IMG/VR virus record: IMGVR_UViG_3300027743_000026
Span: 8,470-72,469 of that record
DNA: 64,000 nucleotides
Direction: 5' to 3' (one strand)
Source: a virus
The notes beneath the pieces are model-generated. The model was given only the letters and a program-made list of their open reading frames with translations, searched no databases and was not told the DNA's origin. The position numbers and the translations under genes were made by a program. Positions 1 through 64,000 of this stretch are shown here, in pieces; the first letter of the stretch is position 1, and each line of letters opens with the position of its first letter.

Positions 1-48
1 GTTAGCGCAAAGTGAGGCGCCCCGGCACACTCCTAAGAGGAGGCGATC

Positions 49-231
49 ATGGGTGCGAATATCTGGTTCTGGATTCTCTTCGTCATCACGCTGATCTTCG
101 GGATCTTCGTGCAAAGCCCGTGGCGACAGGGCGGTACCGTTTATCCGTGGGCCCCGTTCGGCTCCTGGTTGATCTTGTTCATCTTGATCGGCATTCTCGG
201 GATTGGAGTGTTCGGCTCCCCGATCCGATAG
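49..231 (+). CDS. Small two-TM membrane protein (possibly holin-like)
   Basis: Strong SD AGGAGG; two hydrophobic segments. Confidence 0.6.
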   Translation: MGANIWFWILFVITLIFGIFVQSPWRQGGTVYPWAPFGSWLILFILIGILGIGVFGSPIR

Positions 232-309
232 GGCAGGCGGCCGCTATCGGTCGCCGCCGATCTCGGTGCCCGAGCTGCCGCCCACCCCACACATCATGGT
301 TCCGGAACG

Positions 310-564
310 ATGAGCCACGTCCTGGCAATCCTGGGCGTGGCTTTCTTTTTGACCAGCGCGCAGGCCGGCGAGAGCCACAGCCTCTACGATGTCAACGGAA
401 ATTACGCTGGCAGCCTGGTGACTGCAGGCGGCAAGACGTCGTACTTCACGCGCGAAGGCTGGTTAATCCGGAAAAATGACGTGAAGAGCGAGCGTCACGC
501 GGGGGCACGGGGCTTACGCTCTTCACGATCGAGCCGCTCTTATCGACGGCCTCGAACTCGTTAA
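310..564 (+). CDS. Small secreted protein
   Basis: Signal peptide ending in AQA; overlaps a hairpin plus T-run at 313-350 that could be a terminator. Confidence 0.5.
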   Translation: MSHVLAILGVAFFLTSAQAGESHSLYDVNGNYAGSLVTAGGKTSYFTREGWLIRKNDVKSERHAGARGLRSSRSSRSYRRPRTR

Positions 565-716
565 CGGTTTTCGTTGGGGTTCGGCCGCGGCGGCTGCGGG
601 TTACCCGGCTGATGATCCCGGTTCGGATCGTTTTCCTTATCCGGATTCGGCTCCGGCATCGGCTGCGGTTGGCGCGGCGGCGTCGGATTCGGGTTGTTCT
701 GCGGCTGCGTTGGCAT
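561..716 (-). CDS. Pro/Asn/Gln-rich small protein (MPTQPQNNPNP...)
   Basis: GGAG SD upstream of ATG at 716; low-complexity ORF. Confidence 0.5.
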   Translation of the reverse strand: MPTQPQNNPNPTPPRQPQPMPEPNPDKENDPNRDHQPGNPQPPRPNPNENR

Positions 717-804
717 GTTGTGCATCTCCGTGGATGACTGACAACCACGAGGCCGATCGTAAAGTTCCATCAGGTCTAGGAGGCTTGAGATGGCCATCGA
801 TTTT

Positions 805-1194
805 CTAGCGATTTGCTTTCAAGTCGCGATGTTCGCGCTGACCTTCGGGCTCGCGCTCACCGGCTACGCCTGGCTGGTCACACCCTAGCTCGGGCCGCAG
901 GATGGGCTCAGTGACCGCGTTGATGTCGGAGTTGTAGTTCGCCATGTTGTCGTTGATGCCATCGATGCGCCAGATCGCCGCCATCAGCCGCTCGTTCTCA
1001 GCCTCAAACCGCTCTACATCTTGCCAACGCAATTCAAGTACAGTCGACAGCGCATCGAGCTTGCTAAGCAGATGCTTTTTATCAGCCGTCAGCCGCTCAA
1101 TTTCGGCGGCGACCTCCGCATAGCGGCGGCGTAGCTCGGGATCGTTGCTCCTGACAACTGCGCTGCATTTTAACCACTCAACGATGTCGCTCAT
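805..1194 (-). CDS. Coiled-coil hypothetical protein (MSDIVEWL...)
   Basis: Shares N-terminus with 1221-1451 and the AIWRIDGINDNMA module with 1448-1834. Confidence 0.7.
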   Translation of the reverse strand: MSDIVEWLKCSAVVRSNDPELRRRYAEVAAEIERLTADKKHLLSKLDALSTVLELRWQDVERFEAENERLMAAIWRIDGINDNMANYNSDINAVTEPILRPELGCDQPGVAGEREPEGQREHRDLKANR

Positions 1195-1220
1195 GGCTTG
1201 GGCTCCAGGGCGCGGCGGGC

Positions 1221-1451
1221 TCACGCGCCCTCATCCTGCTCGCAGTCATTCTCCATGCCCGAGTGCACTGAGGATGGTTTGTTCTCCAGGGCGCGGCGTA
1301 GCGCTTCCTCGCTGACTGCCAGCCGACGACGTTCAATGTCCAGCGCCGCACGCAGCCGCGCGATCTCGGCGCGCGCCTCCCGCAACACGCCTTCCAGCCG
1401 CTCGATCTCGCACCGCAGGGCGACGACTAGCCGCTCGATGATGTCGCTCAT
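1221..1451 (-). CDS. Coiled-coil hypothetical protein (MSDIIERL...)
   Basis: ATGA overlap with the upstream gene. Confidence 0.7.
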   Translation of the reverse strand: MSDIIERLVVALRCEIERLEGVLREARAEIARLRAALDIERRRLAVSEEALRRALENKPSSVHSGMENDCEQDEGA

Positions 1452-1834
1452 GGCTTGGGCTCCGGCCGCAGGATGGGATCGGTGACCGCGTTGATGTCGG
1501 GATTGTAGCAGGCCATGTTGTCGTTGATGCCGTCGATGCGCCAGATGGCCTCCATCAGCTGTTCGATTTCGGCCTGCGCTTCCTTATATTTCTCATGCCA
1601 TCGCTGCGCGCTCGCCCAACACTCGCTTTCGCTTCTAGCCTCGGCCATCAGTCGGTCGAGTTCGTCGGCGGCCTCGCGCGCCTTCACGATCAGGTCCGAC
1701 ATGCCTAGTTCAGCATGCTGATCAGCGCTTGTACGCAGCCGCTTGGCGATGTTGTTGGTCATGGCTGGTTTCACAGAACGGCGTAGGGCTCTGCCCATAG
1801 CCTTGTCTTCTTTGTCAGTTAGCTCTCGGGTCAT
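1448..1834 (-). CDS. Coiled-coil hypothetical protein
   Basis: ATGA-coupled; shares a module with 805-1194. Confidence 0.7.
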   Translation of the reverse strand: MTRELTDKEDKAMGRALRRSVKPAMTNNIAKRLRTSADQHAELGMSDLIVKAREAADELDRLMAEARSESECWASAQRWHEKYKEAQAEIEQLMEAIWRIDGINDNMACYNPDINAVTDPILRPEPKP

Positions 1835-2064
1835 GGCTTAGACCCTACGACGCGGTCATAGTCGTGCTGACACTGCTCTGTCCACGGCTCTCCCGACTTA
1901 ATCACAGACGCGAAAAACGCGATCGTTCGCTGCAGTTGCGAGATCTCGTGGCGCAGCTCCGCGATCGTTTTGATGTGGCGATCGGCTTCGGCCAACAGTT
2001 CCTGAAAACCCTTACAGGGCTCGGCGCCGTCCGGCATCATGCAATCGGGGAGATGTGGCGTCAT
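1831..2064 (-). CDS. Hypothetical protein (MTPHLPDCMMPDG...)
   Basis: Coupled start within the longer called ORF. Confidence 0.6.
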   Translation of the reverse strand: MTPHLPDCMMPDGAEPCKGFQELLAEADRHIKTIAELRHEISQLQRTIAFFASVIKSGEPWTEQCQHDYDRVVGSKP

Positions 2065-2173
2065 GACTTGTCGAACTCCAGCCAGGTGAATCGAAGTCGC
2101 TTCCAACCGGCCCAATAGGCTAGGCCAACAGAGGCGGCCCACAGATAGAACAAGATAGTCCCGGTCTGAATCG

Positions 2174-2356
2174 TCATGGTTTGATCCCATCGTGCCTGTG
2201 GCCCCACCGATCCTCAACATTGCAGCACCAGCGGCACATGGCGCAGACCGGCCAATGATCGATCGCGATGCTGCGGTACACGGTCGTGTCGCACAGCCCG
2301 CACTGGAAATGATCTGGGCCGACCGTGACCTTGGGTACGAAATCAACGACGGTCAT
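2174..2356 (-). CDS. Small zinc-ribbon protein
   Basis: CxxC...CxxC; ATGA-coupled. Confidence 0.6.
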   Translation of the reverse strand: MTVVDFVPKVTVGPDHFQCGLCDTTVYRSIAIDHWPVCAMCRWCCNVEDRWGHRHDGIKP

Positions 2357-2622
2357 GCGTGCCCCGTTAGGTCCGGCTGACCCTCGAATCGCTTGAGCTG
2401 CGCCTTGAGCATGGTCACGACGTCACCGCGGTCGGCGTTGGAAATGTAGTTGCAGCGGCCTCCGTGATCCTCGAACGGAAACACCATCAGCACGAAGCCG
2501 GTATGCTTCGGCCGATCTGGGCCGTTGAAGAATCCGTCGAGCTTCTTCGCCAGCTCGTTCATCATGTCACGGTGCTTCAGCTCGATCGGTGCGTCGCCTA
2601 ACGTGTGTTTCTGGGTGGTCAT
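2353..2622 (-). CDS. Hypothetical phage protein
   Basis: ATGA-coupled on both sides. Confidence 0.7.
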   Translation of the reverse strand: MTTQKHTLGDAPIELKHRDMMNELAKKLDGFFNGPDRPKHTGFVLMVFPFEDHGGRCNYISNADRGDVVTMLKAQLKRFEGQPDLTGHA

Positions 2623-2774
2623 GGTTTATTCTCCAGCAGAGAACGAAGTCGTTCGATCTCGATGCGATCATATTTACGAAGCTCTCGACAAGTATCGATT
2701 TGCTCTTTCAGATTCACAATCTCGGCTCGTAAGTCCTCAACGTGTCCGAGTACAGCCCGCAGTTCATCGGTCAT
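2619..2774 (-). CDS. Small coiled-coil protein (MTDELRAV...)
   Basis: ATGA-coupled. Confidence 0.55.
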   Translation of the reverse strand: MTDELRAVLGHVEDLRAEIVNLKEQIDTCRELRKYDRIEIERLRSLLENKP

Positions 2775-3046
2775 GGCTCCAGCTCGCGCTTGGTTTCTTC
2801 GCTTTCGACCACGACCTTGCTCTCGAGTTTGATGAAACAATCCATGCAGAGACGCTTGGGCTTGCGCGGCGCGTGCCAGCGATACTGCACGTCGATGCCG
2901 CAGTGGCTGCAGACACCCTTGAGGTTGTCGGTGAACGGCGACGGCGAGCCCCACGGCACGCAAACGAGATAGGTGCACTCCTCTGCCTTCTCGTCGGAGA
3001 CGACAGGGATGGACAGGCCGGCGACGTTAATCTTTTTGTCAACCAT
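2771..3046 (-). CDS. Zinc-ribbon hypothetical protein
   Basis: CSHC...CMDC; SD AAGG. Confidence 0.65.
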   Translation of the reverse strand: MVDKKINVAGLSIPVVSDEKAEECTYLVCVPWGSPSPFTDNLKGVCSHCGIDVQYRWHAPRKPKRLCMDCFIKLESKVVVESEETKRELEP

Positions 3047-3110
3047 CTGTTAACCTTTTCGTGGAACAGACCATGTTTGTTCCGTTTTTAATACATTACA
3101 CGATGTGTTC

Positions 3111-3413
3111 TCACCCCGGCCGCAAGCCGGGGTTTTTTGTTTCTGCCAGCCATTCGACCGAACGGCGGACCACGCGGTCGACGGCCGCGAGCACGGCCGG
3201 GCCGTTCATCACCACCTCGATGGCGCAGTCGCCAGTCTCGCAGTCAGGATGCACCGCAGTCAGGCTGGCGTGCCCGGTGGTCAGCTCCTCGCATTCGTAG
3301 CAACCGCCGGCAGCAATGAACTGCTCAGCCAGCTGCTCGATCTCCGGCGGGCGCTCGACCTCGACAGGGCGGCGCTCACCGTCTGGGCGCAAATATTGGG
3401 TGAACGGAATCAT
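3111..3413 (-). CDS. Hypothetical protein (MIPFTQYLRPDG...)
   Basis: Coupled to the upstream stop. Confidence 0.65.
   Translation of the reverse strand: MIPFTQYLRPDGERRPVEVERPPEIEQLAEQFIAAGGCYECEELTTGHASLTAVHPDCETGDCAIEVVMNGPAVLAAVDRVVRRSVEWLAETKNPGLRPG
3113..3140 (+). terminator. Intrinsic terminator-like hairpin
   Basis: accccggc-cgcaa-gccggggt followed by a T-run. Confidence 0.6.
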
Positions 3414-3727
3414 CAGTCCATCCTGCAGACTTCGAAGCTGCGATCGGGCTGGATGATCGCCACCCAATCGTGCTCGTAGAGAATGATCAGTTCGTTCCGC
3501 AGCTGGGTCTTCGCCAGCGGCTTCAGCGGCGGATCACCAGGGTAGCTCAGTGAGTTGTTGCCGTGCAGCGTGAACCCCGGCATCGGATCCCAGCCGCCGC
3601 CATGCTGATAGCCGCTATCGAACTGCTCGCGCGCCGGCCGCTGGTCGAACGCGCTGAGCATGTGGGGCAAATACGGCCCAAGACTTCTGAGATCGTACCG
3701 CCGATCCAATGAGACCCAGGTCGTCAT
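3413..3727 (-). CDS. Hypothetical phage protein
   Basis: Operon-coupled ORF. Confidence 0.7.
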   Translation of the reverse strand: MTTWVSLDRRYDLRSLGPYLPHMLSAFDQRPAREQFDSGYQHGGGWDPMPGFTLHGNNSLSYPGDPPLKPLAKTQLRNELIILYEHDWVAIIQPDRSFEVCRMD

Positions 3728-3912
3728 GAACAGCTCGTCTTGATCACGGAGCCAGAACGATAGCTCCGGCAGTTGGTGTTGAGCGCCCGCGGATTGCTGG
3801 TGTCGCTGCAGACCGTGCGGGTCTCGTTACCGGACTTATACGTCCGACAATCCGTACCGGCGTAGGCGAGGCTCGGGGCGAGGACGATGAGGAGTACGAG
3901 GCAAGTTTTCAT
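3724..3912 (-). CDS. Small secreted Cys-repeat protein
   Basis: Signal peptide; duplicated CR(T/S)Y(K/R)SG motif. Confidence 0.65.
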   Translation of the reverse strand: MKTCLVLLIVLAPSLAYAGTDCRTYKSGNETRTVCSDTSNPRALNTNCRSYRSGSVIKTSCS

Positions 3913-4047
3913 TGGGTGTTCCTTTCTTCTCGAGTTGTGACATCCGTAGCTGGAATGTCGGGCAGATCGGCAGGAAGCAAATCTGCATGATCTCCTTCTG
4001 CGTGATTCCGCAGACGGTACAGCGCTTGGGCCAGTTCATTGTTTCTC

Positions 4048-4485
4048 CTAGTTTCTACGTTGCATCCACGGCAGTACGGCCAAGTTGAACTTCACGTTGG
4101 CCTGCTTGAGCGTGAACATTGTCATCAGGGTCGGAATATTGAGCACGCGCTCCAGCAGCTTGATATAGACGCCGACAAAATCGGCGCCGTGACCGTCGCT
4201 GCGGCCGTTCTCATCCGAGGTGAGCGTGTGAGCCAGCTCGTGCAGAATCACCCAATCGGGCGTATAGGCCGGCAGTCTGATCTCGCCACGACAACCAGCG
4301 GCCAGGATGCGCGTCGTCTGCTTTGGCATCATGCTAACCTGCGGCGGGTACAGCCACCCGTGCGCCAGCCATACACCGTCGACGAACGCCTGGGCCTGGT
4401 CGAAGGGAACGCTCCTCTTACTCAGAGGAGCGACCACGCTGTTTTCCCAGTCGTAGACCTTCTGCTTTTGGCTATCGCGGGTCAT
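4048..4485 (-). CDS. Zn metalloprotease-like (SprT-like) protein
   Basis: ILHELAH (HExxH) plus downstream HGADF. Confidence 0.8.
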   Translation of the reverse strand: MTRDSQKQKVYDWENSVVAPLSKRSVPFDQAQAFVDGVWLAHGWLYPPQVSMMPKQTTRILAAGCRGEIRLPAYTPDWVILHELAHTLTSDENGRSDGHGADFVGVYIKLLERVLNIPTLMTMFTLKQANVKFNLAVLPWMQRRN

Positions 4486-5234
4486 TTCAGATGGCCCTTG
4501 ATCGCATCACCTTGGCTGAGCGGCCGAGACAGATTGACCTTGTTGCCGGCCTGGGCGCCCGCGTTAAACGCACCGTAATTGCCGACGCGATAACCGGTAC
4601 GTGCACTGCGCAGCTTGAAACCTTCCTTCTTGAACGCCTCCTCGGTCAGCTGACCCTTGAGCACCACCAACGCCGTGCTGGTACTGTGCTCTTTCAGCGC
4701 GTTGTCCTGCTCCTTCTTCATTTGCTGCAAGCGCACGGACAAACGCGCGGCCATGCCGCGTTGGAAACTGATGCAAGCGGACGCCCGCAAGCCGCGCTCG
4801 CCGATCACAACGTATTCCTCGGCTCCCTTGAACGCTTGGACTTCCGATTCCATCGCGGACATGATCAGCTTGAACAGGTACTCCACCATCTGCAGATCCT
4901 GCTCCTGCCCGAAGAACGCATAAGTCGAATCGGCTCCGGTGCCCCAGCGTTTGTGAAACCAGGCCTTGGTGCCGGTCAACGCGGCAATGGCCGGCACGCA
5001 ATGATCGACCGGATGCCGGCGCTGACGGCCAATGTGCATGTGAATGGTTTTGTAGCTGGCGTCACGAACGTCCAGCTCATTCATTGACAAGTTGTATTGC
5101 GTCAGCAGCCGGCCGACGACGTTCATCGCTGCAAGCGCCTCCTCTTCGGTGGCGCCGCGATCGACGGTCTTGGCGGCAAGCGCTTTGATCTTGAGCTTGA
5201 CGCGGTCGAGTTCGGAATATTGAGCGGTGTTCAT
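4482..5234 (-). CDS. DUF2786-like protein
   Basis: N-terminal KIKALAAK...ATEEEA..A..LL..YNLS pattern; C-terminal AFNAGAQAG. Confidence 0.75.
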   Translation of the reverse strand: MNTAQYSELDRVKLKIKALAAKTVDRGATEEEALAAMNVVGRLLTQYNLSMNELDVRDASYKTIHMHIGRQRRHPVDHCVPAIAALTGTKAWFHKRWGTGADSTYAFFGQEQDLQMVEYLFKLIMSAMESEVQAFKGAEEYVVIGERGLRASACISFQRGMAARLSVRLQQMKKEQDNALKEHSTSTALVVLKGQLTEEAFKKEGFKLRSARTGYRVGNYGAFNAGAQAGNKVNLSRPLSQGDAIKGHLK

Positions 5235-5276
5235 TTTCAGTCTCCTGGTTTTGAGGCTGCTTCAACAGCCCGGGTT

Positions 5277-5534
5277 TTAGATGCCTTCTAAGCCATCATT
5301 GAGTTCGACGGCGCCGCCGCCCATGCCGGTGAGCGTCTCGCCCTTGTAGACAAGCTTGCCCTTGGGCGGGTTGAGCAGGCGCCTGCGCTGGGCGAGGAGC
5401 TTCTCCAGCTCGCGCGCGGCACGCAGCAGCTTGCGCTGCCAGCGGTCGATCGCCTCGGCGTTGATGGCGAGCTTGGTCTGGCGCGCCTCGACCTTCATCT
5501 CGGGGTGCTTGGGAACAATACGACGACGCTTCAT
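5277..5534 (-). CDS. Early hypothetical protein
   Basis: Preceded by a promoter-hairpin-CCAGGAG cassette. Confidence 0.7.
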   Translation of the reverse strand: MKRRRIVPKHPEMKVEARQTKLAINAEAIDRWQRKLLRAARELEKLLAQRRRLLNPPKGKLVYKGETLTGMGGGAVELNDGLEGI

Positions 5535-5541
5535 TTCTAGG

Positions 5542-5617
5542 CTCCTGGTTGAGGGCCGCTTCAACGGCCCGGCATTTTGTATTCCCATTTGATATACGAG
5601 TTCAAACAGAAAGTCAA
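5542..5617 (-). promoter_or_regulatory. Sigma70-like early promoter, UUGAAG hairpin and SD
   Basis: TTGACT-N5-TTTGAA...TATATC; GGGCCG-TTGAAG-CGGCCC; CCAGGAG. Confidence 0.75.
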
Positions 5618-5621
5618 CAGT

Positions 5622-5876
5622 TTATTTAATCTCCGCCTTGAGGATCGCTGCCCGGCGCGTGGCGTTGTCCTGGTTGATGCTGCGGTACTCAGCCGCGCTG
5701 ATCTCGATCGCCGGGACGATCTCGGCGCCCTTTGCCGCCTTGTAGGCGAGGCCTACCGCACTCGCCCATTGCGCGGCTTTCCAGCCGGGAGAATGAGCAT
5801 GGCTGTACTTGCGGCCGGCGGTCGATCGCGTGAACGTCTGGCCGTTTGAGAAGGTTGCCTTGTAGTAGGTAGTCAT
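5622..5876 (-). CDS. Early hypothetical protein
   Basis: Preceded by the same cassette. Confidence 0.7.
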   Translation of the reverse strand: MTTYYKATFSNGQTFTRSTAGRKYSHAHSPGWKAAQWASAVGLAYKAAKGAEIVPAIEISAAEYRSINQDNATRRAAILKAEIK

Positions 5877-5884
5877 TTTTCAGT

Positions 5885-5959
5885 CTCCTGGTTGAGGCCG
5901 CTTCAACGGCCTTGCATCTCGTATGCCCATCTGATATACGCACTCAAATCGGAAGTCAA
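5885..5959 (-). promoter_or_regulatory. Sigma70-like early promoter, UUGAAG hairpin and SD
   Basis: TTGACT...TTTGAG...TATATC; GGCCG-TTGAAG-CGGCC; CCAGGAG. Confidence 0.75.
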
Positions 5960-5979
5960 GCAGACGAGGAGCCAGGACA

Positions 5980-6198
5980 ATGCCAAGCGGCGGAGCAAGA
6001 GAGAAGTCCGGACCGGAGAAACGGTTCGAGGAACGCATCATGATCAAGCTTTCGACCAAGCTGTTGGGGGCGCTCGACGAGATCACCCGCGATGGCGAGA
6101 CCCGCAGCGAGGTGATCCGCCGGGCGCTCGAACGCGAGGTGACACGGTGCCTCAAGATCCACAGTAAGACTGGCGGCAGGGCGTCGGCGCACCTATAA
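5980..6198 (+). CDS. Ribbon-helix-helix (CopG/Arc-like) regulator
   Basis: RIMIKL...LDEI...TRSEVIRRAL pattern. Confidence 0.75.
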   Translation: MPSGGAREKSGPEKRFEERIMIKLSTKLLGALDEITRDGETRSEVIRRALEREVTRCLKIHSKTGGRASAHL

Positions 6199-6299
6199 TC
6201 TTCACCAGCGCTGAACGTGGCGGGTTTGCGCTCCTGGTTCCATCAAAAGAACAGCGAACCCTAACCCATCAGCGACAGGCCCTCGGCACGGCTTCAAAC

Positions 6300-6704
6300 G
6301 TGCCGGGGGCCGCTTCATATTTGGAGGCCGCTGTGCCGACACTGAAACCGCAAATGCCGGCCCCGCTGCAGCGTCCGCACGTCGACCCGGCGCCGCACCT
6401 GACCAGCGCCGGCTCCTGCTCTGACTGCGGACGCAAAGCCGTCACCGCCGCCGACAATATGCTGGTGTGTCCGGAGTGCTTTGCGCTCTTGCGGCATGAG
6501 GATTACACCGCCGAGCTGCGGCGCAAGCAGGAACTCATCAACCAGAGAATGAAGGAGACCCGCGAGCGCAATCGCCAACTGGACCAGGAACGCAAGGAGC
6601 GGATCAGAGACGAGCGCCGGCAAATACAGCAGATGATCATCGCCGCTGAGGAAAAGCTAAAACCACCTCAGCAGGATAAGCAGCACGAAGATAACGGCCA
6701 GTGA
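6300..6704 (+). CDS. Zinc-ribbon coiled-coil protein (start uncertain)
   Basis: CSDC...CPEC followed by a charged helix. Confidence 0.55.
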   Translation: MPGAASYLEAAVPTLKPQMPAPLQRPHVDPAPHLTSAGSCSDCGRKAVTAADNMLVCPECFALLRHEDYTAELRRKQELINQRMKETRERNRQLDQERKERIRDERRQIQQMIIAAEEKLKPPQQDKQHEDNGQ

Positions 6705-6868
6705 CAGCAGACTGTAAAGCAGCGCCTGCCGGTGCGAACTCATCAGAAGATCCACACAGTTGCGGGTCGCGGTCGCCGGGGATTACGAAAGACGCCGCGA
6801 CCCGCACCGCTGATGCTAGAGGACAGCGGTCTCGTCTGCTTTATTCTCTCGCCGCTGCGGGAGCAAGC

Positions 6869-7078
6869 TCATATCATCCACGCGAAGATCATGATTATCA
6901 TGATGTAGCTGAGCACGTAGGTGATCGCGTGCTGCCAGTCGTAGTAGATGAGCGCCCAGATCGCGATGAATACGCCGTAAGAAACCAGCGTCACATCGAG
7001 GCGATCAATCTTGAAGCGGCGGTGGCGATAGACAACAACGTCGCCCCAATCCCAAAGGGTATTGAGCATTCGCCACCA
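6869..7078 (-). CDS. Small membrane protein (start uncertain)
   Basis: Two hydrophobic segments. Confidence 0.5.
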   Translation of the reverse strand, partial: WWRMLNTLWDWGDVVVYRHRRFKIDRLDVTLVSYGVFIAIWALIYYDWQHAITYVLSYIMIIMIFAWMI

Positions 7079-7196
7079 TAGTTTCACAGCAAGCTCCTCA
7101 ACTGGAAGCGGGTCCGGTCGGTCAGAGGTGCTAAACGTACCGGACCCGCCCCACACAGGCCGTCAAGCTTGGGTGAAATCGACAGCCTGTATTGCC

Positions 7197-7769
7197 TTAC
7201 GTCGTGCTCTTCTTCTTACGCATCTTGCTGAGCGCGCCGAGACCGAGGAGGCCAGACGCGAACAGTGCCAATGCGCCGGGGATCGGCACCGGAGTCACAG
7301 CGAGATTGCCGCCGTAGCCCGACGTGCCACCACCGATGCCGCTCAGCTGGAGATAGTAGCTGCCGGCTTCGAGGATGCCCGCACCAGCCAAGACCTGGCA
7401 GCTGGGCTGCAGGATGCAGGCTTGCGCGATCTCGGGACCAAACCGCAGGATGTCATCGGCCCCACCAAGCGCGCCTACCTGCTGGTACACTGCGCCTTGG
7501 AAGTTCGTGATGAAATCCGTGGGCGCGGGGTAGACATTCGTCGCGCTCGTTATCGTGACGAAAGACGGCGAGCCGACCAGCTGAAACAAAACCTGGTCGG
7601 TGAACGCGCCGCCGCCGGTGCCGTTGATGCCGAGAGTACCGCTGGAGAAATCACCCGTCCGTGAGGTCGGATTGATCCCAAGGTTGTCGACAACAGCAGC
7701 GGACGCTGGTGCCATTCCAAATGAGAATAGGACAGTGGCCGCCAGTAGTGCTCTCTTCGTTTTGTGCAT
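7197..7769 (-). CDS. PEP-CTERM/VPLPA-CTERM sorting-signal surface protein
   Basis: Signal peptide; FTDQVLF; C-terminal VPIPGA, TM helix and KMRKKK. Confidence 0.9.
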   Translation of the reverse strand: MHKTKRALLAATVLFSFGMAPASAAVVDNLGINPTSRTGDFSSGTLGINGTGGGAFTDQVLFQLVGSPSFVTITSATNVYPAPTDFITNFQGAVYQQVGALGGADDILRFGPEIAQACILQPSCQVLAGAGILEAGSYYLQLSGIGGGTSGYGGNLAVTPVPIPGALALFASGLLGLGALSKMRKKKSTT

Positions 7770-7862
7770 ATTTTAGTCTCCATCTGCTGCAACGATGCAG
7801 CCGGTTTACGGTAGCGAAGTGTGGACCGCCTGGGTAGTTGCCGCTCCCCAGGCGGGGTCGTT

Positions 7863-8534
7863 TTAGGCGGTCGCGAGTTCGGCCGCCTTGCGTTTCTTGT
7901 CAGCACGTTTCTTCAGCATACCGATACCGACCAGGCCAGCCACGAACAAGCCCGCCGGCAGCGGGATCGGCACCAGCTGCGGAATCGCAGCCGCTTCGAT
8001 TCTGAAGTGCTCGAAGCCAGTGATGTTGCCGCCTTGATCAAGCAAGACGATGCTGGTGATGACCTCGCCGTCTCGCGTTCCGAATGTGAAGCCGGATTGC
8101 GAGTTGTTGATCGCACCGAGCAGGAAGCTCTGCACAGTTTCCGGGTTGCCATTCGCATCGACGGCAGAGACCAACGCCGTCACGCTGCCGGTGCCACTCA
8201 GGGAGAACACTTCCGTGGTGGTGCCGATCAGGTTACCTTGGGCGTCGAACACCTGAATCCGCAGATTGTTGGTGTTCGCGATCTTGATATCGTTGCCGTT
8301 GGCGGCTGCGGTGAAACCAGTTCCCGCAGTACATCCACCTAAGCAACTGAAATTAACGAACCCAGTGTGTTGCCCATTGAACGTACCAATGGCAAGGTTG
8401 GGCGACAGAGCGTTGAAGATCACGTTGTCGCCGGTGCCGCTCAGATTGCTCTGAACGAAAACCGCAGCCGATGCCGGCAGTGATGCGAGGGCCGTGCTCG
8501 CCAGGAGCGCGGCCGCAAATACAAGTTTGCGCAT
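7863..8534 (-). CDS. PEP-CTERM/VPLPA-CTERM sorting-signal surface protein
   Basis: Signal peptide ending ASA; C-terminal IPLPAG, TM helix and KKRADKKRK. Confidence 0.9.
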   Translation of the reverse strand: MRKLVFAAALLASTALASLPASAAVFVQSNLSGTGDNVIFNALSPNLAIGTFNGQHTGFVNFSCLGGCTAGTGFTAAANGNDIKIANTNNLRIQVFDAQGNLIGTTTEVFSLSGTGSVTALVSAVDANGNPETVQSFLLGAINNSQSGFTFGTRDGEVITSIVLLDQGGNITGFEHFRIEAAAIPQLVPIPLPAGLFVAGLVGIGMLKKRADKKRKAAELATA

Positions 8535-8752
8535 TGAGGTTTCCTTGTCGTGTTGTGGGGTAGTTGCCGCTCCCCCATGATGCTGCAAGAGCGCAGCGCA
8601 CTAGCCCTAACCAGGGTTACTGCGATGCGTTCCGGCCAAGGTGACCTTCATCTTCTTGGTACGTTTGGTGAGCATAGCCTTTTTCTGCGCGCGTGGGCTA
8701 ACGCCGGCCCAGGTCCGGAACTCCGGCAACCGCGGCGGGCGCTTGCGCTTGT

Positions 8753-9031
8753 TCATGACTCGGATTCGCTTAAAGCTGCCAACTGTCGCAGTGTCCGCTC
8801 AATCTCATCGGCGCTGTCTTTCCCGCCTGTTATGTGCGCAGTCCACGCTTTTTTGACATGCTGAATCTGGGCTTCGAGTGGAATACCAAGTTGTCTGCAC
8901 AGTCGAAAGAAGTCTTCGAACATCTGCAGGACATTCTCCATGTTTCTCAACTTGTCGGGATCGCCCATCAACTCAAGATGGCGCTCACCGTACTCTCGGA
9001 GCAGCTTGAGTTGTTCAGATGTTGGTTTCAT
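8753..9031 (-). CDS. Hypothetical protein
   Basis: Coupled ORF. Confidence 0.6.
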   Translation of the reverse strand: MKPTSEQLKLLREYGERHLELMGDPDKLRNMENVLQMFEDFFRLCRQLGIPLEAQIQHVKKAWTAHITGGKDSADEIERTLRQLAALSESES

Positions 9032-9306
9032 TGGACGCCAGCCCGTCGCACGCGGCGGCTGATAGCTCTACGTTTCTGCAAAGCTTCGGCACAAGCTTCA
9101 GCAAAATCTTCCGCCGACATGTCAGAGTGCAGATCGACGATCTCGGCAACAAAAGCCAAGGTGATGCTGTAAATCGTTCCTACCATCTCTTGATCGGGTA
9201 TGTCGGCCGCTTCGCACATCTCGTGCAGATGCGCCGCACCGCGGCGCATCTTCTCTCGGTAATCCTTGGCCAGATCGAGCAATATTCGCTTCTGCGTTAG
9301 ATCCAT
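9028..9306 (-). CDS. Hypothetical protein
   Basis: Coupled ORF. Confidence 0.6.
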   Translation of the reverse strand: MDLTQKRILLDLAKDYREKMRRGAAHLHEMCEAADIPDQEMVGTIYSITLAFVAEIVDLHSDMSAEDFAEACAEALQKRRAISRRVRRAGVQ

Positions 9307-9308
9307 TT

Positions 9309-9722
9309 TTACCGGCCCCCACTGAGCACTCCGGTCCAGGTCCTAACCTCGGTACGATCGCGCCACCATGGGGTGGCAAGATCGCTCATAATATCGCACC
9401 ATTGGTAAAGAAAAGTCCCGTCGAGATCGCTACGCTGGGAGACTGCGGATTCCCGAACGACCTCGACGGGGTTCACACTGGGCGGTTCGGTGGTCGTCAT
9501 CGTCCTAGCCGCCCAATGCAACTGTGATTTCGATCTTCCTGGTCGGCCGGCATACCAGCACGCGCGGCCGTCAATGACACGCCAGGAATAGTACTGGCCA
9601 CGCTGATGGCTCGGCTTCGCCGACAGACATTCATCCGCGCGCGCCACCAAGGTCCCGACCACGACGCTAACGGCGACAGCCAAAGCACCGGCAACCAGGG
9701 CCTCAAGCTCGGTCGTCCCCAT
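9309..9722 (-). CDS. Exported protein with a Cys pair
   Basis: N-terminal hydrophobic helix; ECL...YYSWR.IDGR.CWY. Confidence 0.6.
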   Translation of the reverse strand: MGTTELEALVAGALAVAVSVVVGTLVARADECLSAKPSHQRGQYYSWRVIDGRACWYAGRPGRSKSQLHWAARTMTTTEPPSVNPVEVVRESAVSQRSDLDGTFLYQWCDIMSDLATPWWRDRTEVRTWTGVLSGGR

Positions 9723-10104
9723 GGCGCGGCCCTTGCGTCAGAAATTTTGGCACCGGCTTGCTATCGAGCGCGCCTGCCACCGCGGCGAGCCCGGCGCGGT
9801 CGGCCTCCGGATTGGGCCGCGGCGGGATCACCGTCAGGGCGTCCCGGTGCTCTTCCATGCTGGCCCGCGCGGCCTGGCACTTCTGCATGTACTCGGAAAC
9901 CCGACCGGCCATCTCCTCGTGCGCCGCCGTCATCACGGTGGCGATCTCCTCGGCATAGTTGGCGACCGCCTCGCCCTCGCTCCTGGCCTGGGCGCCCAGC
10001 TCGCGAATCTGCTGCACCAGGGTCTGGCCGCTCTCACGGATGGCATCGGCGCTCAGCATGGCGGTTGCCCGCTTTTCCATCGTCGGTCCGTTAGCTCGCT
10101 GCAT
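9703..10104 (-). CDS. Helical hypothetical protein
   Basis: Operon-packed ORF. Confidence 0.6.
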   Translation of the reverse strand: MQRANGPTMEKRATAMLSADAIRESGQTLVQQIRELGAQARSEGEAVANYAEEIATVMTAAHEEMAGRVSEYMQKCQAARASMEEHRDALTVIPPRPNPEADRAGLAAVAGALDSKPVPKFLTQGPRHGDDRA

Positions 10105-10426
10105 TACCGTTTTCCTTTCGGGATATCTCATCGACCACGGCGCCGACGATCGTGGACGCGCTGCCGTCTGCCTCCCTGGTCATGGCGTGACGGATCGTTT
10201 CGAGCGGGACGTGATGTTGCAAGGCGAGCGAAAGCAGGATCGCACCATCGCGTGCGACAGCATCAAACGAACTACCCGACTTGGAGCCCGCGATGAACAC
10301 CTCGGCGATCTCACCGTTAGGGAAACGTCCGATCGTGATTGTAAACGCCGTGTTCTGCCCACCATGACGCAGCTCAAAGTTTTCAGCCAAGCGACGATTC
10401 TCGAGAATGCGACGAGTGTTCATCAT
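10091..10426 (-). CDS. Stand-alone TSCPD-like domain (class II ribonucleotide reductase C-terminal domain)
   Basis: R..L..RR...G....EVF....K.GS......ILLSLALQH.VPLE pattern. Confidence 0.75.
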   Translation of the reverse strand: MMNTRRILENRRLAENFELRHGGQNTAFTITIGRFPNGEIAEVFIAGSKSGSSFDAVARDGAILLSLALQHHVPLETIRHAMTREADGSASTIVGAVVDEISRKENGNAAS

Positions 10427-10812
10427 TGCCTCGTCGTCGGCGCCGGCAGCGCCAGCAAGGAGTCCTTCATTTTCTCGTAGATGGTAGAACCATCATCGTT
10501 AACAATGTGTGCAAGGAACGCTTCCTCGAAAGTCTCGATCCGGCTCTCGACCGAAACCATCTTCGACTTCACCGTCAGCAACAGAGCCCGCCAGCGCGCC
10601 CGTTGCTGCTGCGCGATCTTCTCGCTGGTGCCTTCCGGCACTTGCAGCACAAAGCGCACGCGCCGGCCGTTCTTCATGCTGAACGTCACCAGCGCGCGGC
10701 CAGGCTCGACCGCAAAGCCAAAGCTCGACGCACCAAAGCGTGCCAGCACAGACTCGATGTCCGCGCGCGACTGCTTGACCGACACAGACGTGGTCGCTGC
10801 ATAAGGTGCCAT
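10423..10812 (-). CDS. Conserved phage hypothetical protein
   Basis: YA..TSV...SRA.IE..L.RFGA...WRAL...K.K...FEEAFLAHIV. Confidence 0.7.
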   Translation of the reverse strand: MAPYAATTSVSVKQSRADIESVLARFGASSFGFAVEPGRALVTFSMKNGRRVRFVLQVPEGTSEKIAQQQRARWRALLLTVKSKMVSVESRIETFEEAFLAHIVNDDGSTIYEKMKDSLLALPAPTTRQ

Positions 10813-10818
10813 TTCAGT

Positions 10819-11091
10819 TCATCGACGTACGAGAGCAGTCTCGATCAGGCGGGCGCCCTTGCGTTTGACGCGCTTGATTTTGTACGCCTCGCGGTTGATG
10901 TCCATCTTCTCGGCGAGCCGGTGGATTGTAGAATTGACCACAATCCTCGCGTGATACGGCCGATCGTCACCACGGTAGACCTTCGGCATTAATTGTTCTG
11001 AGGTCATAGGCGACCCGGCTGTCGCCAGGATTTGGAACACCCGTAGCTCCGCGGGCGAATATCCGTTGGATTTAAGTTGAGGTTTAGCCAT
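10819..11091 (-). CDS. Winged-helix DNA-binding protein
   Basis: SPAE..VF..L...L...VY......V...I.RL.EK (OmpR-like wHTH). Confidence 0.6.
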   Translation of the reverse strand: MAKPQLKSNGYSPAELRVFQILATAGSPMTSEQLMPKVYRGDDRPYHARIVVNSTIHRLAEKMDINREAYKIKRVKRKGARLIETALVRR

Positions 11092-11245
11092 TACGCTCCC
11101 CGTAAACAAAGGGCGAGAATTATTTATTTGTTTGTTGATGTCAAGCGCTCAGTAATAGCGCGCCCAGAACCAAATAGACATCAGCCACAGTGGAAGTATC
11201 GCTAAGACCACCATTGCGACGAACACAGTGGTCCGCCAGAACAAG

Positions 11246-11686
11246 TCAGAATTTAACCGCCCCCGTAACATCGCCCTGCACCGCTAACCTCATATCCACA
11301 CCTCGACGTTCCTCGACCGGGATACCCGCCAACTCGGCAATCTCCCGCGCCTGCTGCATGCCAGGCGAGATGCCGCGATCAACATAGAGCACCATCGCCT
11401 CGGCGACGCCGACCCAGGCTAGGCCGGCGGCGATGCCAAGCTTGCGCTCGGCCACGAGTTCGTCACGCAAGATTCCTGGCTGTGTAAACAGCAAGTGCGA
11501 CGCAATCGGGGCATCCCCACGCATGACCGCATCGCGTACACAGGCCCGCGCATAGGCGACATTGGCATCGATGTCGCCGGCATACGGGCTCTCAAGAATA
11601 ACCCGCCTCACCGCAGCGGCGCCTGGCACGCGACCAGGAGAAGCGGCAGCCCGAAGATCAGAAATAATCTCATTGGTCAGCCTCAA
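11246..11686 (-). CDS. Phage protein, DUF7768/nucleoside-deoxyribosyltransferase-like fold
   Basis: VILESPYAGD...PIASHLLFTQ...GISPGM. Confidence 0.7.
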   Translation of the reverse strand: MRLTNEIISDLRAAASPGRVPGAAAVRRVILESPYAGDIDANVAYARACVRDAVMRGDAPIASHLLFTQPGILRDELVAERKLGIAAGLAWVGVAEAMVLYVDRGISPGMQQAREIAELAGIPVEERRGVDMRLAVQGDVTGAVKF

Positions 11687-11870
11687 GTGTATGCTGCAGC
11701 GTTACCCTGGCACGATCGATCAAACCAGAATTGAGTTCGACCAGGGCGAGCTTGAGCCCAGTACGCAGGTCGCGGATCGCCAGCGCCTGGTCGACCATGG
11801 TTTCACAATAGCGCTCACCGATCCGGATCGAGCAATTGAGCTTGCGCCGCAGTTCTTCTGCACTACTCAT
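11670..11870 (-). CDS. Hypothetical protein
   Basis: Adjacent to the helicase stop. Confidence 0.5.
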   Translation of the reverse strand: MSSAEELRRKLNCSIRIGERYCETMVDQALAIRDLRTGLKLALVELNSGLIDRARVTLQHTLEADQ

Positions 11871-13355
11871 CTAAACCACCCATTGACGCCAGTTGTCCCC
11901 GTTGATCACAGCGGCCATATCGATCTTGGCACGAAGCGCCTGCAGAATTTTTTCATCCACAGTGCCGGGCACGACAAGATCGACATTGTCGACGCCGTGT
12001 TCCTTGTCCTTGCCCATTGTCCGCATCTCGGCCTGGTCACGCAGTTCGAGATTGTCCCGGTTGCTGTAGAACACCGCGAGGTCGGCCACGTCCCAGGTTC
12101 TACCCTTCCCGCCTGCGTCCGGCGTGGCCACCATGAACCGGCACTCCGGATCGGTACGGAACGCCAGCTCCTCGGCTTCGCGGGTGGATTCATTGCCGCC
12201 GTAGAACTTGGCAACCGAACACTCGAATTCCTTGGCTAGTGCCGCCGAGACCTTACGCACGTCGTGGCCGTAGCTGCACCAGATGATGGCTTTACCGTCG
12301 TAGTCCTGCAGCAGATCGAGCAGCGCCGCGGTTCGCTTCTCCGGCAGCACATGCTCGACGCCTTCTTCATCGATCGTATGGCCAAGCAAGACCTGATGCA
12401 TACGAACAATCTGCGCGATCACCACGGTGGCGGTGACGTGGCCGCCGGAGGCCAGCAGCGTGGTGGCGAACTCCTTGATCTCGTTGTACGCCTTGATCTG
12501 CTCCGCGGTCATCTCGACTTCGCGGATGGTGAACGTGCTCGGGATCTTGGGGCGGAATTCGACCCGGAACGAATGCGGCTCCATCCGCCGCTTGACCTCG
12601 GCGATCGCCTCCGGACGAAAGCCGCGCACACCCTTCTTGGTGTCGATGATGTCGACCCAGCGGCCGCCAAAATTCTCCCGCTTCATGAACGCGACCTTGT
12701 TGCGAAACTGCGTCCAGTTCGATGCCAAGGTGCGGCCATAAGTAATATTGATGATGGTGGGATCGAGGAACCAGAGCTGGAAAAACACGTCGAGCAGCGA
12801 GCGCGGCGTGGCCAACCCGGAGAGAATGCGCCGATAGCCGGCCAGCGGCCTGATCTTGGACAGCACGAACAGTGTGCGCTCGGCTTTGTTCTTGATGACG
12901 GTCGACTCGTCGACCACCACGTAGGTCTTGGTCGGACGCCGGCTCAGATAGTTAATCACCAGATCACGAGCGCGGCCCGGCAGGCTGAGCGCCTCGACGT
13001 TGATTAACAAAGCGCGCGGACCCTCGTGCGCGAGAAAGTCCGGTACCAGGCCGGTAAACCGAGTAGACGAGAAGCTCGACGACCACACTAGCGTCTTGAT
13101 CCGGCCCTGCAGATCAAGCGATAGATCGGCCTCCATCGCCCCGACCCAGGTACGATACACACCGCCCGGCGCGATCAGCAAAAAATCCTTGGCCTTGCCG
13201 AGCAGCTCGAGTTCGCCAAAGTCATCGAGCACGACCTTGCTCTTGCGCGTTCTCATTGCCATCAACAACGCAAAGTGCAGCCGGCCGCGCATGCGCTGCA
13301 GCGCGGCGACCTGGTTCTCGTCGGCCTGACGCCGAGGCTGGTAGCGGGCACTCAT
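11871..13355 (-). CDS. SNF2-family (SF2) helicase
   Basis: Degenerate Walker A (MRTRKS), VVDES, LSG.ATP, and QAEMR motif VI. Confidence 0.85.
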   Translation of the reverse strand: MSARYQPRRQADENQVAALQRMRGRLHFALLMAMRTRKSKVVLDDFGELELLGKAKDFLLIAPGGVYRTWVGAMEADLSLDLQGRIKTLVWSSSFSSTRFTGLVPDFLAHEGPRALLINVEALSLPGRARDLVINYLSRRPTKTYVVVDESTVIKNKAERTLFVLSKIRPLAGYRRILSGLATPRSLLDVFFQLWFLDPTIINITYGRTLASNWTQFRNKVAFMKRENFGGRWVDIIDTKKGVRGFRPEAIAEVKRRMEPHSFRVEFRPKIPSTFTIREVEMTAEQIKAYNEIKEFATTLLASGGHVTATVVIAQIVRMHQVLLGHTIDEEGVEHVLPEKRTAALLDLLQDYDGKAIIWCSYGHDVRKVSAALAKEFECSVAKFYGGNESTREAEELAFRTDPECRFMVATPDAGGKGRTWDVADLAVFYSNRDNLELRDQAEMRTMGKDKEHGVDNVDLVVPGTVDEKILQALRAKIDMAAVINGDNWRQWVV

Positions 13356-13582
13356 GTCGGCTGACTGAGCGATTGACTGAGTGATTGATAGAACACGAAG
13401 TTGTCTGCGCGCTCCTTGTCCGACAGCGCCCAGCGCGTGTTGATAGCTCCGAATTCCAAGAGGGTACGATCAATCAGACTGATCCAGCTCAGGTCATGCC
13501 ACTCGTCATCGGTGAGCGGCTGTTTGGCTGCGAACTTCATCATGGCGTCGTGGCAACGACGTGCCTGCTCGCGCCGAGTCAT
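13352..13582 (-). CDS. Hypothetical protein
   Basis: ATGA-coupled. Confidence 0.55.
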   Translation of the reverse strand: MTRREQARRCHDAMMKFAAKQPLTDDEWHDLSWISLIDRTLLEFGAINTRWALSDKERADNFVFYQSLSQSLSQPT

Positions 13583-13923
13583 CGCTTTATCCTCCCTCGC
13601 AAAACCTCAAACGGAGATACAGGCGTATCATCGCCGATCGTGAGCTTCCATTTCTTTCCGAGCTGGTTAACAATTTTCCCACGGGTTTGATTGCATTCAA
13701 AACACGCCGCCACGACGTTGCCGGGCACGGTGCGGCCGCCCTGCCATACCTGCTCTAAATGGTCCGCGGTCATCGTGCGAGGACTGCACACACCGGCTTG
13801 GCCGGCGCTTGCCGGGTCCATCGACCTCCGACACCAAAAGCACAATCCGTCCTGACGCATGAACGCCCGGCGGGCCAGCCGCCGAGCCATGATCTGATCA
13901 TAGTGAGTACGCTTCAGACTCAT
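13579..13923 (-). CDS. HNH endonuclease
   Basis: CFWC...TADH...GG...N...AC..CN. Confidence 0.85.
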   Translation of the reverse strand: MSLKRTHYDQIMARRLARRAFMRQDGLCFWCRRSMDPASAGQAGVCSPRTMTADHLEQVWQGGRTVPGNVVAACFECNQTRGKIVNQLGKKWKLTIGDDTPVSPFEVLRGRIKR

Positions 13924-13987
13924 GTGCGAGCCCGACAATGTGCGACAAAGCCGGGCTCGCGACGACCGCAGCCATGCAAGGACAAAG

Positions 13988-14200
13988 TCACAAGGCCACC
14001 GCGGTCGCCGGCTTATTCTGCCCCGCGGAGACCGCGCCAAGCAATTCCCATCGCAGCCCACTCAATAACGGCAGCCGGGTCTCACGCACAATGTGCATTG
14101 TCCCATTACGCTCGCGATAGACCGAGAACGGTCGGTCGAATATTGCAGCGCGCCGACGCGCCTCGCCGAATGCCCATTCACGAGTAAGGATATCCACCAT
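13988..14200 (-). CDS. Hypothetical protein (MVDILTREW...)
   Basis: Coupled to the nuclease stop. Confidence 0.45.
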   Translation of the reverse strand: MVDILTREWAFGEARRRAAIFDRPFSVYRERNGTMHIVRETRLPLLSGLRWELLGAVSAGQNKPATAVAL

Positions 14201-14619
14201 CAAGCTCCCAGTATCTTGGCAATCGCATCCCAATCCCACGCCCTCGGCCCACCATCCCACCACTCCAGCGGGGTCGCTCCCGATATCCCACCCAACGCCA
14301 GCGCCCGCACGTCGGCACCCCGGTAGATGAGCAGCTCGTCGCGCGCTTGTCGCCGAAGGCCCGCCAGGCACCGCCATCGTACGATCACCAATACCCGGCC
14401 GCCGGCCCGCAGGCGCCGTTCGATCCAGCCGATTTGCTCGGTCGAAATCCGCACCGCGTTGGTCGCCGTAGTCTTGAACTCGATCCACGTCTCGACTCCT
14501 TTCAAGCAAACATTGACATCGGGCACGCCCTGTCCAGTCGACCACGTTTCGACCGACTGAAAATGTGCCGCCTTGATGCGCTCCACAAATAGCGGCCGCA
14601 GCCCGCCATCACGCGCCAT
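14200..14619 (-). CDS. VRR-NUC / Holliday-junction resolvase-like nuclease
   Basis: GVPD...WIEFK...Q..W..RR...GG. Confidence 0.85.
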   Translation of the reverse strand: MARDGGLRPLFVERIKAAHFQSVETWSTGQGVPDVNVCLKGVETWIEFKTTATNAVRISTEQIGWIERRLRAGGRVLVIVRWRCLAGLRRQARDELLIYRGADVRALALGGISGATPLEWWDGGPRAWDWDAIAKILGA

Positions 14620-14812
14620 TGCGTTCTACTTTCCCCAAAATCTTAAGCAGCCCACGTCGCTCCTGATACTCATGCCATACAGTACGAACGACAGAAGCGT
14701 GCCTACGGCCATGACATTGCCAGATAACAGTCCATTGACCGTTGTGTACTTCCCACAGCTTACCGATCCATCCCTTTTGATCTGCCGGACGCTCGGCGGT
14801 GATTCTCAGCAT
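14609..14812 (-). CDS. Hypothetical protein
   Basis: First gene of the leftward operon. Confidence 0.5.
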   Translation of the reverse strand: MLRITAERPADQKGWIGKLWEVHNGQWTVIWQCHGRRHASVVRTVWHEYQERRGLLKILGKVERNGA

Positions 14813-14892
14813 TTTAAACTCTACCTTGACATCCGATTAAAGATAGCCTTAAAACATAATTTGTCAAATTCAAAGTTGGAGGATTATCGACA
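14813..14892. promoter_or_regulatory. AT-rich divergent promoter region
   Basis: TTGACA at 14826; strand switch between operons. Confidence 0.6.
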
Positions 14893-15108
14893 GTGGCAAT
14901 TCGAAACCATAGTCCCGGTCTTAAGCTCGCATTGAAGGCGCTCGAAGGCGGTCACGCCGAGCTGGCGCGGCAGCTCAAGACCACACCGCAAGCGATCTAC
15001 CAATGGGCCGACATCCCACCTAACCGCGTACTTGACGTCGAGCGCATTACCAAGATCGATCGCGAGAAGCTGCGCCCCGATCTCTATCGTCGGCGGAGAC
15101 CCTCATGA
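14893..15108 (+). CDS. Cro/YdaS-like HTH regulator
   Basis: GG..ELAR.L..T.QAI.QW..IP..RV..VE..T......LRPDLY. Confidence 0.9.
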   Translation: MAIRNHSPGLKLALKALEGGHAELARQLKTTPQAIYQWADIPPNRVLDVERITKIDREKLRPDLYRRRRPS

Positions 15109-15641
15109 CTATTCGCGGCGCCAATTACGAGCGCAAGCCGAATGATGATTATCCAACGCCGCCGGAGGCGATCGACATCCTATTCGAGCATGTGAGGTTT
15201 GGGCCGGTGCTCGACCCCGCCTGCGGAAAACTGCAGCGGATCGTGGAGGCAGCGAAGCGCCACGGTCTACCCGGCATTGGTCGCGACATCATCCTGGGCG
15301 AAAATTTCCTCGACAGCGACAGCTGCTACAAACATGACATCGTCACCAACCCGCCCTACGGCGGCCGCTCCGGCCGGCTGGCGCGGGAGTTCATCGAGCA
15401 TGCCCTGGCGCTGACCGAGGATCACCGAGGTCGGGTGGCCATGCTGCTGCCAGTCGATTTCGATTCCGGCAAGACCCGTCTGCACCTGTTTCAGCACCCA
15501 GCCTTCGCGCTCAAGCTGATCCCGGTCGACCGCATCAAGTGGTTCGACAACAAATCCGGATCGATCAATAACGCCTGGTACGTCTGGTGCTGGAGGCACA
15601 GCGGCCCGCCGATCCTGCGCTACACCAGGATCCCGGTGTGA
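15105..15641 (+). CDS. DNA amino-(N6-adenine) methyltransferase
   Basis: YPTP, LDPACG and IVTNPPY motifs. Confidence 0.85.
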   Translation: MTIRGANYERKPNDDYPTPPEAIDILFEHVRFGPVLDPACGKLQRIVEAAKRHGLPGIGRDIILGENFLDSDSCYKHDIVTNPPYGGRSGRLAREFIEHALALTEDHRGRVAMLLPVDFDSGKTRLHLFQHPAFALKLIPVDRIKWFDNKSGSINNAWYVWCWRHSGPPILRYTRIPV

Positions 15642-16795
15642 TGTTTAACCCGTGGCGATGGATCAAGCGCCTCTGGTCACCAGCCACCGAGCTAGTGATC
15701 CCGGTCACCGTTCCATTGCCCAAGCAACTCGCACTGGAAGAGCCCGAACTCGCACCGGAAGAGCCTGAACTCGCACTGAAAGAGCCCGAACTCGCACCGG
15801 AAGAGCCCAAACTCGCATCGGAAGAGCCCAAGGCCAAGCGCAAATACAATAGCTCCTACATCGGGCTACGCCGCGACCTCGCAGCCATGGCGAACTACAT
15901 CCTTGACCGCTTCGAAAGCCTGCAGGTTAGACGCTCGGCGGCGGATCACGACGGCCAAAACCGAGCCCGTCTCGGCGAACTCTGGGGCTGCGATTTCCTG
16001 ATGCTGCACCGCGAGCTTGGCGAACGCATGATCGGCGGCAGCAAGTGGTCCGCCGTGGACGCGACGGCCATCGAGCTGACCGCCACGATCTGGCCGATCG
16101 ACTACGCCATTGCTGAACTCATGATAGCCGGCGAAGACGGAGCGATTCTCGATGGAATATTCCTGACCCGTATTTGCTCCGTCACTGCCAAGGAGGTGCG
16201 CAGCAAGGTCAAACGAGTTGCTCCCAAGATGGTGCGCTACATCATGGGCTACTTCTATGACAATGGGCAGTGGTCAGTTTGCGAGGGCTATGCCGGTTTG
16301 TTCGGAGAGAAATGGGTCATTCTGGCAATCGAAGCCGATGAGTGGCCGCTAGAGGAAAAGCAAGTCAGAGAAGACCTGATCAATAGGATATTCACCAGCG
16401 CCTTTACCGCCCGCTACGACTGGCACGTCGCGTTCGGAACCATCCCGGGCGGACCGCGGCTGTTGTTTCCAACCAACCCGACCGGCGCCCTGCACCTGTT
16501 CAACAACCGCGATCGCACGCCTGGCAAGGCCCGGCGCGAGGCGCTCAAGCATTGGGTCGATGAGCACTACCGCGACAATAACGAGGACCTCGCCTACGTC
16601 TGCAACCACCTCCGCGGCCAGACCCAGTTCTCCTGGTCCGGCTTCGACAGCGAGCTGTTCGTTTCTCAGTACGATCTGGAAATGAATAAATTCTTCAAGC
16701 TGCAGGCCAAGGAGTGGCGTTCGCAACGCAAGCACAATCGCGTCAAAGTCCATCTGAAAAAGAAGTCACACGAGGAGGCTCACCCGCATGCTTAG
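15641..16795 (+). CDS. Hypothetical phage protein with N-terminal EEPELA repeats
   Basis: Long coupled ORF. Confidence 0.75.
   Translation: MFNPWRWIKRLWSPATELVIPVTVPLPKQLALEEPELAPEEPELALKEPELAPEEPKLASEEPKAKRKYNSSYIGLRRDLAAMANYILDRFESLQVRRSAADHDGQNRARLGELWGCDFLMLHRELGERMIGGSKWSAVDATAIELTATIWPIDYAIAELMIAGEDGAILDGIFLTRICSVTAKEVRSKVKRVAPKMVRYIMGYFYDNGQWSVCEGYAGLFGEKWVILAIEADEWPLEEKQVREDLINRIFTSAFTARYDWHVAFGTIPGGPRLLFPTNPTGALHLFNNRDRTPGKARREALKHWVDEHYRDNNEDLAYVCNHLRGQTQFSWSGFDSELFVSQYDLEMNKFFKLQAKEWRSQRKHNRVKVHLKKKSHEEAHPHA
15727..15830 (+). repeat. 21-bp coding tandem repeat, about 5 copies
   Basis: aactcgcac(c/t)ggaagagccc(g) units. Confidence 0.9.
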
Positions 16796-18938
16796 CCCCG
16801 ATCGTCCTCGACGCAAGCTCCTGTTCGACGTCGAAAGCCGCAGCACCGTCGACGTCACCGACGTCGGCCCCTACATCTACGCCACCCACCCGACCACCGA
16901 GATCCAGTTCTTCACCTACGCCGTCGACGACGGACCGATCCTGATCTGGCGCCCCGGCGATCCAGTGCCGCAGCCATTCATCGACGCCGCCGAGAACCTC
17001 GACACCTGGACCGTCTACGCCCACAACGCCGGCTTCGACCGCCCCATGCACGAGCACATCCTGGTCAAGCGCCACGGCTTCCTGCCGCTGACGCTGGAGC
17101 AGTGGCGCTGCACCATGGCGCAAGGCCTGGCGGCGGCGCTGCCAGGGCGGCTAGAGCGGCTGGCCAAGGTGCTCAACCTGGAGCACCAAAAGGACAAAGC
17201 CGGCAGCCGGCTGATGAAGCAGATGGCGCGGCCGCGCAAACCGCGCAAAGGCGAAGACCCCACAGCCATCCTCTATTTCGACGACGCCGTACGCATGGCC
17301 GGACTCGAGAGCTATGGCGTAGCCGACACCGCCGCCATGCGCGAAGCCCATTACGGCCTGCCGGACCTGATTCCATTTGAACAAAAGGTTTGGTTGCTCG
17401 ATCAGAAGATCAACGGTACCGGGTTCTACCTCGACCAGGAGTTAGCGCTGGCCGCCAACAAGATCGCCGAGGATGCCCACCCGATCATCAACGCCGAGCT
17501 GACGCAGCTCACCAATGGCCAGGTCACCGCCTTCACCCAGGTCGCCAAGCTGACCGAATGGCTGGCGCAATGGGTGCCGGTGGACTCGCTCAACAAGGCC
17601 ACGATCGAGGAGCTGCTCGACCAGGAGCTTCCCGAGCACGTCCGGCGCGCCCTGGAATTACGTCACCTCGGGGCCCAGGCGGCGGTCGCCAAGGTCGACG
17701 CGCTGCTACAGCGCCGCTGCCCCGACGGTCGGGTCAGGGATTGCTTCGTTTACCACGCCGCCGGTACTGGCCGCTGGTCCAGCCGAGGCGCCCAGGTCCA
17801 CAACCTTAAGCGGCCACAGACCGATTTCAGCAAAGACGAGGGCGCCGAGCTGCGGCGTGCCATCGAGATCATCGGCAGCGGCGACCTCGCCCTGGCACGA
17901 GAACATTATGACAACCCGTTATCGGTCATAGGCGACTGCATCCGAGCGATGATCGTCGCGCCGCCAGGACACACCCTGATCGGTGGCGATTTCTCCGGCA
18001 TCGAGGCACGGGTCACCGCCTGGGTTGCTGGCGAGAAGTCCAAGCTCGACATCTTCCGCGACTATGACGAGGGCCGCGGGCCCGACCCGTACGTGATCTT
18101 CGCCGCCTCGGTGTTCAACCGCGACCCGGAGGAGCTGTCCAGGGCCTACAAGGCTGGCGATCCGGTGGCGCGCGAACAGCGCCAGATCGGCAAAGCAGGA
18201 GAACTCGCGTTCGGATTCCAGGGCGGAGTAAAGGCCTACCGCCGGTTCTCTCCGGGCGGAGCGCCGACCGCGACCACAGCATCGCAATCGGCCTGGATGA
18301 AAATGCACGGCGCCTTTGACCGTACCAAGACGCCGCTGGCCGGCACCACGACTGAGTTCACCGACCTCGAAGTCAACCGCATCAAGAACACCTGGCGCCG
18401 TCTGCACCCCAACGTGGTGCGGTTCTGGGACAATATCGACCGCGCCACCTACAAGGCCGTAACCAATCCGGGCTGCACGGTGACCTTCGGCAACCTCGCA
18501 CTGCGCTGCGACGAGAGTCCGATGCTGTGGCTGACGCTGCCGAGCGGACGCTCGCTGGCCTACCCGCATATCCGCAAGACTCGAGCGTTCTTTTTCGAGG
18601 GCAAGATCGTCGAGCACGAGCGCGGCGAAACTTGCGTGCTGTTCAAGGACGCCGCCATGGGACAGTGGCGCGACGTCAAGGTCTATGGCGGCCTGCTCAC
18701 GGAAAACATCGTGCAGGCAGTGGCGCGTGATCTGCTGGCCGAGGCCATGATTCGTGTTGACCGCGCCGGGTTCAAAATCGTCGCCCATGTGCACGACGAG
18801 ATCGTGATCGAAATGCCGAAGGCGCGCGCCGCGGCGGCGGAGGTCACCTTCACCAAGCTGATGTCGCAGTGCCCGCCGTGGGCCAAAGGGTTGCCGATCA
18901 AAGTCGGCTCATGGAGCAATGACCGCTATGTTAAATAA
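16788..18938 (+). CDS. polA: Family A DNA polymerase with 3'-5' exonuclease
   Basis: DVES, AHNAGFD, Y...D exo motifs; DFSGIEAR, RQIGK..ELAFGFQGG and HVHDE pol motifs. Confidence 0.95.
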   Translation: MLSPDRPRRKLLFDVESRSTVDVTDVGPYIYATHPTTEIQFFTYAVDDGPILIWRPGDPVPQPFIDAAENLDTWTVYAHNAGFDRPMHEHILVKRHGFLPLTLEQWRCTMAQGLAAALPGRLERLAKVLNLEHQKDKAGSRLMKQMARPRKPRKGEDPTAILYFDDAVRMAGLESYGVADTAAMREAHYGLPDLIPFEQKVWLLDQKINGTGFYLDQELALAANKIAEDAHPIINAELTQLTNGQVTAFTQVAKLTEWLAQWVPVDSLNKATIEELLDQELPEHVRRALELRHLGAQAAVAKVDALLQRRCPDGRVRDCFVYHAAGTGRWSSRGAQVHNLKRPQTDFSKDEGAELRRAIEIIGSGDLALAREHYDNPLSVIGDCIRAMIVAPPGHTLIGGDFSGIEARVTAWVAGEKSKLDIFRDYDEGRGPDPYVIFAASVFNRDPEELSRAYKAGDPVAREQRQIGKAGELAFGFQGGVKAYRRFSPGGAPTATTASQSAWMKMHGAFDRTKTPLAGTTTEFTDLEVNRIKNTWRRLHPNVVRFWDNIDRATYKAVTNPGCTVTFGNLALRCDESPMLWLTLPSGRSLAYPHIRKTRAFFFEGKIVEHERGETCVLFKDAAMGQWRDVKVYGGLLTENIVQAVARDLLAEAMIRVDRAGFKIVAHVHDEIVIEMPKARAAAAEVTFTKLMSQCPPWAKGLPIKVGSWSNDRYVK

Positions 18939-19173
18939 TCCACTGCGTCACATTCTGATCGAAGATTCTGCCGAGGTTGTCGACTTCATATGCGGCCCGT
19001 TCTTGCTCGAACGTATGGGCAAGAACGACATGGCCGTGATCAACGGCCTGATCGCGTCGATCGCCATCTTGGTTAAAGTTCACTGCGACAAAACCGGCCA
19101 GGACCTGGACGAGACCGTGCAGCTGTTTCACGACAGCCTCGACGCGGCGGTCGACATTGTCGCAAACAAATAA
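18928..19173 (+). CDS. Hypothetical protein
   Basis: Overlaps the polymerase end. Confidence 0.55.
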   Translation: MLNNPLRHILIEDSAEVVDFICGPFLLERMGKNDMAVINGLIASIAILVKVHCDKTGQDLDETVQLFHDSLDAAVDIVANK

Positions 19174-19193
19174 ACATTCGCTTGACAACCCGT

Positions 19194-20390
19194 ATGCCTG
19201 TCGCCAAAGATCGCGCGATGAATAGACTAAAAATATGCGCCGTGTGTGGCGGCAGCTTCTGCTTGTTATCGCGCAAGCTGACATGCTCGGACAAATGCCA
19301 TCGCGAACGCAAACGCATGGCAGATCGCAAATATCGTCGGGGGCCTTATCGTGAGCACAAACGCGCGCAAGACCGCGCCTATCGTGAAGGGCCTATGCGC
19401 GAGCAACTTCTTGCAGGCAAACGCGAATGGGGCGCGGCCAATCGTGAGCGGATTCTGCAGCAGAGACGCGAATATCGTGAAGCCAATCGCGAGCAGATCA
19501 ACGCATCTAAACGTGTGCCTGCAAGATTGCTCGCCTGCGTAGTATGTGGTGGTAGTTTCCAGACTAAAGTCTCGCGAAAACTGACCTGCTCGGCCGCATG
19601 TGCTCGCAAGCGCAAACACACGATCCGCGACGAAGCGCATCGGGACCAGATCATCGCGCAGAAACGTGCATGGAACGCAGCGCATCGTGAGCAAATCAAA
19701 ATATCGAACCGCAGATACGTAGAAGCCAATCGCGAGCAGATCAACGTACGCCGACGTGACTCACGCCATCGTCATCAGGAGTGGGTCAATGCGGTGTTTC
19801 CGCCTCGTCCACCGTGCCCTCGAGTCAACGCAGCCACGCTCAGCCCTCAGCATTATCGGGAATGGGTTAATGCAGTGTTTCCACCTCGGGCAAAAGGAAG
19901 GCGCGGTGGCGAGCGACCGGGAACAGGGCGGCCCAGAAAGGGTGTTACGCTGCCATTGAAAGTCTGCGTGTGCGGCAAAAAGTTTCGGGCTAAGCGAAGC
20001 ACCTGTTCGAGAGCTTGTTACCGTAGCTACGTCTACGTTGCAGGACTGCCGCAGTATCCATTGTCGCAGGAAAGGCGTGGGGGCTGGCGCCCAGGCGGCG
20101 GGCGTCCCCGAACGACCCCGTTGGACTCGCATGTTATGGCGTGGAAGTGGCACGTTGCGGGATTGTCGCCGGTGCCGTCGGCGCAAGGGCGCGGTGGCAA
20201 ACGCCCAGGTGCAGGGCGTCCCCGAATGAACCCGGTCGGATACGAACGCAAGTTCCAAATATCCTACGCAGTCCTGAAGAATCTCGGCATCTCACTGGAA
20301 CATCTGCCGACGCGCTACCAGCAAATGCGCATCGCATATGAATCGCTGAAGCAGCTTGGAGTATTGATACCAGAAGAGAAAGGAAATTAA
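19194..20390 (+). CDS. Repetitive basic DNA-binding protein (zinc ribbons and GGxRPGxGRP repeats)
   Basis: Three CxxC...CSxxC-type units, EANREQIN repeats, three GGxRPGxGRP. Confidence 0.65.
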   Translation: MPVAKDRAMNRLKICAVCGGSFCLLSRKLTCSDKCHRERKRMADRKYRRGPYREHKRAQDRAYREGPMREQLLAGKREWGAANRERILQQRREYREANREQINASKRVPARLLACVVCGGSFQTKVSRKLTCSAACARKRKHTIRDEAHRDQIIAQKRAWNAAHREQIKISNRRYVEANREQINVRRRDSRHRHQEWVNAVFPPRPPCPRVNAATLSPQHYREWVNAVFPPRAKGRRGGERPGTGRPRKGVTLPLKVCVCGKKFRAKRSTCSRACYRSYVYVAGLPQYPLSQERRGGWRPGGGRPRTTPLDSHVMAWKWHVAGLSPVPSAQGRGGKRPGAGRPRMNPVGYERKFQISYAVLKNLGISLEHLPTRYQQMRIAYESLKQLGVLIPEEKGN

Positions 20391-20392
20391 AC

Positions 20393-20917
20393 ATGACGGA
20401 TATCCACCCCAACATTGGCACGCTGGGACAGACACGCTCGACTTGGCGCGATGATAATCATCTACGCGGTTTGCTGCTTCGGTTGGTCATAGAAAATCCG
20501 CAGGCCAATCGCGAGGAGTTGGAAGCACTTTATCTTGACAAGGCCGAGTCAAACTCAACGCTAGTCGAAGAAGCACTTCGCCGCTCCTTTGATAACGACT
20601 ATTGGCAGCTACAAAGGCCAGCGAAACGACGACGTCAGCTACAAAGGCCAGCGAACCGACGACGTCCGCCGACCGAGGCCGAAATTACCGCCGTGGCAGA
20701 GCAGCTCCGAGTCGTCGTGCTGCTGGATCTGGTCCTGCCCAATGGCAAGAAACTACGCGAGTGCTCCGGCCAAGAATGTCGACAGGCAGGTGGTTGGTTA
20801 ACAGCGGTAGCTGACCGTATCGGCAATCGCGGCATTGTCGGCGAGAAACTTAGTGAGGCTGAAGTTGCCGCGCTTTATGCTAATCCGAAGAGCAGAAGGA
20901 AAAAAGGCAAAGACTGA
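20393..20917 (+). CDS. Hypothetical protein
   Basis: SD AAGGA; internal 30-bp duplication (QLQRPA.RRR twice) at about 20606-20666. Confidence 0.7.
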   Translation: MTDIHPNIGTLGQTRSTWRDDNHLRGLLLRLVIENPQANREELEALYLDKAESNSTLVEEALRRSFDNDYWQLQRPAKRRRQLQRPANRRRPPTEAEITAVAEQLRVVVLLDLVLPNGKKLRECSGQECRQAGGWLTAVADRIGNRGIVGEKLSEAEVAALYANPKSRRKKGKD

Positions 20918-20933
20918 CGCGACGAAACAACAG

Positions 20934-20974
20934 AGTCCCACATTCTGATAAACTCAGGGCGTGGGATTTTCTTT
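20934..20974 (+). terminator. Intrinsic terminator
   Basis: agtcccac...gtgggatt followed by a T-run. Confidence 0.55.
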
Positions 20975-20985
20975 TAAAGCAGCAC

Positions 20986-21015
20986 TTGACACCGTCAAAG
21001 TGCGAGGATATTAAA
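20986..21015 (+). promoter_or_regulatory. Sigma70-like promoter
   Basis: TTGACA inside the palindrome TTGAC-acc-GTCAA, then GATATT about 17 bp downstream. Confidence 0.55.
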
Positions 21016-21062
21016 GGCCAGCTTTAAACGACCAGTCACCGTCAAACACAAAGAGAACCGTC

Positions 21063-21272
21063 ATGAAGACCTACCGATTCACCCGCCGGCTCGCCGACGG
21101 CTCGACCTATATCCTCGGCCACGCCGTACAGAACGAGGCCGGCTGGCGCTTCCTCCCCAACGTCGCCTCCCGCAAGCCCAGCCGCAAGGCCCACAAGTCC
21201 TTGGAGAAATGCCTGCCGCGCTGGGTCGGCTATCCCGACCATTGCCAGAGCGAGGTGGTCAGCCGTGGCTGA
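21063..21272 (+). CDS. Hypothetical protein
   Basis: Follows the promoter; high-GC3 codons. Confidence 0.65.
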   Translation: MKTYRFTRRLADGSTYILGHAVQNEAGWRFLPNVASRKPSRKAHKSLEKCLPRWVGYPDHCQSEVVSRG

Positions 21273-21453
21273 TTTCATTTGCCAGTACGGCAACTGCGAA
21301 GAGATCTGTACGCCGATTCTCATCAGCAACAAGGTGACGCTGGAGCGTGCGCGGTTCTGCTGCCGCGAACATGCCGCGCTCTATCTCCTGCGCAACGCCT
21401 CCATGGCAACCTACGACCGTGTGCAGGAACAATTCCGGAAGGATTTCCCGTGA
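21265..21453 (+). CDS. Small Cys-rich protein
   Basis: CQYGNC...FCCREH. Confidence 0.55.
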   Translation: MADFICQYGNCEEICTPILISNKVTLERARFCCREHAALYLLRNASMATYDRVQEQFRKDFP

Positions 21454-21719
21454 GACACGTCGGCACTCCGACATGGCGCCATGACTGCGAGCGCTGCCGC
21501 TTTCTCGGCCAGACGATCGGCGGCGGCCGGCTGCATGATCTCTATGTTTGCGAGCGGATCGGCAGCGACGGCCGCGAGATGTCGCCAAGCGTGATCGCCC
21601 GCTACGGCGACAACGGGCCGGAGTATTATTCCATCGACGCCAACTACGCCCATGCCACCGGTCACGCCGAGCTGTTCGCCGCGGCCTGGCTGTGGCGGGT
21701 CAGCGAGGAGGAGCAATAG
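21450..21719 (+). CDS. Hypothetical protein (W.HDC..C.FLG...DLYVC...VIARYG)
   Basis: GTGA-coupled start. Confidence 0.6.
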   Translation: MRHVGTPTWRHDCERCRFLGQTIGGGRLHDLYVCERIGSDGREMSPSVIARYGDNGPEYYSIDANYAHATGHAELFAAAWLWRVSEEEQ

Positions 21720-21721
21720 CC

Positions 21722-22039
21722 GTGTCCGCCGACATCCCAGCCTGCGACATACGTGCTCCGCGGGCCGGCGAATTCTTTCGGATCAATCCTGATCCAGCCT
21801 TCCACACCGACGTCGCGCTGGTGCACGATCCCGAGGACAACAAGCTGTACAAAATTGCGCCGGAGCTTGTGCCCGAGGCGATGGAGCGCATTCCCGATAA
21901 GGTCAAGCATTGCACTATGTTCTTGGCACAGAACCAGGACGGCGAGATATTCCTCTGGCCGGTCGAGAAACCGGTCCCGGCCGAGCACCCAGTATACCGA
22001 GCAATGACCGAGTGGATTTCAATTCGACTGCAATCATAA
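21722..22039 (+). CDS. Hypothetical protein
   Basis: SD GGAG, GTG start. Confidence 0.6.
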   Translation: MSADIPACDIRAPRAGEFFRINPDPAFHTDVALVHDPEDNKLYKIAPELVPEAMERIPDKVKHCTMFLAQNQDGEIFLWPVEKPVPAEHPVYRAMTEWISIRLQS

Positions 22040-22052
22040 CAGGAGCAAACCT

Positions 22053-23156
22053 ATGTCAGTCGTCACACCAGCGTTCAAGCAATTTGGCGAGCGCAAGCGG
22101 CCAGGGTTCTCGCGTCGTTCGCGCGAAACCAGTGTGGGCGCCAGCGAGATCGGTCAATGTGAGAGGAAGATCGGCTACGAGAAGCACGACGCCGATCAGG
22201 ACGAAGAGTTCATCCGGACCTGGGGCGCGGCACAGCGCGGCATCTCGATCGAGAAAAGTTTTTTCGTCCCGGCGATGAAAAAATTCTACGGCGAGAACTT
22301 CATCGCCGCTGGGTCGAAACAAAAGCGCCTGGTCGACGGCAACCTCTCGGCCACGCCGGACGCGCTGCTGGTCAACCAGCCACGCAATTTGCTCGCCGGC
22401 CTGATGGTGCCTGACATCGGTCCCTCCGGATGCGTGGCGGTGGAATGCAAAACCGTGGACCCGCGCGTGAACCTGTCGAAGCCCAAGCCCGAGCACATCT
22501 TCCAGGTCGTGGTGCAACTGGGATTACTGCGCAAGCTCACGGAGTATCAACCGGACTACGCGCTGTTGTCCTACATCAATGCTTCGTTTCTAGACGACGT
22601 CGTCGAGTTCGTGATCGAGTTCGACGAGGCGGTATTCGCAGAGGCGTACAAGCGCGCCGACAAGATCATCAACGCCACCGCGGCGGCGCAGCTCAAGCCC
22701 GAGGGCTGGATTGCCGGCGGCGGCAGTGAATCCGGCGAGTGCAAATACTGTCCCTACGCTACCGCCTGTAGGGCGCTACGCGGCGACATCCCGCTAGGAA
22801 TAGACAAGCTCGGCTTTAACGACCCGCAGTTCATCGCCGAGGTCACCGACCTGGCATACCAGGAACGCGAGCGTCACGCCGCCGTGAAGGAGGCCGACGC
22901 ACTGCATCGTGAGGCGCAGGAAAAAATAAAGGAGCGGATGCGCGAGAGAAGCTTGCGGACTCTGAAAACTTCCGACATCAATGTGGTCTGGTCGACCGTC
23001 AAAGGCCGACCGTCTTACGACTGGCCAGGCATTCGCGCCGCAGTCGCTGAAGCTGGACTTGACCTTAGCCCTTACGAAACCACAGGCGAGCCTTCGGATC
23101 GCCTGAGCGTCACCGTCACGAAACGCGACCGACTTGTTACCAAGCGTGCGTCCTGA
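22053..23156 (+). CDS. Cas4-like PD-(D/E)XK exonuclease (recombination)
   Basis: C...ATPD...VECK...CKYCPYATAC (four Fe-S-type Cys). Confidence 0.85.
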   Translation: MSVVTPAFKQFGERKRPGFSRRSRETSVGASEIGQCERKIGYEKHDADQDEEFIRTWGAAQRGISIEKSFFVPAMKKFYGENFIAAGSKQKRLVDGNLSATPDALLVNQPRNLLAGLMVPDIGPSGCVAVECKTVDPRVNLSKPKPEHIFQVVVQLGLLRKLTEYQPDYALLSYINASFLDDVVEFVIEFDEAVFAEAYKRADKIINATAAAQLKPEGWIAGGGSESGECKYCPYATACRALRGDIPLGIDKLGFNDPQFIAEVTDLAYQERERHAAVKEADALHREAQEKIKERMRERSLRTLKTSDINVVWSTVKGRPSYDWPGIRAAVAEAGLDLSPYETTGEPSDRLSVTVTKRDRLVTKRAS

Positions 23157-23212
23157 ATCTGTGCATCATTCCGAGGCGCAGATGTCACCGTCAACAGAAG
23201 GAACTTTAAATT

Positions 23213-24079
23213 ATGACTACCAACGGAAACAACGGTAACCTTCCCGCCATCCCCGCCAGCGGCGATCCCTGGTCGGACTATGCCTCCGAGGCCAACGCTC
23301 GCGGCCCGATCCAGGGCCTGCTCCTGCGCTTCACCAAGCACGGCGATTACCGCGCCGGCCAGGATGGTGAGGATGTGCCGGAGGGCACGCGCATGCTGGT
23401 CTACATGCCCGGCCTGCAGCGCGGCTGGGTCAAATGGGAGGACCAGAAGCCGATCCGCCACATCATCGGGCTCGTGGCCGAGGGCTACAAGCCGCCGCCA
23501 CGGTCATCGCTGGGCGACATGGACCAGGCAGAGTGGCCGATGCTCAACGGCCGCCCGATCGATCCCTGGCAGAACACCAACTACGTCACCATGCTGGACG
23601 AAGGCGGGCAAATCTACACGTTCGTCACCGCCTCCAAGGGCGGCCTCTCGGCACTGGGCGAGCTGGTCGACCAGTATGCCAAGCGCCGGCGGATGAAGCC
23701 GGACGAGATTCCGGTGATCGAGCTGCACGCGCGTTCCTACCAGCACAAGGAATACGGCGAGACGTTTGCGCCGCAGCTCAAGGTGACGGGCTGGGCGCAG
23801 ATCCCGGAGAACTTCACCGAGCTGGCCTCGGCGATGGAGCCCGAGGGTGAGGAGGGCGAGGGCGTTCCGTTCCAGCTCTCACCGCCGCCCGCGGCCCAGA
23901 CCGAGGAAGTCTCGGCTCCGGCGCCGCGACCCGCTCCGGCTCCTGGCAAGCGGCCTCCGGGTCGGCCACCGAATGCCACCGCGCCGAAGGCGGCGGCCGC
24001 AGCTGCCGCCCCGGCGCCCAAGGCTGCCGCCGCTCCGCTACAGTCGGTACAGGGAGGCAAGCGGCCAGTGAAATTCTAA
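23213..24079 (+). CDS. Probable ssDNA-binding/annealing protein
   Basis: LLRFTK.G.Y...GWVKW...DPWQ; located between exonuclease and primase; low-complexity tail. Confidence 0.7.
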   Translation: MTTNGNNGNLPAIPASGDPWSDYASEANARGPIQGLLLRFTKHGDYRAGQDGEDVPEGTRMLVYMPGLQRGWVKWEDQKPIRHIIGLVAEGYKPPPRSSLGDMDQAEWPMLNGRPIDPWQNTNYVTMLDEGGQIYTFVTASKGGLSALGELVDQYAKRRRMKPDEIPVIELHARSYQHKEYGETFAPQLKVTGWAQIPENFTELASAMEPEGEEGEGVPFQLSPPPAAQTEEVSAPAPRPAPAPGKRPPGRPPNATAPKAAAAAAAPAPKAAAAPLQSVQGGKRPVKF

Positions 24080-24177
24080 ACAGCCCATAGGCTAAAGCAG
24101 TCGGAGGGCGGCAACTTTTCTGGGCGATTAGTTGCCGCCCTCCTTGTCCCAACTCCTGTATGCGCAGGGGCGGAACA

Positions 24178-26481
24178 ATGGGTATCCCGGCAGATTTCCT
24201 GCTCGAAGCCTTTGCCGGACGCTCACAGGCGCCGGTCTGTATTTTGTGCTTGCCCAATATTCGCGGCGCGTTTCCACCAAGCGAAATCTACACCCGCGAT
24301 CTGGCCGAGGCCGAAGCCTTCGTCAAGGAAAAGGACGGTCCTGGCGCCGCCATTTATTTCGGTGCCAATACTACCTTGCCGGGACGCAAACGCAACAAGG
24401 ACAATGTTGCGGAGATCGTCACGCTGCACGCCGATCTCGATTTCAAGACCATTGCTGCAACGCCAGACATCATCGAACAGGTCCTGCGCGCGCTGCCATT
24501 GCCACCGTCTACGATCGTGGATTCCGGTAACGGATTTCACGGTTACTGGCGCTTTCGCGAGGCGCTGCCGCCGGAGCTGCGGGAGCGGATCGAGGCGGCA
24601 CTGCGGCGCCTGGCCTGGGCATTGGCCGGCGACCCGGCCGTTTGCGAGATCGCCCGCATCATGCGGCTTCCCGGCTCGCACAACACCAAGGACGGCGCCT
24701 GGAAGCCGGTCCTGGTGCGCTGGAATAGCGGGCGGGAGTATTCCTTCGAGGAGCTGGACGAGTGGCTGGGCGGGCTCGAGAGCCCGTTGCTGGCCCGTCT
24801 GGCGCCGCCACCCAAGGCCGGCAATGGCCACGCACGCGCCGGCCTGGCGGGTGCGGATGACACATTCGGGGCCTATGCCGCCGAGATTAAACCGATCCCG
24901 ATCGACGTCGAGAACGAACTCGACGCCATGGAGTTTGGCGGCACGGATGGCAACGGGGTGAACCTGACCCAGCTCCGCGTGATCGGCTCACTCCTACACG
25001 ATGAGACGCCAATCGAGCAGGCGATCGACTACGTGGTCGACGCCACCTGGGCGCGCATCCCCGAGGCCATGGGGTGGAACCGGGCAGCCGAGGTTGCCCA
25101 GCTGCGGGATATGACGGTGCGAACGATCAAGGGCCGCCCCGAGCTGCTTGACCTGCAGGAGAATGTCCCGCGGTGGCTGGCCCAGCGGTTGGGCATAAGA
25201 CAGACGGTAGAACCAGGGAAAGAGCCGCCGCTTAAAGCACTATTCGACGCCGCGACCGCGGCAGGGTCCAAGGCCGAACCAGAATCGGACGGGGAGCCTA
25301 AGCCCGAACCGCCGCCCAAGCCGCCGGGGAAGGGCCCAATTATCCTCAAGCGGTTGTTTCTTGAGGAGCTGCAGATACGGGCGGTGATCGCTCGCAAATG
25401 GGTGGTGGATCAGTTCGTCCTGGCCGGCCAGCTCAACGGCCTGTTCGGCGACGGTGGCGTGGGCAAGGATTATTTGCTGCTGCAGCTGGCGATCGCCATG
25501 ACCTGCGGCGGCCAGTGGCTGGGGCGCGAAGTGTTGCAGGGCCGGGTGATCTATTTCCCGATCGAGGACGACCTCGATGAGGTGCGTCGGCGCGAGAGCA
25601 AGATCACCACGTTCATGGCCTCGAACGGGATCTACGAGCCGCGCGACCGGGAGTTGATGATCGTGCCGATGGTGGGTGAGGACGCCGTGCTCGGGGTCTA
25701 TGACAGCCGCCGCGGCGTGGTGCAGCCGACTGGGGTGTTCGCCGCCATCGAGAAGCTGGTCGCCGAGTTCAAACCCACGCTGGTGATCGTGGGCAACCGG
25801 GTCAATATTTTTTCGGTCAACCAGAACGACGACGCCCACGCGGTGCAGAGTCTGCGGCTGCTTTCGGGCCTGTGCGCCAGGCACGAGACCGCGGTGCTGA
25901 TGCCGGGTCATGTCAGCGTGACGGGTATGAACACCGGCTCGGGCACCTCGGGCTCGGTGCAGTGGTCGAACGGGGTGCGGCTGCGCGGGTACCTGCAGCG
26001 GCCCAAGGACGAGGAAACAGGAGCAGCCGATCCTGACCGGCGCGTGTTGCAGATCATGAAAACCAACTGGGGGCCGCCCGATCAGCAAATCGAATTGAAG
26101 TGGAGCGAAGGGCTGTTCGTTGCTGATGGGTTCAACATCACACCGCCGCAGCCGGAGCCTGGCGAGAGCACGGATCAGATGCGGGCGCGGCAAAAGCTGG
26201 CGATGGAAAGCGACGTCGAAGCCGAGTGCTTGCGGATGATCAACAAGGCGATCGCGATGGGGATCAGAATGAGCCCGCAGCCTCGGAGCAACAACAATCC
26301 AGCGACGATGTTCGCGCGCGATGACCGATTTACCGAGTGCAAATATCGCGGGGAGAAGGGTGCCAAGCAGATGAATCAGGCGATCGGCCGATTGTTCATG
26401 CGCGGGCTGATCCGAGCGCAGAGTTATGGGCCGCCCTCCGATAAAACCAAGGAGATCGTGCTGGGTGAAAAGGATGATTGA
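24178..26481 (+). CDS. Primase-helicase (RepB-type AEP primase plus AAA_25/RepA helicase)
   Basis: DLD, SGNG.HGYW, RIMRLPGS.N.K; Walker A GDGGVGKD; K.NWGP. Confidence 0.9.
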   Translation: MGIPADFLLEAFAGRSQAPVCILCLPNIRGAFPPSEIYTRDLAEAEAFVKEKDGPGAAIYFGANTTLPGRKRNKDNVAEIVTLHADLDFKTIAATPDIIEQVLRALPLPPSTIVDSGNGFHGYWRFREALPPELRERIEAALRRLAWALAGDPAVCEIARIMRLPGSHNTKDGAWKPVLVRWNSGREYSFEELDEWLGGLESPLLARLAPPPKAGNGHARAGLAGADDTFGAYAAEIKPIPIDVENELDAMEFGGTDGNGVNLTQLRVIGSLLHDETPIEQAIDYVVDATWARIPEAMGWNRAAEVAQLRDMTVRTIKGRPELLDLQENVPRWLAQRLGIRQTVEPGKEPPLKALFDAATAAGSKAEPESDGEPKPEPPPKPPGKGPIILKRLFLEELQIRAVIARKWVVDQFVLAGQLNGLFGDGGVGKDYLLLQLAIAMTCGGQWLGREVLQGRVIYFPIEDDLDEVRRRESKITTFMASNGIYEPRDRELMIVPMVGEDAVLGVYDSRRGVVQPTGVFAAIEKLVAEFKPTLVIVGNRVNIFSVNQNDDAHAVQSLRLLSGLCARHETAVLMPGHVSVTGMNTGSGTSGSVQWSNGVRLRGYLQRPKDEETGAADPDRRVLQIMKTNWGPPDQQIELKWSEGLFVADGFNITPPQPEPGESTDQMRARQKLAMESDVEAECLRMINKAIAMGIRMSPQPRSNNNPATMFARDDRFTECKYRGEKGAKQMNQAIGRLFMRGLIRAQSYGPPSDKTKEIVLGEKDD

Positions 26482-26535
26482 GTTGTAACAACCAGAATCC
26501 ACACGAAATAACCGGTTACCTCCAGAAAACATCGG

Positions 26536-26747
26536 ATGCGTGGAGGGTGTGCGCGGAGGCAATAATTAAAAAATGCTGTGGTCTCAAGAGTTTATTTTTC
26601 TTCCACGCATAGCCCTCCACGCATTATGCGTGGAGTTTCGCGTTAAATCCTTATGCGTGGAGGTGAGCATATATCATAAATTGAAAAGCATTGAGATGTG
26701 CTGATAAGATCGATGCCGACGAGGGCTCCACGCATGGCTCCACGCAT
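26536..26747. repeat. Probable replication origin: (C)TCCACGCAT iterons in both orientations with AT-rich spacers
   Basis: Seven copies at 26536, 26602, 26615, 26626, 26653, 26726 and 26738. Confidence 0.75.
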
Positions 26748-26907
26748 AGGGTCAGAGCCTCCGCCCTCCGGTCCTATATACTACGTATATGGGCGGGGCC
26801 CTCCTGAAGGTCGGGCCCCCGCCCTTGTGTGCGATCGCTTCGGCGCTGTGGTCTTGAGGATGACACCGGGCTGGGGCGGACCCTTGGATCAAATCGGAGT
26901 TTGAGCT

Positions 26908-27489
26908 GTGCCGGAATTGAAAGCGATCGAGACACGATACCGGGGCTACCGCTTCCGTAGTCGGACGGAGGCGCGATGGGCAGTGTTCTTGGACGTTTTG
27001 AAAATTGAGTGGGAATATGAGGTGCAGGGATTTGAGACTGAGGCGGGGCGGTACTTACCTGATTTTTGGTTGCCAAAGATTGCGACGTTCTTTGAGGTGA
27101 AGCCGATGTTCAGTGACGCTTACACTAGGGATGAGGCGTTGCTTTCGGTGATATTCAATCGGGACAAAGAATATACTCAGGTCAAGAGGTTGATGAGCAG
27201 TCTCGTGGATATGTCTGGACATCGTGGGGTGATTGCTGTTGGCGCTCCCAGTAGCTTTAAGCCACCGGTGCTGTACGAGTGTGATGGTCCTAGGGCCTTT
27301 CCAGAGTATCGATTTTCTCAGGCACGGATTGGGTGGTTTGTTGGGTCGAAGGAGATGTGGAAGGCGCATATTCAGCAGCATAGCAACGATCGATATTTGT
27401 ACAGTTTGCTGGGCGGTCTGATTAGCCGGACGGACGAGGCTATGTTGCAGGCGCAACAGGCGCGGTTCGAGTTCGGGGAGAGTGGCTAA
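26908..27489 (+). CDS. PD-(D/E)XK nuclease-like protein
   Basis: ETRY.G.RFRSR.EARWA.F.D...YLPDFWL....FFEVKP. Confidence 0.8.
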   Translation: MPELKAIETRYRGYRFRSRTEARWAVFLDVLKIEWEYEVQGFETEAGRYLPDFWLPKIATFFEVKPMFSDAYTRDEALLSVIFNRDKEYTQVKRLMSSLVDMSGHRGVIAVGAPSSFKPPVLYECDGPRAFPEYRFSQARIGWFVGSKEMWKAHIQQHSNDRYLYSLLGGLISRTDEAMLQAQQARFEFGESG

Positions 27490-27584
27490 CCCACTGTGCG
27501 ATTTCGGTCCTTCGGCTCTTGCGTTGATCACTCGACCTGGCGTAGGACTCAGGGCGGACGGACTGCGGATCATCTTCGGGACCT

Positions 27585-28091
27585 ATGGCGTTCTGGGCGA
27601 CGCTCGAGACCGAGAGTCAACGCGAATCAATCGTTCGGCTGCTGATCATGCGGACCGGCCGGGAGACGTACCTCCCGCGGATCAAACATCACGCACGAGT
27701 CACGCCGTTATTTCCTCGCTACTTGTTCGTCAAAATCGTCGACGACCGATGGTGGGAGGTTCGTTGGACCCCGCATGTGCTGCGGATCCTTACGTTCGGA
27801 GAATATCCTCAGGCTGACGTCAGGCTCGAAGCTGCGATCGCGATGATCAAAAAGCAGGAACGGGACGGTCTGGTAAAACTTCCGGCCGCGGTGGCTTTGC
27901 GCAGGGGCGCCCCGGTCCGGATCAAAAGCGGAAGTTTTGCAGGCCACATCGGTATTCACGACGGCATGAGCGGAAAGGACCGGCAACGGGTCCTGCTCAA
28001 AATGCTGGGTCAGACCGTCCCGGTCGAGCTGCCCAATACCGACTGCCAACCTCTCACCGACCCACAGCTGCTAGAGAATTTACGGGCCTGA
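27585..28091 (+). CDS. NusG-family (RfaH-like) transcription antiterminator
   Basis: NGN domain (PLFPRYLFV) plus KOW (G..VRI.SG.FAG..G). Confidence 0.9.
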   Translation: MAFWATLETESQRESIVRLLIMRTGRETYLPRIKHHARVTPLFPRYLFVKIVDDRWWEVRWTPHVLRILTFGEYPQADVRLEAAIAMIKKQERDGLVKLPAAVALRRGAPVRIKSGSFAGHIGIHDGMSGKDRQRVLLKMLGQTVPVELPNTDCQPLTDPQLLENLRA

Positions 28092-28139
28092 GGCCCCAAG
28101 GCGTTGCGCCAGGCGTCGAGTTGCGCTAGAGAATCACCA

Positions 28140-28443
28140 TCCCACAAACCCGGTAAGCTGTTATTTGCACGCGGAAATCCCTGAATTGGGGACCTCCGTG
28201 AGTCGCAGCGCGCTGTTCAAAGCCTTGAAAAGACTGCGTTCGAAGCGCCGGAGTTTGTGGGAACTCACGCCGATTGCTTCGATCATTGGGCGCCCGGCTG
28301 GTTCATCGTCCACCCAGCCTGGGCGCCCTTCCTCATCCCCGCAAACCGGGTCCTGATGCGCCTGATGCAGGCAGCCCCCAGGCAGGTAGCCTCCTGCGGC
28401 AAATCGAACCGGTGGCCTCCGTAGCTCCCTCCAGAGCTGGAGG
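28140..28443 (+). ncRNA. Candidate structured leader/ncRNA downstream of the NusG paralog
   Basis: Several nested helices; promoter-like TTGCGC...GCTAGA just upstream. Confidence 0.55.
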
Positions 28444-28455
28444 TACTCGAGTAAG

Positions 28456-28817
28456 TTCACAGATTTCGCTTGGCATTCATGGATTTTGCATTCATGGATT
28501 TCGCAAACAAATAAATCACAGTTTTCGCAATTCAATTGGGGAAATTGGGTGATGGATCTGGCGTTGACCGAGGGCCCTACCGGCGGGGCGATCGCGCACC
28601 GGGCCGATTGTCCGCAAGTTCGCGCGCTGGCGGCCGCGGGCCAGCCAGTCATGACGATGCTCGGTTGCGAGAAGCCGCTGCCTGACGACGTGCCGCGGCA
28701 TTCCTGCCTTGGGCCCGAGCAATCTGACTTGTTCGATTCATAGTTTTCGCAAATTCACAGATTTCGCAAATTCATGGATTTCGCAAATTCATGGATTTCG
28801 CAATTCATAGATTTCGC
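28456..28817. repeat. Two clusters (4 and 5 copies) of a ~17-bp repeat TTCA(T/C)(G/A)G(A/T)TTTCGCAAA
   Basis: Copies at 28456, 28476, 28491, 28515 and at 28737, 28754, 28771, 28788, 28804. Confidence 0.9.
28552..28743 (+). CDS. Small His/Cys protein between the repeat clusters
   Basis: H..DC...C......HSC. Confidence 0.55.
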   Translation: MDLALTEGPTGGAIAHRADCPQVRALAAAGQPVMTMLGCEKPLPDDVPRHSCLGPEQSDLFDS

Positions 28818-28927
28818 TTAGCAGAACCCGGCGCGTCCGCGCCTGGACACGTCGAGGCGACGGAGCGGCGCCGGGCTGCTACGCGCAGGCCGGCGCCGAC
28901 CGAGGCTGAGGCGAGCTTGCTTGCGCG

Positions 28928-29218
28928 CTAGGTCTTGTCGGGCACACGCACGAAGTCGGCTTTGGGCTTCGAGCTGGCGTTCTTCGGGCCCCAGCCTTTG
29001 CGCACCAGGCACTCGGCGCGGTAGGTGTTCCAGGCCGCGAGCCCAGGCGTGGCCTTGCGCTCGGCGCTCTCGCGCCACTCGGCGCCGCAGGTCCGCATCA
29101 CGTCCGTGAACGTGATCTTGGGTGCGGCGGGCGCGGCGGTCGGCGCCGGTGCCTCCTGCCCGGCGGCGGTGCCGAGCGAGAGCGCGACCAGGGCGGCCGC
29201 GAGGATGGTTTGTCGCAT
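28928..29218 (-). CDS. Secreted PsiF-like small protein
   Basis: Signal peptide; M..C...W......W..Y..EC. Confidence 0.7.
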   Translation of the reverse strand: MRQTILAAALVALSLGTAAGQEAPAPTAAPAAPKITFTDVMRTCGAEWRESAERKATPGLAAWNTYRAECLVRKGWGPKNASSKPKADFVRVPDKT

Positions 29219-29297
29219 GGTGTCGGTTTCCTTTTCGGTTCGGTTCGGTTGTCGGGGTCCGGACCATCCGGCGCCCTCTGTCGTTTCAGTATTGATA

Positions 29298-29325
29298 ACG
29301 TATGCCTAGGTTCAAAAAGAGTCAA
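29298..29325 (-). promoter_or_regulatory. Early promoter (cassette type 1, no hairpin)
   Basis: TTGACT-N5-TTTGAACCTAGGCATACGT. Confidence 0.75.
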
Positions 29326-29396
29326 GAATTATTTTCGCAAACAAACAAATAAATTGAAAGGCGCTCAAAGCCGCTAGGGCGGTCGCTGGTGACGTG

Positions 29397-29425
29397 AAAA
29401 AGCCCGGCTAGTCACCTAGCCGGGC
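29397..29425 (-). terminator. Intrinsic terminator
   Basis: gcccggctag/ctagccgggc followed by a T-run on the minus strand. Confidence 0.75.
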
Positions 29426-29466
29426 CCTCCTGGAAACGAGCGTACGGGCTCGCTAGCGCCTTCGGT

Positions 29467-29856
29467 TTAGTCTTGTTCTGTTAGCCCGTCGCAAAAGTCG
29501 CGCGTTACCGCCTCAAGTTCACCGTCGGTCGGTTCGACCGTTGAATAAACTACGGCTAGTAGTTTTTCGATCACGACATAGGCGGGTCGCAATGCTTCGG
29601 GCAAGGTGTCGCGGGCTTCGGTATGGTCCATTAGGTCGCCCAGATTATCTTCGCTGCAAACGTCGACCGTAAACGCTGCGCGAACCTCCGAAGGCGCCGC
29701 AACCGCGGCCGCGATAGTCGCATCAATTGCCGCGTCGGTCGCGGTACACTCCGCCGCATCGGCAATTGACCAGCAACCGGCGCCGTATGGTTCAGCTGAA
29801 AATGCGGGCGCCGCAAACGCAAACGCCGCAACGGTAGCAAGTAGAATCCGTCTCAT
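29467..29856 (-). CDS. Secreted acidic protein
   Basis: Signal peptide ending AFSA. Confidence 0.7.
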   Translation of the reverse strand: MRRILLATVAAFAFAAPAFSAEPYGAGCWSIADAAECTATDAAIDATIAAAVAAPSEVRAAFTVDVCSEDNLGDLMDHTEARDTLPEALRPAYVVIEKLLAVVYSTVEPTDGELEAVTRDFCDGLTEQD

Positions 29857-29941
29857 AGGGTAGTCCTTTCATTTTCCGTTCTGGTGTCCGGCAGAATTGC
29901 CGATCATGGCGCCCGCGGGCGCCATGCGCTGCAATTCGGCT

Positions 29942-30121
29942 TTAGTGAAGCAACAAACCGAGCGCAATTAGCGCGCAAGCGCCTAATGCAATCGGTCCGA
30001 TTTTCCACATTGCCCGAAAAATTAGAATGTTGAGATAGTTCCAAGCTGAACCGAGCAAGAAAAGCGCCGCGGCCAGCAACATTACGAGTATTTCCGGGTT
30101 GGCGTTAAAATAGTGTTGCAT
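29942..30121 (-). CDS. Small two-TM membrane protein (59 aa, not in the ORF track)
   Basis: MQHYFNANPEILVMLLAAALFLLG...; AGGA SD. Confidence 0.55.
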   Translation of the reverse strand: MQHYFNANPEILVMLLAAALFLLGSAWNYLNILIFRAMWKIGPIALGACALIALGLLLH

Positions 30122-30125
30122 TGTC

Positions 30126-30311
30126 CTATCTCTCGATTTTGTTTGTTTCCGGGTGCCATTCCGACTTTATGACGGGGTCACCTATCGAGTCGGTTTCGTC
30201 CGTGTCTTCGGTTTCGCAATCATAATCCCATAGTTCGACTATGACTCCGGGCGGTATGTTCTGAATCTCTTGAACAACGCCACCCGACACGATAATTCGA
30301 ATCCGGTTCAT
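30126..30311 (-). CDS. Small acidic protein (MNRIRIIVSGGVVQ...)
   Basis: ATGA-coupled. Confidence 0.65.
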   Translation of the reverse strand: MNRIRIIVSGGVVQEIQNIPPGVIVELWDYDCETEDTDETDSIGDPVIKSEWHPETNKIER

Positions 30312-31102
30312 GCTGCATTCTCCCGCACAACAAACCCGGACCGATCGCGCTTTGCCTTGTTTCCCTTGGGCGAAAGCCATACCACGACGTTTGCGGGGTC
30401 CAGGTGTCGCAAGTCGTGTTCGTCACCGTCGATTGTGCGGTATCCGTTCCATTGCTTGGGGCGCGGCAATGCTGACACCACAGCAACGTTGCGGCCCTCC
30501 TGCAAAAGCTCGATGGCTTGCGCGTCGTTTTCTTCCGAGCGCGAAAACGTCAAGTAGTAGTTTGCTGGCAATGCGCGCTTGAACCGGCGCGCGCTTTTCG
30601 TGTAGTCGACAAATTGCACCGCGGGAAACGCGCTAAAGATAGTATGGGCGCCCGGCGTTACAGTGTGGCCGCTGATCGCGCTCAATTCTGCGGCGAATTC
30701 CGGCGTCACCATCACGCGCAAGCCTTCGTATGCGATATCGGTCGACCCGTTCGGCCGCAACACAAGCTTGACGCGCTTGCGCTTTGCGGTGCGAATTGCC
30801 GCGGCGCTGTGGCGTAGCATTTCGAGCATGTAGGCTTGTCGGTCGCGCATGAAGTAGCGCGCCTTGCGTTCGCGAGAATCGCGGACCGAATTAGTCCAAT
30901 CGGTCGCGGCCGATACCATCGAAGCTTGACCGGATTCGCGGCCAAGGCAAAGCGCAATGCAACCCGGACTAGCATCGGGGCACAAATTGCCGACCCCGGC
31001 GGATTCATGCGGCGCCATGTAGTTAATTCCGTTCAGGTAACGGAACTTTGCCGCTTTGATAGCCTTGGGGCTATCGAACGAATAAAAGCGCTTGAATTGC
31101 AT
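30308..31102 (-). CDS. GP88-like protein (radical-SAM-like Cys cluster)
   Basis: NLCP.AS.GC...CL, RPNGSTD, FVDYTK, YLTFS.SE, DGD.HDLR.LDP. Confidence 0.75.
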   Translation of the reverse strand: MQFKRFYSFDSPKAIKAAKFRYLNGINYMAPHESAGVGNLCPDASPGCIALCLGRESGQASMVSAATDWTNSVRDSRERKARYFMRDRQAYMLEMLRHSAAAIRTAKRKRVKLVLRPNGSTDIAYEGLRVMVTPEFAAELSAISGHTVTPGAHTIFSAFPAVQFVDYTKSARRFKRALPANYYLTFSRSEENDAQAIELLQEGRNVAVVSALPRPKQWNGYRTIDGDEHDLRHLDPANVVVWLSPKGNKAKRDRSGFVVRENAA

Positions 31103-31110
31103 TTTAGTCT

Positions 31111-31192
31111 CTCCTGGTGTTCCGAGCGGCTTCAACCGCCCTTCTGAACATTAGTCGCTAATACGTATGCCTAGGTTCAAAAGAAAATGCAA
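31111..31192 (-). promoter_or_regulatory. Repeated ~80-bp early promoter-hairpin-SD cassette
   Basis: Near-identical to 31774, 32518 and 33483. Confidence 0.85.
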
Positions 31193-31215
31193 GAATTATT
31201 TTGGAAATAAACCAA

Positions 31216-31243
31216 CAAAAAAAAAAGCGCCCCGCGGGGCGCC
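31216..31243 (-). terminator. Intrinsic terminator
   Basis: gcgcccc-gc-ggggcgc followed by a long T-run on the minus strand. Confidence 0.75.
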
Positions 31244-31251
31244 CTCTTGGT

Positions 31252-31764
31252 TCAGATTCTGGTGATACATTCAGGGCCGAATCCCTGGTGAACCGAAGTC
31301 GGGACCGTAAGCTTGCGACCACAGCGGCCGCATTTTCCTTCCGTCCATATTTCGAGCTGATCGGGCAAGCGGCCGCGAACCAAGGCGCGCCATGTCCAAT
31401 CGAAGGCTTTAGCGGAGGGCGCGTCGCGGGAAACGTCACCGGGGCGTGGAACCTTGCGACCGAGCCAAAAAATGTCGCGCGAAATGCGACCTAAATATTT
31501 GTAGTCGGATTCGTTGTTTTGTCCGACCAAAAGCCCGACAAAATGACAAAGCCCGTCGTCGCTAACGGAAATGCGATAGGTGAACCGGGCGCCGGTTTTC
31601 TTGCTTGCGAGCGTAAATGTTGCGTTACCAGCGCGCAAGAATTTGAGCGCGTCGGGCGCCGTCGTGAGCTGTCCGCGCATATCGGCGCCCTTGGCGGGCG
31701 CGGGGTCCGCGTCAAGGTTTATATCGTGATCCAAGCCCGCGAAAATGTCAGAGTGATTGCACAT
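31252..31764 (-). CDS. DUF6011-like zinc-finger protein
   Basis: CGRCGRKLT.P.S...GFGPEC. Confidence 0.75.
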   Translation of the reverse strand: MCNHSDIFAGLDHDINLDADPAPAKGADMRGQLTTAPDALKFLRAGNATFTLASKKTGARFTYRISVSDDGLCHFVGLLVGQNNESDYKYLGRISRDIFWLGRKVPRPGDVSRDAPSAKAFDWTWRALVRGRLPDQLEIWTEGKCGRCGRKLTVPTSVHQGFGPECITRI

Positions 31765-31773
31765 TGCTTGAGT

Positions 31774-31855
31774 CTCCTGGTGTTGCGAGCGGCTTCAACC
31801 GCCCTTCTGAACATTAGTCGTTAATATGTATGCCTAGGTTCAAAGGAAGAGTCAA
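31774..31855 (-). promoter_or_regulatory. Repeated early promoter-hairpin-SD cassette
   Basis: Repeat copy. Confidence 0.85.
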
Positions 31856-31857
31856 AT

Positions 31858-31889
31858 AAAAAAGGCGCCCCGCCCGCGGGGCGCCTTTT
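31858..31889. terminator. Bidirectional intrinsic terminator
   Basis: aaaaggcgccccg-ccc-gcggggcgcctttt. Confidence 0.8.
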
Positions 31890-31903
31890 CGGAGTGATCC
31901 GGA

Positions 31904-32509
31904 TCAGGATCGGGGCGGGCGCGCGTTGCGGCCCTTCGGGGTAACGGCGCCCGCCTTGTTCAGAAGGCCTTTACTGATCAGCGAATCCTTGGCCGCTTGC
32001 CATTGCTCGCGGGTCGGGAATTGCGGCGTTGAGTCGTCGCGGCGCCAAGGATATTCCGCTTGAGTCTTGGCCATGGTGTAACGGTCTTGACCGTTATAGC
32101 TCGACTTGAACGAACACGTTGCGCTTAACACAATCGACTCGTGTTCGCTCAATTCCGGCGCCGGCGCCGGTAACAGGGCCGCGGCGTTGTCCGGGTGCAC
32201 GTAGAACGTCAATCCCATATCCTTGCCGCAAAAGAGCGAGTGTTCGACTACGGCAAAGCCGGGCTTTAGCGTAATGTGCTGATCCTTGCGCGACGAATCC
32301 CATGGCGCCGACATATTGTCGGACGCGGCGATAGCGTCACCAGTAGCGAGCTGAACAAACCGAAACGTGTTGCGGGTACCGCCGGACCATAGACCAGCGT
32401 CCGAAGGAATCGTGACTTGCGTCACCACGACAGCCTTAAACTTTTTGCCCGTGTATCCGCCGCGCAATTGCGCGGGAATCATCGCGGCGTCTAGATAGAT
32501 TGCGTTCAT
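31904..32509 (-). CDS. Early hypothetical protein
   Basis: Directly follows a cassette SD. Confidence 0.75.
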   Translation of the reverse strand: MNAIYLDAAMIPAQLRGGYTGKKFKAVVVTQVTIPSDAGLWSGGTRNTFRFVQLATGDAIAASDNMSAPWDSSRKDQHITLKPGFAVVEHSLFCGKDMGLTFYVHPDNAAALLPAPAPELSEHESIVLSATCSFKSSYNGQDRYTMAKTQAEYPWRRDDSTPQFPTREQWQAAKDSLISKGLLNKAGAVTPKGRNARPPRS

Positions 32510-32517
32510 GTCGGAGT

Positions 32518-32599
32518 CTCCTGGTGTTGCGAGCGGCTTCAACCGCCCTTCTGAACATTAGTCGTCAATACGTATGCCTAGGTTCAAAGGAAGAGTCAA
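32518..32599 (-). promoter_or_regulatory. Repeated early promoter-hairpin-SD cassette
   Basis: Repeat copy. Confidence 0.85.
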
Positions 32600-32600
32600 C

Positions 32601-32816
32601 TTATTTTCGCATCAATCCAATCGAGACACGGTCGCGGGCGATAAACCGAGCGGCGCCCACATCGGCCAATATTTCGTCGCGCGCGTTCCACCATGCAAAG
32701 CGCTTATTTGGCGCCGCGACATAGTAGCAGCGGGATTCGCGGATCGTGGTTCCGTCGGGCTTATCCCAATGCAGAGTCACGCGCCATTGTCGGACCGTCG
32801 GAATATTGCGGGACAT
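32601..32816 (-). CDS. Early hypothetical protein
   Basis: Coupled to the upstream stop. Confidence 0.6.
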   Translation of the reverse strand: MSRNIPTVRQWRVTLHWDKPDGTTIRESRCYYVAAPNKRFAWWNARDEILADVGAARFIARDRVSIGLMRK

Positions 32817-33289
32817 TAGCGAGCCCTCGCAAACGTCTTGACCTGATCGCGGGTAATTTCCCAAGGCGCGTCATATTTTGGCACCATACGAATCGCCTCG
32901 GTGCGAATTGCCTCGATAATCTTGCAAGCAACCGACTCTTCATAGTCGTTAGTCTCGCAAGCCTGATAATCGAAACAAGAGCAACCGCTAAGGATCAGCC
33001 CGACAAGCTTGTGTTGCGGCAAAGACTCGAGCCCTGCAAACGGGCTGAACTTATAGGACGCGACCGACTCGCCCTCGCGACCGGGCGCCGTTTCCTCGGT
33101 TTCGTTTGGATAACGGTTCAGAACCGAGCGAAGATTCTCGCCTAGCAAGATTCGACCGGTTTCGGTCGCGTTGTCGCTGGTGATATCGATGCAACGGGCG
33201 GGACCGTCGACGAAATAGCGCAAGCGCTGCGACACCGCGAAAGTCACAAGCGCGTCAATATGATCGTGCGAGACAACAAAAGCAGACAT
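32816..33289 (-). CDS. Early hypothetical protein (MSAFVVSHDHIDAL...)
   Basis: Preceded by hairpin and SD; EN..SV..RY...C.DYQACE. Confidence 0.75.
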   Translation of the reverse strand: MSAFVVSHDHIDALVTFAVSQRLRYFVDGPARCIDITSDNATETGRILLGENLRSVLNRYPNETEETAPGREGESVASYKFSPFAGLESLPQHKLVGLILSGCSCFDYQACETNDYEESVACKIIEAIRTEAIRMVPKYDAPWEITRDQVKTFARAR

Positions 33290-33331
33290 TGGGATTCTCC
33301 TGGTGTTTGCGGCTTCAACCGCGGTTGAGAC

Positions 33332-33475
33332 TTAGGCGAGGGCGAGCGCGACCGCGCGCAAGCCCATCTGGCGGATGGCGTACCGGTCCGCGCGCATGAC
33401 GCAAAACGAGACCTGAAAGCGGCCGAGTCGGATAAACCGGATTCCGCCGACGCGCTTGTTAGAGTAGTTGAACAT
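33332..33475 (-). CDS. Small early protein (47 aa, not in the ORF track)
   Basis: MFNYSNKRVGGIRFIRLGR... directly after a cassette SD. Confidence 0.6.
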   Translation of the reverse strand: MFNYSNKRVGGIRFIRLGRFQVSFCVMRADRYAIRQMGLRAVALALA

Positions 33476-33482
33476 TTTCCGT

Positions 33483-33562
33483 CTCCTGGTTCCGAGCGGC
33501 TTCAACCGCCCTTCTGAACATTAGTCGTTAATACGTATGCCTAGGTTCAAAAGGAAATGCAA
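33483..33562 (-). promoter_or_regulatory. Repeated early promoter-hairpin-SD cassette
   Basis: Repeat copy. Confidence 0.85.
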
Positions 33563-33730
33563 GAAAATTCGACACCTGGAATCAAATTAAATAGACTAGG
33601 ATTCAAAGTCGGAGGGCCCGGAACCGGGCTCGGTTCAGGGCAAGGGCCCGAAAAACCAGGGCTTGAACGGTACCCGACTACCAAATGACGGGCCGACTCG
33701 CCGGAACAAAACTAAATTAGCAGGCTAATA

Positions 33731-34300
33731 ATGCCGAAGGGCGGAATTCGCGCGGGCGCCGGGCGCCCCAAGGGCTCGGGAAAAGGCCATCGGGTCGTGG
33801 TCGAGAATCCCGACGGGCTCATGCCTATCGAATGGATGCTAGCGGTTATGCGCGACCCGCTAACCGAGCCGTTACGCCGCGACCGGATGGCGGAAATAGC
33901 GGCGCCCTATCTGCATTCGAGACTCGCCGCGGTGTCCGTTACTGGTGAAGTGAAGGGCAGCACGTCAAACACCACAAACAACACGGTTAACATCTTTGCG
34001 GTGCCGCGCGGCGCCGCAGTGAATCTCAAAGATGGAACGGTCGAAGTCGAAGGCATTGCGACCACGGACCTAGCAGCGCTTGAACCGTTCGAAGGCACAC
34101 CCGCGCTCCCGGATCAGAGCGACGCGAATCGGGGCACGCAACCACCCAAGGGCCCGTTGCCCGTGCACGGTGTCGACACTAGCAACGTAACACGACTCAA
34201 GCGACCTGGTGAACCGGGCGCCATGGTGCAACGGGTATTTGATGCGCTCGACAAGCGCGACACCAGCGACACTGGCAACACCAGCGACTCGAGCGCGTGA
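33731..34300 (+). CDS. Probable terminase small subunit
   Basis: GG.RAGAGRPKG; P.E..L..MRD......RR..MA..AAPYLH.RL; upstream of TerL. Confidence 0.65.
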   Translation: MPKGGIRAGAGRPKGSGKGHRVVVENPDGLMPIEWMLAVMRDPLTEPLRRDRMAEIAAPYLHSRLAAVSVTGEVKGSTSNTTNNTVNIFAVPRGAAVNLKDGTVEVEGIATTDLAALEPFEGTPALPDQSDANRGTQPPKGPLPVHGVDTSNVTRLKRPGEPGAMVQRVFDALDKRDTSDTGNTSDSSA

Positions 34301-34643
34301 ACCAGGGCCCGCGCCGGGGCTCGCGGCCGCTCGGCAATGCACTAAGCCGCATGCCATAAGGCTAATGCGCGCCTAGCGGGCGGTACACTAAGCCGCCCGA
34401 CGGGCGCCCGGCGCCGTCGGCAGTATGGTCCCCAGTATGGGCAGGATAGCGCGGGCGCCAGATAGTCCAGTAATATCAATGGGGCGACGCGGACACACTA
34501 TCCGCGCCTAGCAGAAGCTATTCTGAAACCCGTTAGCTAAAAGCGTCGAAATTTGGGGGCGGCACGCCCTCTCTATGGTTTTCAAGCTTTTGATTTTTGC
34601 GGAGTTTTTGCAAAAAATTTTTTCCCGCGTAGGAATAAAATCA

Positions 34644-34925
34644 ATGCGCCTACCGATACCCGACGACTGCGGCCGCGCTGCCCGAGAGCTGATTGCGCAC
34701 GGCCTGGACCCGAACGAGCACCTTGAGTTCATGCGCGGCGACGAGGTCAGCCTCCACGGCACCGCCCGCGCCTTCGCCACCCGCACCGTGGTCGAGACCC
34801 CGAACGGTCCCCGTCACGCGCCCTACCGGCCCTTCGATCGCACGGCAATGGTGCGTCTGGGCCTGGTGGTAGACCCGCCGGTGCGGCGAAAGCGCCGGCC
34901 GGCAAGATTGATCGTCCAGGACTGA
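34644..34925 (+). CDS. Hypothetical protein
   Basis: AGGA SD. Confidence 0.55.
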   Translation: MRLPIPDDCGRAARELIAHGLDPNEHLEFMRGDEVSLHGTARAFATRTVVETPNGPRHAPYRPFDRTAMVRLGLVVDPPVRRKRRPARLIVQD

Positions 34926-34963
34926 AAACGCACGTACGGGCTCCTCGTCGCCTCGGGAACGCA

Positions 34964-35182
34964 ATGCCTTCAAATGCGGAGAAACGGGCCCTGATTGCGA
35001 CCGCCCTGAACGAGGCGCTGGCCACACGGGTGATCCGGCTGTTTGAGGCGCTGTGTTCGGCAGAGAACATAGAGCTGGGGTTGATCCGGTTTAGTGAAGG
35101 AATGACCCAGGCTATGGAAGCCTACGAGGCAGCGAATGACCCCAATGCCCCGTGGTGCGGCGGCCGCCGGCTGGACGTGTAA
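34964..35182 (+). CDS. Hypothetical protein
   Basis: Coupled to the next gene. Confidence 0.55.
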   Translation: MPSNAEKRALIATALNEALATRVIRLFEALCSAENIELGLIRFSEGMTQAMEAYEAANDPNAPWCGGRRLDV

Positions 35183-35505
35183 TGCGGTTCCGGCCGGCGG
35201 ACGACCCACGCAACACCGTCGATGACATCCCCGGGGTCACCACCGACAAGACCGAGCCCGGGACGCCGGTGGAATGGGAGGATAATTTTCTCTCCAACAC
35301 CTTCGCCTGGGCCAGCTACCGGCTGGTCCCGGATTGGTGCCAGACCCCGGAGCACTTCACTTCGCGGTTCACGCAATACCTCTTTACCGACTGTCCCTGC
35401 TGCCTGTTCTGGCGCGGATTGACCTTTGGCTACGTGGTCGGCGGCGTTGTCGGGGCCATCGTCGGCATGATCGTGATGTGGTTGGGTGCGCAATGGTTGC
35501 ACTAG
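35182..35505 (+). CDS. Membrane protein with a CPCC motif
   Basis: TDCPCCLFWRG followed by a TM helix. Confidence 0.65.
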   Translation: MRFRPADDPRNTVDDIPGVTTDKTEPGTPVEWEDNFLSNTFAWASYRLVPDWCQTPEHFTSRFTQYLFTDCPCCLFWRGLTFGYVVGGVVGAIVGMIVMWLGAQWLH

Positions 35506-36713
35506 TGATGGGCGAGAACTTCACCCGCACGCTGTTCGCCAAGAACGTGCGACACAAGGCCCTGTATGGCGGCCGCGGCTCCGGCAAGACCTGGTCGATC
35601 GGCTCCTACCTGGTCTACACCGCCAACACCGAAAGGAAGCGCATCATCTGCGCCCGGCAGTTTCAGAACTCGATCCGGGACAGCTCCAAGGATCTGATCG
35701 AGCGCCGCATCCGCGACTTCGAGCTGGACCGCGAATTCAGTCTGACCGACCGCGCCATCACCCATCGCAAGACCGGCTCGGAGTTCTTGTTCATCGGGCT
35801 CGAGCGCAACATCGAGAGCATCCGTAGCTTGGAAGGCGCCGACATCGTGTGGATCGACGAGGCCCGCACCATCTCCAACCGCTCGATGGAGATTCTGCTG
35901 CCCACCGTGCGGGCGCCCGGCTCGCAGCTGATCTGGTCCTGGAATCCTGAGGATCCTCTGGACCCGGTCGACGCCTATTTCCGCGCCGGCAAGCCACCGC
36001 CCAATTCGGTGATCACGTTCGTCGACTACAACGACAATCCGTACTTCAAGCACACCACTTTGCCGCACGAGATGGAGGTCCTAAAACGCGGAAATTTCAA
36101 CAGATATCGCCATGTTTGGCTGGGAGAATACGATTTATCGTACGATTCCAAGGTATTTTCCAACATTCGCGTCGGCCGCATCGACGTGCCCTACGAAACT
36201 CCGCCGCTCTACGGCATGGACTTCGGTTTCGGCAAGGATCCGAGCTTCGTGGTCAAGTGCTATCACCTGGAGAAGACCAAACAGATTTTCATCGCCGCTG
36301 AGGCCACCGGCAGAGTTGCCTTGGACATGCTGCCGGCGATGTTGCGCACCGTGATCGCCGACGATGGCGACCTGGTGAAGGCCGACGCCTCACAGCCTGG
36401 CACCATCGAGTTTTTGCAGGCGCGCGGCTTCAATATCCACGCCGCCAACAAGGGACCAGGCTCGGTCAAGAGTGGCATCAACTTCCTGCAGGGCTACGAG
36501 ATCGTCATCGACCCGAATTGCGAGGCGATGCGCGAGGAAGCCCGCCTTTACAGCTGGATGACCGACAAGCTCACTGGCAGAGTTCTCTCCGCCCCGGTCG
36601 ACGCCTACAATCACGGTTGGGACGCCGTGCGCTACGCCACTGAGTCAGCCCAGGTCGAAAGCGCCATGGAAGGCAACAGTAACGGCGGCGTGATGTCGCT
36701 GAAGATATGGTGA
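35493..36713 (+). CDS. terL: Terminase large subunit (PBSX family)
   Basis: YGGRGSGKT, WIDEA, WNP, GMDFG, ADAS and NHGWDA.RYA. Confidence 0.95.
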   Translation: MVALVMGENFTRTLFAKNVRHKALYGGRGSGKTWSIGSYLVYTANTERKRIICARQFQNSIRDSSKDLIERRIRDFELDREFSLTDRAITHRKTGSEFLFIGLERNIESIRSLEGADIVWIDEARTISNRSMEILLPTVRAPGSQLIWSWNPEDPLDPVDAYFRAGKPPPNSVITFVDYNDNPYFKHTTLPHEMEVLKRGNFNRYRHVWLGEYDLSYDSKVFSNIRVGRIDVPYETPPLYGMDFGFGKDPSFVVKCYHLEKTKQIFIAAEATGRVALDMLPAMLRTVIADDGDLVKADASQPGTIEFLQARGFNIHAANKGPGSVKSGINFLQGYEIVIDPNCEAMREEARLYSWMTDKLTGRVLSAPVDAYNHGWDAVRYATESAQVESAMEGNSNGGVMSLKIW

Positions 36714-37047
36714 GCGGCTCGGGTCAACCGCTCCTTGGTCTCTCGACTCGACGCTTTGGTGCCTGCTTTCCCTGCGTCTTGGGAGCGTCCGTGGAGCACC
36801 TTCGGACCTGAATGCGCGCGTTGACGACCTTGAACGGAAGATACCATCCTCGCGAGAGAACCGCAGGTCGCCTTTCTGAACTCCGAGCCGCGCGCTACCC
36901 GAAGGAAAATGCCCTCGCGAGGTAGTTAGTAATGTTCGATCACCGCCTGGCAAGCCGTAACTTCTACACCAGCCGGCGCCACTGGCCGGGATTATCGGCG
37001 CGGGAGTGGCCGAGCCGCTGGCGGACACCGGACGGCCATGCCGGTGA
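36714..37047. ncRNA. Candidate structured intergenic RNA
   Basis: Several long-range complementary segments; no convincing ORF. Confidence 0.45.
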
Positions 37048-37054
37048 CTTCAGC

Positions 37055-37324
37055 TCACCATCGCCGCCTTCGTCTGATGATGTAGCCACCGTAGCCGTAG
37101 CCGCCGCGCCATCCGCACAGACCCTGAATAAACCCGATGATGCAGACGCCGAGCAGTGGCCACCGCATGCTGAGGATGACCAAGGAGAAAATGGTGGTGG
37201 CGGTGATGATCCAGGCCATTCCCTCGCCAAAGCTGGCTTGGTCACGCGGCGCGGTGAAGATGAACAGCAGAACGACTGCCATCCAGACTAAGGAAAAGAT
37301 TTCAGATTTACTGAGCGGACGCAT
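37055..37324 (-). CDS. Small membrane protein (moron)
   Basis: TM helices, GGYGYGGY and RRRRR; own cassette promoter. Confidence 0.7.
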   Translation of the reverse strand: MRPLSKSEIFSLVWMAVVLLFIFTAPRDQASFGEGMAWIITATTIFSLVILSMRWPLLGVCIIGFIQGLCGWRGGYGYGGYIIRRRRRW

Positions 37325-37333
37325 AATTTAGTT

Positions 37334-37399
37334 CTCCTGGTTGGGCTGCTTCATCAGCCGGTATGGTTAGTTGATATACGGGTTCAAAGAGGATTGCAA
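37334..37399 (-). promoter_or_regulatory. Early promoter, AUGAAG hairpin and SD
   Basis: TTGCAA-N5-TTTGAA...TATATC; GGCTG-ATGAAG-CAGCC; CCAGGAG. Confidence 0.75.
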
Positions 37400-37443
37400 C
37401 CGTTATTTTTTCGTTTATTTGCTAGTGCTGGATGGAGGCCGCC

Positions 37444-37653
37444 ATGAAGGAACGGTGGACGGCAGAGGAACTGGCTTACCAGGCCAAGATTGACGAGGTG
37501 GTCGAGGACGAGCGCTTTCGCCTTGAGCGTCAGATTCGCCGGCCGTTGACCGTCGCCGACAGCTTTCGCTTCGACATGTGGGTGGCCAACTATGAGGAAA
37601 GGGCCTGGCGGCAGTTTTACGGGCCGCCCAAGTCGGTAGGAGCAAGGCCATGA
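37444..37653 (+). CDS. Hypothetical protein
   Basis: GGAGG SD. Confidence 0.55.
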   Translation: MKERWTAEELAYQAKIDEVVEDERFRLERQIRRPLTVADSFRFDMWVANYEERAWRQFYGPPKSVGARP

Positions 37654-37819
37654 CCCAGGCGCAATTCGACAGCTTGCCGTATGCGGTGCAGCTGCGCTGG
37701 AAGAACGAGGTCGACGGACTGCGGCGGCCGTCGCCGGATCTGATCGAGATCACCGAGTGGTGTCTGTCGGGCGCACAACGACCAGTGCCGCCGCCCGGCT
37801 TCTCGTATTTTTACATGCA

Positions 37820-38011
37820 ATGAAAACGATGTGGTGGCAGGGCTGGGGCACGCCGCGTCAGATCCGTGAGCGACTGATGGTGACGTGCCCGTGCTGCCGC
37901 GGCAAAGGTCACATCAACCTGATTACGCACGACGACGCAAAAAGCCGAACCGTGTTGACACATTTGCGTTGTTTGCAATGTGATGGGACCGGGGAGATCG
38001 AGGAGCTTTAG
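37820..38011 (+). CDS. DnaJ-type zinc-finger small protein
   Basis: CPCCRGKG...CLQCDGTG. Confidence 0.6.
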   Translation: MKTMWWQGWGTPRQIRERLMVTCPCCRGKGHINLITHDDAKSRTVLTHLRCLQCDGTGEIEEL

Positions 38012-38013
38012 CC

Positions 38014-38217
38014 ATGGCTAAGCTGTCCGCGCGCTCTCGCAACAAGCTGTCGAGCAAGTCGTTCGCTTTATCTGGGCGTCGCTATCCGATCCATGACCGA
38101 TCGCACGCCGCTAACGCTCTCGCCCGCTGCAGCAAGCACTGCACGCCGAGTCAAAAAGCTACGGTTCGCGGAAAGGTATGTGCTCGGTATCCTTCTCTCC
38201 CGAGCTGTAAGAAATAG
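38014..38217 (+). CDS. Small basic head-associated protein (DUF6582-like)
   Basis: L....FA....RYPI.D..HA.NALAR. Confidence 0.7.
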   Translation: MAKLSARSRNKLSSKSFALSGRRYPIHDRSHAANALARCSKHCTPSQKATVRGKVCARYPSLPSCKK

Positions 38218-38226
38218 GAGCGCCTT

Positions 38227-38436
38227 GTGGGTTGTGGTTGTGGTGGCGGTAAATCGTTTTCGGGACGCAGCGTATCGCGCGGCGGCAGTGTTGGGCGTGC
38301 GTCGATGGGGGCGCCAGTGAACTTCAAGCCGGGGCCAGGCGTGCCGATGCCGCATGCACCGCAGACAGCGCCGCAGCACATCGTGCAATCGGCTTCGCTG
38401 GCGCAGCGCAGAGCACAAACTCGACGATCGGTATGA
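38227..38436 (+). CDS. Small basic MGCGCG protein
   Basis: AGGAG SD; N-terminal GCGCGG. Confidence 0.65.
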   Translation: MGCGCGGGKSFSGRSVSRGGSVGRASMGAPVNFKPGPGVPMPHAPQTAPQHIVQSASLAQRRAQTRRSV

Positions 38437-38759
38437 CCTTCGCGCAGCTGACCGACAAGGTCGCACGCGCGGCTGGTCACCCGATCGCTGTCGCCAGCTC
38501 GATCGTTCTGGTCATCGTCTGGGCTTTGTTGGGCCCGCACTACGGCTGGTCGGAAGATCATCAGCTCTGGATCAACACCTCGACCACCATCGTGACATTC
38601 TGGTTGGTGTTCTTCATCCAAGCCACGCAGAATCGCGACACGCTCGCGCTGCAAGCCAAGATCGATGAGCTGATCCGCGCGACTGACAAAGCGCGCAACG
38701 AGTTCATCGCCATCGACAAGCGCTCGACCGACGAAGTCGAGCAGATGCGCGGCACCTAA
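38433..38759 (+). CDS. Low-affinity iron permease (Fet4-like) family protein
   Basis: W...GP...S...QL.INT.TTIVTF..VF.IQ.TQNRD..ALQ.KIDELI.A. Confidence 0.9.
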   Translation: MTFAQLTDKVARAAGHPIAVASSIVLVIVWALLGPHYGWSEDHQLWINTSTTIVTFWLVFFIQATQNRDTLALQAKIDELIRATDKARNEFIAIDKRSTDEVEQMRGT

Positions 38760-38917
38760 TCGAGTTGCGGAACCTGCCCATCACGCGATCCCTCGATCTC
38801 GCGGCGACAGTGGGAGCGACCAGGGAAAGCAAGAGGGTACGGCCTAGGACCCCAGTCGCAGGGTAGGCACGACCCTCATCCCGTTTCATAGCTCTGACCG
38901 ATGGACAAGCGGCCCCC

Positions 38918-40231
38918 ATGGCGCTGCGCGATCTCCTATTCACCAAGAAGAAGCCTGACCGCCCGGTCTCGGATGAGCCCGAGAGTCCCATCTTTGTGAT
39001 GGCGGGGCGCTCGGTTCGCTTGTTGCCGCCGATGGCGGCGATGACCGCGGAGATCGCACAACGCAAGAGCCCGCAGCTCTACCGCATCACCAACTACGTC
39101 GCTTCGGCGGTGCAGTCGGTGCCGTGGTTCTGCGAGCCGGATCCTGACGTCATCGCCATGGAGCAGGCTGGTCCAGCCAAGGTCAAGGCGATCAACGATC
39201 TGCTGAAGTATCCCAACGACACGTTCAACGCCAAGCAGCTGCAGTATTGGATCGCGATGAACTTGATGCTCTACGCCAGAGCGCATTTTAAGGTTGGCGT
39301 GTCCTCGGCCGGCGTCCCTAACGGGATCTATACACTCGACGCTAAGCAAATGAGCGCCGTGCTCAATTCGCGTGGCACCGTCGATTACTACGAATATGGT
39401 AATGGGATATCCAAGCAGAAACTGCTCACGCGCCGGGGTTCGGAGCTGAAAGGCGGGCTGGACGCCTACGGTGCCGAGATCAGCTTTCCCTCTCTCACCG
39501 GTCAGGTCGACTACAAGAACAGTCCCGCGGCGATCGAATGCATCGCCCAGCCGATCGCCATTATCCACGCGCTGATGCAGCGTGCACTCGACACCGCCTC
39601 TGGTCACCCCAACGTCAAATACGTGATCTCGGCCGAGAAAACGCTCAACAAAAAGCAGCAAGAGGCGCTCGAGAAACACATGGCGGCGTCGGCGCCAGGC
39701 GAGGATGAATCGGGACAAGTGTTGTTTCTGTTCAACACCACGATCAAAGTCGACAAGCTCGACAACCAGCTCGCCGACATCCACTCCAAGATCCCGCTCG
39801 ACGACATGACTCGACAGATTGCCGGTGTGTTTGGCGTACCGGTGCCGCTCCTTAGCCTGGGCTCGGCCGATGCTGCCAAGTACGCCGGCAACTATGTCGA
39901 GGCACGGCTGGCGTTCTGGCAAGATACCATCCTGCCCTGCTACCTGGCGCCGATCGCCGCCGGCATGACGCAGGCAATCTGCCCGCCAGGCGCGCGTATC
40001 ACCTTCGATCTTGACGCCATTCCTGCGCTTTGGAAGGGCCGCGCCGAACTCGGCGAGACCCTGAGCAAGGTTACCTTCCTGACTGTGACCGAGAAGCGCG
40101 GAGTTCTCGACTTCAAGCCAACGACTGAAGAGCTGGATACGGCGAAACCGCCAGTACCCGCGCCGGCGCCGCCGGTGAGACCAACAAAGGACGAGGATAC
40201 CAAAGTGATCGAATTTCAAGGGAGGTCGTGA
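38918..40231 (+). CDS. Portal protein (HK97-like)
   Basis: IAGVFGVP..LL; E.R..L; position. Confidence 0.9.
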   Translation: MALRDLLFTKKKPDRPVSDEPESPIFVMAGRSVRLLPPMAAMTAEIAQRKSPQLYRITNYVASAVQSVPWFCEPDPDVIAMEQAGPAKVKAINDLLKYPNDTFNAKQLQYWIAMNLMLYARAHFKVGVSSAGVPNGIYTLDAKQMSAVLNSRGTVDYYEYGNGISKQKLLTRRGSELKGGLDAYGAEISFPSLTGQVDYKNSPAAIECIAQPIAIIHALMQRALDTASGHPNVKYVISAEKTLNKKQQEALEKHMAASAPGEDESGQVLFLFNTTIKVDKLDNQLADIHSKIPLDDMTRQIAGVFGVPVPLLSLGSADAAKYAGNYVEARLAFWQDTILPCYLAPIAAGMTQAICPPGARITFDLDAIPALWKGRAELGETLSKVTFLTVTEKRGVLDFKPTTEELDTAKPPVPAPAPPVRPTKDEDTKVIEFQGRS

Positions 40232-41046
40232 TGCCGCGCACGGATTGGAAAACTGGCGACATCCTCCAGCACGACATGAGCTTCGAGACCCGCGTGGTGA
40301 CGGAGAAGCCCGACGGCTTCATTTCTGGCATCGCCTCGAGTCCATCGATCGACGCCTACGGCCACGTCGTGGTGCCCGGTGCGTTCAGCGCCTCGATCAA
40401 GAAGAAGGGTTTCGGTGGACCTGGCGGCGTTCTCCTGCTCGCTCACCACGATCCGGAAAAGCCGATGGGCGTCATCCGCAAGCTGGAAACCGTGGGCAAG
40501 AACCTGGAGATTGAGGCTGAGCTGGCGCTCAAGTCCAGCCGCGTACGCGATCTTTATGAAGAGACCAAGCTCGCCGGCGGGCTCTCGTTCTCGGTCGGCT
40601 TTCGGCTTGAGGACTTCGACTTTGCCGAGCAGATGAACGATCAGGGCGAGAAAGAAGAGGTCTTCCTCATCAAGCAGGGCGACCTGCGCGAGGTATCGAT
40701 CTGTACGTTTCCTGCCAACACCGACGCGCGCATGAGCGTGGTCAAGCAGGAAGATATCAATCTCAAAGCCTGGCTCGCCGAAATGGCGCCGGCTCTCATG
40801 GCTCTCAAGAATTCAGTTACTGAGGTCGAACTCGAACGAGCCCTTGCGGCCAAAGGGTTCGCCCGCAGTAGGAACGAGGCACACAAGTTCTTCGCCGTGA
40901 TGAAGGCTTGCGCGCACTTGCTCCAAGACAAACCCGCCCTTGCTGGTGGTGATGTCAAACCGCCGCCGCGTCCCGTGTTGGACGCTTCCATGTTGACCCC
41001 GGTGCTCGCCGAGATCGCCAAGGTGCGTGCTCTCGCGTTGCGTTAA
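40228..41046 (+). CDS. HK97-family prohead protease
   Basis: D..G.VV..GAF; L..HD; FSVGF; L.EVS...FPAN..A. Confidence 0.92.
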   Translation: MMPRTDWKTGDILQHDMSFETRVVTEKPDGFISGIASSPSIDAYGHVVVPGAFSASIKKKGFGGPGGVLLLAHHDPEKPMGVIRKLETVGKNLEIEAELALKSSRVRDLYEETKLAGGLSFSVGFRLEDFDFAEQMNDQGEKEEVFLIKQGDLREVSICTFPANTDARMSVVKQEDINLKAWLAEMAPALMALKNSVTEVELERALAAKGFARSRNEAHKFFAVMKACAHLLQDKPALAGGDVKPPPRPVLDASMLTPVLAEIAKVRALALR

Positions 41047-41071
41047 CCGGCACCTTCAAGGGATATTGACT

Positions 41072-42499
41072 ATGACCAAGCACATGTATCCTAAGCGTGG
41101 TGACTTCCTCACCAAGGAAGCACCGACCGACCCACAAGTGGCTGCGGAAATCTTGAAGCCGCTGATGACGGAGATCGCTGATCTTACGGCCGCGATCGAG
41201 AAATCGAAAAAGGACGTTGCGGATCAGTACAAGGCGCTCACGAGCCATTACGATGGCGTCAAGGGCGAGAACGAAGAGCTGAAGAAGGCCGTTGCCGAGC
41301 AGACCAAGGTCTACGGTGAGTTGACTGCCAAGCTGCAGGGCCAGGAAGCTGCGCTTGATTTCTGCAAGAAGCAGCTCGACATGCCGCTGATCAAAGGCAA
41401 CAAGGAGCTGGAAGAGAGCGATCGCAAGGCCGCGATCGAGTGTCAGAAGCGCGCGTTCCTGTTCAAGGGCGGTAGCGAAGACGACTTCAAGGAAGATCTC
41501 GACAATCTTGTTGATGTCAAAGCCTACCGCTCAGCGGTGCGCAAGTTGGTGCGCCACGTCGGCATCGAGCCCAAGCGCAAGGTAATTGCCAGCCTGAACG
41601 AGTACGAGCGCAAGGCGTTCGAGGCATCCTCGCTCGACAGCGCGATCTTTGTACCTGAGATGCTCGGCATTGAGTTGAACTGCCTTATCGACTGCGCCGG
41701 CATGACCGACCTCTACGGTCAGGTCAACGTGTCGAAGAGCACTTTCATGTATCCGCAAGTGCTCGATTACGGCGAGATCGGCAAGTATGATTGCGACGCT
41801 AAGTGCGACGCCGAGTACGGACCCGAGGGCAACATCACGTTCAAGTCCGGTAACGTCTCGGACTACCGCGGCGTGTTCTGCTTCCAACGCAAGGTGCTCA
41901 CCGAAGCCAACTACGACCTGTTGAACTTCATGTACACGTCGGTCAGACGCGCGCAGACGATCGCACGCAACCGCGCGCTCATGGTTGGCTCTGGCATCAA
42001 CGAGCCGCTTGGCTGGTTGACCGCGGGCTGCTTCACCAAGCTCAAGACCACAACGACCGACTTCACCCATATCGATTTTCGGTTGATGTACGGCTCAGCT
42101 CCGATCGAATACGGGCCGGTCACCGCGGTGATGCATCAAAACATGTTCGCGAATCTTGCCGCGCGGACCGACGCCAATGGTCGCTTCATCTTTGGCGACG
42201 GTCTCATGACCTACTCACCGAACGACGTGCGCGAGAATATCCGGATCAGCAACTGTCTGCCTGATCCGACCTACGGCCTGACCAAGGGTACGGAGACTGC
42301 GCCGTTCATCACCGGTGACTTCCTCGTCGGCATTGGTTCGTGGGCCTCGGCCTACTACGCTGTGTCGAAGCGCCCGCTGTGGATCGAGCAATGGGAGGGA
42401 CAGTCGACCGCCTGGTGCGTGAAGTACGTGTTCGGTGCCGAGGACGGCGGATTCACCGCTTGTTGCCCGGCCGCGCGCATCATCACGGTTGGTCCGTAA
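41072..42499 (+). CDS. Major capsid protein (HK97 fold with N-terminal delta domain)
   Basis: Coiled-coil N-terminus; G.G..EP.G; D.NGRFIF; position. Confidence 0.9.
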   Translation: MTKHMYPKRGDFLTKEAPTDPQVAAEILKPLMTEIADLTAAIEKSKKDVADQYKALTSHYDGVKGENEELKKAVAEQTKVYGELTAKLQGQEAALDFCKKQLDMPLIKGNKELEESDRKAAIECQKRAFLFKGGSEDDFKEDLDNLVDVKAYRSAVRKLVRHVGIEPKRKVIASLNEYERKAFEASSLDSAIFVPEMLGIELNCLIDCAGMTDLYGQVNVSKSTFMYPQVLDYGEIGKYDCDAKCDAEYGPEGNITFKSGNVSDYRGVFCFQRKVLTEANYDLLNFMYTSVRRAQTIARNRALMVGSGINEPLGWLTAGCFTKLKTTTTDFTHIDFRLMYGSAPIEYGPVTAVMHQNMFANLAARTDANGRFIFGDGLMTYSPNDVRENIRISNCLPDPTYGLTKGTETAPFITGDFLVGIGSWASAYYAVSKRPLWIEQWEGQSTAWCVKYVFGAEDGGFTACCPAARIITVGP

Positions 42500-42538
42500 T
42501 CCTTCCATCCCATCACTCACACAGAAGGATTCACGACC

Positions 42539-42934
42539 GTGAATATCAATGTTGCAAGTCAGAACCAGGGAATGATCGCGTGGACCGGCACGGCAGCTCG
42601 TCCAATCGACATTCGCCACCACGTCCACTTCGCCTTCACGTTCGAGGTGACGGCAGACCTGGCCGCCGATGCCACCTTCAAGGTGCAGGCGGCACCGCCC
42701 AGCGATGCCGATCCGTGTCTCCCCGGCACGTTCTATGACGTGCCCGAGACGCTGACCTGTGCCGGGTGGGGGCAAGTCCCTGACCCGACCACCGGGTTCG
42801 TTATCCCGGCCGGGACCAAGAAGGGTGCGCTCTGTACCGCTGCGCTGCCGTGTCGGCCGGACGCCTTTGTCCAGCTGGTCGGCACCGGGGCGGCGGGCGT
42901 GCTTGGGGTCGCCGTTCTCGGCGGTCCGCGCTGA
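42539..42934 (+). CDS. Probable head decoration protein (paralog 1)
   Basis: Follows the MCP; paralog of the next gene. Confidence 0.6.
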   Translation: MNINVASQNQGMIAWTGTAARPIDIRHHVHFAFTFEVTADLAADATFKVQAAPPSDADPCLPGTFYDVPETLTCAGWGQVPDPTTGFVIPAGTKKGALCTAALPCRPDAFVQLVGTGAAGVLGVAVLGGPR

Positions 42935-43005
42935 AACCGCAGAGAGGTTGAGACATAGCTGCCCGAAAGTGCAGCTACGTTCTACCTCATCAGGAGTCTG
43001 AGAAC

Positions 43006-43425
43006 ATGAATCTCAACACAGCTTCCCAGAACCGAGGTGTTCTGGCGTGGCGGGCAATCACGGCACAGAATCTCAATCCACCGATCGATGTTCGCCAGCA
43101 CGTCAACTTCAGCTTCACGTTCCACGTCGTTGCCGACATTCTTGTGGACGCGGATTTTGAAGTTGTTGCAGCACCGGCGGATCCAGCTAATCCCTGTGTC
43201 CCTTTACTTCCGCAACATCCTGTTGAGGAAGTGATCACCTGTGCTGGGCCTTGGGGAGTTACCCCAAACCCAGAGTCGCATATCGTCATCCCGGCTGGAA
43301 CAAAAGCGGGTGCGCTATGTACGGCGGCGTTGCCGTGCAAGCCTGATGCCTTTGTTCAGTTGGAGCCGGTTTCCGGCGATACCGGCAAGATCGAGGTCGT
43401 CGTTATTCTGAGCGGCCCCAGATAA
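43006..43425 (+). CDS. Probable head decoration protein (paralog 2)
   Basis: Shares ASQN.G..AW, IPAGTK.GALCTAALPC.PDAFVQL and GPR. Confidence 0.6.
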   Translation: MNLNTASQNRGVLAWRAITAQNLNPPIDVRQHVNFSFTFHVVADILVDADFEVVAAPADPANPCVPLLPQHPVEEVITCAGPWGVTPNPESHIVIPAGTKAGALCTAALPCKPDAFVQLEPVSGDTGKIEVVVILSGPR

Positions 43426-43821
43426 ATGCGGGTGCCGGTCGGAAAGACTTTGCGTGTTGGGCCTGGCGACGAAGTCCATGTCGTTGCCAGGTTACGTCCA
43501 GAGGCGACACTCGGCCGTCTCTTCGTGTTTGCTAAAGAGGGCCGGAACGAAACGTTCTCGCCCTATACACCGATGGTGGATATTCTGGTCAATGGCCAGC
43601 CGCCGATACTGACGCCGTTGATGCTGCGGCTAACCACGCTGCAGCCGATGCGCGAATTGCAGTTCAATGCTGACTTCGATGGTTACGTTAGGATTTTTCA
43701 AGAGGTCGACACCGTTAAGGATGCGTTAGCCAGGGTCAAATTGGCGCGCAAAATTTGTCCATCTCTTGGTTGGCGTGATTGGTTGGTAAGGAGTTTACCA
43801 TGGCGGCCGATGAGCGTCTGA
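43426..43821 (+). CDS. Hypothetical virion-module protein
   Basis: Adjacent ORF. Confidence 0.6.
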   Translation: MRVPVGKTLRVGPGDEVHVVARLRPEATLGRLFVFAKEGRNETFSPYTPMVDILVNGQPPILTPLMLRLTTLQPMRELQFNADFDGYVRIFQEVDTVKDALARVKLARKICPSLGWRDWLVRSLPWRPMSV

Positions 43822-44114
43822 TCGTTCGCGAAGGCACACCGCCGGCAACAGCTGATGGCGCGTCATTGGGATGCATCATGCTGGTCTCTGGCGGCCACGA
43901 CGATGAAATACAGTGGTTTGAATTCAAAACCAACTATATGTCAACGGCGATATATCGGGTCGAGTGGGAGGTTGAAACCATGTTCGTTGTCATCCCAACG
44001 GAGACAGCGAACTGGTTGATCAAGAGCGGCTACGCGCGTCCGATGACAGTTCCCGAGGCACGCGCATACAACAACAGCCTCGAGAAAGAAGAGAGACCAA
44101 AGGAGACTGCATGA
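43800..44114 (+). CDS. Hypothetical virion-module protein
   Basis: AAGGAG SD. Confidence 0.65.
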   Translation: MAADERLIVREGTPPATADGASLGCIMLVSGGHDDEIQWFEFKTNYMSTAIYRVEWEVETMFVVIPTETANWLIKSGYARPMTVPEARAYNNSLEKEERPKETA

Positions 44115-44194
44115 TCGTGACCCGATGCACACCACCGTGTGCCCCGCAGGCGGCGCAAGCGCTCGCTTCGCCCGGCTGCTTCAAGTGTACGTAA
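44111..44194 (+). CDS. 27-aa Cys-rich micropeptide (MIVTRCTPPCAPQAAQALASPGCFKCT)
   Basis: AAGGAG SD and ATGA overlap. Confidence 0.5.
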   Translation: MIVTRCTPPCAPQAAQALASPGCFKCT

Positions 44195-44259
44195 ACCTAC
44201 TGAGCTAAGGCGCGGTCGCTCCCGCGCCTCCTTCTCTCACACAGCTGAGGACCACCGTC

Positions 44260-44964
44260 ATGCTGGCTTTGACGATCGACAGCCCGATGCAGTCCGACGG
44301 CTGCGTGACTTGTTGCTGCGAAACAATCTCGCTCAAGCCGGGCGAGACGCAGCCGCTGTATCTCAACTATGCCGGCTGGGCAGCGCCGATTGCGCTGCGT
44401 GGGCTGCATTGCGAGCCGACTGTCACGGTCGAGGAGAAGAAGACCTGTGATGTTATCACGACAGGCAATCTTCCTCCGGTTGCGTCGTCCGATACCGAGT
44501 TCGACGTTACGCTCAATACGCCGCTCACTGACGATCTCAAGACCTTCGTCGTTGATCCTGAAAGCGATGCGTTGACCTTCAAGCCGTTGCTGCTGTACGG
44601 CACGCAGCATGGCAAATTCGACCTCAAGCCAGATGGCACCTTCACCTATACGCCGATGCAGGGCTATGTCGGTCCCGACAATTGCTTCGTCTCAGTCAGC
44701 GACGGGCACAATCAGCCGGTGGTGTTCGAGGTTCTGTTCGGTGTTGGCATCCCCGCGGCTAACGTGGGTTCAACCTGGGATTTGACTGTGGGCAAGCCCA
44801 TCGTCAATCAGCGCCTGTACCTGGTGACCTTGCCGCTGACGGTGTCGCCGGCGGCGAGAACCTGCCAGATCTTCCGGCTCACCGTTCGTCAAGGCGCGCT
44901 CGATTGTGATTGCAACTGCTACTACCACGTCGACTGTGTCGATGTGCGGATCGCGCAATGCTAA
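44260..44964 (+). CDS. Ig-like (Big_9/cadherin-like) virion protein with Cys-rich ends
   Basis: N.PPVA...DPE.D.LTF...HG......DGTFTYTP..GY.G.D. Confidence 0.8.
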   Translation: MLALTIDSPMQSDGCVTCCCETISLKPGETQPLYLNYAGWAAPIALRGLHCEPTVTVEEKKTCDVITTGNLPPVASSDTEFDVTLNTPLTDDLKTFVVDPESDALTFKPLLLYGTQHGKFDLKPDGTFTYTPMQGYVGPDNCFVSVSDGHNQPVVFEVLFGVGIPAANVGSTWDLTVGKPIVNQRLYLVTLPLTVSPAARTCQIFRLTVRQGALDCDCNCYYHVDCVDVRIAQC

Positions 44965-45659
44965 CCTTTGTCGTCGAGCCGCCCAAGGATCGCTTTGCTT
45001 CGCCGTTACCGGTGGGGCACAAGGAGCCGTTGGACTGGTCGACGCTGTTATCGATCGAACTCATCCGGCAGCATACCAAGACCGACGATGTCGCCGGCGT
45101 CTCTGATGAGATGCTGGATCTCTATCGTCGCGCCGCGGTCGAGGCTGCCGAACTCTATACCGGCGCGTTGCTGACCACGCAGATGACTGTCACCGAGCCG
45201 ATCCAGGGACCGTCACGGCCTAAATTCGGCAAGCTGACTTACAAGCACAAGCTCAAGTATCCGGTCGCCGATGGGCTCGTGCATCTCTACGGCAGCCAGA
45301 ACGTTGACGCCAATCATGCCATTCGCATCCCGGCCAATACCCGCACCATCCATGTGCCGATCTGGACCGGTTTCATCGATCTGACGAATTGCTGTGATCC
45401 ATGCGCATCGCATCACCTCAACGTCGATATGATGGCCGCCTACAAGGCCGGTTACAAATGCCCAGACGATGTGCCCAAAGGCATTACGCTCGGCATGTTG
45501 CAGTTTGTCGCTTGGATCCTCGAGCATCCTGGTGACATCTTGCTGACCGTGCGCAACAAGGAAGACAACTCGACCAAAGGATTGATGGGTAGCAACAACA
45601 TCGCGCTGGCGAGTGGTGCGATCGAGACTTGGCGGCAGTACGACCCCGAGGCGTTCTGA
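44958..45659 (+). CDS. Head-tail connector/adaptor
   Basis: LSIE.IR.H..D......AA...AE.YT; Y.AGY; position. Confidence 0.75.
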   Translation: MLTFVVEPPKDRFASPLPVGHKEPLDWSTLLSIELIRQHTKTDDVAGVSDEMLDLYRRAAVEAAELYTGALLTTQMTVTEPIQGPSRPKFGKLTYKHKLKYPVADGLVHLYGSQNVDANHAIRIPANTRTIHVPIWTGFIDLTNCCDPCASHHLNVDMMAAYKAGYKCPDDVPKGITLGMLQFVAWILEHPGDILLTVRNKEDNSTKGLMGSNNIALASGAIETWRQYDPEAF

Positions 45660-46099
45660 TGACCATCGGAAAAACTGTTATCGCCGATCTGCGTCATCGC
45701 ATCGTGTTGTGCACGATGCAGGATGTGGTCGAAGCTAATGGTACGATGGAGCTGACGCGCAAAGAGGTGATTGAGACCTGGGCGCGCATTCGGCCGTTTC
45801 TCACCTTCGGATCCAAAGGTTCGTTTATCGGCACTCAGGGTTACACCATTCTTGATCCGAAGCTGCATCAGAGCCACTGGATTAGCATTCGCTTTCAGCA
45901 CGACCTCGACATCAACAGCACCGCGTGGGTGTATGAGGCTCGACGCAAAGGGCTCCCGCGCTGGTACAAAGTCCTAGGCTCCACTGAGACCGAAGATCAT
46001 CGTTGGATCGAAATCGCCGTGCACTTGTACGAGCGGGCTGAGGCTGCGCAACCCGTACAAAGTGATCTCTCGCCAGTTCGGAGCAACGTCGCGCTCTGA
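45659..46099 (+). CDS. Head closure/stopper protein
   Basis: I..LRHRI.L...TWA.I...H.I.IR. Confidence 0.75.
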   Translation: MTIGKTVIADLRHRIVLCTMQDVVEANGTMELTRKEVIETWARIRPFLTFGSKGSFIGTQGYTILDPKLHQSHWISIRFQHDLDINSTAWVYEARRKGLPRWYKVLGSTETEDHRWIEIAVHLYERAEAAQPVQSDLSPVRSNVAL

Positions 46100-46167
46100 A
46101 GTCGGACGGCCCGTCAACCGGAACCTGTCCTCCCGTCGCGGCGGACGGGCCGTAAGGCATCCCAAAT

Positions 46168-46533
46168 ATGATTGAGATCAGTTTCCAGCCGTGGGGATAT
46201 TTCCGCGCGGTCAAAGACAACTCGTCCATTCAAGCCTGGCTGGACGCGATCGGTGAAGCCGCCGAGGCCGCGTTCCGCGGTGGCATGGGTGGCTATCCAC
46301 CGGCGTCGGCGCCAGGCGCCTGGCCGAACACGCGCAGTGGCGGGCTCATTGGGTCAATCGCACACGAGACCACGTCCAACAGCATGACCATCGGCACGTC
46401 GATGCCGTACTCGGGCTTTCTGCGCGAAGGCACGTCGCGGATGGCGCGCCGCAAGATGTCAGACAACGCACTGCAAGAGGGCATGAAGGCCGGCGCAGGT
46501 CGCCTTGGCCATTGGGTGCACTGGAGCAGATAA
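46168..46533 (+). CDS. Tail completion protein (HK97 gp10-like)
   Basis: SAPG..P..RSG.L..SI...Y..FL..GTSRMA.R. Confidence 0.7.
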   Translation: MIEISFQPWGYFRAVKDNSSIQAWLDAIGEAAEAAFRGGMGGYPPASAPGAWPNTRSGGLIGSIAHETTSNSMTIGTSMPYSGFLREGTSRMARRKMSDNALQEGMKAGAGRLGHWVHWSR

Positions 46534-48113
46534 TGACCACCTACGATTCAATCGTCATCTCGTCCGGTCATGGTTTGAAGATCCGTGGTGCCGCTGGCGA
46601 TCCGTCGGGATCGCCAGATGATCCATATCTCGACGAAGTCGATGAGGCCAGGAAAGTGGTCGACGCGCTCGCCGAGGCGCTTGAGCAGCGCGATGTGCGC
46701 GTGGTCGTTTTTCACGACGATACCTCGACTACTCAGGACACGAATCTTTCGACGATAGTCGCGGCTCACAACCGGGAAGACAGGCAGCTAGATCTCAGTG
46801 TCCACTTCAATGCGTACGATCAAGGCAGCAAGTGCATGGGCACTGAGATGCTTTATATCACGCAGGGCGCACTGGCTGATGAACTGTCGTACGTCGTTTC
46901 GGAGGCTGGTGAACTGATCGACCGCGGCCCGAAGAAAAATACCGGACTCTATTTTTTAAATAATACTGACATGCCGGCCGTGCTTCTCGAGATTTGCTTC
47001 TGCGATAGCTCGTGTGACACTAATTTATATCGTGAAAACTTTGACGCCATCATCGATGCGATCGCCGATGTGCTCGGTGGTGAGGGTGATGTCACCAGGC
47101 CGCCGGAGCCGATCCCGCCGTTCGAGCCACCGCCGCGGCCCGATCGTCCTCAGCGTCCACCGCCGGTATCAGCTGAGCGACCTACTTTGGGTGAAGGCGA
47201 TTCCGGTAGTGATGTAGTCGCACTGCAAAAATCTCTTGGCCTGCCTGCCGACGGTGATTTTGGCTCCATTACCGACACACAAGTCAGAGCGTTCCAGAAA
47301 GCGGTTGGCATTACTTCTGACGGTATCGTCGGTCCCACCACCTGGAAATATGTCGACGAACTCGATCGCCGCATGCTGCAAGGCGACAGCGGTTTGCCCA
47401 AGGGGCTCGCCGCGGAAGTGATTGCACTCGCCGAGTCCTCGTCGCTGATGGATTACGAATGGCCTGGCCGTAGCGTGGCGCCGCCCGGCTATATCCCCGG
47501 CATGGCGCTTTGCTACGCGCTCGCCGTGGTGAAAATGGACCAAGACAACTCCGCTGTCATGGTGATGGGCGAAGCCGCCGGCGACCCAGATGAAGACGCG
47601 CTCGCTTGGTATGAGGACGAACTCGGCAAACTTGATCTCGATGTTTCTGACGCCGGTGTGGAAACCCTACGTGCGCTGTTCGTGATCCTGATCGGGCTCG
47701 GCATGCGTGAATCATCCGGTCGCTACTGTGAAGGTCGCGACATGTCGGCTGACAACGTTGCGTCTGACACCTGCGAGGCAGGCCTATTTCAGACTTCCGC
47801 AAACATGCACAGCGCCAGTCCAGAAATGAAGAAGCTGTTCGATGCCTACTGGAAAGATCCTCAGGGCTTCTTGGATGTTTTCCGCGAGGATATTTACCCG
47901 ACATCGTCCAACCTTGATGTCTACGGCAGTGGCAAAGGCGCTTCCTACCAGTGGCTGTCGAAGTTCAGCCCCGCATTTGCCGTCTCCACCACCGCGATCG
48001 GCTTGCGCAAGCGCAAGGCGCATTGGGGCCCAATCCAGCGCAAAGAAGTAACGCTCTCTCCCGCCGCGCGCGATCTCCTCAGAAAGATCGAAGCGCTAGT
48101 GGCGACGGTATGA
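46533..48113 (+). CDS. Multi-domain peptidoglycan hydrolase: Amidase_3, PG-binding domain and a lysozyme-like C-terminus
   Basis: SSGHG..E..SVHFNA..LLEICF; V..FQ...G..DGIVGP.TW; GMRESSG...GLFQ. Confidence 0.85.
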   Translation: MTTYDSIVISSGHGLKIRGAAGDPSGSPDDPYLDEVDEARKVVDALAEALEQRDVRVVVFHDDTSTTQDTNLSTIVAAHNREDRQLDLSVHFNAYDQGSKCMGTEMLYITQGALADELSYVVSEAGELIDRGPKKNTGLYFLNNTDMPAVLLEICFCDSSCDTNLYRENFDAIIDAIADVLGGEGDVTRPPEPIPPFEPPPRPDRPQRPPPVSAERPTLGEGDSGSDVVALQKSLGLPADGDFGSITDTQVRAFQKAVGITSDGIVGPTTWKYVDELDRRMLQGDSGLPKGLAAEVIALAESSSLMDYEWPGRSVAPPGYIPGMALCYALAVVKMDQDNSAVMVMGEAAGDPDEDALAWYEDELGKLDLDVSDAGVETLRALFVILIGLGMRESSGRYCEGRDMSADNVASDTCEAGLFQTSANMHSASPEMKKLFDAYWKDPQGFLDVFREDIYPTSSNLDVYGSGKGASYQWLSKFSPAFAVSTTAIGLRKRKAHWGPIQRKEVTLSPAARDLLRKIEALVATV

Positions 48114-48116
48114 CCG

Positions 48117-48722
48117 ATGAACGTCCAGTTCGCAAACCCACCGCCGCCGAAACCAGCGGCGGAGAAGGTTCGTTTTCTGCCGGCGCTGGCAGAAGCAATC
48201 ACCGAATGGTTTCCCGAACTCGGCGGACGTGCGCTTGCTGTCAGCAACGCGCATATAACCAAATTGAATGTACCGACGTTGCCGCTAGTGATGGTGGCGT
48301 TCGCGCGCGGTACTGGCGACCAGGCAGCTCAAAGTTACCATCCAAGTTTCAAGCAGGTCGATAAATTCATCATTGAGTTCTGGCTGCAGCCGGAGCGTTA
48401 CAAAAAAGCTAACGGCGCCGAGACACCGTTCTGGAGTTACTACGACTACGAGGCCATTCGCACCAAGCTGCTCTCCAATCTCGGACGCTGGGAGACGCCT
48501 GATGGTGAGCACATCGCCTATCGGTATCTAACCATCGGCGCTGATGAACTTGCTGTCACGCTGTCATTTGGTTTCGACGCCACCAAGAACTTTTGTCCGA
48601 TCGATCCGGCGCGGGGCGAGCCCTTCGCCATCAGTTTTGATTTGTGCCCACCGAAAGGCTGTTGCCCCGAGGTGGAGTGCTTCGATGTCCAGGAGAACGA
48701 TAAATGCGATCCGTGTCCGTAA
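48117..48722 (+). CDS. Probable tail terminator protein
   Basis: Position before the sheath; Cys-rich C-terminus. Confidence 0.6.
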   Translation: MNVQFANPPPPKPAAEKVRFLPALAEAITEWFPELGGRALAVSNAHITKLNVPTLPLVMVAFARGTGDQAAQSYHPSFKQVDKFIIEFWLQPERYKKANGAETPFWSYYDYEAIRTKLLSNLGRWETPDGEHIAYRYLTIGADELAVTLSFGFDATKNFCPIDPARGEPFAISFDLCPPKGCCPEVECFDVQENDKCDPCP

Positions 48723-48778
48723 ATTTTAAGCCGTCCAAGCAGAAAGAAAGCAAGGACGACAACCAGAGGAGGGCCGAT

Positions 48779-49045
48779 ATGGCCAACATCTATGTCAAGT
48801 GTAAGCCCGGCCGTCGGCACTACTACGAAGGCCGTGTGATCCCAACCGACAAGTTCGTTCCGGTCGATGGCAATGATCCGTTGATTCAACGGGCGATCCA
48901 TCATTGGCACGACCTCGAGGTCGAGGGCGAGGCACCGCCGCCGCCGACCGAGGGCACGGACGCGCCAACTAGACGTTCACGCGCTCGACCTGACGACCCA
49001 CCGCTGATGCCTGAACATCGGCAACCATCCACCCCGAGGGAGTGA
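48779..49045 (+). CDS. Small pre-sheath protein (Mu gp38/DUF2635-like)
   Basis: IYVK..PGR...; position. Confidence 0.55.
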   Translation: MANIYVKCKPGRRHYYEGRVIPTDKFVPVDGNDPLIQRAIHHWHDLEVEGEAPPPPTEGTDAPTRRSRARPDDPPLMPEHRQPSTPRE

Positions 49046-49102
49046 TCGGCTCGCGCCGCTCGTTCTCAAGATCCATTCGCCACCCCGAAGGAGTGATCGA
49101 CC

Positions 49103-50626
49103 ATGTCGATTGACAGTCTACGAAGCGGCGCGATCGAGATCTGCTTCGATCCCAGCCTCAACGTCTACCCCAACAAGTGTCGGATCCTCATCGAGGGTCA
49201 GATGCTCGATACCGGCACTGCGCCCGACGGCGTGCTGATCAAGATGCCGTCGCTGCGCGACGTCAACGAGCTGTTCGGCGAAGGTTCGGTGATCGCCGAA
49301 GGTCTCAAGACCGCGTTTTTGTGCTGCGGCAACAACGCCCTCGACTTCTATGCGCTCCCTCGCAAGGACGCATCAGTCGGCGCTGTCACCGGGGCGCAAT
49401 ACACCATCACCTTCACCGGCGAAGCCACCACCTACGGTCGCGTCGATATGTATATAGGTGATGGTCGCTGGCGCACGTCGGATCGAGTCGTGGTCGGTAC
49501 TACGGCCGATGAGGTTGCCACCCTCGTGTCGGAGACATTGACACGAGAGCCAGGCTTACCGTTCTCCGTCCTTTCCACTGCTGGTGGGGTCATCACGCTC
49601 CAGGCCAAGAACGGGGGCACTGTTGGTAACTGCATCCAAATTATCTACAATTGGCATGAGCGCCGTGACTACGCGCCAAAGGGTATCGAGTGCGAGATCG
49701 CCCAACTTCGACCGGGTGAAAACACCAGGGTCCAACCTCTCGACTACATCGCTCTGCTAGGTGAGTGCTGCTACTGCTGCATCGGGATGCTCTACGACGA
49801 CACCTACTGGCAGGACGCGATGATCGCGTACATTGCCAACGCCTGGGATTGTTCCAAGCCTCAGTGTTTTGGCCATGGATACACGTACAATTCAGGCACG
49901 CTCGGCGAAATCATGTCGACCGACACGAACTCGGCCGAGGTCAGTCGTATCGCACAGTGCTGCACCGACCCTGGTCTCGGCTGGCTGAAGGTCGCTGCCT
50001 ATGCCGCGCAGTCGTGCTGCCTGGCGGTCGATCATCCGGAGATGAACATCCAGGGGCCGGATTTCGGCGTCCTGCGTTGTGTTCATGTTCCGGAGAGCTG
50101 CTTCCAGTGCTTCACTTACGAAGAGCAGCAAATTCTGCAGGCTACCGGCTTTGTCGTGACCGTGCCTTATCAAGGCGGCACCGGCCATCTGACCTCGCCG
50201 ATGATCGTCAACGACAGCACCAACAACCGCTACGACGACGACATGCGGTTGAACTCGACTTGGTGGGATGTCAGCTCCCGCCGTCTCGCCGCGGTGACTG
50301 CCGATCAGATGGCGCTCGAACTCGGCAAGGTGCTTGGACTCGGACTGTTCACCAAGAACACGACGATTCCTCCGGGCATCCGAGGCACTAACCCCAAGCT
50401 CATTCTCGGGATGATCCGCACTTGGGCGAAAGCTCACATCGGCGTCTTGTTCAGTGAGTTCGACGACCTCGACAACGACATCCAGCTGCGCACCGACTTT
50501 GAGGTCGCTCCGCGGTGTCAAGGTGTCTGCGGCAAGCTGTGGGTGAACTTCATCTATCGGCCGCCGTGCCGCATTCGCAAGATCCACGTCAACGCCCAGC
50601 CGAGACTGCTGGACAACTGCTACTAA
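49103..50626 (+). CDS. Contractile tail sheath protein (Mu gpL-like)
   Basis: LIEGQML..GTA; LFG.GS; ITL.AK..G..GN. Confidence 0.9.
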   Translation: MSIDSLRSGAIEICFDPSLNVYPNKCRILIEGQMLDTGTAPDGVLIKMPSLRDVNELFGEGSVIAEGLKTAFLCCGNNALDFYALPRKDASVGAVTGAQYTITFTGEATTYGRVDMYIGDGRWRTSDRVVVGTTADEVATLVSETLTREPGLPFSVLSTAGGVITLQAKNGGTVGNCIQIIYNWHERRDYAPKGIECEIAQLRPGENTRVQPLDYIALLGECCYCCIGMLYDDTYWQDAMIAYIANAWDCSKPQCFGHGYTYNSGTLGEIMSTDTNSAEVSRIAQCCTDPGLGWLKVAAYAAQSCCLAVDHPEMNIQGPDFGVLRCVHVPESCFQCFTYEEQQILQATGFVVTVPYQGGTGHLTSPMIVNDSTNNRYDDDMRLNSTWWDVSSRRLAAVTADQMALELGKVLGLGLFTKNTTIPPGIRGTNPKLILGMIRTWAKAHIGVLFSEFDDLDNDIQLRTDFEVAPRCQGVCGKLWVNFIYRPPCRIRKIHVNAQPRLLDNCY

Positions 50627-50690
50627 CCCAACCCGCCACTAACCCAACCCGCCGTCGAGTCATATCGATCGGCTAAAGGAGAATTTTTCA

Positions 50691-51368
50691 ATGACAAACC
50701 CGACTCTCGCGATGATCATTCCTGTCGGCGGCGGCGGCGGCCCGGTTGATCCGGGCTGGGGCGGCGGGTGGGGCGGCGGCGGCCGTCCCGACAACTCGCT
50801 TCCTGGCGTCCCGGTTGACCCTGGCTTCGGCCAAGGTCGGCCGCCGGTTGATCCTGGCTATGGCCGCCCTGGTTGGTCCACCGGCCGCCCCGACAACAGC
50901 CTCCCCGGTCAGGGTGGCCGACCCGACAACAGCCTGCCGATCGCTCCGGGCCACCCCGACATTGGCCTGCCGCCGTTGCCGGTGTACCCCAGCAACGGCT
51001 TGCCGTGGGCACCAGTGCATCCAGATATCGGGTTGCCTGGTGGCCGTCTTGAGCGTCCTGACAACAGCCTGCCGGGCAGCGGTGGCCGTCCCGATCAGGG
51101 CTTGCCGCCCAGCCCCGGTCGTCCCGACCAGGGCTTGCCGGGCAGTGGCAACCGCCCCGACAACAGCCTGCCGGGTAGTCAGCCTGGCGTCGACAATACC
51201 CTGCCGGGCGAGCGTCGGCATGGATGGGTGCTCGCCTACGTGCCGCAATACGGCTGGATGTATATTCCGGTCGCAAGCGAGCCGATCCCTGTTACTGGCA
51301 ACAGGCCAGATCAGGGATTGCCGCCGACCGCCGAGCCAAAATCAGCGTCGACGTCACAGCGTCGTTGA
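50691..51368 (+). CDS. Gly/Pro-rich PDxxLP-repeat protein
   Basis: AAGGAG SD; about 12 PD(N/Q/I)(S/G)LP-type units. Confidence 0.8.
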   Translation: MTNPTLAMIIPVGGGGGPVDPGWGGGWGGGGRPDNSLPGVPVDPGFGQGRPPVDPGYGRPGWSTGRPDNSLPGQGGRPDNSLPIAPGHPDIGLPPLPVYPSNGLPWAPVHPDIGLPGGRLERPDNSLPGSGGRPDQGLPPSPGRPDQGLPGSGNRPDNSLPGSQPGVDNTLPGERRHGWVLAYVPQYGWMYIPVASEPIPVTGNRPDQGLPPTAEPKSASTSQRR

Positions 51369-51376
51369 TCACCACG

Positions 51377-51402
51377 GGGAGCCTTCGGGCTCCTCAATTT
51401 CC
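51377..51402 (+). terminator. UUCG hairpin, terminator-like
   Basis: ggagcc-ttcg-ggctcc followed by a T-rich tract. Confidence 0.55.
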
Positions 51403-51426
51403 ATTTGGGGTTAGGAGACAACGGCG

Positions 51427-51891
51427 ATGACCTGCACAAACCAAGTGGGCGTCAAGAATATCTTGCTCACTTTCAGAGACTGCGACACCGACGCCGTGTA
51501 CGGTCCGATCTCGCATCATCTATCCAGCGAAGATCTGCCGACGTGGCGACTATGCAATTACAACAACGAGCCGCTTCCCTGGGGCTACGTTAAACGTCAG
51601 CCAACCAATCCGGAGGTCGAGATCAAGGTGATCCGCGACCTCCGCATCCCGCTCTCGATGTACCAGGGCTGCAGCGACGTCACCCTGCAGGTCGAGTATT
51701 ACAACGGCCTGGTTTACTCGGCCGCGCGCGGCACCGGTACCGGTGATGAGAAGAGCGACACCCACGAAGTGACGATGACCATCGTGTTCCGGATCATCGA
51801 CGAAATGCTGCCCGAGGGTACGCTCGAGCCCAACGCGGATGAGATCGCGGCAACCTTCCCGGTGCCGTACGTTCCGCCAGGAGTAACCTAA
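51427..51891 (+). CDS. Tail tube protein
   Basis: Size and position between sheath and chaperone. Confidence 0.7.
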   Translation: MTCTNQVGVKNILLTFRDCDTDAVYGPISHHLSSEDLPTWRLCNYNNEPLPWGYVKRQPTNPEVEIKVIRDLRIPLSMYQGCSDVTLQVEYYNGLVYSAARGTGTGDEKSDTHEVTMTIVFRIIDEMLPEGTLEPNADEIAATFPVPYVPPGVT

Positions 51892-51894
51892 GTC

Positions 51895-52545
51895 ATGGCG
51901 GAAGTTACGAAACTCGAGCCGCCGAAGCAGCCCGAAAAGATTCCGATCTCCTTCCAACTAGGAGATCGGATGATCGACGGCGCCGTGGTGAAGCCTGTGA
52001 CGTTTGCTGCGTACATGAGCTTCATCACGGAGGCACAAAACCTGACCTCTCCCAAAACATGGGAAGGGAAGATTCGTCGTGTGCGGATGGCCAAGCAGGT
52101 CACTTACTTCATGGCGACCGCACCGATTCAACTCTCTATGGCGGATGTACTGCGTATGCCGATTCAAGCTGCGCGCGAAATCGCGGCTAAGCTCGATGAG
52201 AATGAGGGCAAGCCGGGTAGGATTTCGCGTCCTGGTGACGGCATCGACAAGGCCATCATCTACGAACTCGGAACGCCGATCTCGACCGGCCAGGGCAAGT
52301 CGCCGATCAGCGAGCTTGAGTTCATGGCCAAGACCTATGGTGACGTTGAAGATGTGCTAGCCGCATCGACCTCGTTTCACCAGGGTCTGCAACTGATCGA
52401 GAGCGTTGCCAAGCCGCTCGGCAGCAGTCTGACTTTGCTGCCATCTTGGGCGGTGAATCTGATTACGTTCGCCGACGGCTTCACTATCGTTCGTGAAGTG
52501 CTACCGCATTTTCTCGGGTCGCCAACCGAGTCGCAGAGCGAGTAG
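51895..52545 (+). CDS. Tail assembly chaperone (probable -1 frameshift extension to 52691)
   Basis: Precedes the TMP; CAT TTT near its end; open -1 frame fills the gap. Confidence 0.75.
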   Translation: MAEVTKLEPPKQPEKIPISFQLGDRMIDGAVVKPVTFAAYMSFITEAQNLTSPKTWEGKIRRVRMAKQVTYFMATAPIQLSMADVLRMPIQAAREIAAKLDENEGKPGRISRPGDGIDKAIIYELGTPISTGQGKSPISELEFMAKTYGDVEDVLAASTSFHQGLQLIESVAKPLGSSLTLLPSWAVNLITFADGFTIVREVLPHFLGSPTESQSE

Positions 52546-52698
52546 ACGAATTCCGCTATTACTGTGCGGCGGCTGGCGATCCGAGACCTCTATCCATCCC
52601 CGTGTTGACCGTTCGGGTCAACGGCTTCCTCAAGGTACACCGGCAGGAGATGCGCAATCGCATCGTTCTTGCTGGCGGCAAAGCAAAATAGGTCAGCC

Positions 52699-55600
52699 GT
52701 GGCAAGTTTTGTTGAGCAGGCAACTCTTGTTGTCAAAGATCAGTCGACTGCGCAGATCAACAAGATCAACGCGGCACTGAAAAAGCTGTTTGCCACGGCG
52801 AACTCACTCAAGTCGATCAAGGTTGACATCAAAGTCAACGACCGCGGAATCCAAAAGGCCATCACGGACATCAATCGGCTCAAGTCCGCTATGCGGGGCT
52901 TGAGCAGCACGACGGTCAACATCAAAGCTAACGCAGCTGGTCTGTCGAGTGCGATGCGACAGATCCAGCAGCTACGTGCCGCGGCGGCAAAACCAATCAC
53001 GGTTAATACGGCAGCAGCAGCCCGCCAAGCGGCGCGGACGCCGCCGCCTAGGCCAGCTGCAGCACCACCGGCACCACCAGCAAGGCGTCCACCTGGCGCA
53101 GCACCGGCGCCACTTGGTGGGCGTGGTGGTGGCGGTGGCTATATCCGCGGTCCGATTTCGGTCACTGGCGCCGTCGCGGTTACGAATATGGACGCGATGG
53201 CGGGTGCGATAGCACGCGCCACAGGACGCGCGGCAAAGGAAGGCTACAGTCAGGTTGACACTGCCGACACCAAGATGGCGTTGCAGCAGTACAGCAAGCC
53301 GACCCAAGACGCGATCAATCTCGCCGTTGACCAATTGCAACAGGACGCGCGGGATCGCAGAAATCCACAAACGGGTCAAGGAGGTGTGTACTGGAATCGC
53401 GCGCAACAGAAGGAATTACTTGTTGAGTCTATGAACACTGCCGGCGGTGATGTCGCCGGCGCTTCTTGGTTGGTGAAACAAGCGGAATCCTTGGCCAAGA
53501 TTGGCCATGGCATGGGGCAGACTCCCCAACAGGCGTACGAAGGCGCGCTGAGCTTCATCAAAGCCGGCGAACAGATGGGGCGCTTCCGCGACGTCGCGGG
53601 CAAGTTCGACTACGGCAGGGCTGAAGAATATTTCAACACGATGCGTCAGGCGGCCATACAGGTCGGTCGAGAATTTACCGGCCAGCGATGGCTCACGACT
53701 ATCGGTACGGCACAACAAGCGAAATACGGCCTCGACCCCAGAGGCATGATGACGATGGCGCTCGGCATGGAGGAGTCGGGTAGCAAGTTCGCCACCGGCA
53801 TTAATGAGCTGATCAAGCAGTTCACTGGCGCGCGTCTCGATAAAGGCAAGCTCGCGAATCTTGAGGCGCTCGGTCTGGTCGACAAAGGCATGTTGGATTC
53901 AAAGGGTAAGCCCTTTGCAAAAACCAAGGTTCCGACCCCGAAGACGCTCATGGACGTCATGAGCAAGGGCGCGACCGATGAGGGAGAGCTGCGCAGGAAT
54001 ATCCACGGTTGGGTGCAGGACCACGTCAAGCCAGCGATGCAAAAGCTGGGCTTGGATATCAATAAACAGGCTGACCTCACTCAGTTTGCCGCAAAGTTTG
54101 CCGGAAAGACTACTAGCGGCAAAGGTACTGACGCTCTCGTTAATCTGATCCAGCGTTCGCAGGAATGGGAGCAAGATATAAACCGCGCGCTGCTGCGCAG
54201 AGGTGATATCGAGGCTGGAGAAGCGGCGACGGAGGGATCTGGCCGAATTGCCGGTCAAGCGCTCAAGAATCAAATTCAGTCCACGCTCGGTGAAACCATC
54301 AACAAGATGGAGACCACATTCGTACCGCTCGCCTCGGGCATGGCCGAGAAGCTCAGCAAAGCGTCCGAGGCCATCAGCAAAGGCGAAGCACCGGACGCGC
54401 CTACGATGTTGGCCGCGGCAACTGCGGCAGCAGCAGCTGTCCCAGCGATAAGCCTGATGGGCATGGCGCAGGGCATACGCGCGTCGATGAGTGAAGACCC
54501 GGCGGTGTCATCGTTAGGTTCGGCTGGCACTTCGCTGAATGCAGCCGGTAGCGCGCTGACTTTTGCCGCGGGTGCGTTGGCGGCGGCAGCAGGCGTGAAA
54601 CTGCCTACTGATATGACGCCAGGTGGACCTGATAGTAAGAGGCCGGGTACGAGGCCTGGCGCGCCTAAACCAACGATGCCAGAAGCGCCGAAGGTGCCAC
54701 CTGGCGGACCAACTGGCGGACCCGCATCACGAATTGGAACTGCCCTGAGGTGGTTGTTGCGTCCGGCGGCGCTCGCCGTAGGTGCTGTGACCGGTGTCAC
54801 GGCGGCGACAATCTTAGCGCTGTCGACGCGACCGGTGGGTGGCAAGAGCAACCAACCTGAGTTGGAGCGGCTCAATGATTCTTTGGAGGATTACAATAAA
54901 ATTGCTCGACGGTACACGGAAGCGGAGGCCGAGAAGAAGAAGCTTACTGAAGGTGTGACAAGTGGAGAAATTAAACCGGATCAATACGAGGCAACGCGGG
55001 CCAAAATCAATGCCCTCAATGCTGAGCTACTTGGTCTGGAACAGCGAGCGGCAGCGGCTCGCAAGATCATCGAGGGAGAAGGCAAAACCTTGATGGAGCG
55101 GGCTGCTGAACAGGCGAAGAAAGACGCAGCGGAAGCTGAAGCCGATAAGAAAAAGAAGGCCACCGCCGAAAAGGCTCGGATGACAGAGCTAGAGAGACAA
55201 GCCGCTGAGCGGCGCGCAGCAGCAAAAAAGCGGGGCGAAGAGCAACCTGACCCCAACAAGGTGTATCCAGAGCCGAAGCCGAGCACGCCATACGTTCCCA
55301 AACCGCCGCTACCGCCCGGTGAGGTGGTGCCGGTGAAAGTTGTCGACCAAGAGGGAGGACCAAGAGCAGATGGTAAAGTTCTTGGTCCACCGCCGGGAGG
55401 CGTAACGCCGGCGCAAGCCGCAACATCTCAGATCGACCTCGCTGGTCAGCTCACATCGGCTGCGCCCGCCATCGGCGCGGCAATGGCCGAGCCCATACTC
55501 GCGGCGTCTTTGAGCATCGGAGAAGCGATCGCTGCGCCGATACAGACGGCGATGGAAACTATTGGGACAGAGCTTGGGACACAGCTTGGGGCCTCAATCA

Positions 55601-55872
55601 CCGAGCCGATCGCAACGGCCGGTGCGTCATTTGCTGCAGCGTTCGGAGCGGTGGGTGCTCAGGTCACCGCCGCTGGTGCCGCGCTTGCCGCCGGCGGCAC
55701 ACAAGCCGCCGCGGCGATTTCTGCTGGAGCGTCGGCTGCAGGCAGCGCCTATGGCGCAGCCGCAGCCGCAAAAATATCGGCCGCGGTCGCCAACGTCTCC
55801 ATTAACGTGAATCATACCGGCAGCGCCGGTGGCGCCGGTGGCAGTCCCGGCCCGGCGAAAGAAGCCAACTAA
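52699..55872 (+). CDS. Tape measure protein
   Basis: Longest Ala-rich helical ORF; N-terminal L...DQ.T..I.KI. Confidence 0.9.
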   Translation: MASFVEQATLVVKDQSTAQINKINAALKKLFATANSLKSIKVDIKVNDRGIQKAITDINRLKSAMRGLSSTTVNIKANAAGLSSAMRQIQQLRAAAAKPITVNTAAAARQAARTPPPRPAAAPPAPPARRPPGAAPAPLGGRGGGGGYIRGPISVTGAVAVTNMDAMAGAIARATGRAAKEGYSQVDTADTKMALQQYSKPTQDAINLAVDQLQQDARDRRNPQTGQGGVYWNRAQQKELLVESMNTAGGDVAGASWLVKQAESLAKIGHGMGQTPQQAYEGALSFIKAGEQMGRFRDVAGKFDYGRAEEYFNTMRQAAIQVGREFTGQRWLTTIGTAQQAKYGLDPRGMMTMALGMEESGSKFATGINELIKQFTGARLDKGKLANLEALGLVDKGMLDSKGKPFAKTKVPTPKTLMDVMSKGATDEGELRRNIHGWVQDHVKPAMQKLGLDINKQADLTQFAAKFAGKTTSGKGTDALVNLIQRSQEWEQDINRALLRRGDIEAGEAATEGSGRIAGQALKNQIQSTLGETINKMETTFVPLASGMAEKLSKASEAISKGEAPDAPTMLAAATAAAAAVPAISLMGMAQGIRASMSEDPAVSSLGSAGTSLNAAGSALTFAAGALAAAAGVKLPTDMTPGGPDSKRPGTRPGAPKPTMPEAPKVPPGGPTGGPASRIGTALRWLLRPAALAVGAVTGVTAATILALSTRPVGGKSNQPELERLNDSLEDYNKIARRYTEAEAEKKKLTEGVTSGEIKPDQYEATRAKINALNAELLGLEQRAAAARKIIEGEGKTLMERAAEQAKKDAAEAEADKKKKATAEKARMTELERQAAERRAAAKKRGEEQPDPNKVYPEPKPSTPYVPKPPLPPGEVVPVKVVDQEGGPRADGKVLGPPPGGVTPAQAATSQIDLAGQLTSAAPAIGAAMAEPILAASLSIGEAIAAPIQTAMETIGTELGTQLGASITEPIATAGASFAAAFGAVGAQVTAAGAALAAGGTQAAAAISAGASAAGSAYGAAAAAKISAAVANVSINVNHTGSAGGAGGSPGPAKEAN

Positions 55873-57141
55873 ATGTCGGAACACAACTGTGCCATCGGCA
55901 AAGACTATGTCCCGGCTTCGTTCAAAGGTGTCGGCTTCCAATGCACTGAGGTCGACGTCGAAGGCGGACGCCGCGGTGCCGAGGGTGAATTCCCGTTCGG
56001 CGAAATCACCGCGTATGCCGATCTCGGCCGCAAGATTCAAGTGTACCATCTCACGGCCGTGTTTCGTGCCGATGACCACGTCACCGACAGCCACTCGTTG
56101 TTTCAGGCCTGCCAGTCGCCTGGTCCCGGCATCCTTGTGCATCCGACCCGCGGCACTGTTCTCGCCGCCTGCCGCGCAATCAAGCTCAAGGACAATCTAG
56201 AAGAGGCTGGCGAGAGCACGGCGGAATTAGAGTTCGTCGAGGCCAACGGCATCGGCGTCAGCGGTCCGACCTCGGGCCCCGGCTTCGCCTCGCTCTTTGG
56301 TATTATCATCAGCCCGCTTAACGACCTGTCGCGGGAGATGTTCCTGGCGGAATACACGCCCAGGCTGGTGGCGCAGCCGTGGCGAGCTGATGTCATCAAC
56401 CGCGCCCAGATCCTGGTCGCTGCCGTCGCTCAGGTGACGATTCACGCTCTGACTGTGCAATCATCAACCAATGAGTGGCGCGCTGCGCTAGCCATGGAGG
56501 ATGTAGCCAAGGACGACGGGCTCGCCTCCGACCCAGAGAAAGTCGAGGAGGCGCTGTTCACCGGCTTCAAGTTCATCTCCAGTAAGATCCAGAACGCCGA
56601 CAGCCGCTACAAGATCTTTCGCAGTCTGGTGAACTTCGCCTCGTTCACGTCATACCATCCCGTGCACGTTGCGCAGACCAGCGAAGAGGCGGTGCTCAGC
56701 CGCCATCGTCTTCTCGGTGCCATCGGTATGGCGGAAGCGGCGATGGGCCGGAAGTATCGGCACCTCGGCGAGGGCCTGGCGACGATGGAGGAAGTCCTCA
56801 AGGTGTTCGAGGACGAGGCCAGGATCGCCTACGACGAATGCAACAACGGGCTCTTCCTGGAGATCAGGCGCTACGCGGTCGAGTTCAGCAAGATGATGCA
56901 CGACATGACCTACCGGCTGCCGGGTCGGGTCATTGTCGATTATAGCGGTGGGGTCCACCCGCTGGTCGCGTCGTACGTCCTCTACAAGGACGCCAAGCGT
57001 CATCGTGAGCTTGAGCAGACCAACATCGTCGACGCCAACGGGCGCTTCCAACAACTTGTGGTCGGGTTGACGCCAGGCGGTCCAGCCTCCGGCGGACAGG
57101 TCCGCATTTTCCCGATCCAACCTGCTTACATCCCGCGATGA
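55873..57141 (+). CDS. Mu gpN-like DNA circularization protein
   Basis: ASFKGV.F...GGRR....EFP......DLGR...GPG.LVHP..G. Confidence 0.88.
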   Translation: MSEHNCAIGKDYVPASFKGVGFQCTEVDVEGGRRGAEGEFPFGEITAYADLGRKIQVYHLTAVFRADDHVTDSHSLFQACQSPGPGILVHPTRGTVLAACRAIKLKDNLEEAGESTAELEFVEANGIGVSGPTSGPGFASLFGIIISPLNDLSREMFLAEYTPRLVAQPWRADVINRAQILVAAVAQVTIHALTVQSSTNEWRAALAMEDVAKDDGLASDPEKVEEALFTGFKFISSKIQNADSRYKIFRSLVNFASFTSYHPVHVAQTSEEAVLSRHRLLGAIGMAEAAMGRKYRHLGEGLATMEEVLKVFEDEARIAYDECNNGLFLEIRRYAVEFSKMMHDMTYRLPGRVIVDYSGGVHPLVASYVLYKDAKRHRELEQTNIVDANGRFQQLVVGLTPGGPASGGQVRIFPIQPAYIPR

Positions 57142-58508
57142 AGCCAGTTGTGATTACGTGCGGCGGCGGTCCGATCGAAACCTGGACCGAGATGACGCTC
57201 AACCGCAAGAAAGAGAACCTTACCGGCCAGCTATCGGTCACCATTTTTGCCGGAGCCGCGCCGAGCAAGCCCATATTGGTGGCGGCAAAAGCCGGCGCTC
57301 CCATTCAAGTCTACATCGCAGGTCAGCTGGCATTCACCGGCTACGTTGATGCGCGCACCGGCACCGGCGCGCACACCGGCGACAAGGGAACTGCAGACAG
57401 TTCTGGCGGACAGGAGACCGAAGGCACGAGCGGCGAGGGTGGCGGCTCGATGAGCGTCAACATCGGCCCGAATGAATACACGGTCAAAATCGCGGCCCGC
57501 GGTAAGACCAGGCGATTGGTCGACAGCTCACATCAGCATCCGACCACCAACATGCTGAAGCCGACCACGAAGGACGTGGTCCAGAAGTTGGTGGAGCCGT
57601 TCAAGACCCAGGTCGAATGGCTTGGCCAGGTGATCAAGCTCGACAAGGTGCGTTTTCGCGACGGCGCCCGCGTGATTGACGAACTCAACCGGGTGCAGAA
57701 CGAAAATTGCTACTTCATGTACGAGACCCGCGACGGGAAATTACGGGTCACGGATGGTGTCGGTCCTGGAGGCGGTGGCGATGCGCTCATCCTTGGCTAC
57801 AACATTTTACGTTTTTCTGCTGAGCAGTCAGACGATAAAGCCAAGAGCAAGGTCAAAGCCAAGGGCCAACGCACCGAGAAGAAAAAGTGGGGCGAGGAAG
57901 CCCTGCTTAAAACCTACAAAGAGGTAAAGGACGCCTGGGTCAAAGACTTCGTGCCGCACACCGTGCAGCATAACGGTGACGCCACCGACATGGAGCTGGA
58001 GCGCCGCGCGCGGTTCGAAATGAACAAGCGCAGCTCCGAAAGCAAGAAGATCACAATCGAGGTGTTTCATGTGCAGTCGCCGTCTGGCGCGCCGTGGGAC
58101 ATCGGGAATGTTCACTATGTTGAGGTGCCACCCGAGGGCATCTTCGACATGTTCGAGTGCATCGATCTGACCTACCACGTCGATGCCCACAAGGAACTTA
58201 AGACCACGCTGATCCTCTCACCACCACCATCCAGTGGAGGCGGCGGCAGCAGTCCTGGTGGCAGCGGTGTCGGCTACGGGTTGGACAAGATCGATTTCAA
58301 TACCGGCCGCGCGCGTCGCCTGCAGGCCGGGATCGAGTTGAAGCCTGATGAATACCCGCAGCCGTGGTGTCCGCCGATGCTCAGCGAGTTGCCGCAGATG
58401 ACGCTCGAGGACGCAATCGCCAAAGGCATCACCGAGGATTACGAAAAGGATGACAAGAACGAGCGCGATGCCCCGCTGACGCTGCCACCTTGGTTTGAGG
58501 ATCAATGA
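57138..58508 (+). CDS. Baseplate hub protein (Mu gp44/gpP-like)
   Basis: TGYVD; RGKT..LVDSS; L.LG.NI. Confidence 0.85.
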   Translation: MKPVVITCGGGPIETWTEMTLNRKKENLTGQLSVTIFAGAAPSKPILVAAKAGAPIQVYIAGQLAFTGYVDARTGTGAHTGDKGTADSSGGQETEGTSGEGGGSMSVNIGPNEYTVKIAARGKTRRLVDSSHQHPTTNMLKPTTKDVVQKLVEPFKTQVEWLGQVIKLDKVRFRDGARVIDELNRVQNENCYFMYETRDGKLRVTDGVGPGGGGDALILGYNILRFSAEQSDDKAKSKVKAKGQRTEKKKWGEEALLKTYKEVKDAWVKDFVPHTVQHNGDATDMELERRARFEMNKRSSESKKITIEVFHVQSPSGAPWDIGNVHYVEVPPEGIFDMFECIDLTYHVDAHKELKTTLILSPPPSSGGGGSSPGGSGVGYGLDKIDFNTGRARRLQAGIELKPDEYPQPWCPPMLSELPQMTLEDAIAKGITEDYEKDDKNERDAPLTLPPWFEDQ

Positions 58509-58509
58509 A

Positions 58510-59292
58510 ATGACGTCGTACACGCATTATCGCGAGTCCAAGCGCGACCAGCAGGATCACATCGAGCGCCACGTCTGGGGAGAGCAGAAATATGTGAAGG
58601 GTGCCGGCTCGATTATCAAGGTGCGCGGCACCGATACCAAGGACGAGGAGACCGCGGTCACTGTGGTCGGCTCCGGCACCTCGTTCAATCTTAAAAAGGA
58701 TCACAACGCCGAGGTGTTCGAACTCTCCGGCGGAGCCGACACCACACTCAAATTGGCGATCCTGACCATCCCGCGCGACAAGCAGCGCAGATGGAAGGAG
58801 GAGCACGGTGGTGTGCAGAACCCGCTCGATGACGAGTGGGCGCTCGATTTCGGCAAGGAGAAAGCGCACATCACCAAAAAGGAATTCGCGGTTGGCAAGG
58901 ACGGTGAGTTCGAGATCACCAAAGACAAGAACGTGTATTTCCGCCTCGATGGCGACAAGAAGTTCATCATCGACGGTGAGTTGATCGTCAACAAGCTGAT
59001 CAAGACGCCGCAGATCGTGCAGGGCAAGGAGAAGCCCCCGGGCTTCCAGGGCAACGAGCAAGCCGAGGCCAGCGATGACGACAGCAGCGGTGGCGGCGGT
59101 GGTGGCGGCGGTGCGGGCGTGGCTTCGGCTTCGTTCCAAGCGGAAGCGCCGCGCGATGTGATGGGCGACGTCGTCGAAGCTATCCGCGCGCTGAAGAACG
59201 CGCTGTCCTGGTTGCCAGAAAACCTACCGGCCGAGGTGCGCGCGGAGTTCACCAGTCTGCAGACAGCGATAGGCGAGGCCACCCATGGATGA
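58510..59292 (+). CDS. Baseplate spike (Mu gp45-like) with C-terminal extension
   Basis: Position; beta-rich middle; Gly linker and helical tail. Confidence 0.65.
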   Translation: MTSYTHYRESKRDQQDHIERHVWGEQKYVKGAGSIIKVRGTDTKDEETAVTVVGSGTSFNLKKDHNAEVFELSGGADTTLKLAILTIPRDKQRRWKEEHGGVQNPLDDEWALDFGKEKAHITKKEFAVGKDGEFEITKDKNVYFRLDGDKKFIIDGELIVNKLIKTPQIVQGKEKPPGFQGNEQAEASDDDSSGGGGGGGGAGVASASFQAEAPRDVMGDVVEAIRALKNALSWLPENLPAEVRAEFTSLQTAIGEATHG

Positions 59293-59875
59293 TGCCGCCT
59301 GCCTAGATAAAGACGTAGGTCGTCGTCGCATTTTCTGGACCACCAGGCCGGAAGCCTGTGGCGCCTACGATATGTGCGGCCATGCGTGCTCGATCCCCGG
59401 CCTTGAGTACGTCGATAGGCTAGACCTTCCATACCCGGACTCGAGTCCGCCAGGCACTGCGGATATTGGCTATCGCACGATATCGAACGACGAGTGGGTG
59501 CGCGGGCTGATCCTTAACATCATCAACACTCGTGCGCGCAACGACCGGCCTTGCCCGAGCCCGGCCTCGGTGTACGGTCATTGGTCAGAATCCTTCTTTC
59601 GTGAAGGTGAGTGGCTCTACATCGGCTCGACGCTGTGGAACGCCGCGGAAAAGCTATACGCCCGTTGTCAAGACGCGGTGAAGGCGATCGAGGCGGCCAT
59701 CCGCGCTGACATGGGCAAGCTGATTGCCCAAGGCATTGTCCAATCGGTCGCGGTGCACGCGGTCTATCACCGACAAAGTCACGTCGATGTCATGATCGAC
59801 ACCGTGACGTCGACCGGTCGAACCCGCATCGATCTATCTGGTGCGTTCGTTTCCGAGTCCTGGATATGGCGCTAA
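59285..59875 (+). CDS. Baseplate wedge protein (Mu gp46-like)
   Basis: T.AR...GHW..SF....GS.LW. Confidence 0.8.
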   Translation: MDDAACLDKDVGRRRIFWTTRPEACGAYDMCGHACSIPGLEYVDRLDLPYPDSSPPGTADIGYRTISNDEWVRGLILNIINTRARNDRPCPSPASVYGHWSESFFREGEWLYIGSTLWNAAEKLYARCQDAVKAIEAAIRADMGKLIAQGIVQSVAVHAVYHRQSHVDVMIDTVTSTGRTRIDLSGAFVSESWIWR

Positions 59876-59879
59876 ACCA

Positions 59880-61109
59880 ATGGCATGCGTCATTCTCCGA
59901 CCCGAACCGCAGGTGCTGTTCGATCGCCTGCGAAATTCGTTTTCCAACACCGTTCTCGGTGGTGGAAAAGTCATCCCTGAATCCAATGAATGGTACGTCA
60001 TTGCCAATGACTACGCCGCGGCCGAACAGTTTTACGCGGTGGCCGATCAGATGTGGCGGGAGCGCAATCCCGAGACGGCGTGTTGCGAAAATCTTTACAT
60101 CATGGCGGCTCAAAATGGTGTGTTTCCACGGCCACCGTCACACGCCGAGGGCTACGCCAAGCTGACCGGCGTGCCCCATACTCCAGTGCCGGCCTACTTC
60201 GAGATCAGCACAACGCTCGGCATATTTGTTTCCGTCGGCTCGATCCCAATTGAGTTGTCGCAAGAAGGTGAGGTCATTGTTCGCATTCGGGCGATGACAC
60301 CGGGTTCGCAGATGAATGCGACCGGCACCGTCACCGAAGGTACGCTGACCACCTCGGCGCCGAACATCAACGCGGCTGTGCAGATTTGCGGGGGCCAATT
60401 CTGCGGTGGAGCGGAAGAGGAAGACTGCGAGACGTTCCGCAAGCGCTACCTCAACCGGCTCGCCTACCACCCGCGCGCCACCATGGCGTGGATCAAAGAA
60501 AAATTTCTCGAGTTCCCGTGCGCGACCAGAGTGTGCATCCGCGAGGGTTCGTGCTGCCGCTGCAATCCGGACTGTGAGTGCAGCCAGGATTGCGGTTGTA
60601 AAAATTGCGGAAACAACATGAATTTTTACGTGTTGTTCGACACCGCGTTTCCTTGCGGCATTCCTCCGCCCAACGTGGTCGAGGACATCACGCGCTGGAT
60701 GTTCGGCGAGCATCAAGGCTATGGCGAGGGCCAGGTCGAGATCGGCGTGTGTGGCCAGGTTTTCAATATCAAGCCGCTGCCGGTCAACGTCATCATCGAC
60801 ATCGCCGGCTGTCCGAGCGTGGCGCAGAAGCAGCTGATTGATAACGACGTCCGTGCGCTATTCCAGCGTATTTGCCCATCGATACCACTGTGCGCCAAGC
60901 AGATCGATTTGATCATCGCCGCTGTGATCGGCGCTGAGATCAATGCCGCAGCCCGGTTCGAGATACCAGGCTACGAGGAGAAGAGGCCGCCCTATCCGCG
61001 TGAGCTGGTCTACATCAATGAGGGTTGCTGTATCGAGCCGGAGTGCGACGTCCTGCCGTGCATCAACGAGGTGATCTTTAACCTGCCGCAGACCGGGCTG
61101 CCCTGCTGA
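59880..61109 (+). CDS. Baseplate J-like protein (Mu gp47)
   Basis: P.TA..E.L...A...G..PRP...A.G; GGAE.E....FR.R.L. Confidence 0.88.
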   Translation: MACVILRPEPQVLFDRLRNSFSNTVLGGGKVIPESNEWYVIANDYAAAEQFYAVADQMWRERNPETACCENLYIMAAQNGVFPRPPSHAEGYAKLTGVPHTPVPAYFEISTTLGIFVSVGSIPIELSQEGEVIVRIRAMTPGSQMNATGTVTEGTLTTSAPNINAAVQICGGQFCGGAEEEDCETFRKRYLNRLAYHPRATMAWIKEKFLEFPCATRVCIREGSCCRCNPDCECSQDCGCKNCGNNMNFYVLFDTAFPCGIPPPNVVEDITRWMFGEHQGYGEGQVEIGVCGQVFNIKPLPVNVIIDIAGCPSVAQKQLIDNDVRALFQRICPSIPLCAKQIDLIIAAVIGAEINAAARFEIPGYEEKRPPYPRELVYINEGCCIEPECDVLPCINEVIFNLPQTGLPC

Positions 61110-62050
61110 TGACCGACACCTATGAGTACATGGAGCGGCTCGGTATCGAGAATGTGCTGACCGCCGATGGTTGCCAGGACGTCAAGCATAACGATTGGTA
61201 CTACTGCTGCGCACCGCCGCTGTGCGGAAATGACCTCTGCTGCACATTCGTCGATTTCTTCCAGCTGCTGCCATCCGGGCCGCTATGGGATCACTGGAAG
61301 CGCAAGGCGATCGAGTACTTCCAGGTCAGCGACGATGTTTCGAAGTGTCCGCTGGTCAAGGACCCGGCCTGCCCGTCGCTGATCCTGCATTCGATTTATA
61401 CCGTGCTGAAGCTGCGGTCCTACGTCCACGGTCCGCTGTGGGAGGCATTGCGCGAGTCCAATCCCTATACCGCCATCACAACCATCGACTATCACCTGGA
61501 GCGGCTCAAGTGGGAAGACTGCTATCTGCAGCATTGCCGCGCCGTTCTGCTCGGCGACATCACGCCGTACGAAATATGGACCGAGTGCGGGCCGGTGTTC
61601 TGTCCGCCAGGGTTTTCCGATGAGCTTCTCTGTGCGGTCAAGCGCAACATCGCGATCGCGCTGACCAGGGCGCAGATGGGCGTGATCAAGAACCTGTGCG
61701 GGCTGAACTGGGTGATCGAACCGCTCGGGGCCAAGCTCACTGCGAGGTACACACCCGCGCCGAACCACGATCTGCCGCTCAATCCGCTTGAGCCTTGCGA
61801 TTCTCCGTGCGACCGCAGCGAACTCGCATTCGAGATTTGCTACACGCAGGATTGGATCTACGGCTGCGATGATGGCGACGTCTGCACAACGCAAGAACTG
61901 CCACCAAAGATCCAGGCTTACTGGGATCGGGCCTGCGATACCGCTGCTGGACTCCCGGCGCGGATTTGGCCTGGGGTTCTCGCAGCGGAATGTATCGTGC
62001 GCTCGATGCTGCCGTCGAACTGCCCTAACAACATTTTCAGGTGTTGCTGA
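61109..62050 (+). CDS. Baseplate wedge protein (Mu gp48-like), very Cys-rich
   Basis: LLP.G.LW; L.E..P.TA..T. Confidence 0.75.
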   Translation: MTDTYEYMERLGIENVLTADGCQDVKHNDWYYCCAPPLCGNDLCCTFVDFFQLLPSGPLWDHWKRKAIEYFQVSDDVSKCPLVKDPACPSLILHSIYTVLKLRSYVHGPLWEALRESNPYTAITTIDYHLERLKWEDCYLQHCRAVLLGDITPYEIWTECGPVFCPPGFSDELLCAVKRNIAIALTRAQMGVIKNLCGLNWVIEPLGAKLTARYTPAPNHDLPLNPLEPCDSPCDRSELAFEICYTQDWIYGCDDGDVCTTQELPPKIQAYWDRACDTAAGLPARIWPGVLAAECIVRSMLPSNCPNNIFRCC

Positions 62051-62445
62051 TGTCCAGCATTCTCCCAAGTCTCGAGACGGGTGGGGCGGTCATCTATCGC
62101 GATGCCGACGGCGTGGCGCTCAATCCAGTCGACGTCACCAACGCCTATTCACCGCCGCCTACTTTCATCTCGAGTTGTCCGCTCACGGCGCTGCCGACGA
62201 CCTGCGAAGCGCGGATCGAGCCGGGGCAGATCAATGCCATCGTCTCGGAGCTGATCGCGCTTGCCGAGTGCTTCGATCCGGACGGACCGTGGGACTGCGC
62301 CTCAGTACAGAACCTGTGCACCGCGTTCACCGTGTGGAAGGTGGAGGGTGTCACAGTCAGTGTGCAAGGGCCGGAATTGGCTGGTGACGGCAGCGCCGGG
62401 GATCCGATCCGAATCGTCGAGATCGACGGCGGGGAATACGTCTGA
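62050..62445 (+). CDS. Tail-fibre attachment-like protein
   Basis: NAI.SE...L; position. Confidence 0.55.
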   Translation: MSSILPSLETGGAVIYRDADGVALNPVDVTNAYSPPPTFISSCPLTALPTTCEARIEPGQINAIVSELIALAECFDPDGPWDCASVQNLCTAFTVWKVEGVTVSVQGPELAGDGSAGDPIRIVEIDGGEYV

Positions 62446-63395
62446 TGGCCCAGAAAATCCGCATCAATCGTACGGCGACTCCGAACAAGCCTCCGTCTGG
62501 TTTGGACCCGGGCGAGCTTTCGGTCGAAATGCGCAATCCAACCCGGCTGTGGGTTGGCGTGCCGACCGATATCGATCCTTCCGGCAAGAAGTTGCTGGTC
62601 GACGTCGGCGCTATCCAGGCCGCAACGGCGGCGGTGACACAATCTCCGCCGACAACCCCAAATCAAGGAGCACTTTGGTATGAAAGCGACACCGGAATTC
62701 TCTGGATCTTTTACAATGACGGAAATACTCAGCAGTGGATTCAGGTTAACGGCATCAGCGTTTCCGGCAGCGGAACGCCGCTCGGAAACGTCGTCGGTCC
62801 GCTGACCGCTACCGCCGGCCACATCGCCACCTTTGCGGACGTATCCGGCAAGATCATTATGGACGGTGGTCCGGCGCCGACCGGCGATGTGCAGGGACCG
62901 GCGTTGTCAGTCGACGGCCACATCCCGGTATTCAGCGGCACCACTGGCAAGCAAATCAGGGACAGCGGCGTGGTGCCGATCCTGTTTGCGGCCGGCACCA
63001 AAATGATATTTGCCAACGCCGCAGCGCCGACAGGCTGGACCAAACTCACCACCGTCAACGACAAAGCGCTGCGTGTTGTTAGCGGTACATCCGGCGGTGC
63101 GTTGGGTGGTTCTGTTGCGTTCACGACATTGTTCGGCAGAACAGCAACTGATGTCGCCACGCTGGTGCCCGGAACTGTTCCGATGTCAACTTCGAATGTG
63201 AGTGGTGTCAACAAAGCCGGCTCATCTGGACCGCCGTTGTCGTCTGTATCTAGTGTCTCATTCTGGGGCGGTGGCACCGACTACGAATTTGGTTTCAGCG
63301 CGCCAGTGTACAGCGACGGTGGCGGCGGCCCGCACTCGCACTCGGTGGATATGCGCGTCGCTTACGTCGATGTCATCATCGCAACAAAGGACTGA
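62445..63395 (+). CDS. Tail fibre protein
   Basis: L.PGEL; G.LWYESDTG; F.AGT.M.F....APTGWTK collar-like motif; HSH. Confidence 0.8.
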   Translation: MAQKIRINRTATPNKPPSGLDPGELSVEMRNPTRLWVGVPTDIDPSGKKLLVDVGAIQAATAAVTQSPPTTPNQGALWYESDTGILWIFYNDGNTQQWIQVNGISVSGSGTPLGNVVGPLTATAGHIATFADVSGKIIMDGGPAPTGDVQGPALSVDGHIPVFSGTTGKQIRDSGVVPILFAAGTKMIFANAAAPTGWTKLTTVNDKALRVVSGTSGGALGGSVAFTTLFGRTATDVATLVPGTVPMSTSNVSGVNKAGSSGPPLSSVSSVSFWGGGTDYEFGFSAPVYSDGGGGPHSHSVDMRVAYVDVIIATKD

Positions 63396-63399
63396 GCCA

Positions 63400-63678
63400 A
63401 TGGCGCACTACACCGTCATGAACGTCAGCAATATGGTTGGCGTCAATTCCGAGTTTCGACCGGTCGATTGCTCCAGCCTGCCATCCTACTTTCACGCGCT
63501 GCAATGGTACGGCGACGTCACGCCGCCCTACGGTGAGATCGAGTACGCCACCGACGCGCAGGGCAAGAAGATGCCCAACACGCGCTTTAGCGACTTCGCG
63601 CCGTATCAGTATCTGATCGACGCTTGGAACGCTTACGTCCCACCAGAAGCGCAGATGACTCCGAAGCCCCCAGCATGA
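63400..63678 (+). CDS. Tail-fibre associated/chaperone protein
   Basis: HALQW...GEIEY; follows the fibre gene. Confidence 0.65.
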   Translation: MAHYTVMNVSNMVGVNSEFRPVDCSSLPSYFHALQWYGDVTPPYGEIEYATDAQGKKMPNTRFSDFAPYQYLIDAWNAYVPPEAQMTPKPPA

Positions 63679-63983
63679 GCAAAGCTCCGATCGCCGACAA
63701 GGGCACGGTCTGCCCGCTGCACAAGCAGGATGTCTCCAAGGTCTGCCACAAGTGCCCTTGGTACATTCTCGTGCGCGGCAAGCACCCGCAGTCGGAGGAG
63801 CAGATCGATCAATGGGGCTGTGCGGTGCAGTTCCTGCCGATGCTGCTGATCGAGGGCGCGCAGCAGTCGCGTCAAACCGGGGCTGCGGTCGAGAGCTTCC
63901 GCAACGTCTTCGCCGAGGCTGGAAACAACATGCTGTCGCTGATGAACGGCGGCGGTGGCGGCTCGCCGCGACAGATCAAGTGA
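63675..63983 (+). CDS. Cys-containing post-fibre phage protein
   Basis: CPL...C..C.W...RG.HPQ......W.CA...LP.LLIE..Q...TGAAVESFRN. Confidence 0.75.
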   Translation: MSKAPIADKGTVCPLHKQDVSKVCHKCPWYILVRGKHPQSEEQIDQWGCAVQFLPMLLIEGAQQSRQTGAAVESFRNVFAEAGNNMLSLMNGGGGGSPRQIK

Positions 63984-64000
63984 GGCGATAATGGTCGCGA

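Follow-up and report, generated by a model that had tools for sequence, protein, structure and literature searches.

Cysteine-dense lattice proteins in an uncultured myophage related to Agrobacterium phage Milano

Introduction

The idea of a disulfide-crosslinked virion was already in print in 2023-2024 for the Agrobacterium phage Milano (genus Schmittlotzvirus; PDB 8fop, 8foy, 8fqc, 8fwc), whose bonds were mapped by cryo-EM and mass spectrometry, as reported in PMC10811340 and PMC10491603. According to these reports, Milano tails contract in vitro only when DTT is added to guanidine (PMC10811340), and DTT abolishes the resistance of the particle to sonication and heat (PMC10491603). Structures have also been described for 7-7-1 (PDB 9hz7, 9rku, 9rkt; PMC12796354), a flagellotropic phage with an Agrobacterium host. 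Further afield, PMC13576161 describes a siphovirus whose tail-tube rings are joined by disulfides and mentions the Bacteroides phage PD491P1 as a disulfide-stabilised particle. As far as described there, the principle is alike, assembly-templated disulfides stiffening a lattice, but the protein families are unrelated.

Here we analysed a window of 64,000 nucleotides that makes up most of the complete 72.5-kb genome of an uncultured myophage (about 72 kb; metagenomic record). A sequence-only reading of it had proposed a virion hardened by its cysteines.

Results

From the terminase to the short tail fibre, the structural module shares synteny and orthologous genes with those of Milano and the Synechococcus phage Yong-L2-223, at protein identities of 24-52% and 26-64%, respectively. 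Because identity to Milano is only 24-52%, the window phage lies outside Milano's genus. By sequence comparison, it groups with the Agrobacterium phages Milano, 7-7-1 and OLIVR4 and the Synechococcus phages Yong-L2-223 (OM868081) and Ssp-JY38 (PP438428). Among cultured phages, the two Synechococcus phages are its nearest relatives (58% sheath identity); 7-7-1 has 45%. A literature search by name found no structural or redox work on either of them.

The whole module keeps Milano's gene order, with orthologous sheath, tube, wedge, collar, capsid and cement proteins. Unlike Milano, the window phage has a duplicated cement protein, an ORF of its own for the fibre anchor, an insertion of a repeat protein between sheath and tube, and a neck module that contains a lysin. 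BLAST found no ortholog of Milano LP1 (gp16) or tailspike gp124 in the window phage. Coordinates below are those of the window, and all structural genes and small ORFs assigned lie on the + strand.

Cysteines were counted from program translations against a whole-genome background of 106 greedy ORFs, which contain 430 Cys in 22,899 aa (1.88%). The counts given earlier were reproduced for the sheath (23 in 507 aa), Baseplate_J protein (26), gp48-like protein (24 in 313 aa), Ig-like protein (13 in 234 aa) and capsid (12), and so were the several cysteines of the two decoration paralogs (4 + 4), connector (6), terminator (7) and tube (4). The tape measure (1067 aa), tail chaperone (216 aa), spike (265 aa) and tail fibre (62445-63395, 316 aa) have none, as stated. 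Binomial tail probabilities of the excess are 1.3e-4 for the sheath, 2e-7 for wedge 2 and 1e-8 for wedge 3, and that of a Cys-free tape measure against the 1.88% background is 1.6e-9.

The excess lies in the lattice builders, namely the capsid with cement and linker, collar, neck, terminator, sheath, tube, wedges and fibre anchor. Pooled, these contain 139 Cys in 3197 aa (4.35%), against 26 in 4841 aa (0.54%) for the remaining structural-module proteins (Fisher P 2e-32, indicative only, the groups having been defined after the counts were seen). Milano shows the same Cys-rich lattice and Cys-poor remainder when split equally, with 88 in 2749 aa (3.2%) against 15 in 3221 aa (0.47%), and the Yong-L2-223 / Ssp-JY38 lattice totals 116 in 2845 aa (4.1%). 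The window phage exceeds Milano in sheath (23 vs 16), wedge 2 (26 vs 17), wedge 3 (24 vs 14) and collar (13 vs 7), and the Synechococcus phages have similar counts to it (sheath 20, wedge 2 21, wedge 3 25). The earlier picture of cysteines concentrated in an outer shell needs two caveats, the 4 Cys of the inner tube and the 5 of the fibre anchor.

Mis-called frames or codon/GC bias could produce such an excess. One ORF of 16 Cys (50746-51414) is in fact probably no gene but a spurious frame, since the Cys-free frame 50691-51368 that it overlaps is better conserved among relatives (62% vs 46% identity). However, strong homologs exist for the Cys-rich genes, whose codon-position GC is normal, Cys-free and Cys-rich genes adjoin at equal GC content, and conservation in the sheath family is highest at the Cys columns. 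The conservation data refute an artefact or neutral composition, whose probability we regard as negligible.

Altogether, 31 of the 35 mapped disulfide Cys of the Milano tail and baseplate align to Cys here (4 not conserved), as do 26 of 27 in neck and capsid, counting proteins with an ortholog only (1 not conserved).

The major capsid protein (41072..42499; Milano gp9 ortholog, 52% identity, PHROG and Pfam capsid matches) has 12 Cys in 475 aa from ATG 41072, or 13 from GTG 41027. All ten Milano gp9 Cys align to Cys, among them the nine in Table 2 of PMC10491603. The motif TACCP, said to end the protein, is present but lies 10 residues before the C-terminus. Two cement (minor capsid) paralogs, 54% identical to each other, follow. 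Paralog a (42539..42934; Milano gp10 ortholog) has 4 Cys and conserves Cys60, 74, 99 and 105, and paralog b (43006..43425) likewise keeps the gp10 disulfide Cys (4/4) as its four, at 64, 79, 105 and 111. The capsid disulfide classes described for 7-7-1 in PMC12796354 use Cys positions kept in the window capsid and cement.

Just upstream of the collar gene, syntenic with Milano, is an LP2-like 27-aa ORF (44111..44194) with a weak tblastn match to Milano gp128 (E 0.04). Its 4 Cys are at residues 6, 10, 23 and 26; the bond list in PMC10491603 includes Cys6, 10 and 26 of Milano LP2, and PMC12796354 lists C6, C10, C23 and C26 for the 7-7-1 linking protein. The Ig-like protein is the collar protein (44260..44964; Milano gp13 ortholog; PDB 8fwc 'Collar sheath protein gp13', E 7e-27; Big_9 domain), and all seven Milano gp13 Cys are conserved among its 13. 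The neck 1 protein, or head-to-tail connector (44910..45659; gp14 ortholog, 36% identity; 6 Cys), conserves Milano Cys117 and Cys136, with Cys120 replaced by His168 (2/3). In the tube terminator (48117..48722; gp18 ortholog, 32% identity; 7 Cys), Cys160 corresponds to Milano Cys156, which is bonded to tube Cys3 in Milano according to PMC10491603.

The tail tube itself (51427..51891; gp21 ortholog, 49% identity) conserves Cys3, 19, 43 and 82 at positions identical to Milano's (4/4). It holds these four although it is not part of an outer shell.

The tail sheath (49103..50626; gp20 ortholog; PDB 8fop, E 7e-139) was modelled by AF2 at pLDDT 86, and the model matches 8foy with a Foldseek TM of 0.91. 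Six of eight mapped Milano Cys are conserved, Cys47 and Cys182 both being lost. This Cys47:Cys182 bond, described in PMC10811340 as broken upon contraction, locks the Milano sheath; the pair is missing from the window sheath and nearly all relatives, Yong-L2-223 and Ssp-JY38 included. Both Milano sheath bonds that persist through contraction are conserved. Among 24 sheaths with identity down to 24%, only 7 columns are invariant, and four of these are Cys14, 222, 250 and 333, the counterparts of Milano Cys14:Cys244 and Cys216:Cys327. Cys occupies the 222, 250 and 333 columns in 92-96%, and the Cys14 column in 60%, of 48 Cys-rich homologs (99% for Cys14 in a re-aligned set of 71 Cys-rich sheaths), against at most 1% for the four columns in 71 Cys-poor homologs. 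Alignments thus place cysteines among the most constrained residues of the sheath family. The claim that Cys is usually scarce in related structural proteins is borne out for the sheath, where the majority of the remoter homologs have 0-6 Cys.

Eleven sheath Cys have no Milano counterpart, and most of them are gained or lost pairwise across homologs. Their probable partners were assigned from co-occurrence, which shared ancestry can inflate. Cys177, 287, 476, 489 and 197 are specific to the window lineage relative to the Synechococcus phages.

The sequence-only reading had also entertained metal stapling, in which some or all of the extra cysteines would bind Zn, Fe or Cu between subunits. The clustering is real: the sheath has a CCYCC motif, its CC pairs begin at residues 74, 222, 225, 286 and 305, and CC and CxC clusters occur in the collar and wedge 2. 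A metal is also present in Milano, whose spike binds one iron ion, though via His residues (PMC10811340). But paired CxxC motifs are rare (0-3 per protein), the extra sheath Cys come and go in twos as expected for disulfide partners, and the equivalent cysteines form disulfides in the Milano and 7-7-1 structures as reported (PMC10811340, PMC10491603, PMC12796354). The window spike, moreover, lacks the HxH iron site (HVH in Milano). Metal stapling is therefore unsupported and highly unlikely.

Alternatively, the cysteines could for the most part remain free thiols in the particle, with another role such as sensing redox state, forming transient intermediates during assembly or attaching to thiols on the host surface, and this lineage would have no stable crosslinked network. 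Cys197 is an unpaired singleton, found in the window genome alone among all aligned sequences, and the sheath total is odd (23). A search of the genome for thioredoxin, Erv1/ALR, glutaredoxin and DsbA families found no phage thiol oxidoreductase. Milano, however, is crosslinked with no known phage oxidase, as far as PMC10811340 and PMC10491603 report. Most mapped bonds keep both partners, and Cys47 and Cys182 were lost jointly, a pattern that selection on pairs, but not on single thiols, would predict. Free thiols are thus a very improbable account.

In the baseplate, the centrepiece (55873..57141; gp25 ortholog, Mu N-like; DNA_circ_N domain; 5 Cys) conserves Milano Cys5 and Cys318 as Cys6 and Cys323 (2/2). 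The hub (57138..58508; gp26 ortholog, 44% identity; Pfam Gp44-like and GpP-like) has 4 Cys. The Cys-free central spike (58495..59292; gp27 ortholog) is 36% identical to Milano's in its N-terminal part, its C-terminal extension having diverged. Wedge 1 (59285..59875; gp28 ortholog; weak GP46 Pfam match; 6 Cys) conserves 5 of 6 mapped Cys, Cys41 being lost.

Wedge 2 (59841..61109; gp29 ortholog; Pfam Baseplate_J, PHROG 6) is 422 aa from GTG 59841. It is 409 aa from ATG 59880, the length given earlier and the likely true start. It conserves 7 of 8 mapped Cys; at the position of Cys367 it has Gly395, next to Cys396 and Cys397 (one-residue shift). Wedge 3, the gp48-like protein (61109..62050; PDB 8fqc 'Baseplate Wedge 3 protein gp30', E 6e-41), is the gp30 ortholog and conserves 7/7. 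The bond partners centrepiece Cys323 and wedge-2 Cys16 (Milano Cys318:Cys3) are both present.

The tape-measure chaperone (51895..52545) is 34% identical to Milano gp22, and the tape measure (52669..55872) has orthologs equally free of Cys in Milano (0/778 aa) and Yong-L2-223 (0/850). The fibre anchor, a stand-alone 134-aa domain (62041..62445), aligns to the N-terminus of Milano gp31, the short tail fibre; its Cys46, 55 and 86 correspond to gp31 Cys29, 38 and 67. This five-Cys ORF directly precedes the Cys-free distal fibre or receptor-binding protein (62445..63395), whose start overlaps the anchor stop codon (ATGA) and for which we found no BLAST homolog in Milano or Yong-L2-223 and no Pfam match.

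Discussion

The cysteine excess is very probably the sequence footprint of a Milano-type network of inter- and intra-subunit disulfides. Homology supports the disulfide-crosslinked, hardened virion proposed earlier, as shown for the Milano orthologs in PMC10811340 and PMC10491603, with most mapped Cys conserved. Free-thiol subunits would fold and assemble in the reducing cytoplasm, and assembly would juxtapose partner cysteines across subunit interfaces. Spontaneous oxidation after lysis would then give a covalently stitched particle able to withstand heat and mechanical stress. The tape measure, chaperone, spike and distal fibre lie outside the lattice and remain Cys-free.

Conserved baseplate bonds may have to be broken before firing, as in Milano. 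The redox trigger suggested earlier matches the DTT need reported in PMC10811340, but the sheath-level lock is missing here, which makes the baseplate the likelier site of any redox gate. Whether contraction of this tail needs reduction is about evenly balanced.

The window phage is a new, more cysteine-dense relative of Milano, although the phenomenon itself is not new. The cysteine-rich trait covers a broad environmental clade that includes cyanophages.

Cysteine content of the structural proteins

Cysteines were counted on the translated ORFs of window positions 41,000-63,400, where the structural genes all lie on the + strand. The sheath (49103-50626) contains 23 Cys in 507 residues, with a CCYCC motif and five CC pairs. 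The other rich proteins are wedge 2, a baseplate J protein (59841-61109; 26 Cys in 422 residues, or 409 from the ATG at 59880), wedge 3, previously called gp48-like (61109-62050; 24 in 313), the Ig-like collar protein (44260-44964; 13 in 234), and the capsid protein (41072-42499; 12 in 475). On the other hand, no Cys is found in the tape measure (52669-55872; 1067 residues), the chaperone (51895-52545; 216 residues), the spike (58495-59292; 265 residues), or the fibre (62445-63395; 316 residues). The observation made in the sequence-only reading is thus confirmed, as its hand counts for the five rich proteins and its zeros for these four agree with the translations.

The genome background was taken from 106 greedy ORFs of the whole genome, which contain 430 Cys in 22,899 residues (1.88%). 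Against this background, binomial P values are 1e-4 to 1e-8 for the sheath, wedge 2, and wedge 3 excesses and 1.6e-9 for the absence of Cys from the tape measure. When the lattice proteins (capsid, cement, linkers, collar, neck, terminator, sheath, tube, wedges, and fibre anchor) were pooled, they contained 139 Cys in 3197 residues (4.35%) versus 26 in 4841 (0.54%) for the remainder of the structural module, a grouping made after the counts were known, so that its P value is indicative only.

A frame artefact and a composition bias were both rejected as sources of the excess, as was an alternative genetic code; GC content is flat at 0.58-0.62 over the region, and the chance that artefact or composition explains the counts is negligible in our estimate. 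Incidentally, a 16-Cys ORF at 50746-51414 was set aside as probably spurious, the overlapping Cys-free frame being better kept in relatives (62% versus 46% identity).

Relationship to phage Milano

The window covers bases 8470-72469 of a 72,469-bp IMG/VR record that is 100% complete by CheckV and whose ends overlap by ~131 bp. The top phage matches of the sheath are the Synechococcus phages Yong-L2-223 and Ssp-JY38 (both 57.8% identity), and its identities to the sheaths of Agrobacterium phages are 45.7% for Milano, 45.1% for OLIVR4, and 44.7% for 7-7-1. The top PDB match of the sheath is Milano gp20 (8fop, E 7e-139), and PDB matches of wedge 3 and the collar protein are Milano gp30 (8fqc, E 6e-41) and the Milano collar protein gp13 (8fwc, E 7e-27), respectively. 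An AlphaFold2 model of the sheath (pLDDT 86) superposes on the contracted Milano sheath 8foy with TM scores of 0.91/0.93, and the sheath is of the gp20 type by both sequence and predicted fold.

By a BLAST ortholog table, the genes running from the terminase to the short tail fibre are syntenic one for one with Milano gp6-gp31 and with Yong-L2-223, in the shared order of capsid, cement, collar, neck, terminator, sheath, tube, chaperone, tape measure, centrepiece, hub, spike, wedges 1-3, and short fibre. The threshold of nucleotide similarity for a phage genus is about 70%. Identity of the structural proteins to those of Milano is just 24-52%. As this would be incompatible with genus-level nucleotide identity, the phage would fall outside the genus Schmittlotzvirus, to which Milano belongs.

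Disulfide crosslinking has been published for these relatives. In the Milano tail, every component is reported to be disulfide-crosslinked, the sheath by Cys14:Cys244, Cys47:Cys182, and Cys216:Cys327 and additionally by Cys467:Cys501 from mass spectrometry (PMC10811340). Bonds in the Milano capsid, cement, linker, collar, and neck proteins have also been mapped, and DTT abolishes the resistance of Milano to sonication and 60 °C (PMC10491603). The 7-7-1 capsid is described as having the same bond classes as Milano's (PMC12796354). Because these results were already published, the proposal of a disulfide-hardened virion in the sequence-only reading is an independent rediscovery. Its headline idea is not new, having already been demonstrated in a relative, and the present phage is a more Cys-dense relative.

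Conservation of the mapped cysteines

Conservation was read from three-way MAFFT alignments of the window, Milano, and Yong-L2-223 proteins. All mapped Milano cysteines are kept in the tube (4/4, with Cys3:Cys19 and Cys43:Cys82 at identical positions), centrepiece (2/2), wedge 3 (7/7), collar (7/7), capsid (9/9), terminator (1/1), and cement (4/4 in each of two paralogs). Most are kept in wedge 1 (5/6), wedge 2 (7/8, the eighth being shifted by one residue), the sheath (6/8), and neck 1 (2/3). The pattern of the linking protein LP2 is present in a 27-aa ORF (44111-44194; Cys 6, 10, 23, and 26) that is syntenic with the 38-aa LP2 of Milano. The gp31 anchor cysteines (Cys29, 38, and 67) are kept twice, in a 134-aa ORF (62041-62445) and in a 392-aa ORF outside the window. 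As overall identity is only 24-52%, the cysteines are far better conserved than average residues.

In BLAST-type searches with Milano proteins, no significant match was obtained for the other linking protein, LP1 (gp16), and nothing significant for the tailspike gp124 or the garland proteins gp125-127. For the tube, baseplate, and capsid-to-neck proteins, the genes of this metagenomic record point to a conserved Milano-type cysteine network. Homology to a system proven by experiment supports the interpretation as a disulfide-crosslinked, hardened virion.

The sequence-only reading had offered metal stapling of the cysteines as another possibility, which finds no support. Paired motifs typical of metal sites are scarce: CxxC occurs only 0-3 times per lattice protein, and not at all in capsid, cement, and tube or in wedges 1 and 3. 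The spike is without an HxH motif, lacking the HVH iron-binding motif of Milano, and differs further in having a Gly run and ~90 extra C-terminal residues. We consider metal stapling highly improbable.

Other features of the structural module

The cement gene (gp10), which Milano and Yong-L2-223 have as a single copy, is in tandem duplicate here (42539-42934 and 43006-43425, +); its two paralogs share 54% identity, with all four disulfide cysteines in both. The short-fibre anchor domain likewise occurs twice, as the 134-aa ORF and as the N-terminus of the 392-aa protein (genome positions 1431-2609). The stop of the 134-aa ORF overlaps (ATGA) the start of the Cys-free 316-aa fibre, which has no homolog in Milano or Yong-L2-223, and the anchor and fibre together look like a modular adaptor with a swappable receptor-binding part.

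Between the sheath and tube genes, a 225-aa Cys-free protein (50691-51368, +) contains about nine Pro/Gly-rich repeats like RPDNSLPG. It was found only in relatives with 87-90% identity, being 62% identical at loci L004 and L006 and 35% at L005 and L012, and it is absent in Milano and Yong-L2-223 and has no PHROG match. In the neck module, between a gp17-like gene and the terminator gene, a 533-aa protein (46512-48113, +) carries Amidase_3 and PG_binding_1 along with a C-terminal domain like the "L-alanyl-D-glutamate peptidase" of Yong-L2-223. This position differs from that of the lysin in Milano and Yong-L2-223, where it follows the fibres, and the protein may represent a two-domain lysin, either relocated or associated with the virion. 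Directly upstream of the portal region, an 84-aa ORF with five Cys (37757-38011, +) matches the DnaJ CXXCXGXG zinc-finger domain, but weakly and below the cut-off.

Differences from Milano in the sheath cysteines

Sheath Cys14, 250, 222, and 333 correspond to Milano Cys14:Cys244 and Cys216:Cys327, inter-subunit bonds that are kept after contraction. When 24 sheaths with identities down to 24% were aligned, seven columns were invariant, and four of the seven are the cysteines of both contraction-surviving bonds. The sheath lock, Milano Cys47:Cys182, is replaced by Lys47 and Arg187 in the window sheath, and by Lys and Arg likewise in Yong-L2-223. Both lock partners are absent in all but 2 of 48 Cys-rich representatives (4% present) and 2 of 71 (3% present).

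Apart from the lock, the window proteins have more Cys than those of Milano: 23 versus 16 in the sheath, 26 versus 17 in wedge 2, 24 versus 14 in wedge 3, 13 versus 7 in the collar, and 7 versus 2 in the terminator. The counts in Yong-L2-223 are comparable to the window's (20, 21, 25, 11, and 5, respectively).

Extra sheath cysteines are gained or lost in twos across 71 sheath homologs filtered at <90% identity. Co-occurrence, expressed as phi values that ignore shared ancestry, was 1.00 for the pairs 75-306 and 286-336, 0.95 for 223-255, 0.91 for 74-225 and 226-305, and 0.88 for 177-287. The same method recovered the window pair 472-506 (phi 0.89), equivalent to the mass-spectrometry-mapped Milano Cys467:Cys501. 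The known pair Cys14:Cys244 scored just 0.49 because both columns are near-invariant. The partners of the extra cysteines are predictions from co-occurrence, and Cys197 is found in no other aligned sequence. Persistence of the virion cysteines as free thiols is, in our judgement, very unlikely.

Distribution of cysteine-rich sheaths

A HMMER scan of 1.84 billion representatives yielded 933 sheath matches at E ≤ 1e-3, the best 150 of which were listed (108 full length). Among the matches listed, near relatives have 7-21 Cys and most distant homologs 0-6, with a few distant ones Cys-rich. The 23 Cys of the window sheath are the maximum among the sequences sampled. In IMG/VR, 67 related loci were found by searching viral contigs with a sheath-alignment profile, and two contigs of metagenome-assembled genomes (MAGs) were found with a degenerate DNA pattern of the WDCxxPQCFGH motif.

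All 55 full-length sheaths from these IMG/VR and MAG loci have 11-23 Cys, and the count rises toward the window lineage, from 11-20 Cys at 43-57% identity to the window sheath through 18-21 at 63-72% to 22-23 at 87-90%. One MAG locus (L082) is on a 577-kb contig labelled Bartonella sp. and encodes a Milano-like sheath with 16 Cys and 43% identity to the window's; the gene may belong to a prophage. The other (L081) also encodes a Milano-like sheath, on a contig of phage size (76 kb) that was assigned to Saccharibacteria; this contig may come from a phage, its bin probably being an artefact. From the 55 sheaths and the two nearest cultured relatives, Synechococcus phages at 58% identity, Milano-type cysteines reach well beyond Agrobacterium phages. 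In the papers searched, we found no account of such a wider distribution, nor any paper naming Yong-L2-223.

Implications for hardening and contraction

On the favoured reading, disulfide formation would be templated by assembly and would take place after release, hardening the lattices of the capsid, neck, tail, and baseplate. The genome was searched for the thioredoxin, Erv1/ALR, glutaredoxin, and DsbA families, with no match. Here, Cys is missing from the tape measure and its chaperone, the spike, and the distal fibre; in Milano, the first three have 0, 1, and 1 Cys, respectively.

Contraction of Milano is reported to require DTT in addition to urea or guanidine, neither denaturant being sufficient alone; Cys47:Cys182 is the sole bond broken in the contracted sheath, and the baseplate network has to come largely apart before firing (PMC10811340). 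For the present phage, the sequence-only reading suggested that a crosslinked sheath might need a redox trigger. At the baseplate, a redox requirement is plausible because the centrepiece-to-wedge-2 bond is conserved. At the sheath, where the lock is absent, it is not supported. Overall, we put the chance that reduction is needed for firing at about even.

The Milano papers suggest that the disulfide armour is an adaptation to Agrobacterium or to flagella riding (PMC10811340, PMC10491603). We tentatively propose instead, with a little less than even confidence in the proposal as a whole, that the armour is ancestral to a broad environmental clade of ~65-76-kb myophages including cyanophages. 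Within this proposal, the contraction-surviving core bonds could be near-universal in the clade, and the contraction-blocking sheath bond could have been added late, in the branch of the Agrobacterium phages. About five more covarying Cys pairs would instead have been gained in the window lineage, bringing it to the top sheath Cys count sampled. If so, contraction of the sheath might need no reduction, leaving the baseplate as the only place for a redox gate.

What is worth keeping is comparative, namely the missing lock, the higher Cys density, the paired extra cysteines, and the spread. The comparison splits ancient, near-invariant core bonds from a clade-specific contraction lock, which bears on the release of such tails during infection, a question that the Milano papers leave open (PMC10811340, PMC10491603). 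Yong-L2-223, a cultured cyanophage without the sheath lock, is a candidate system for lock-free contraction.
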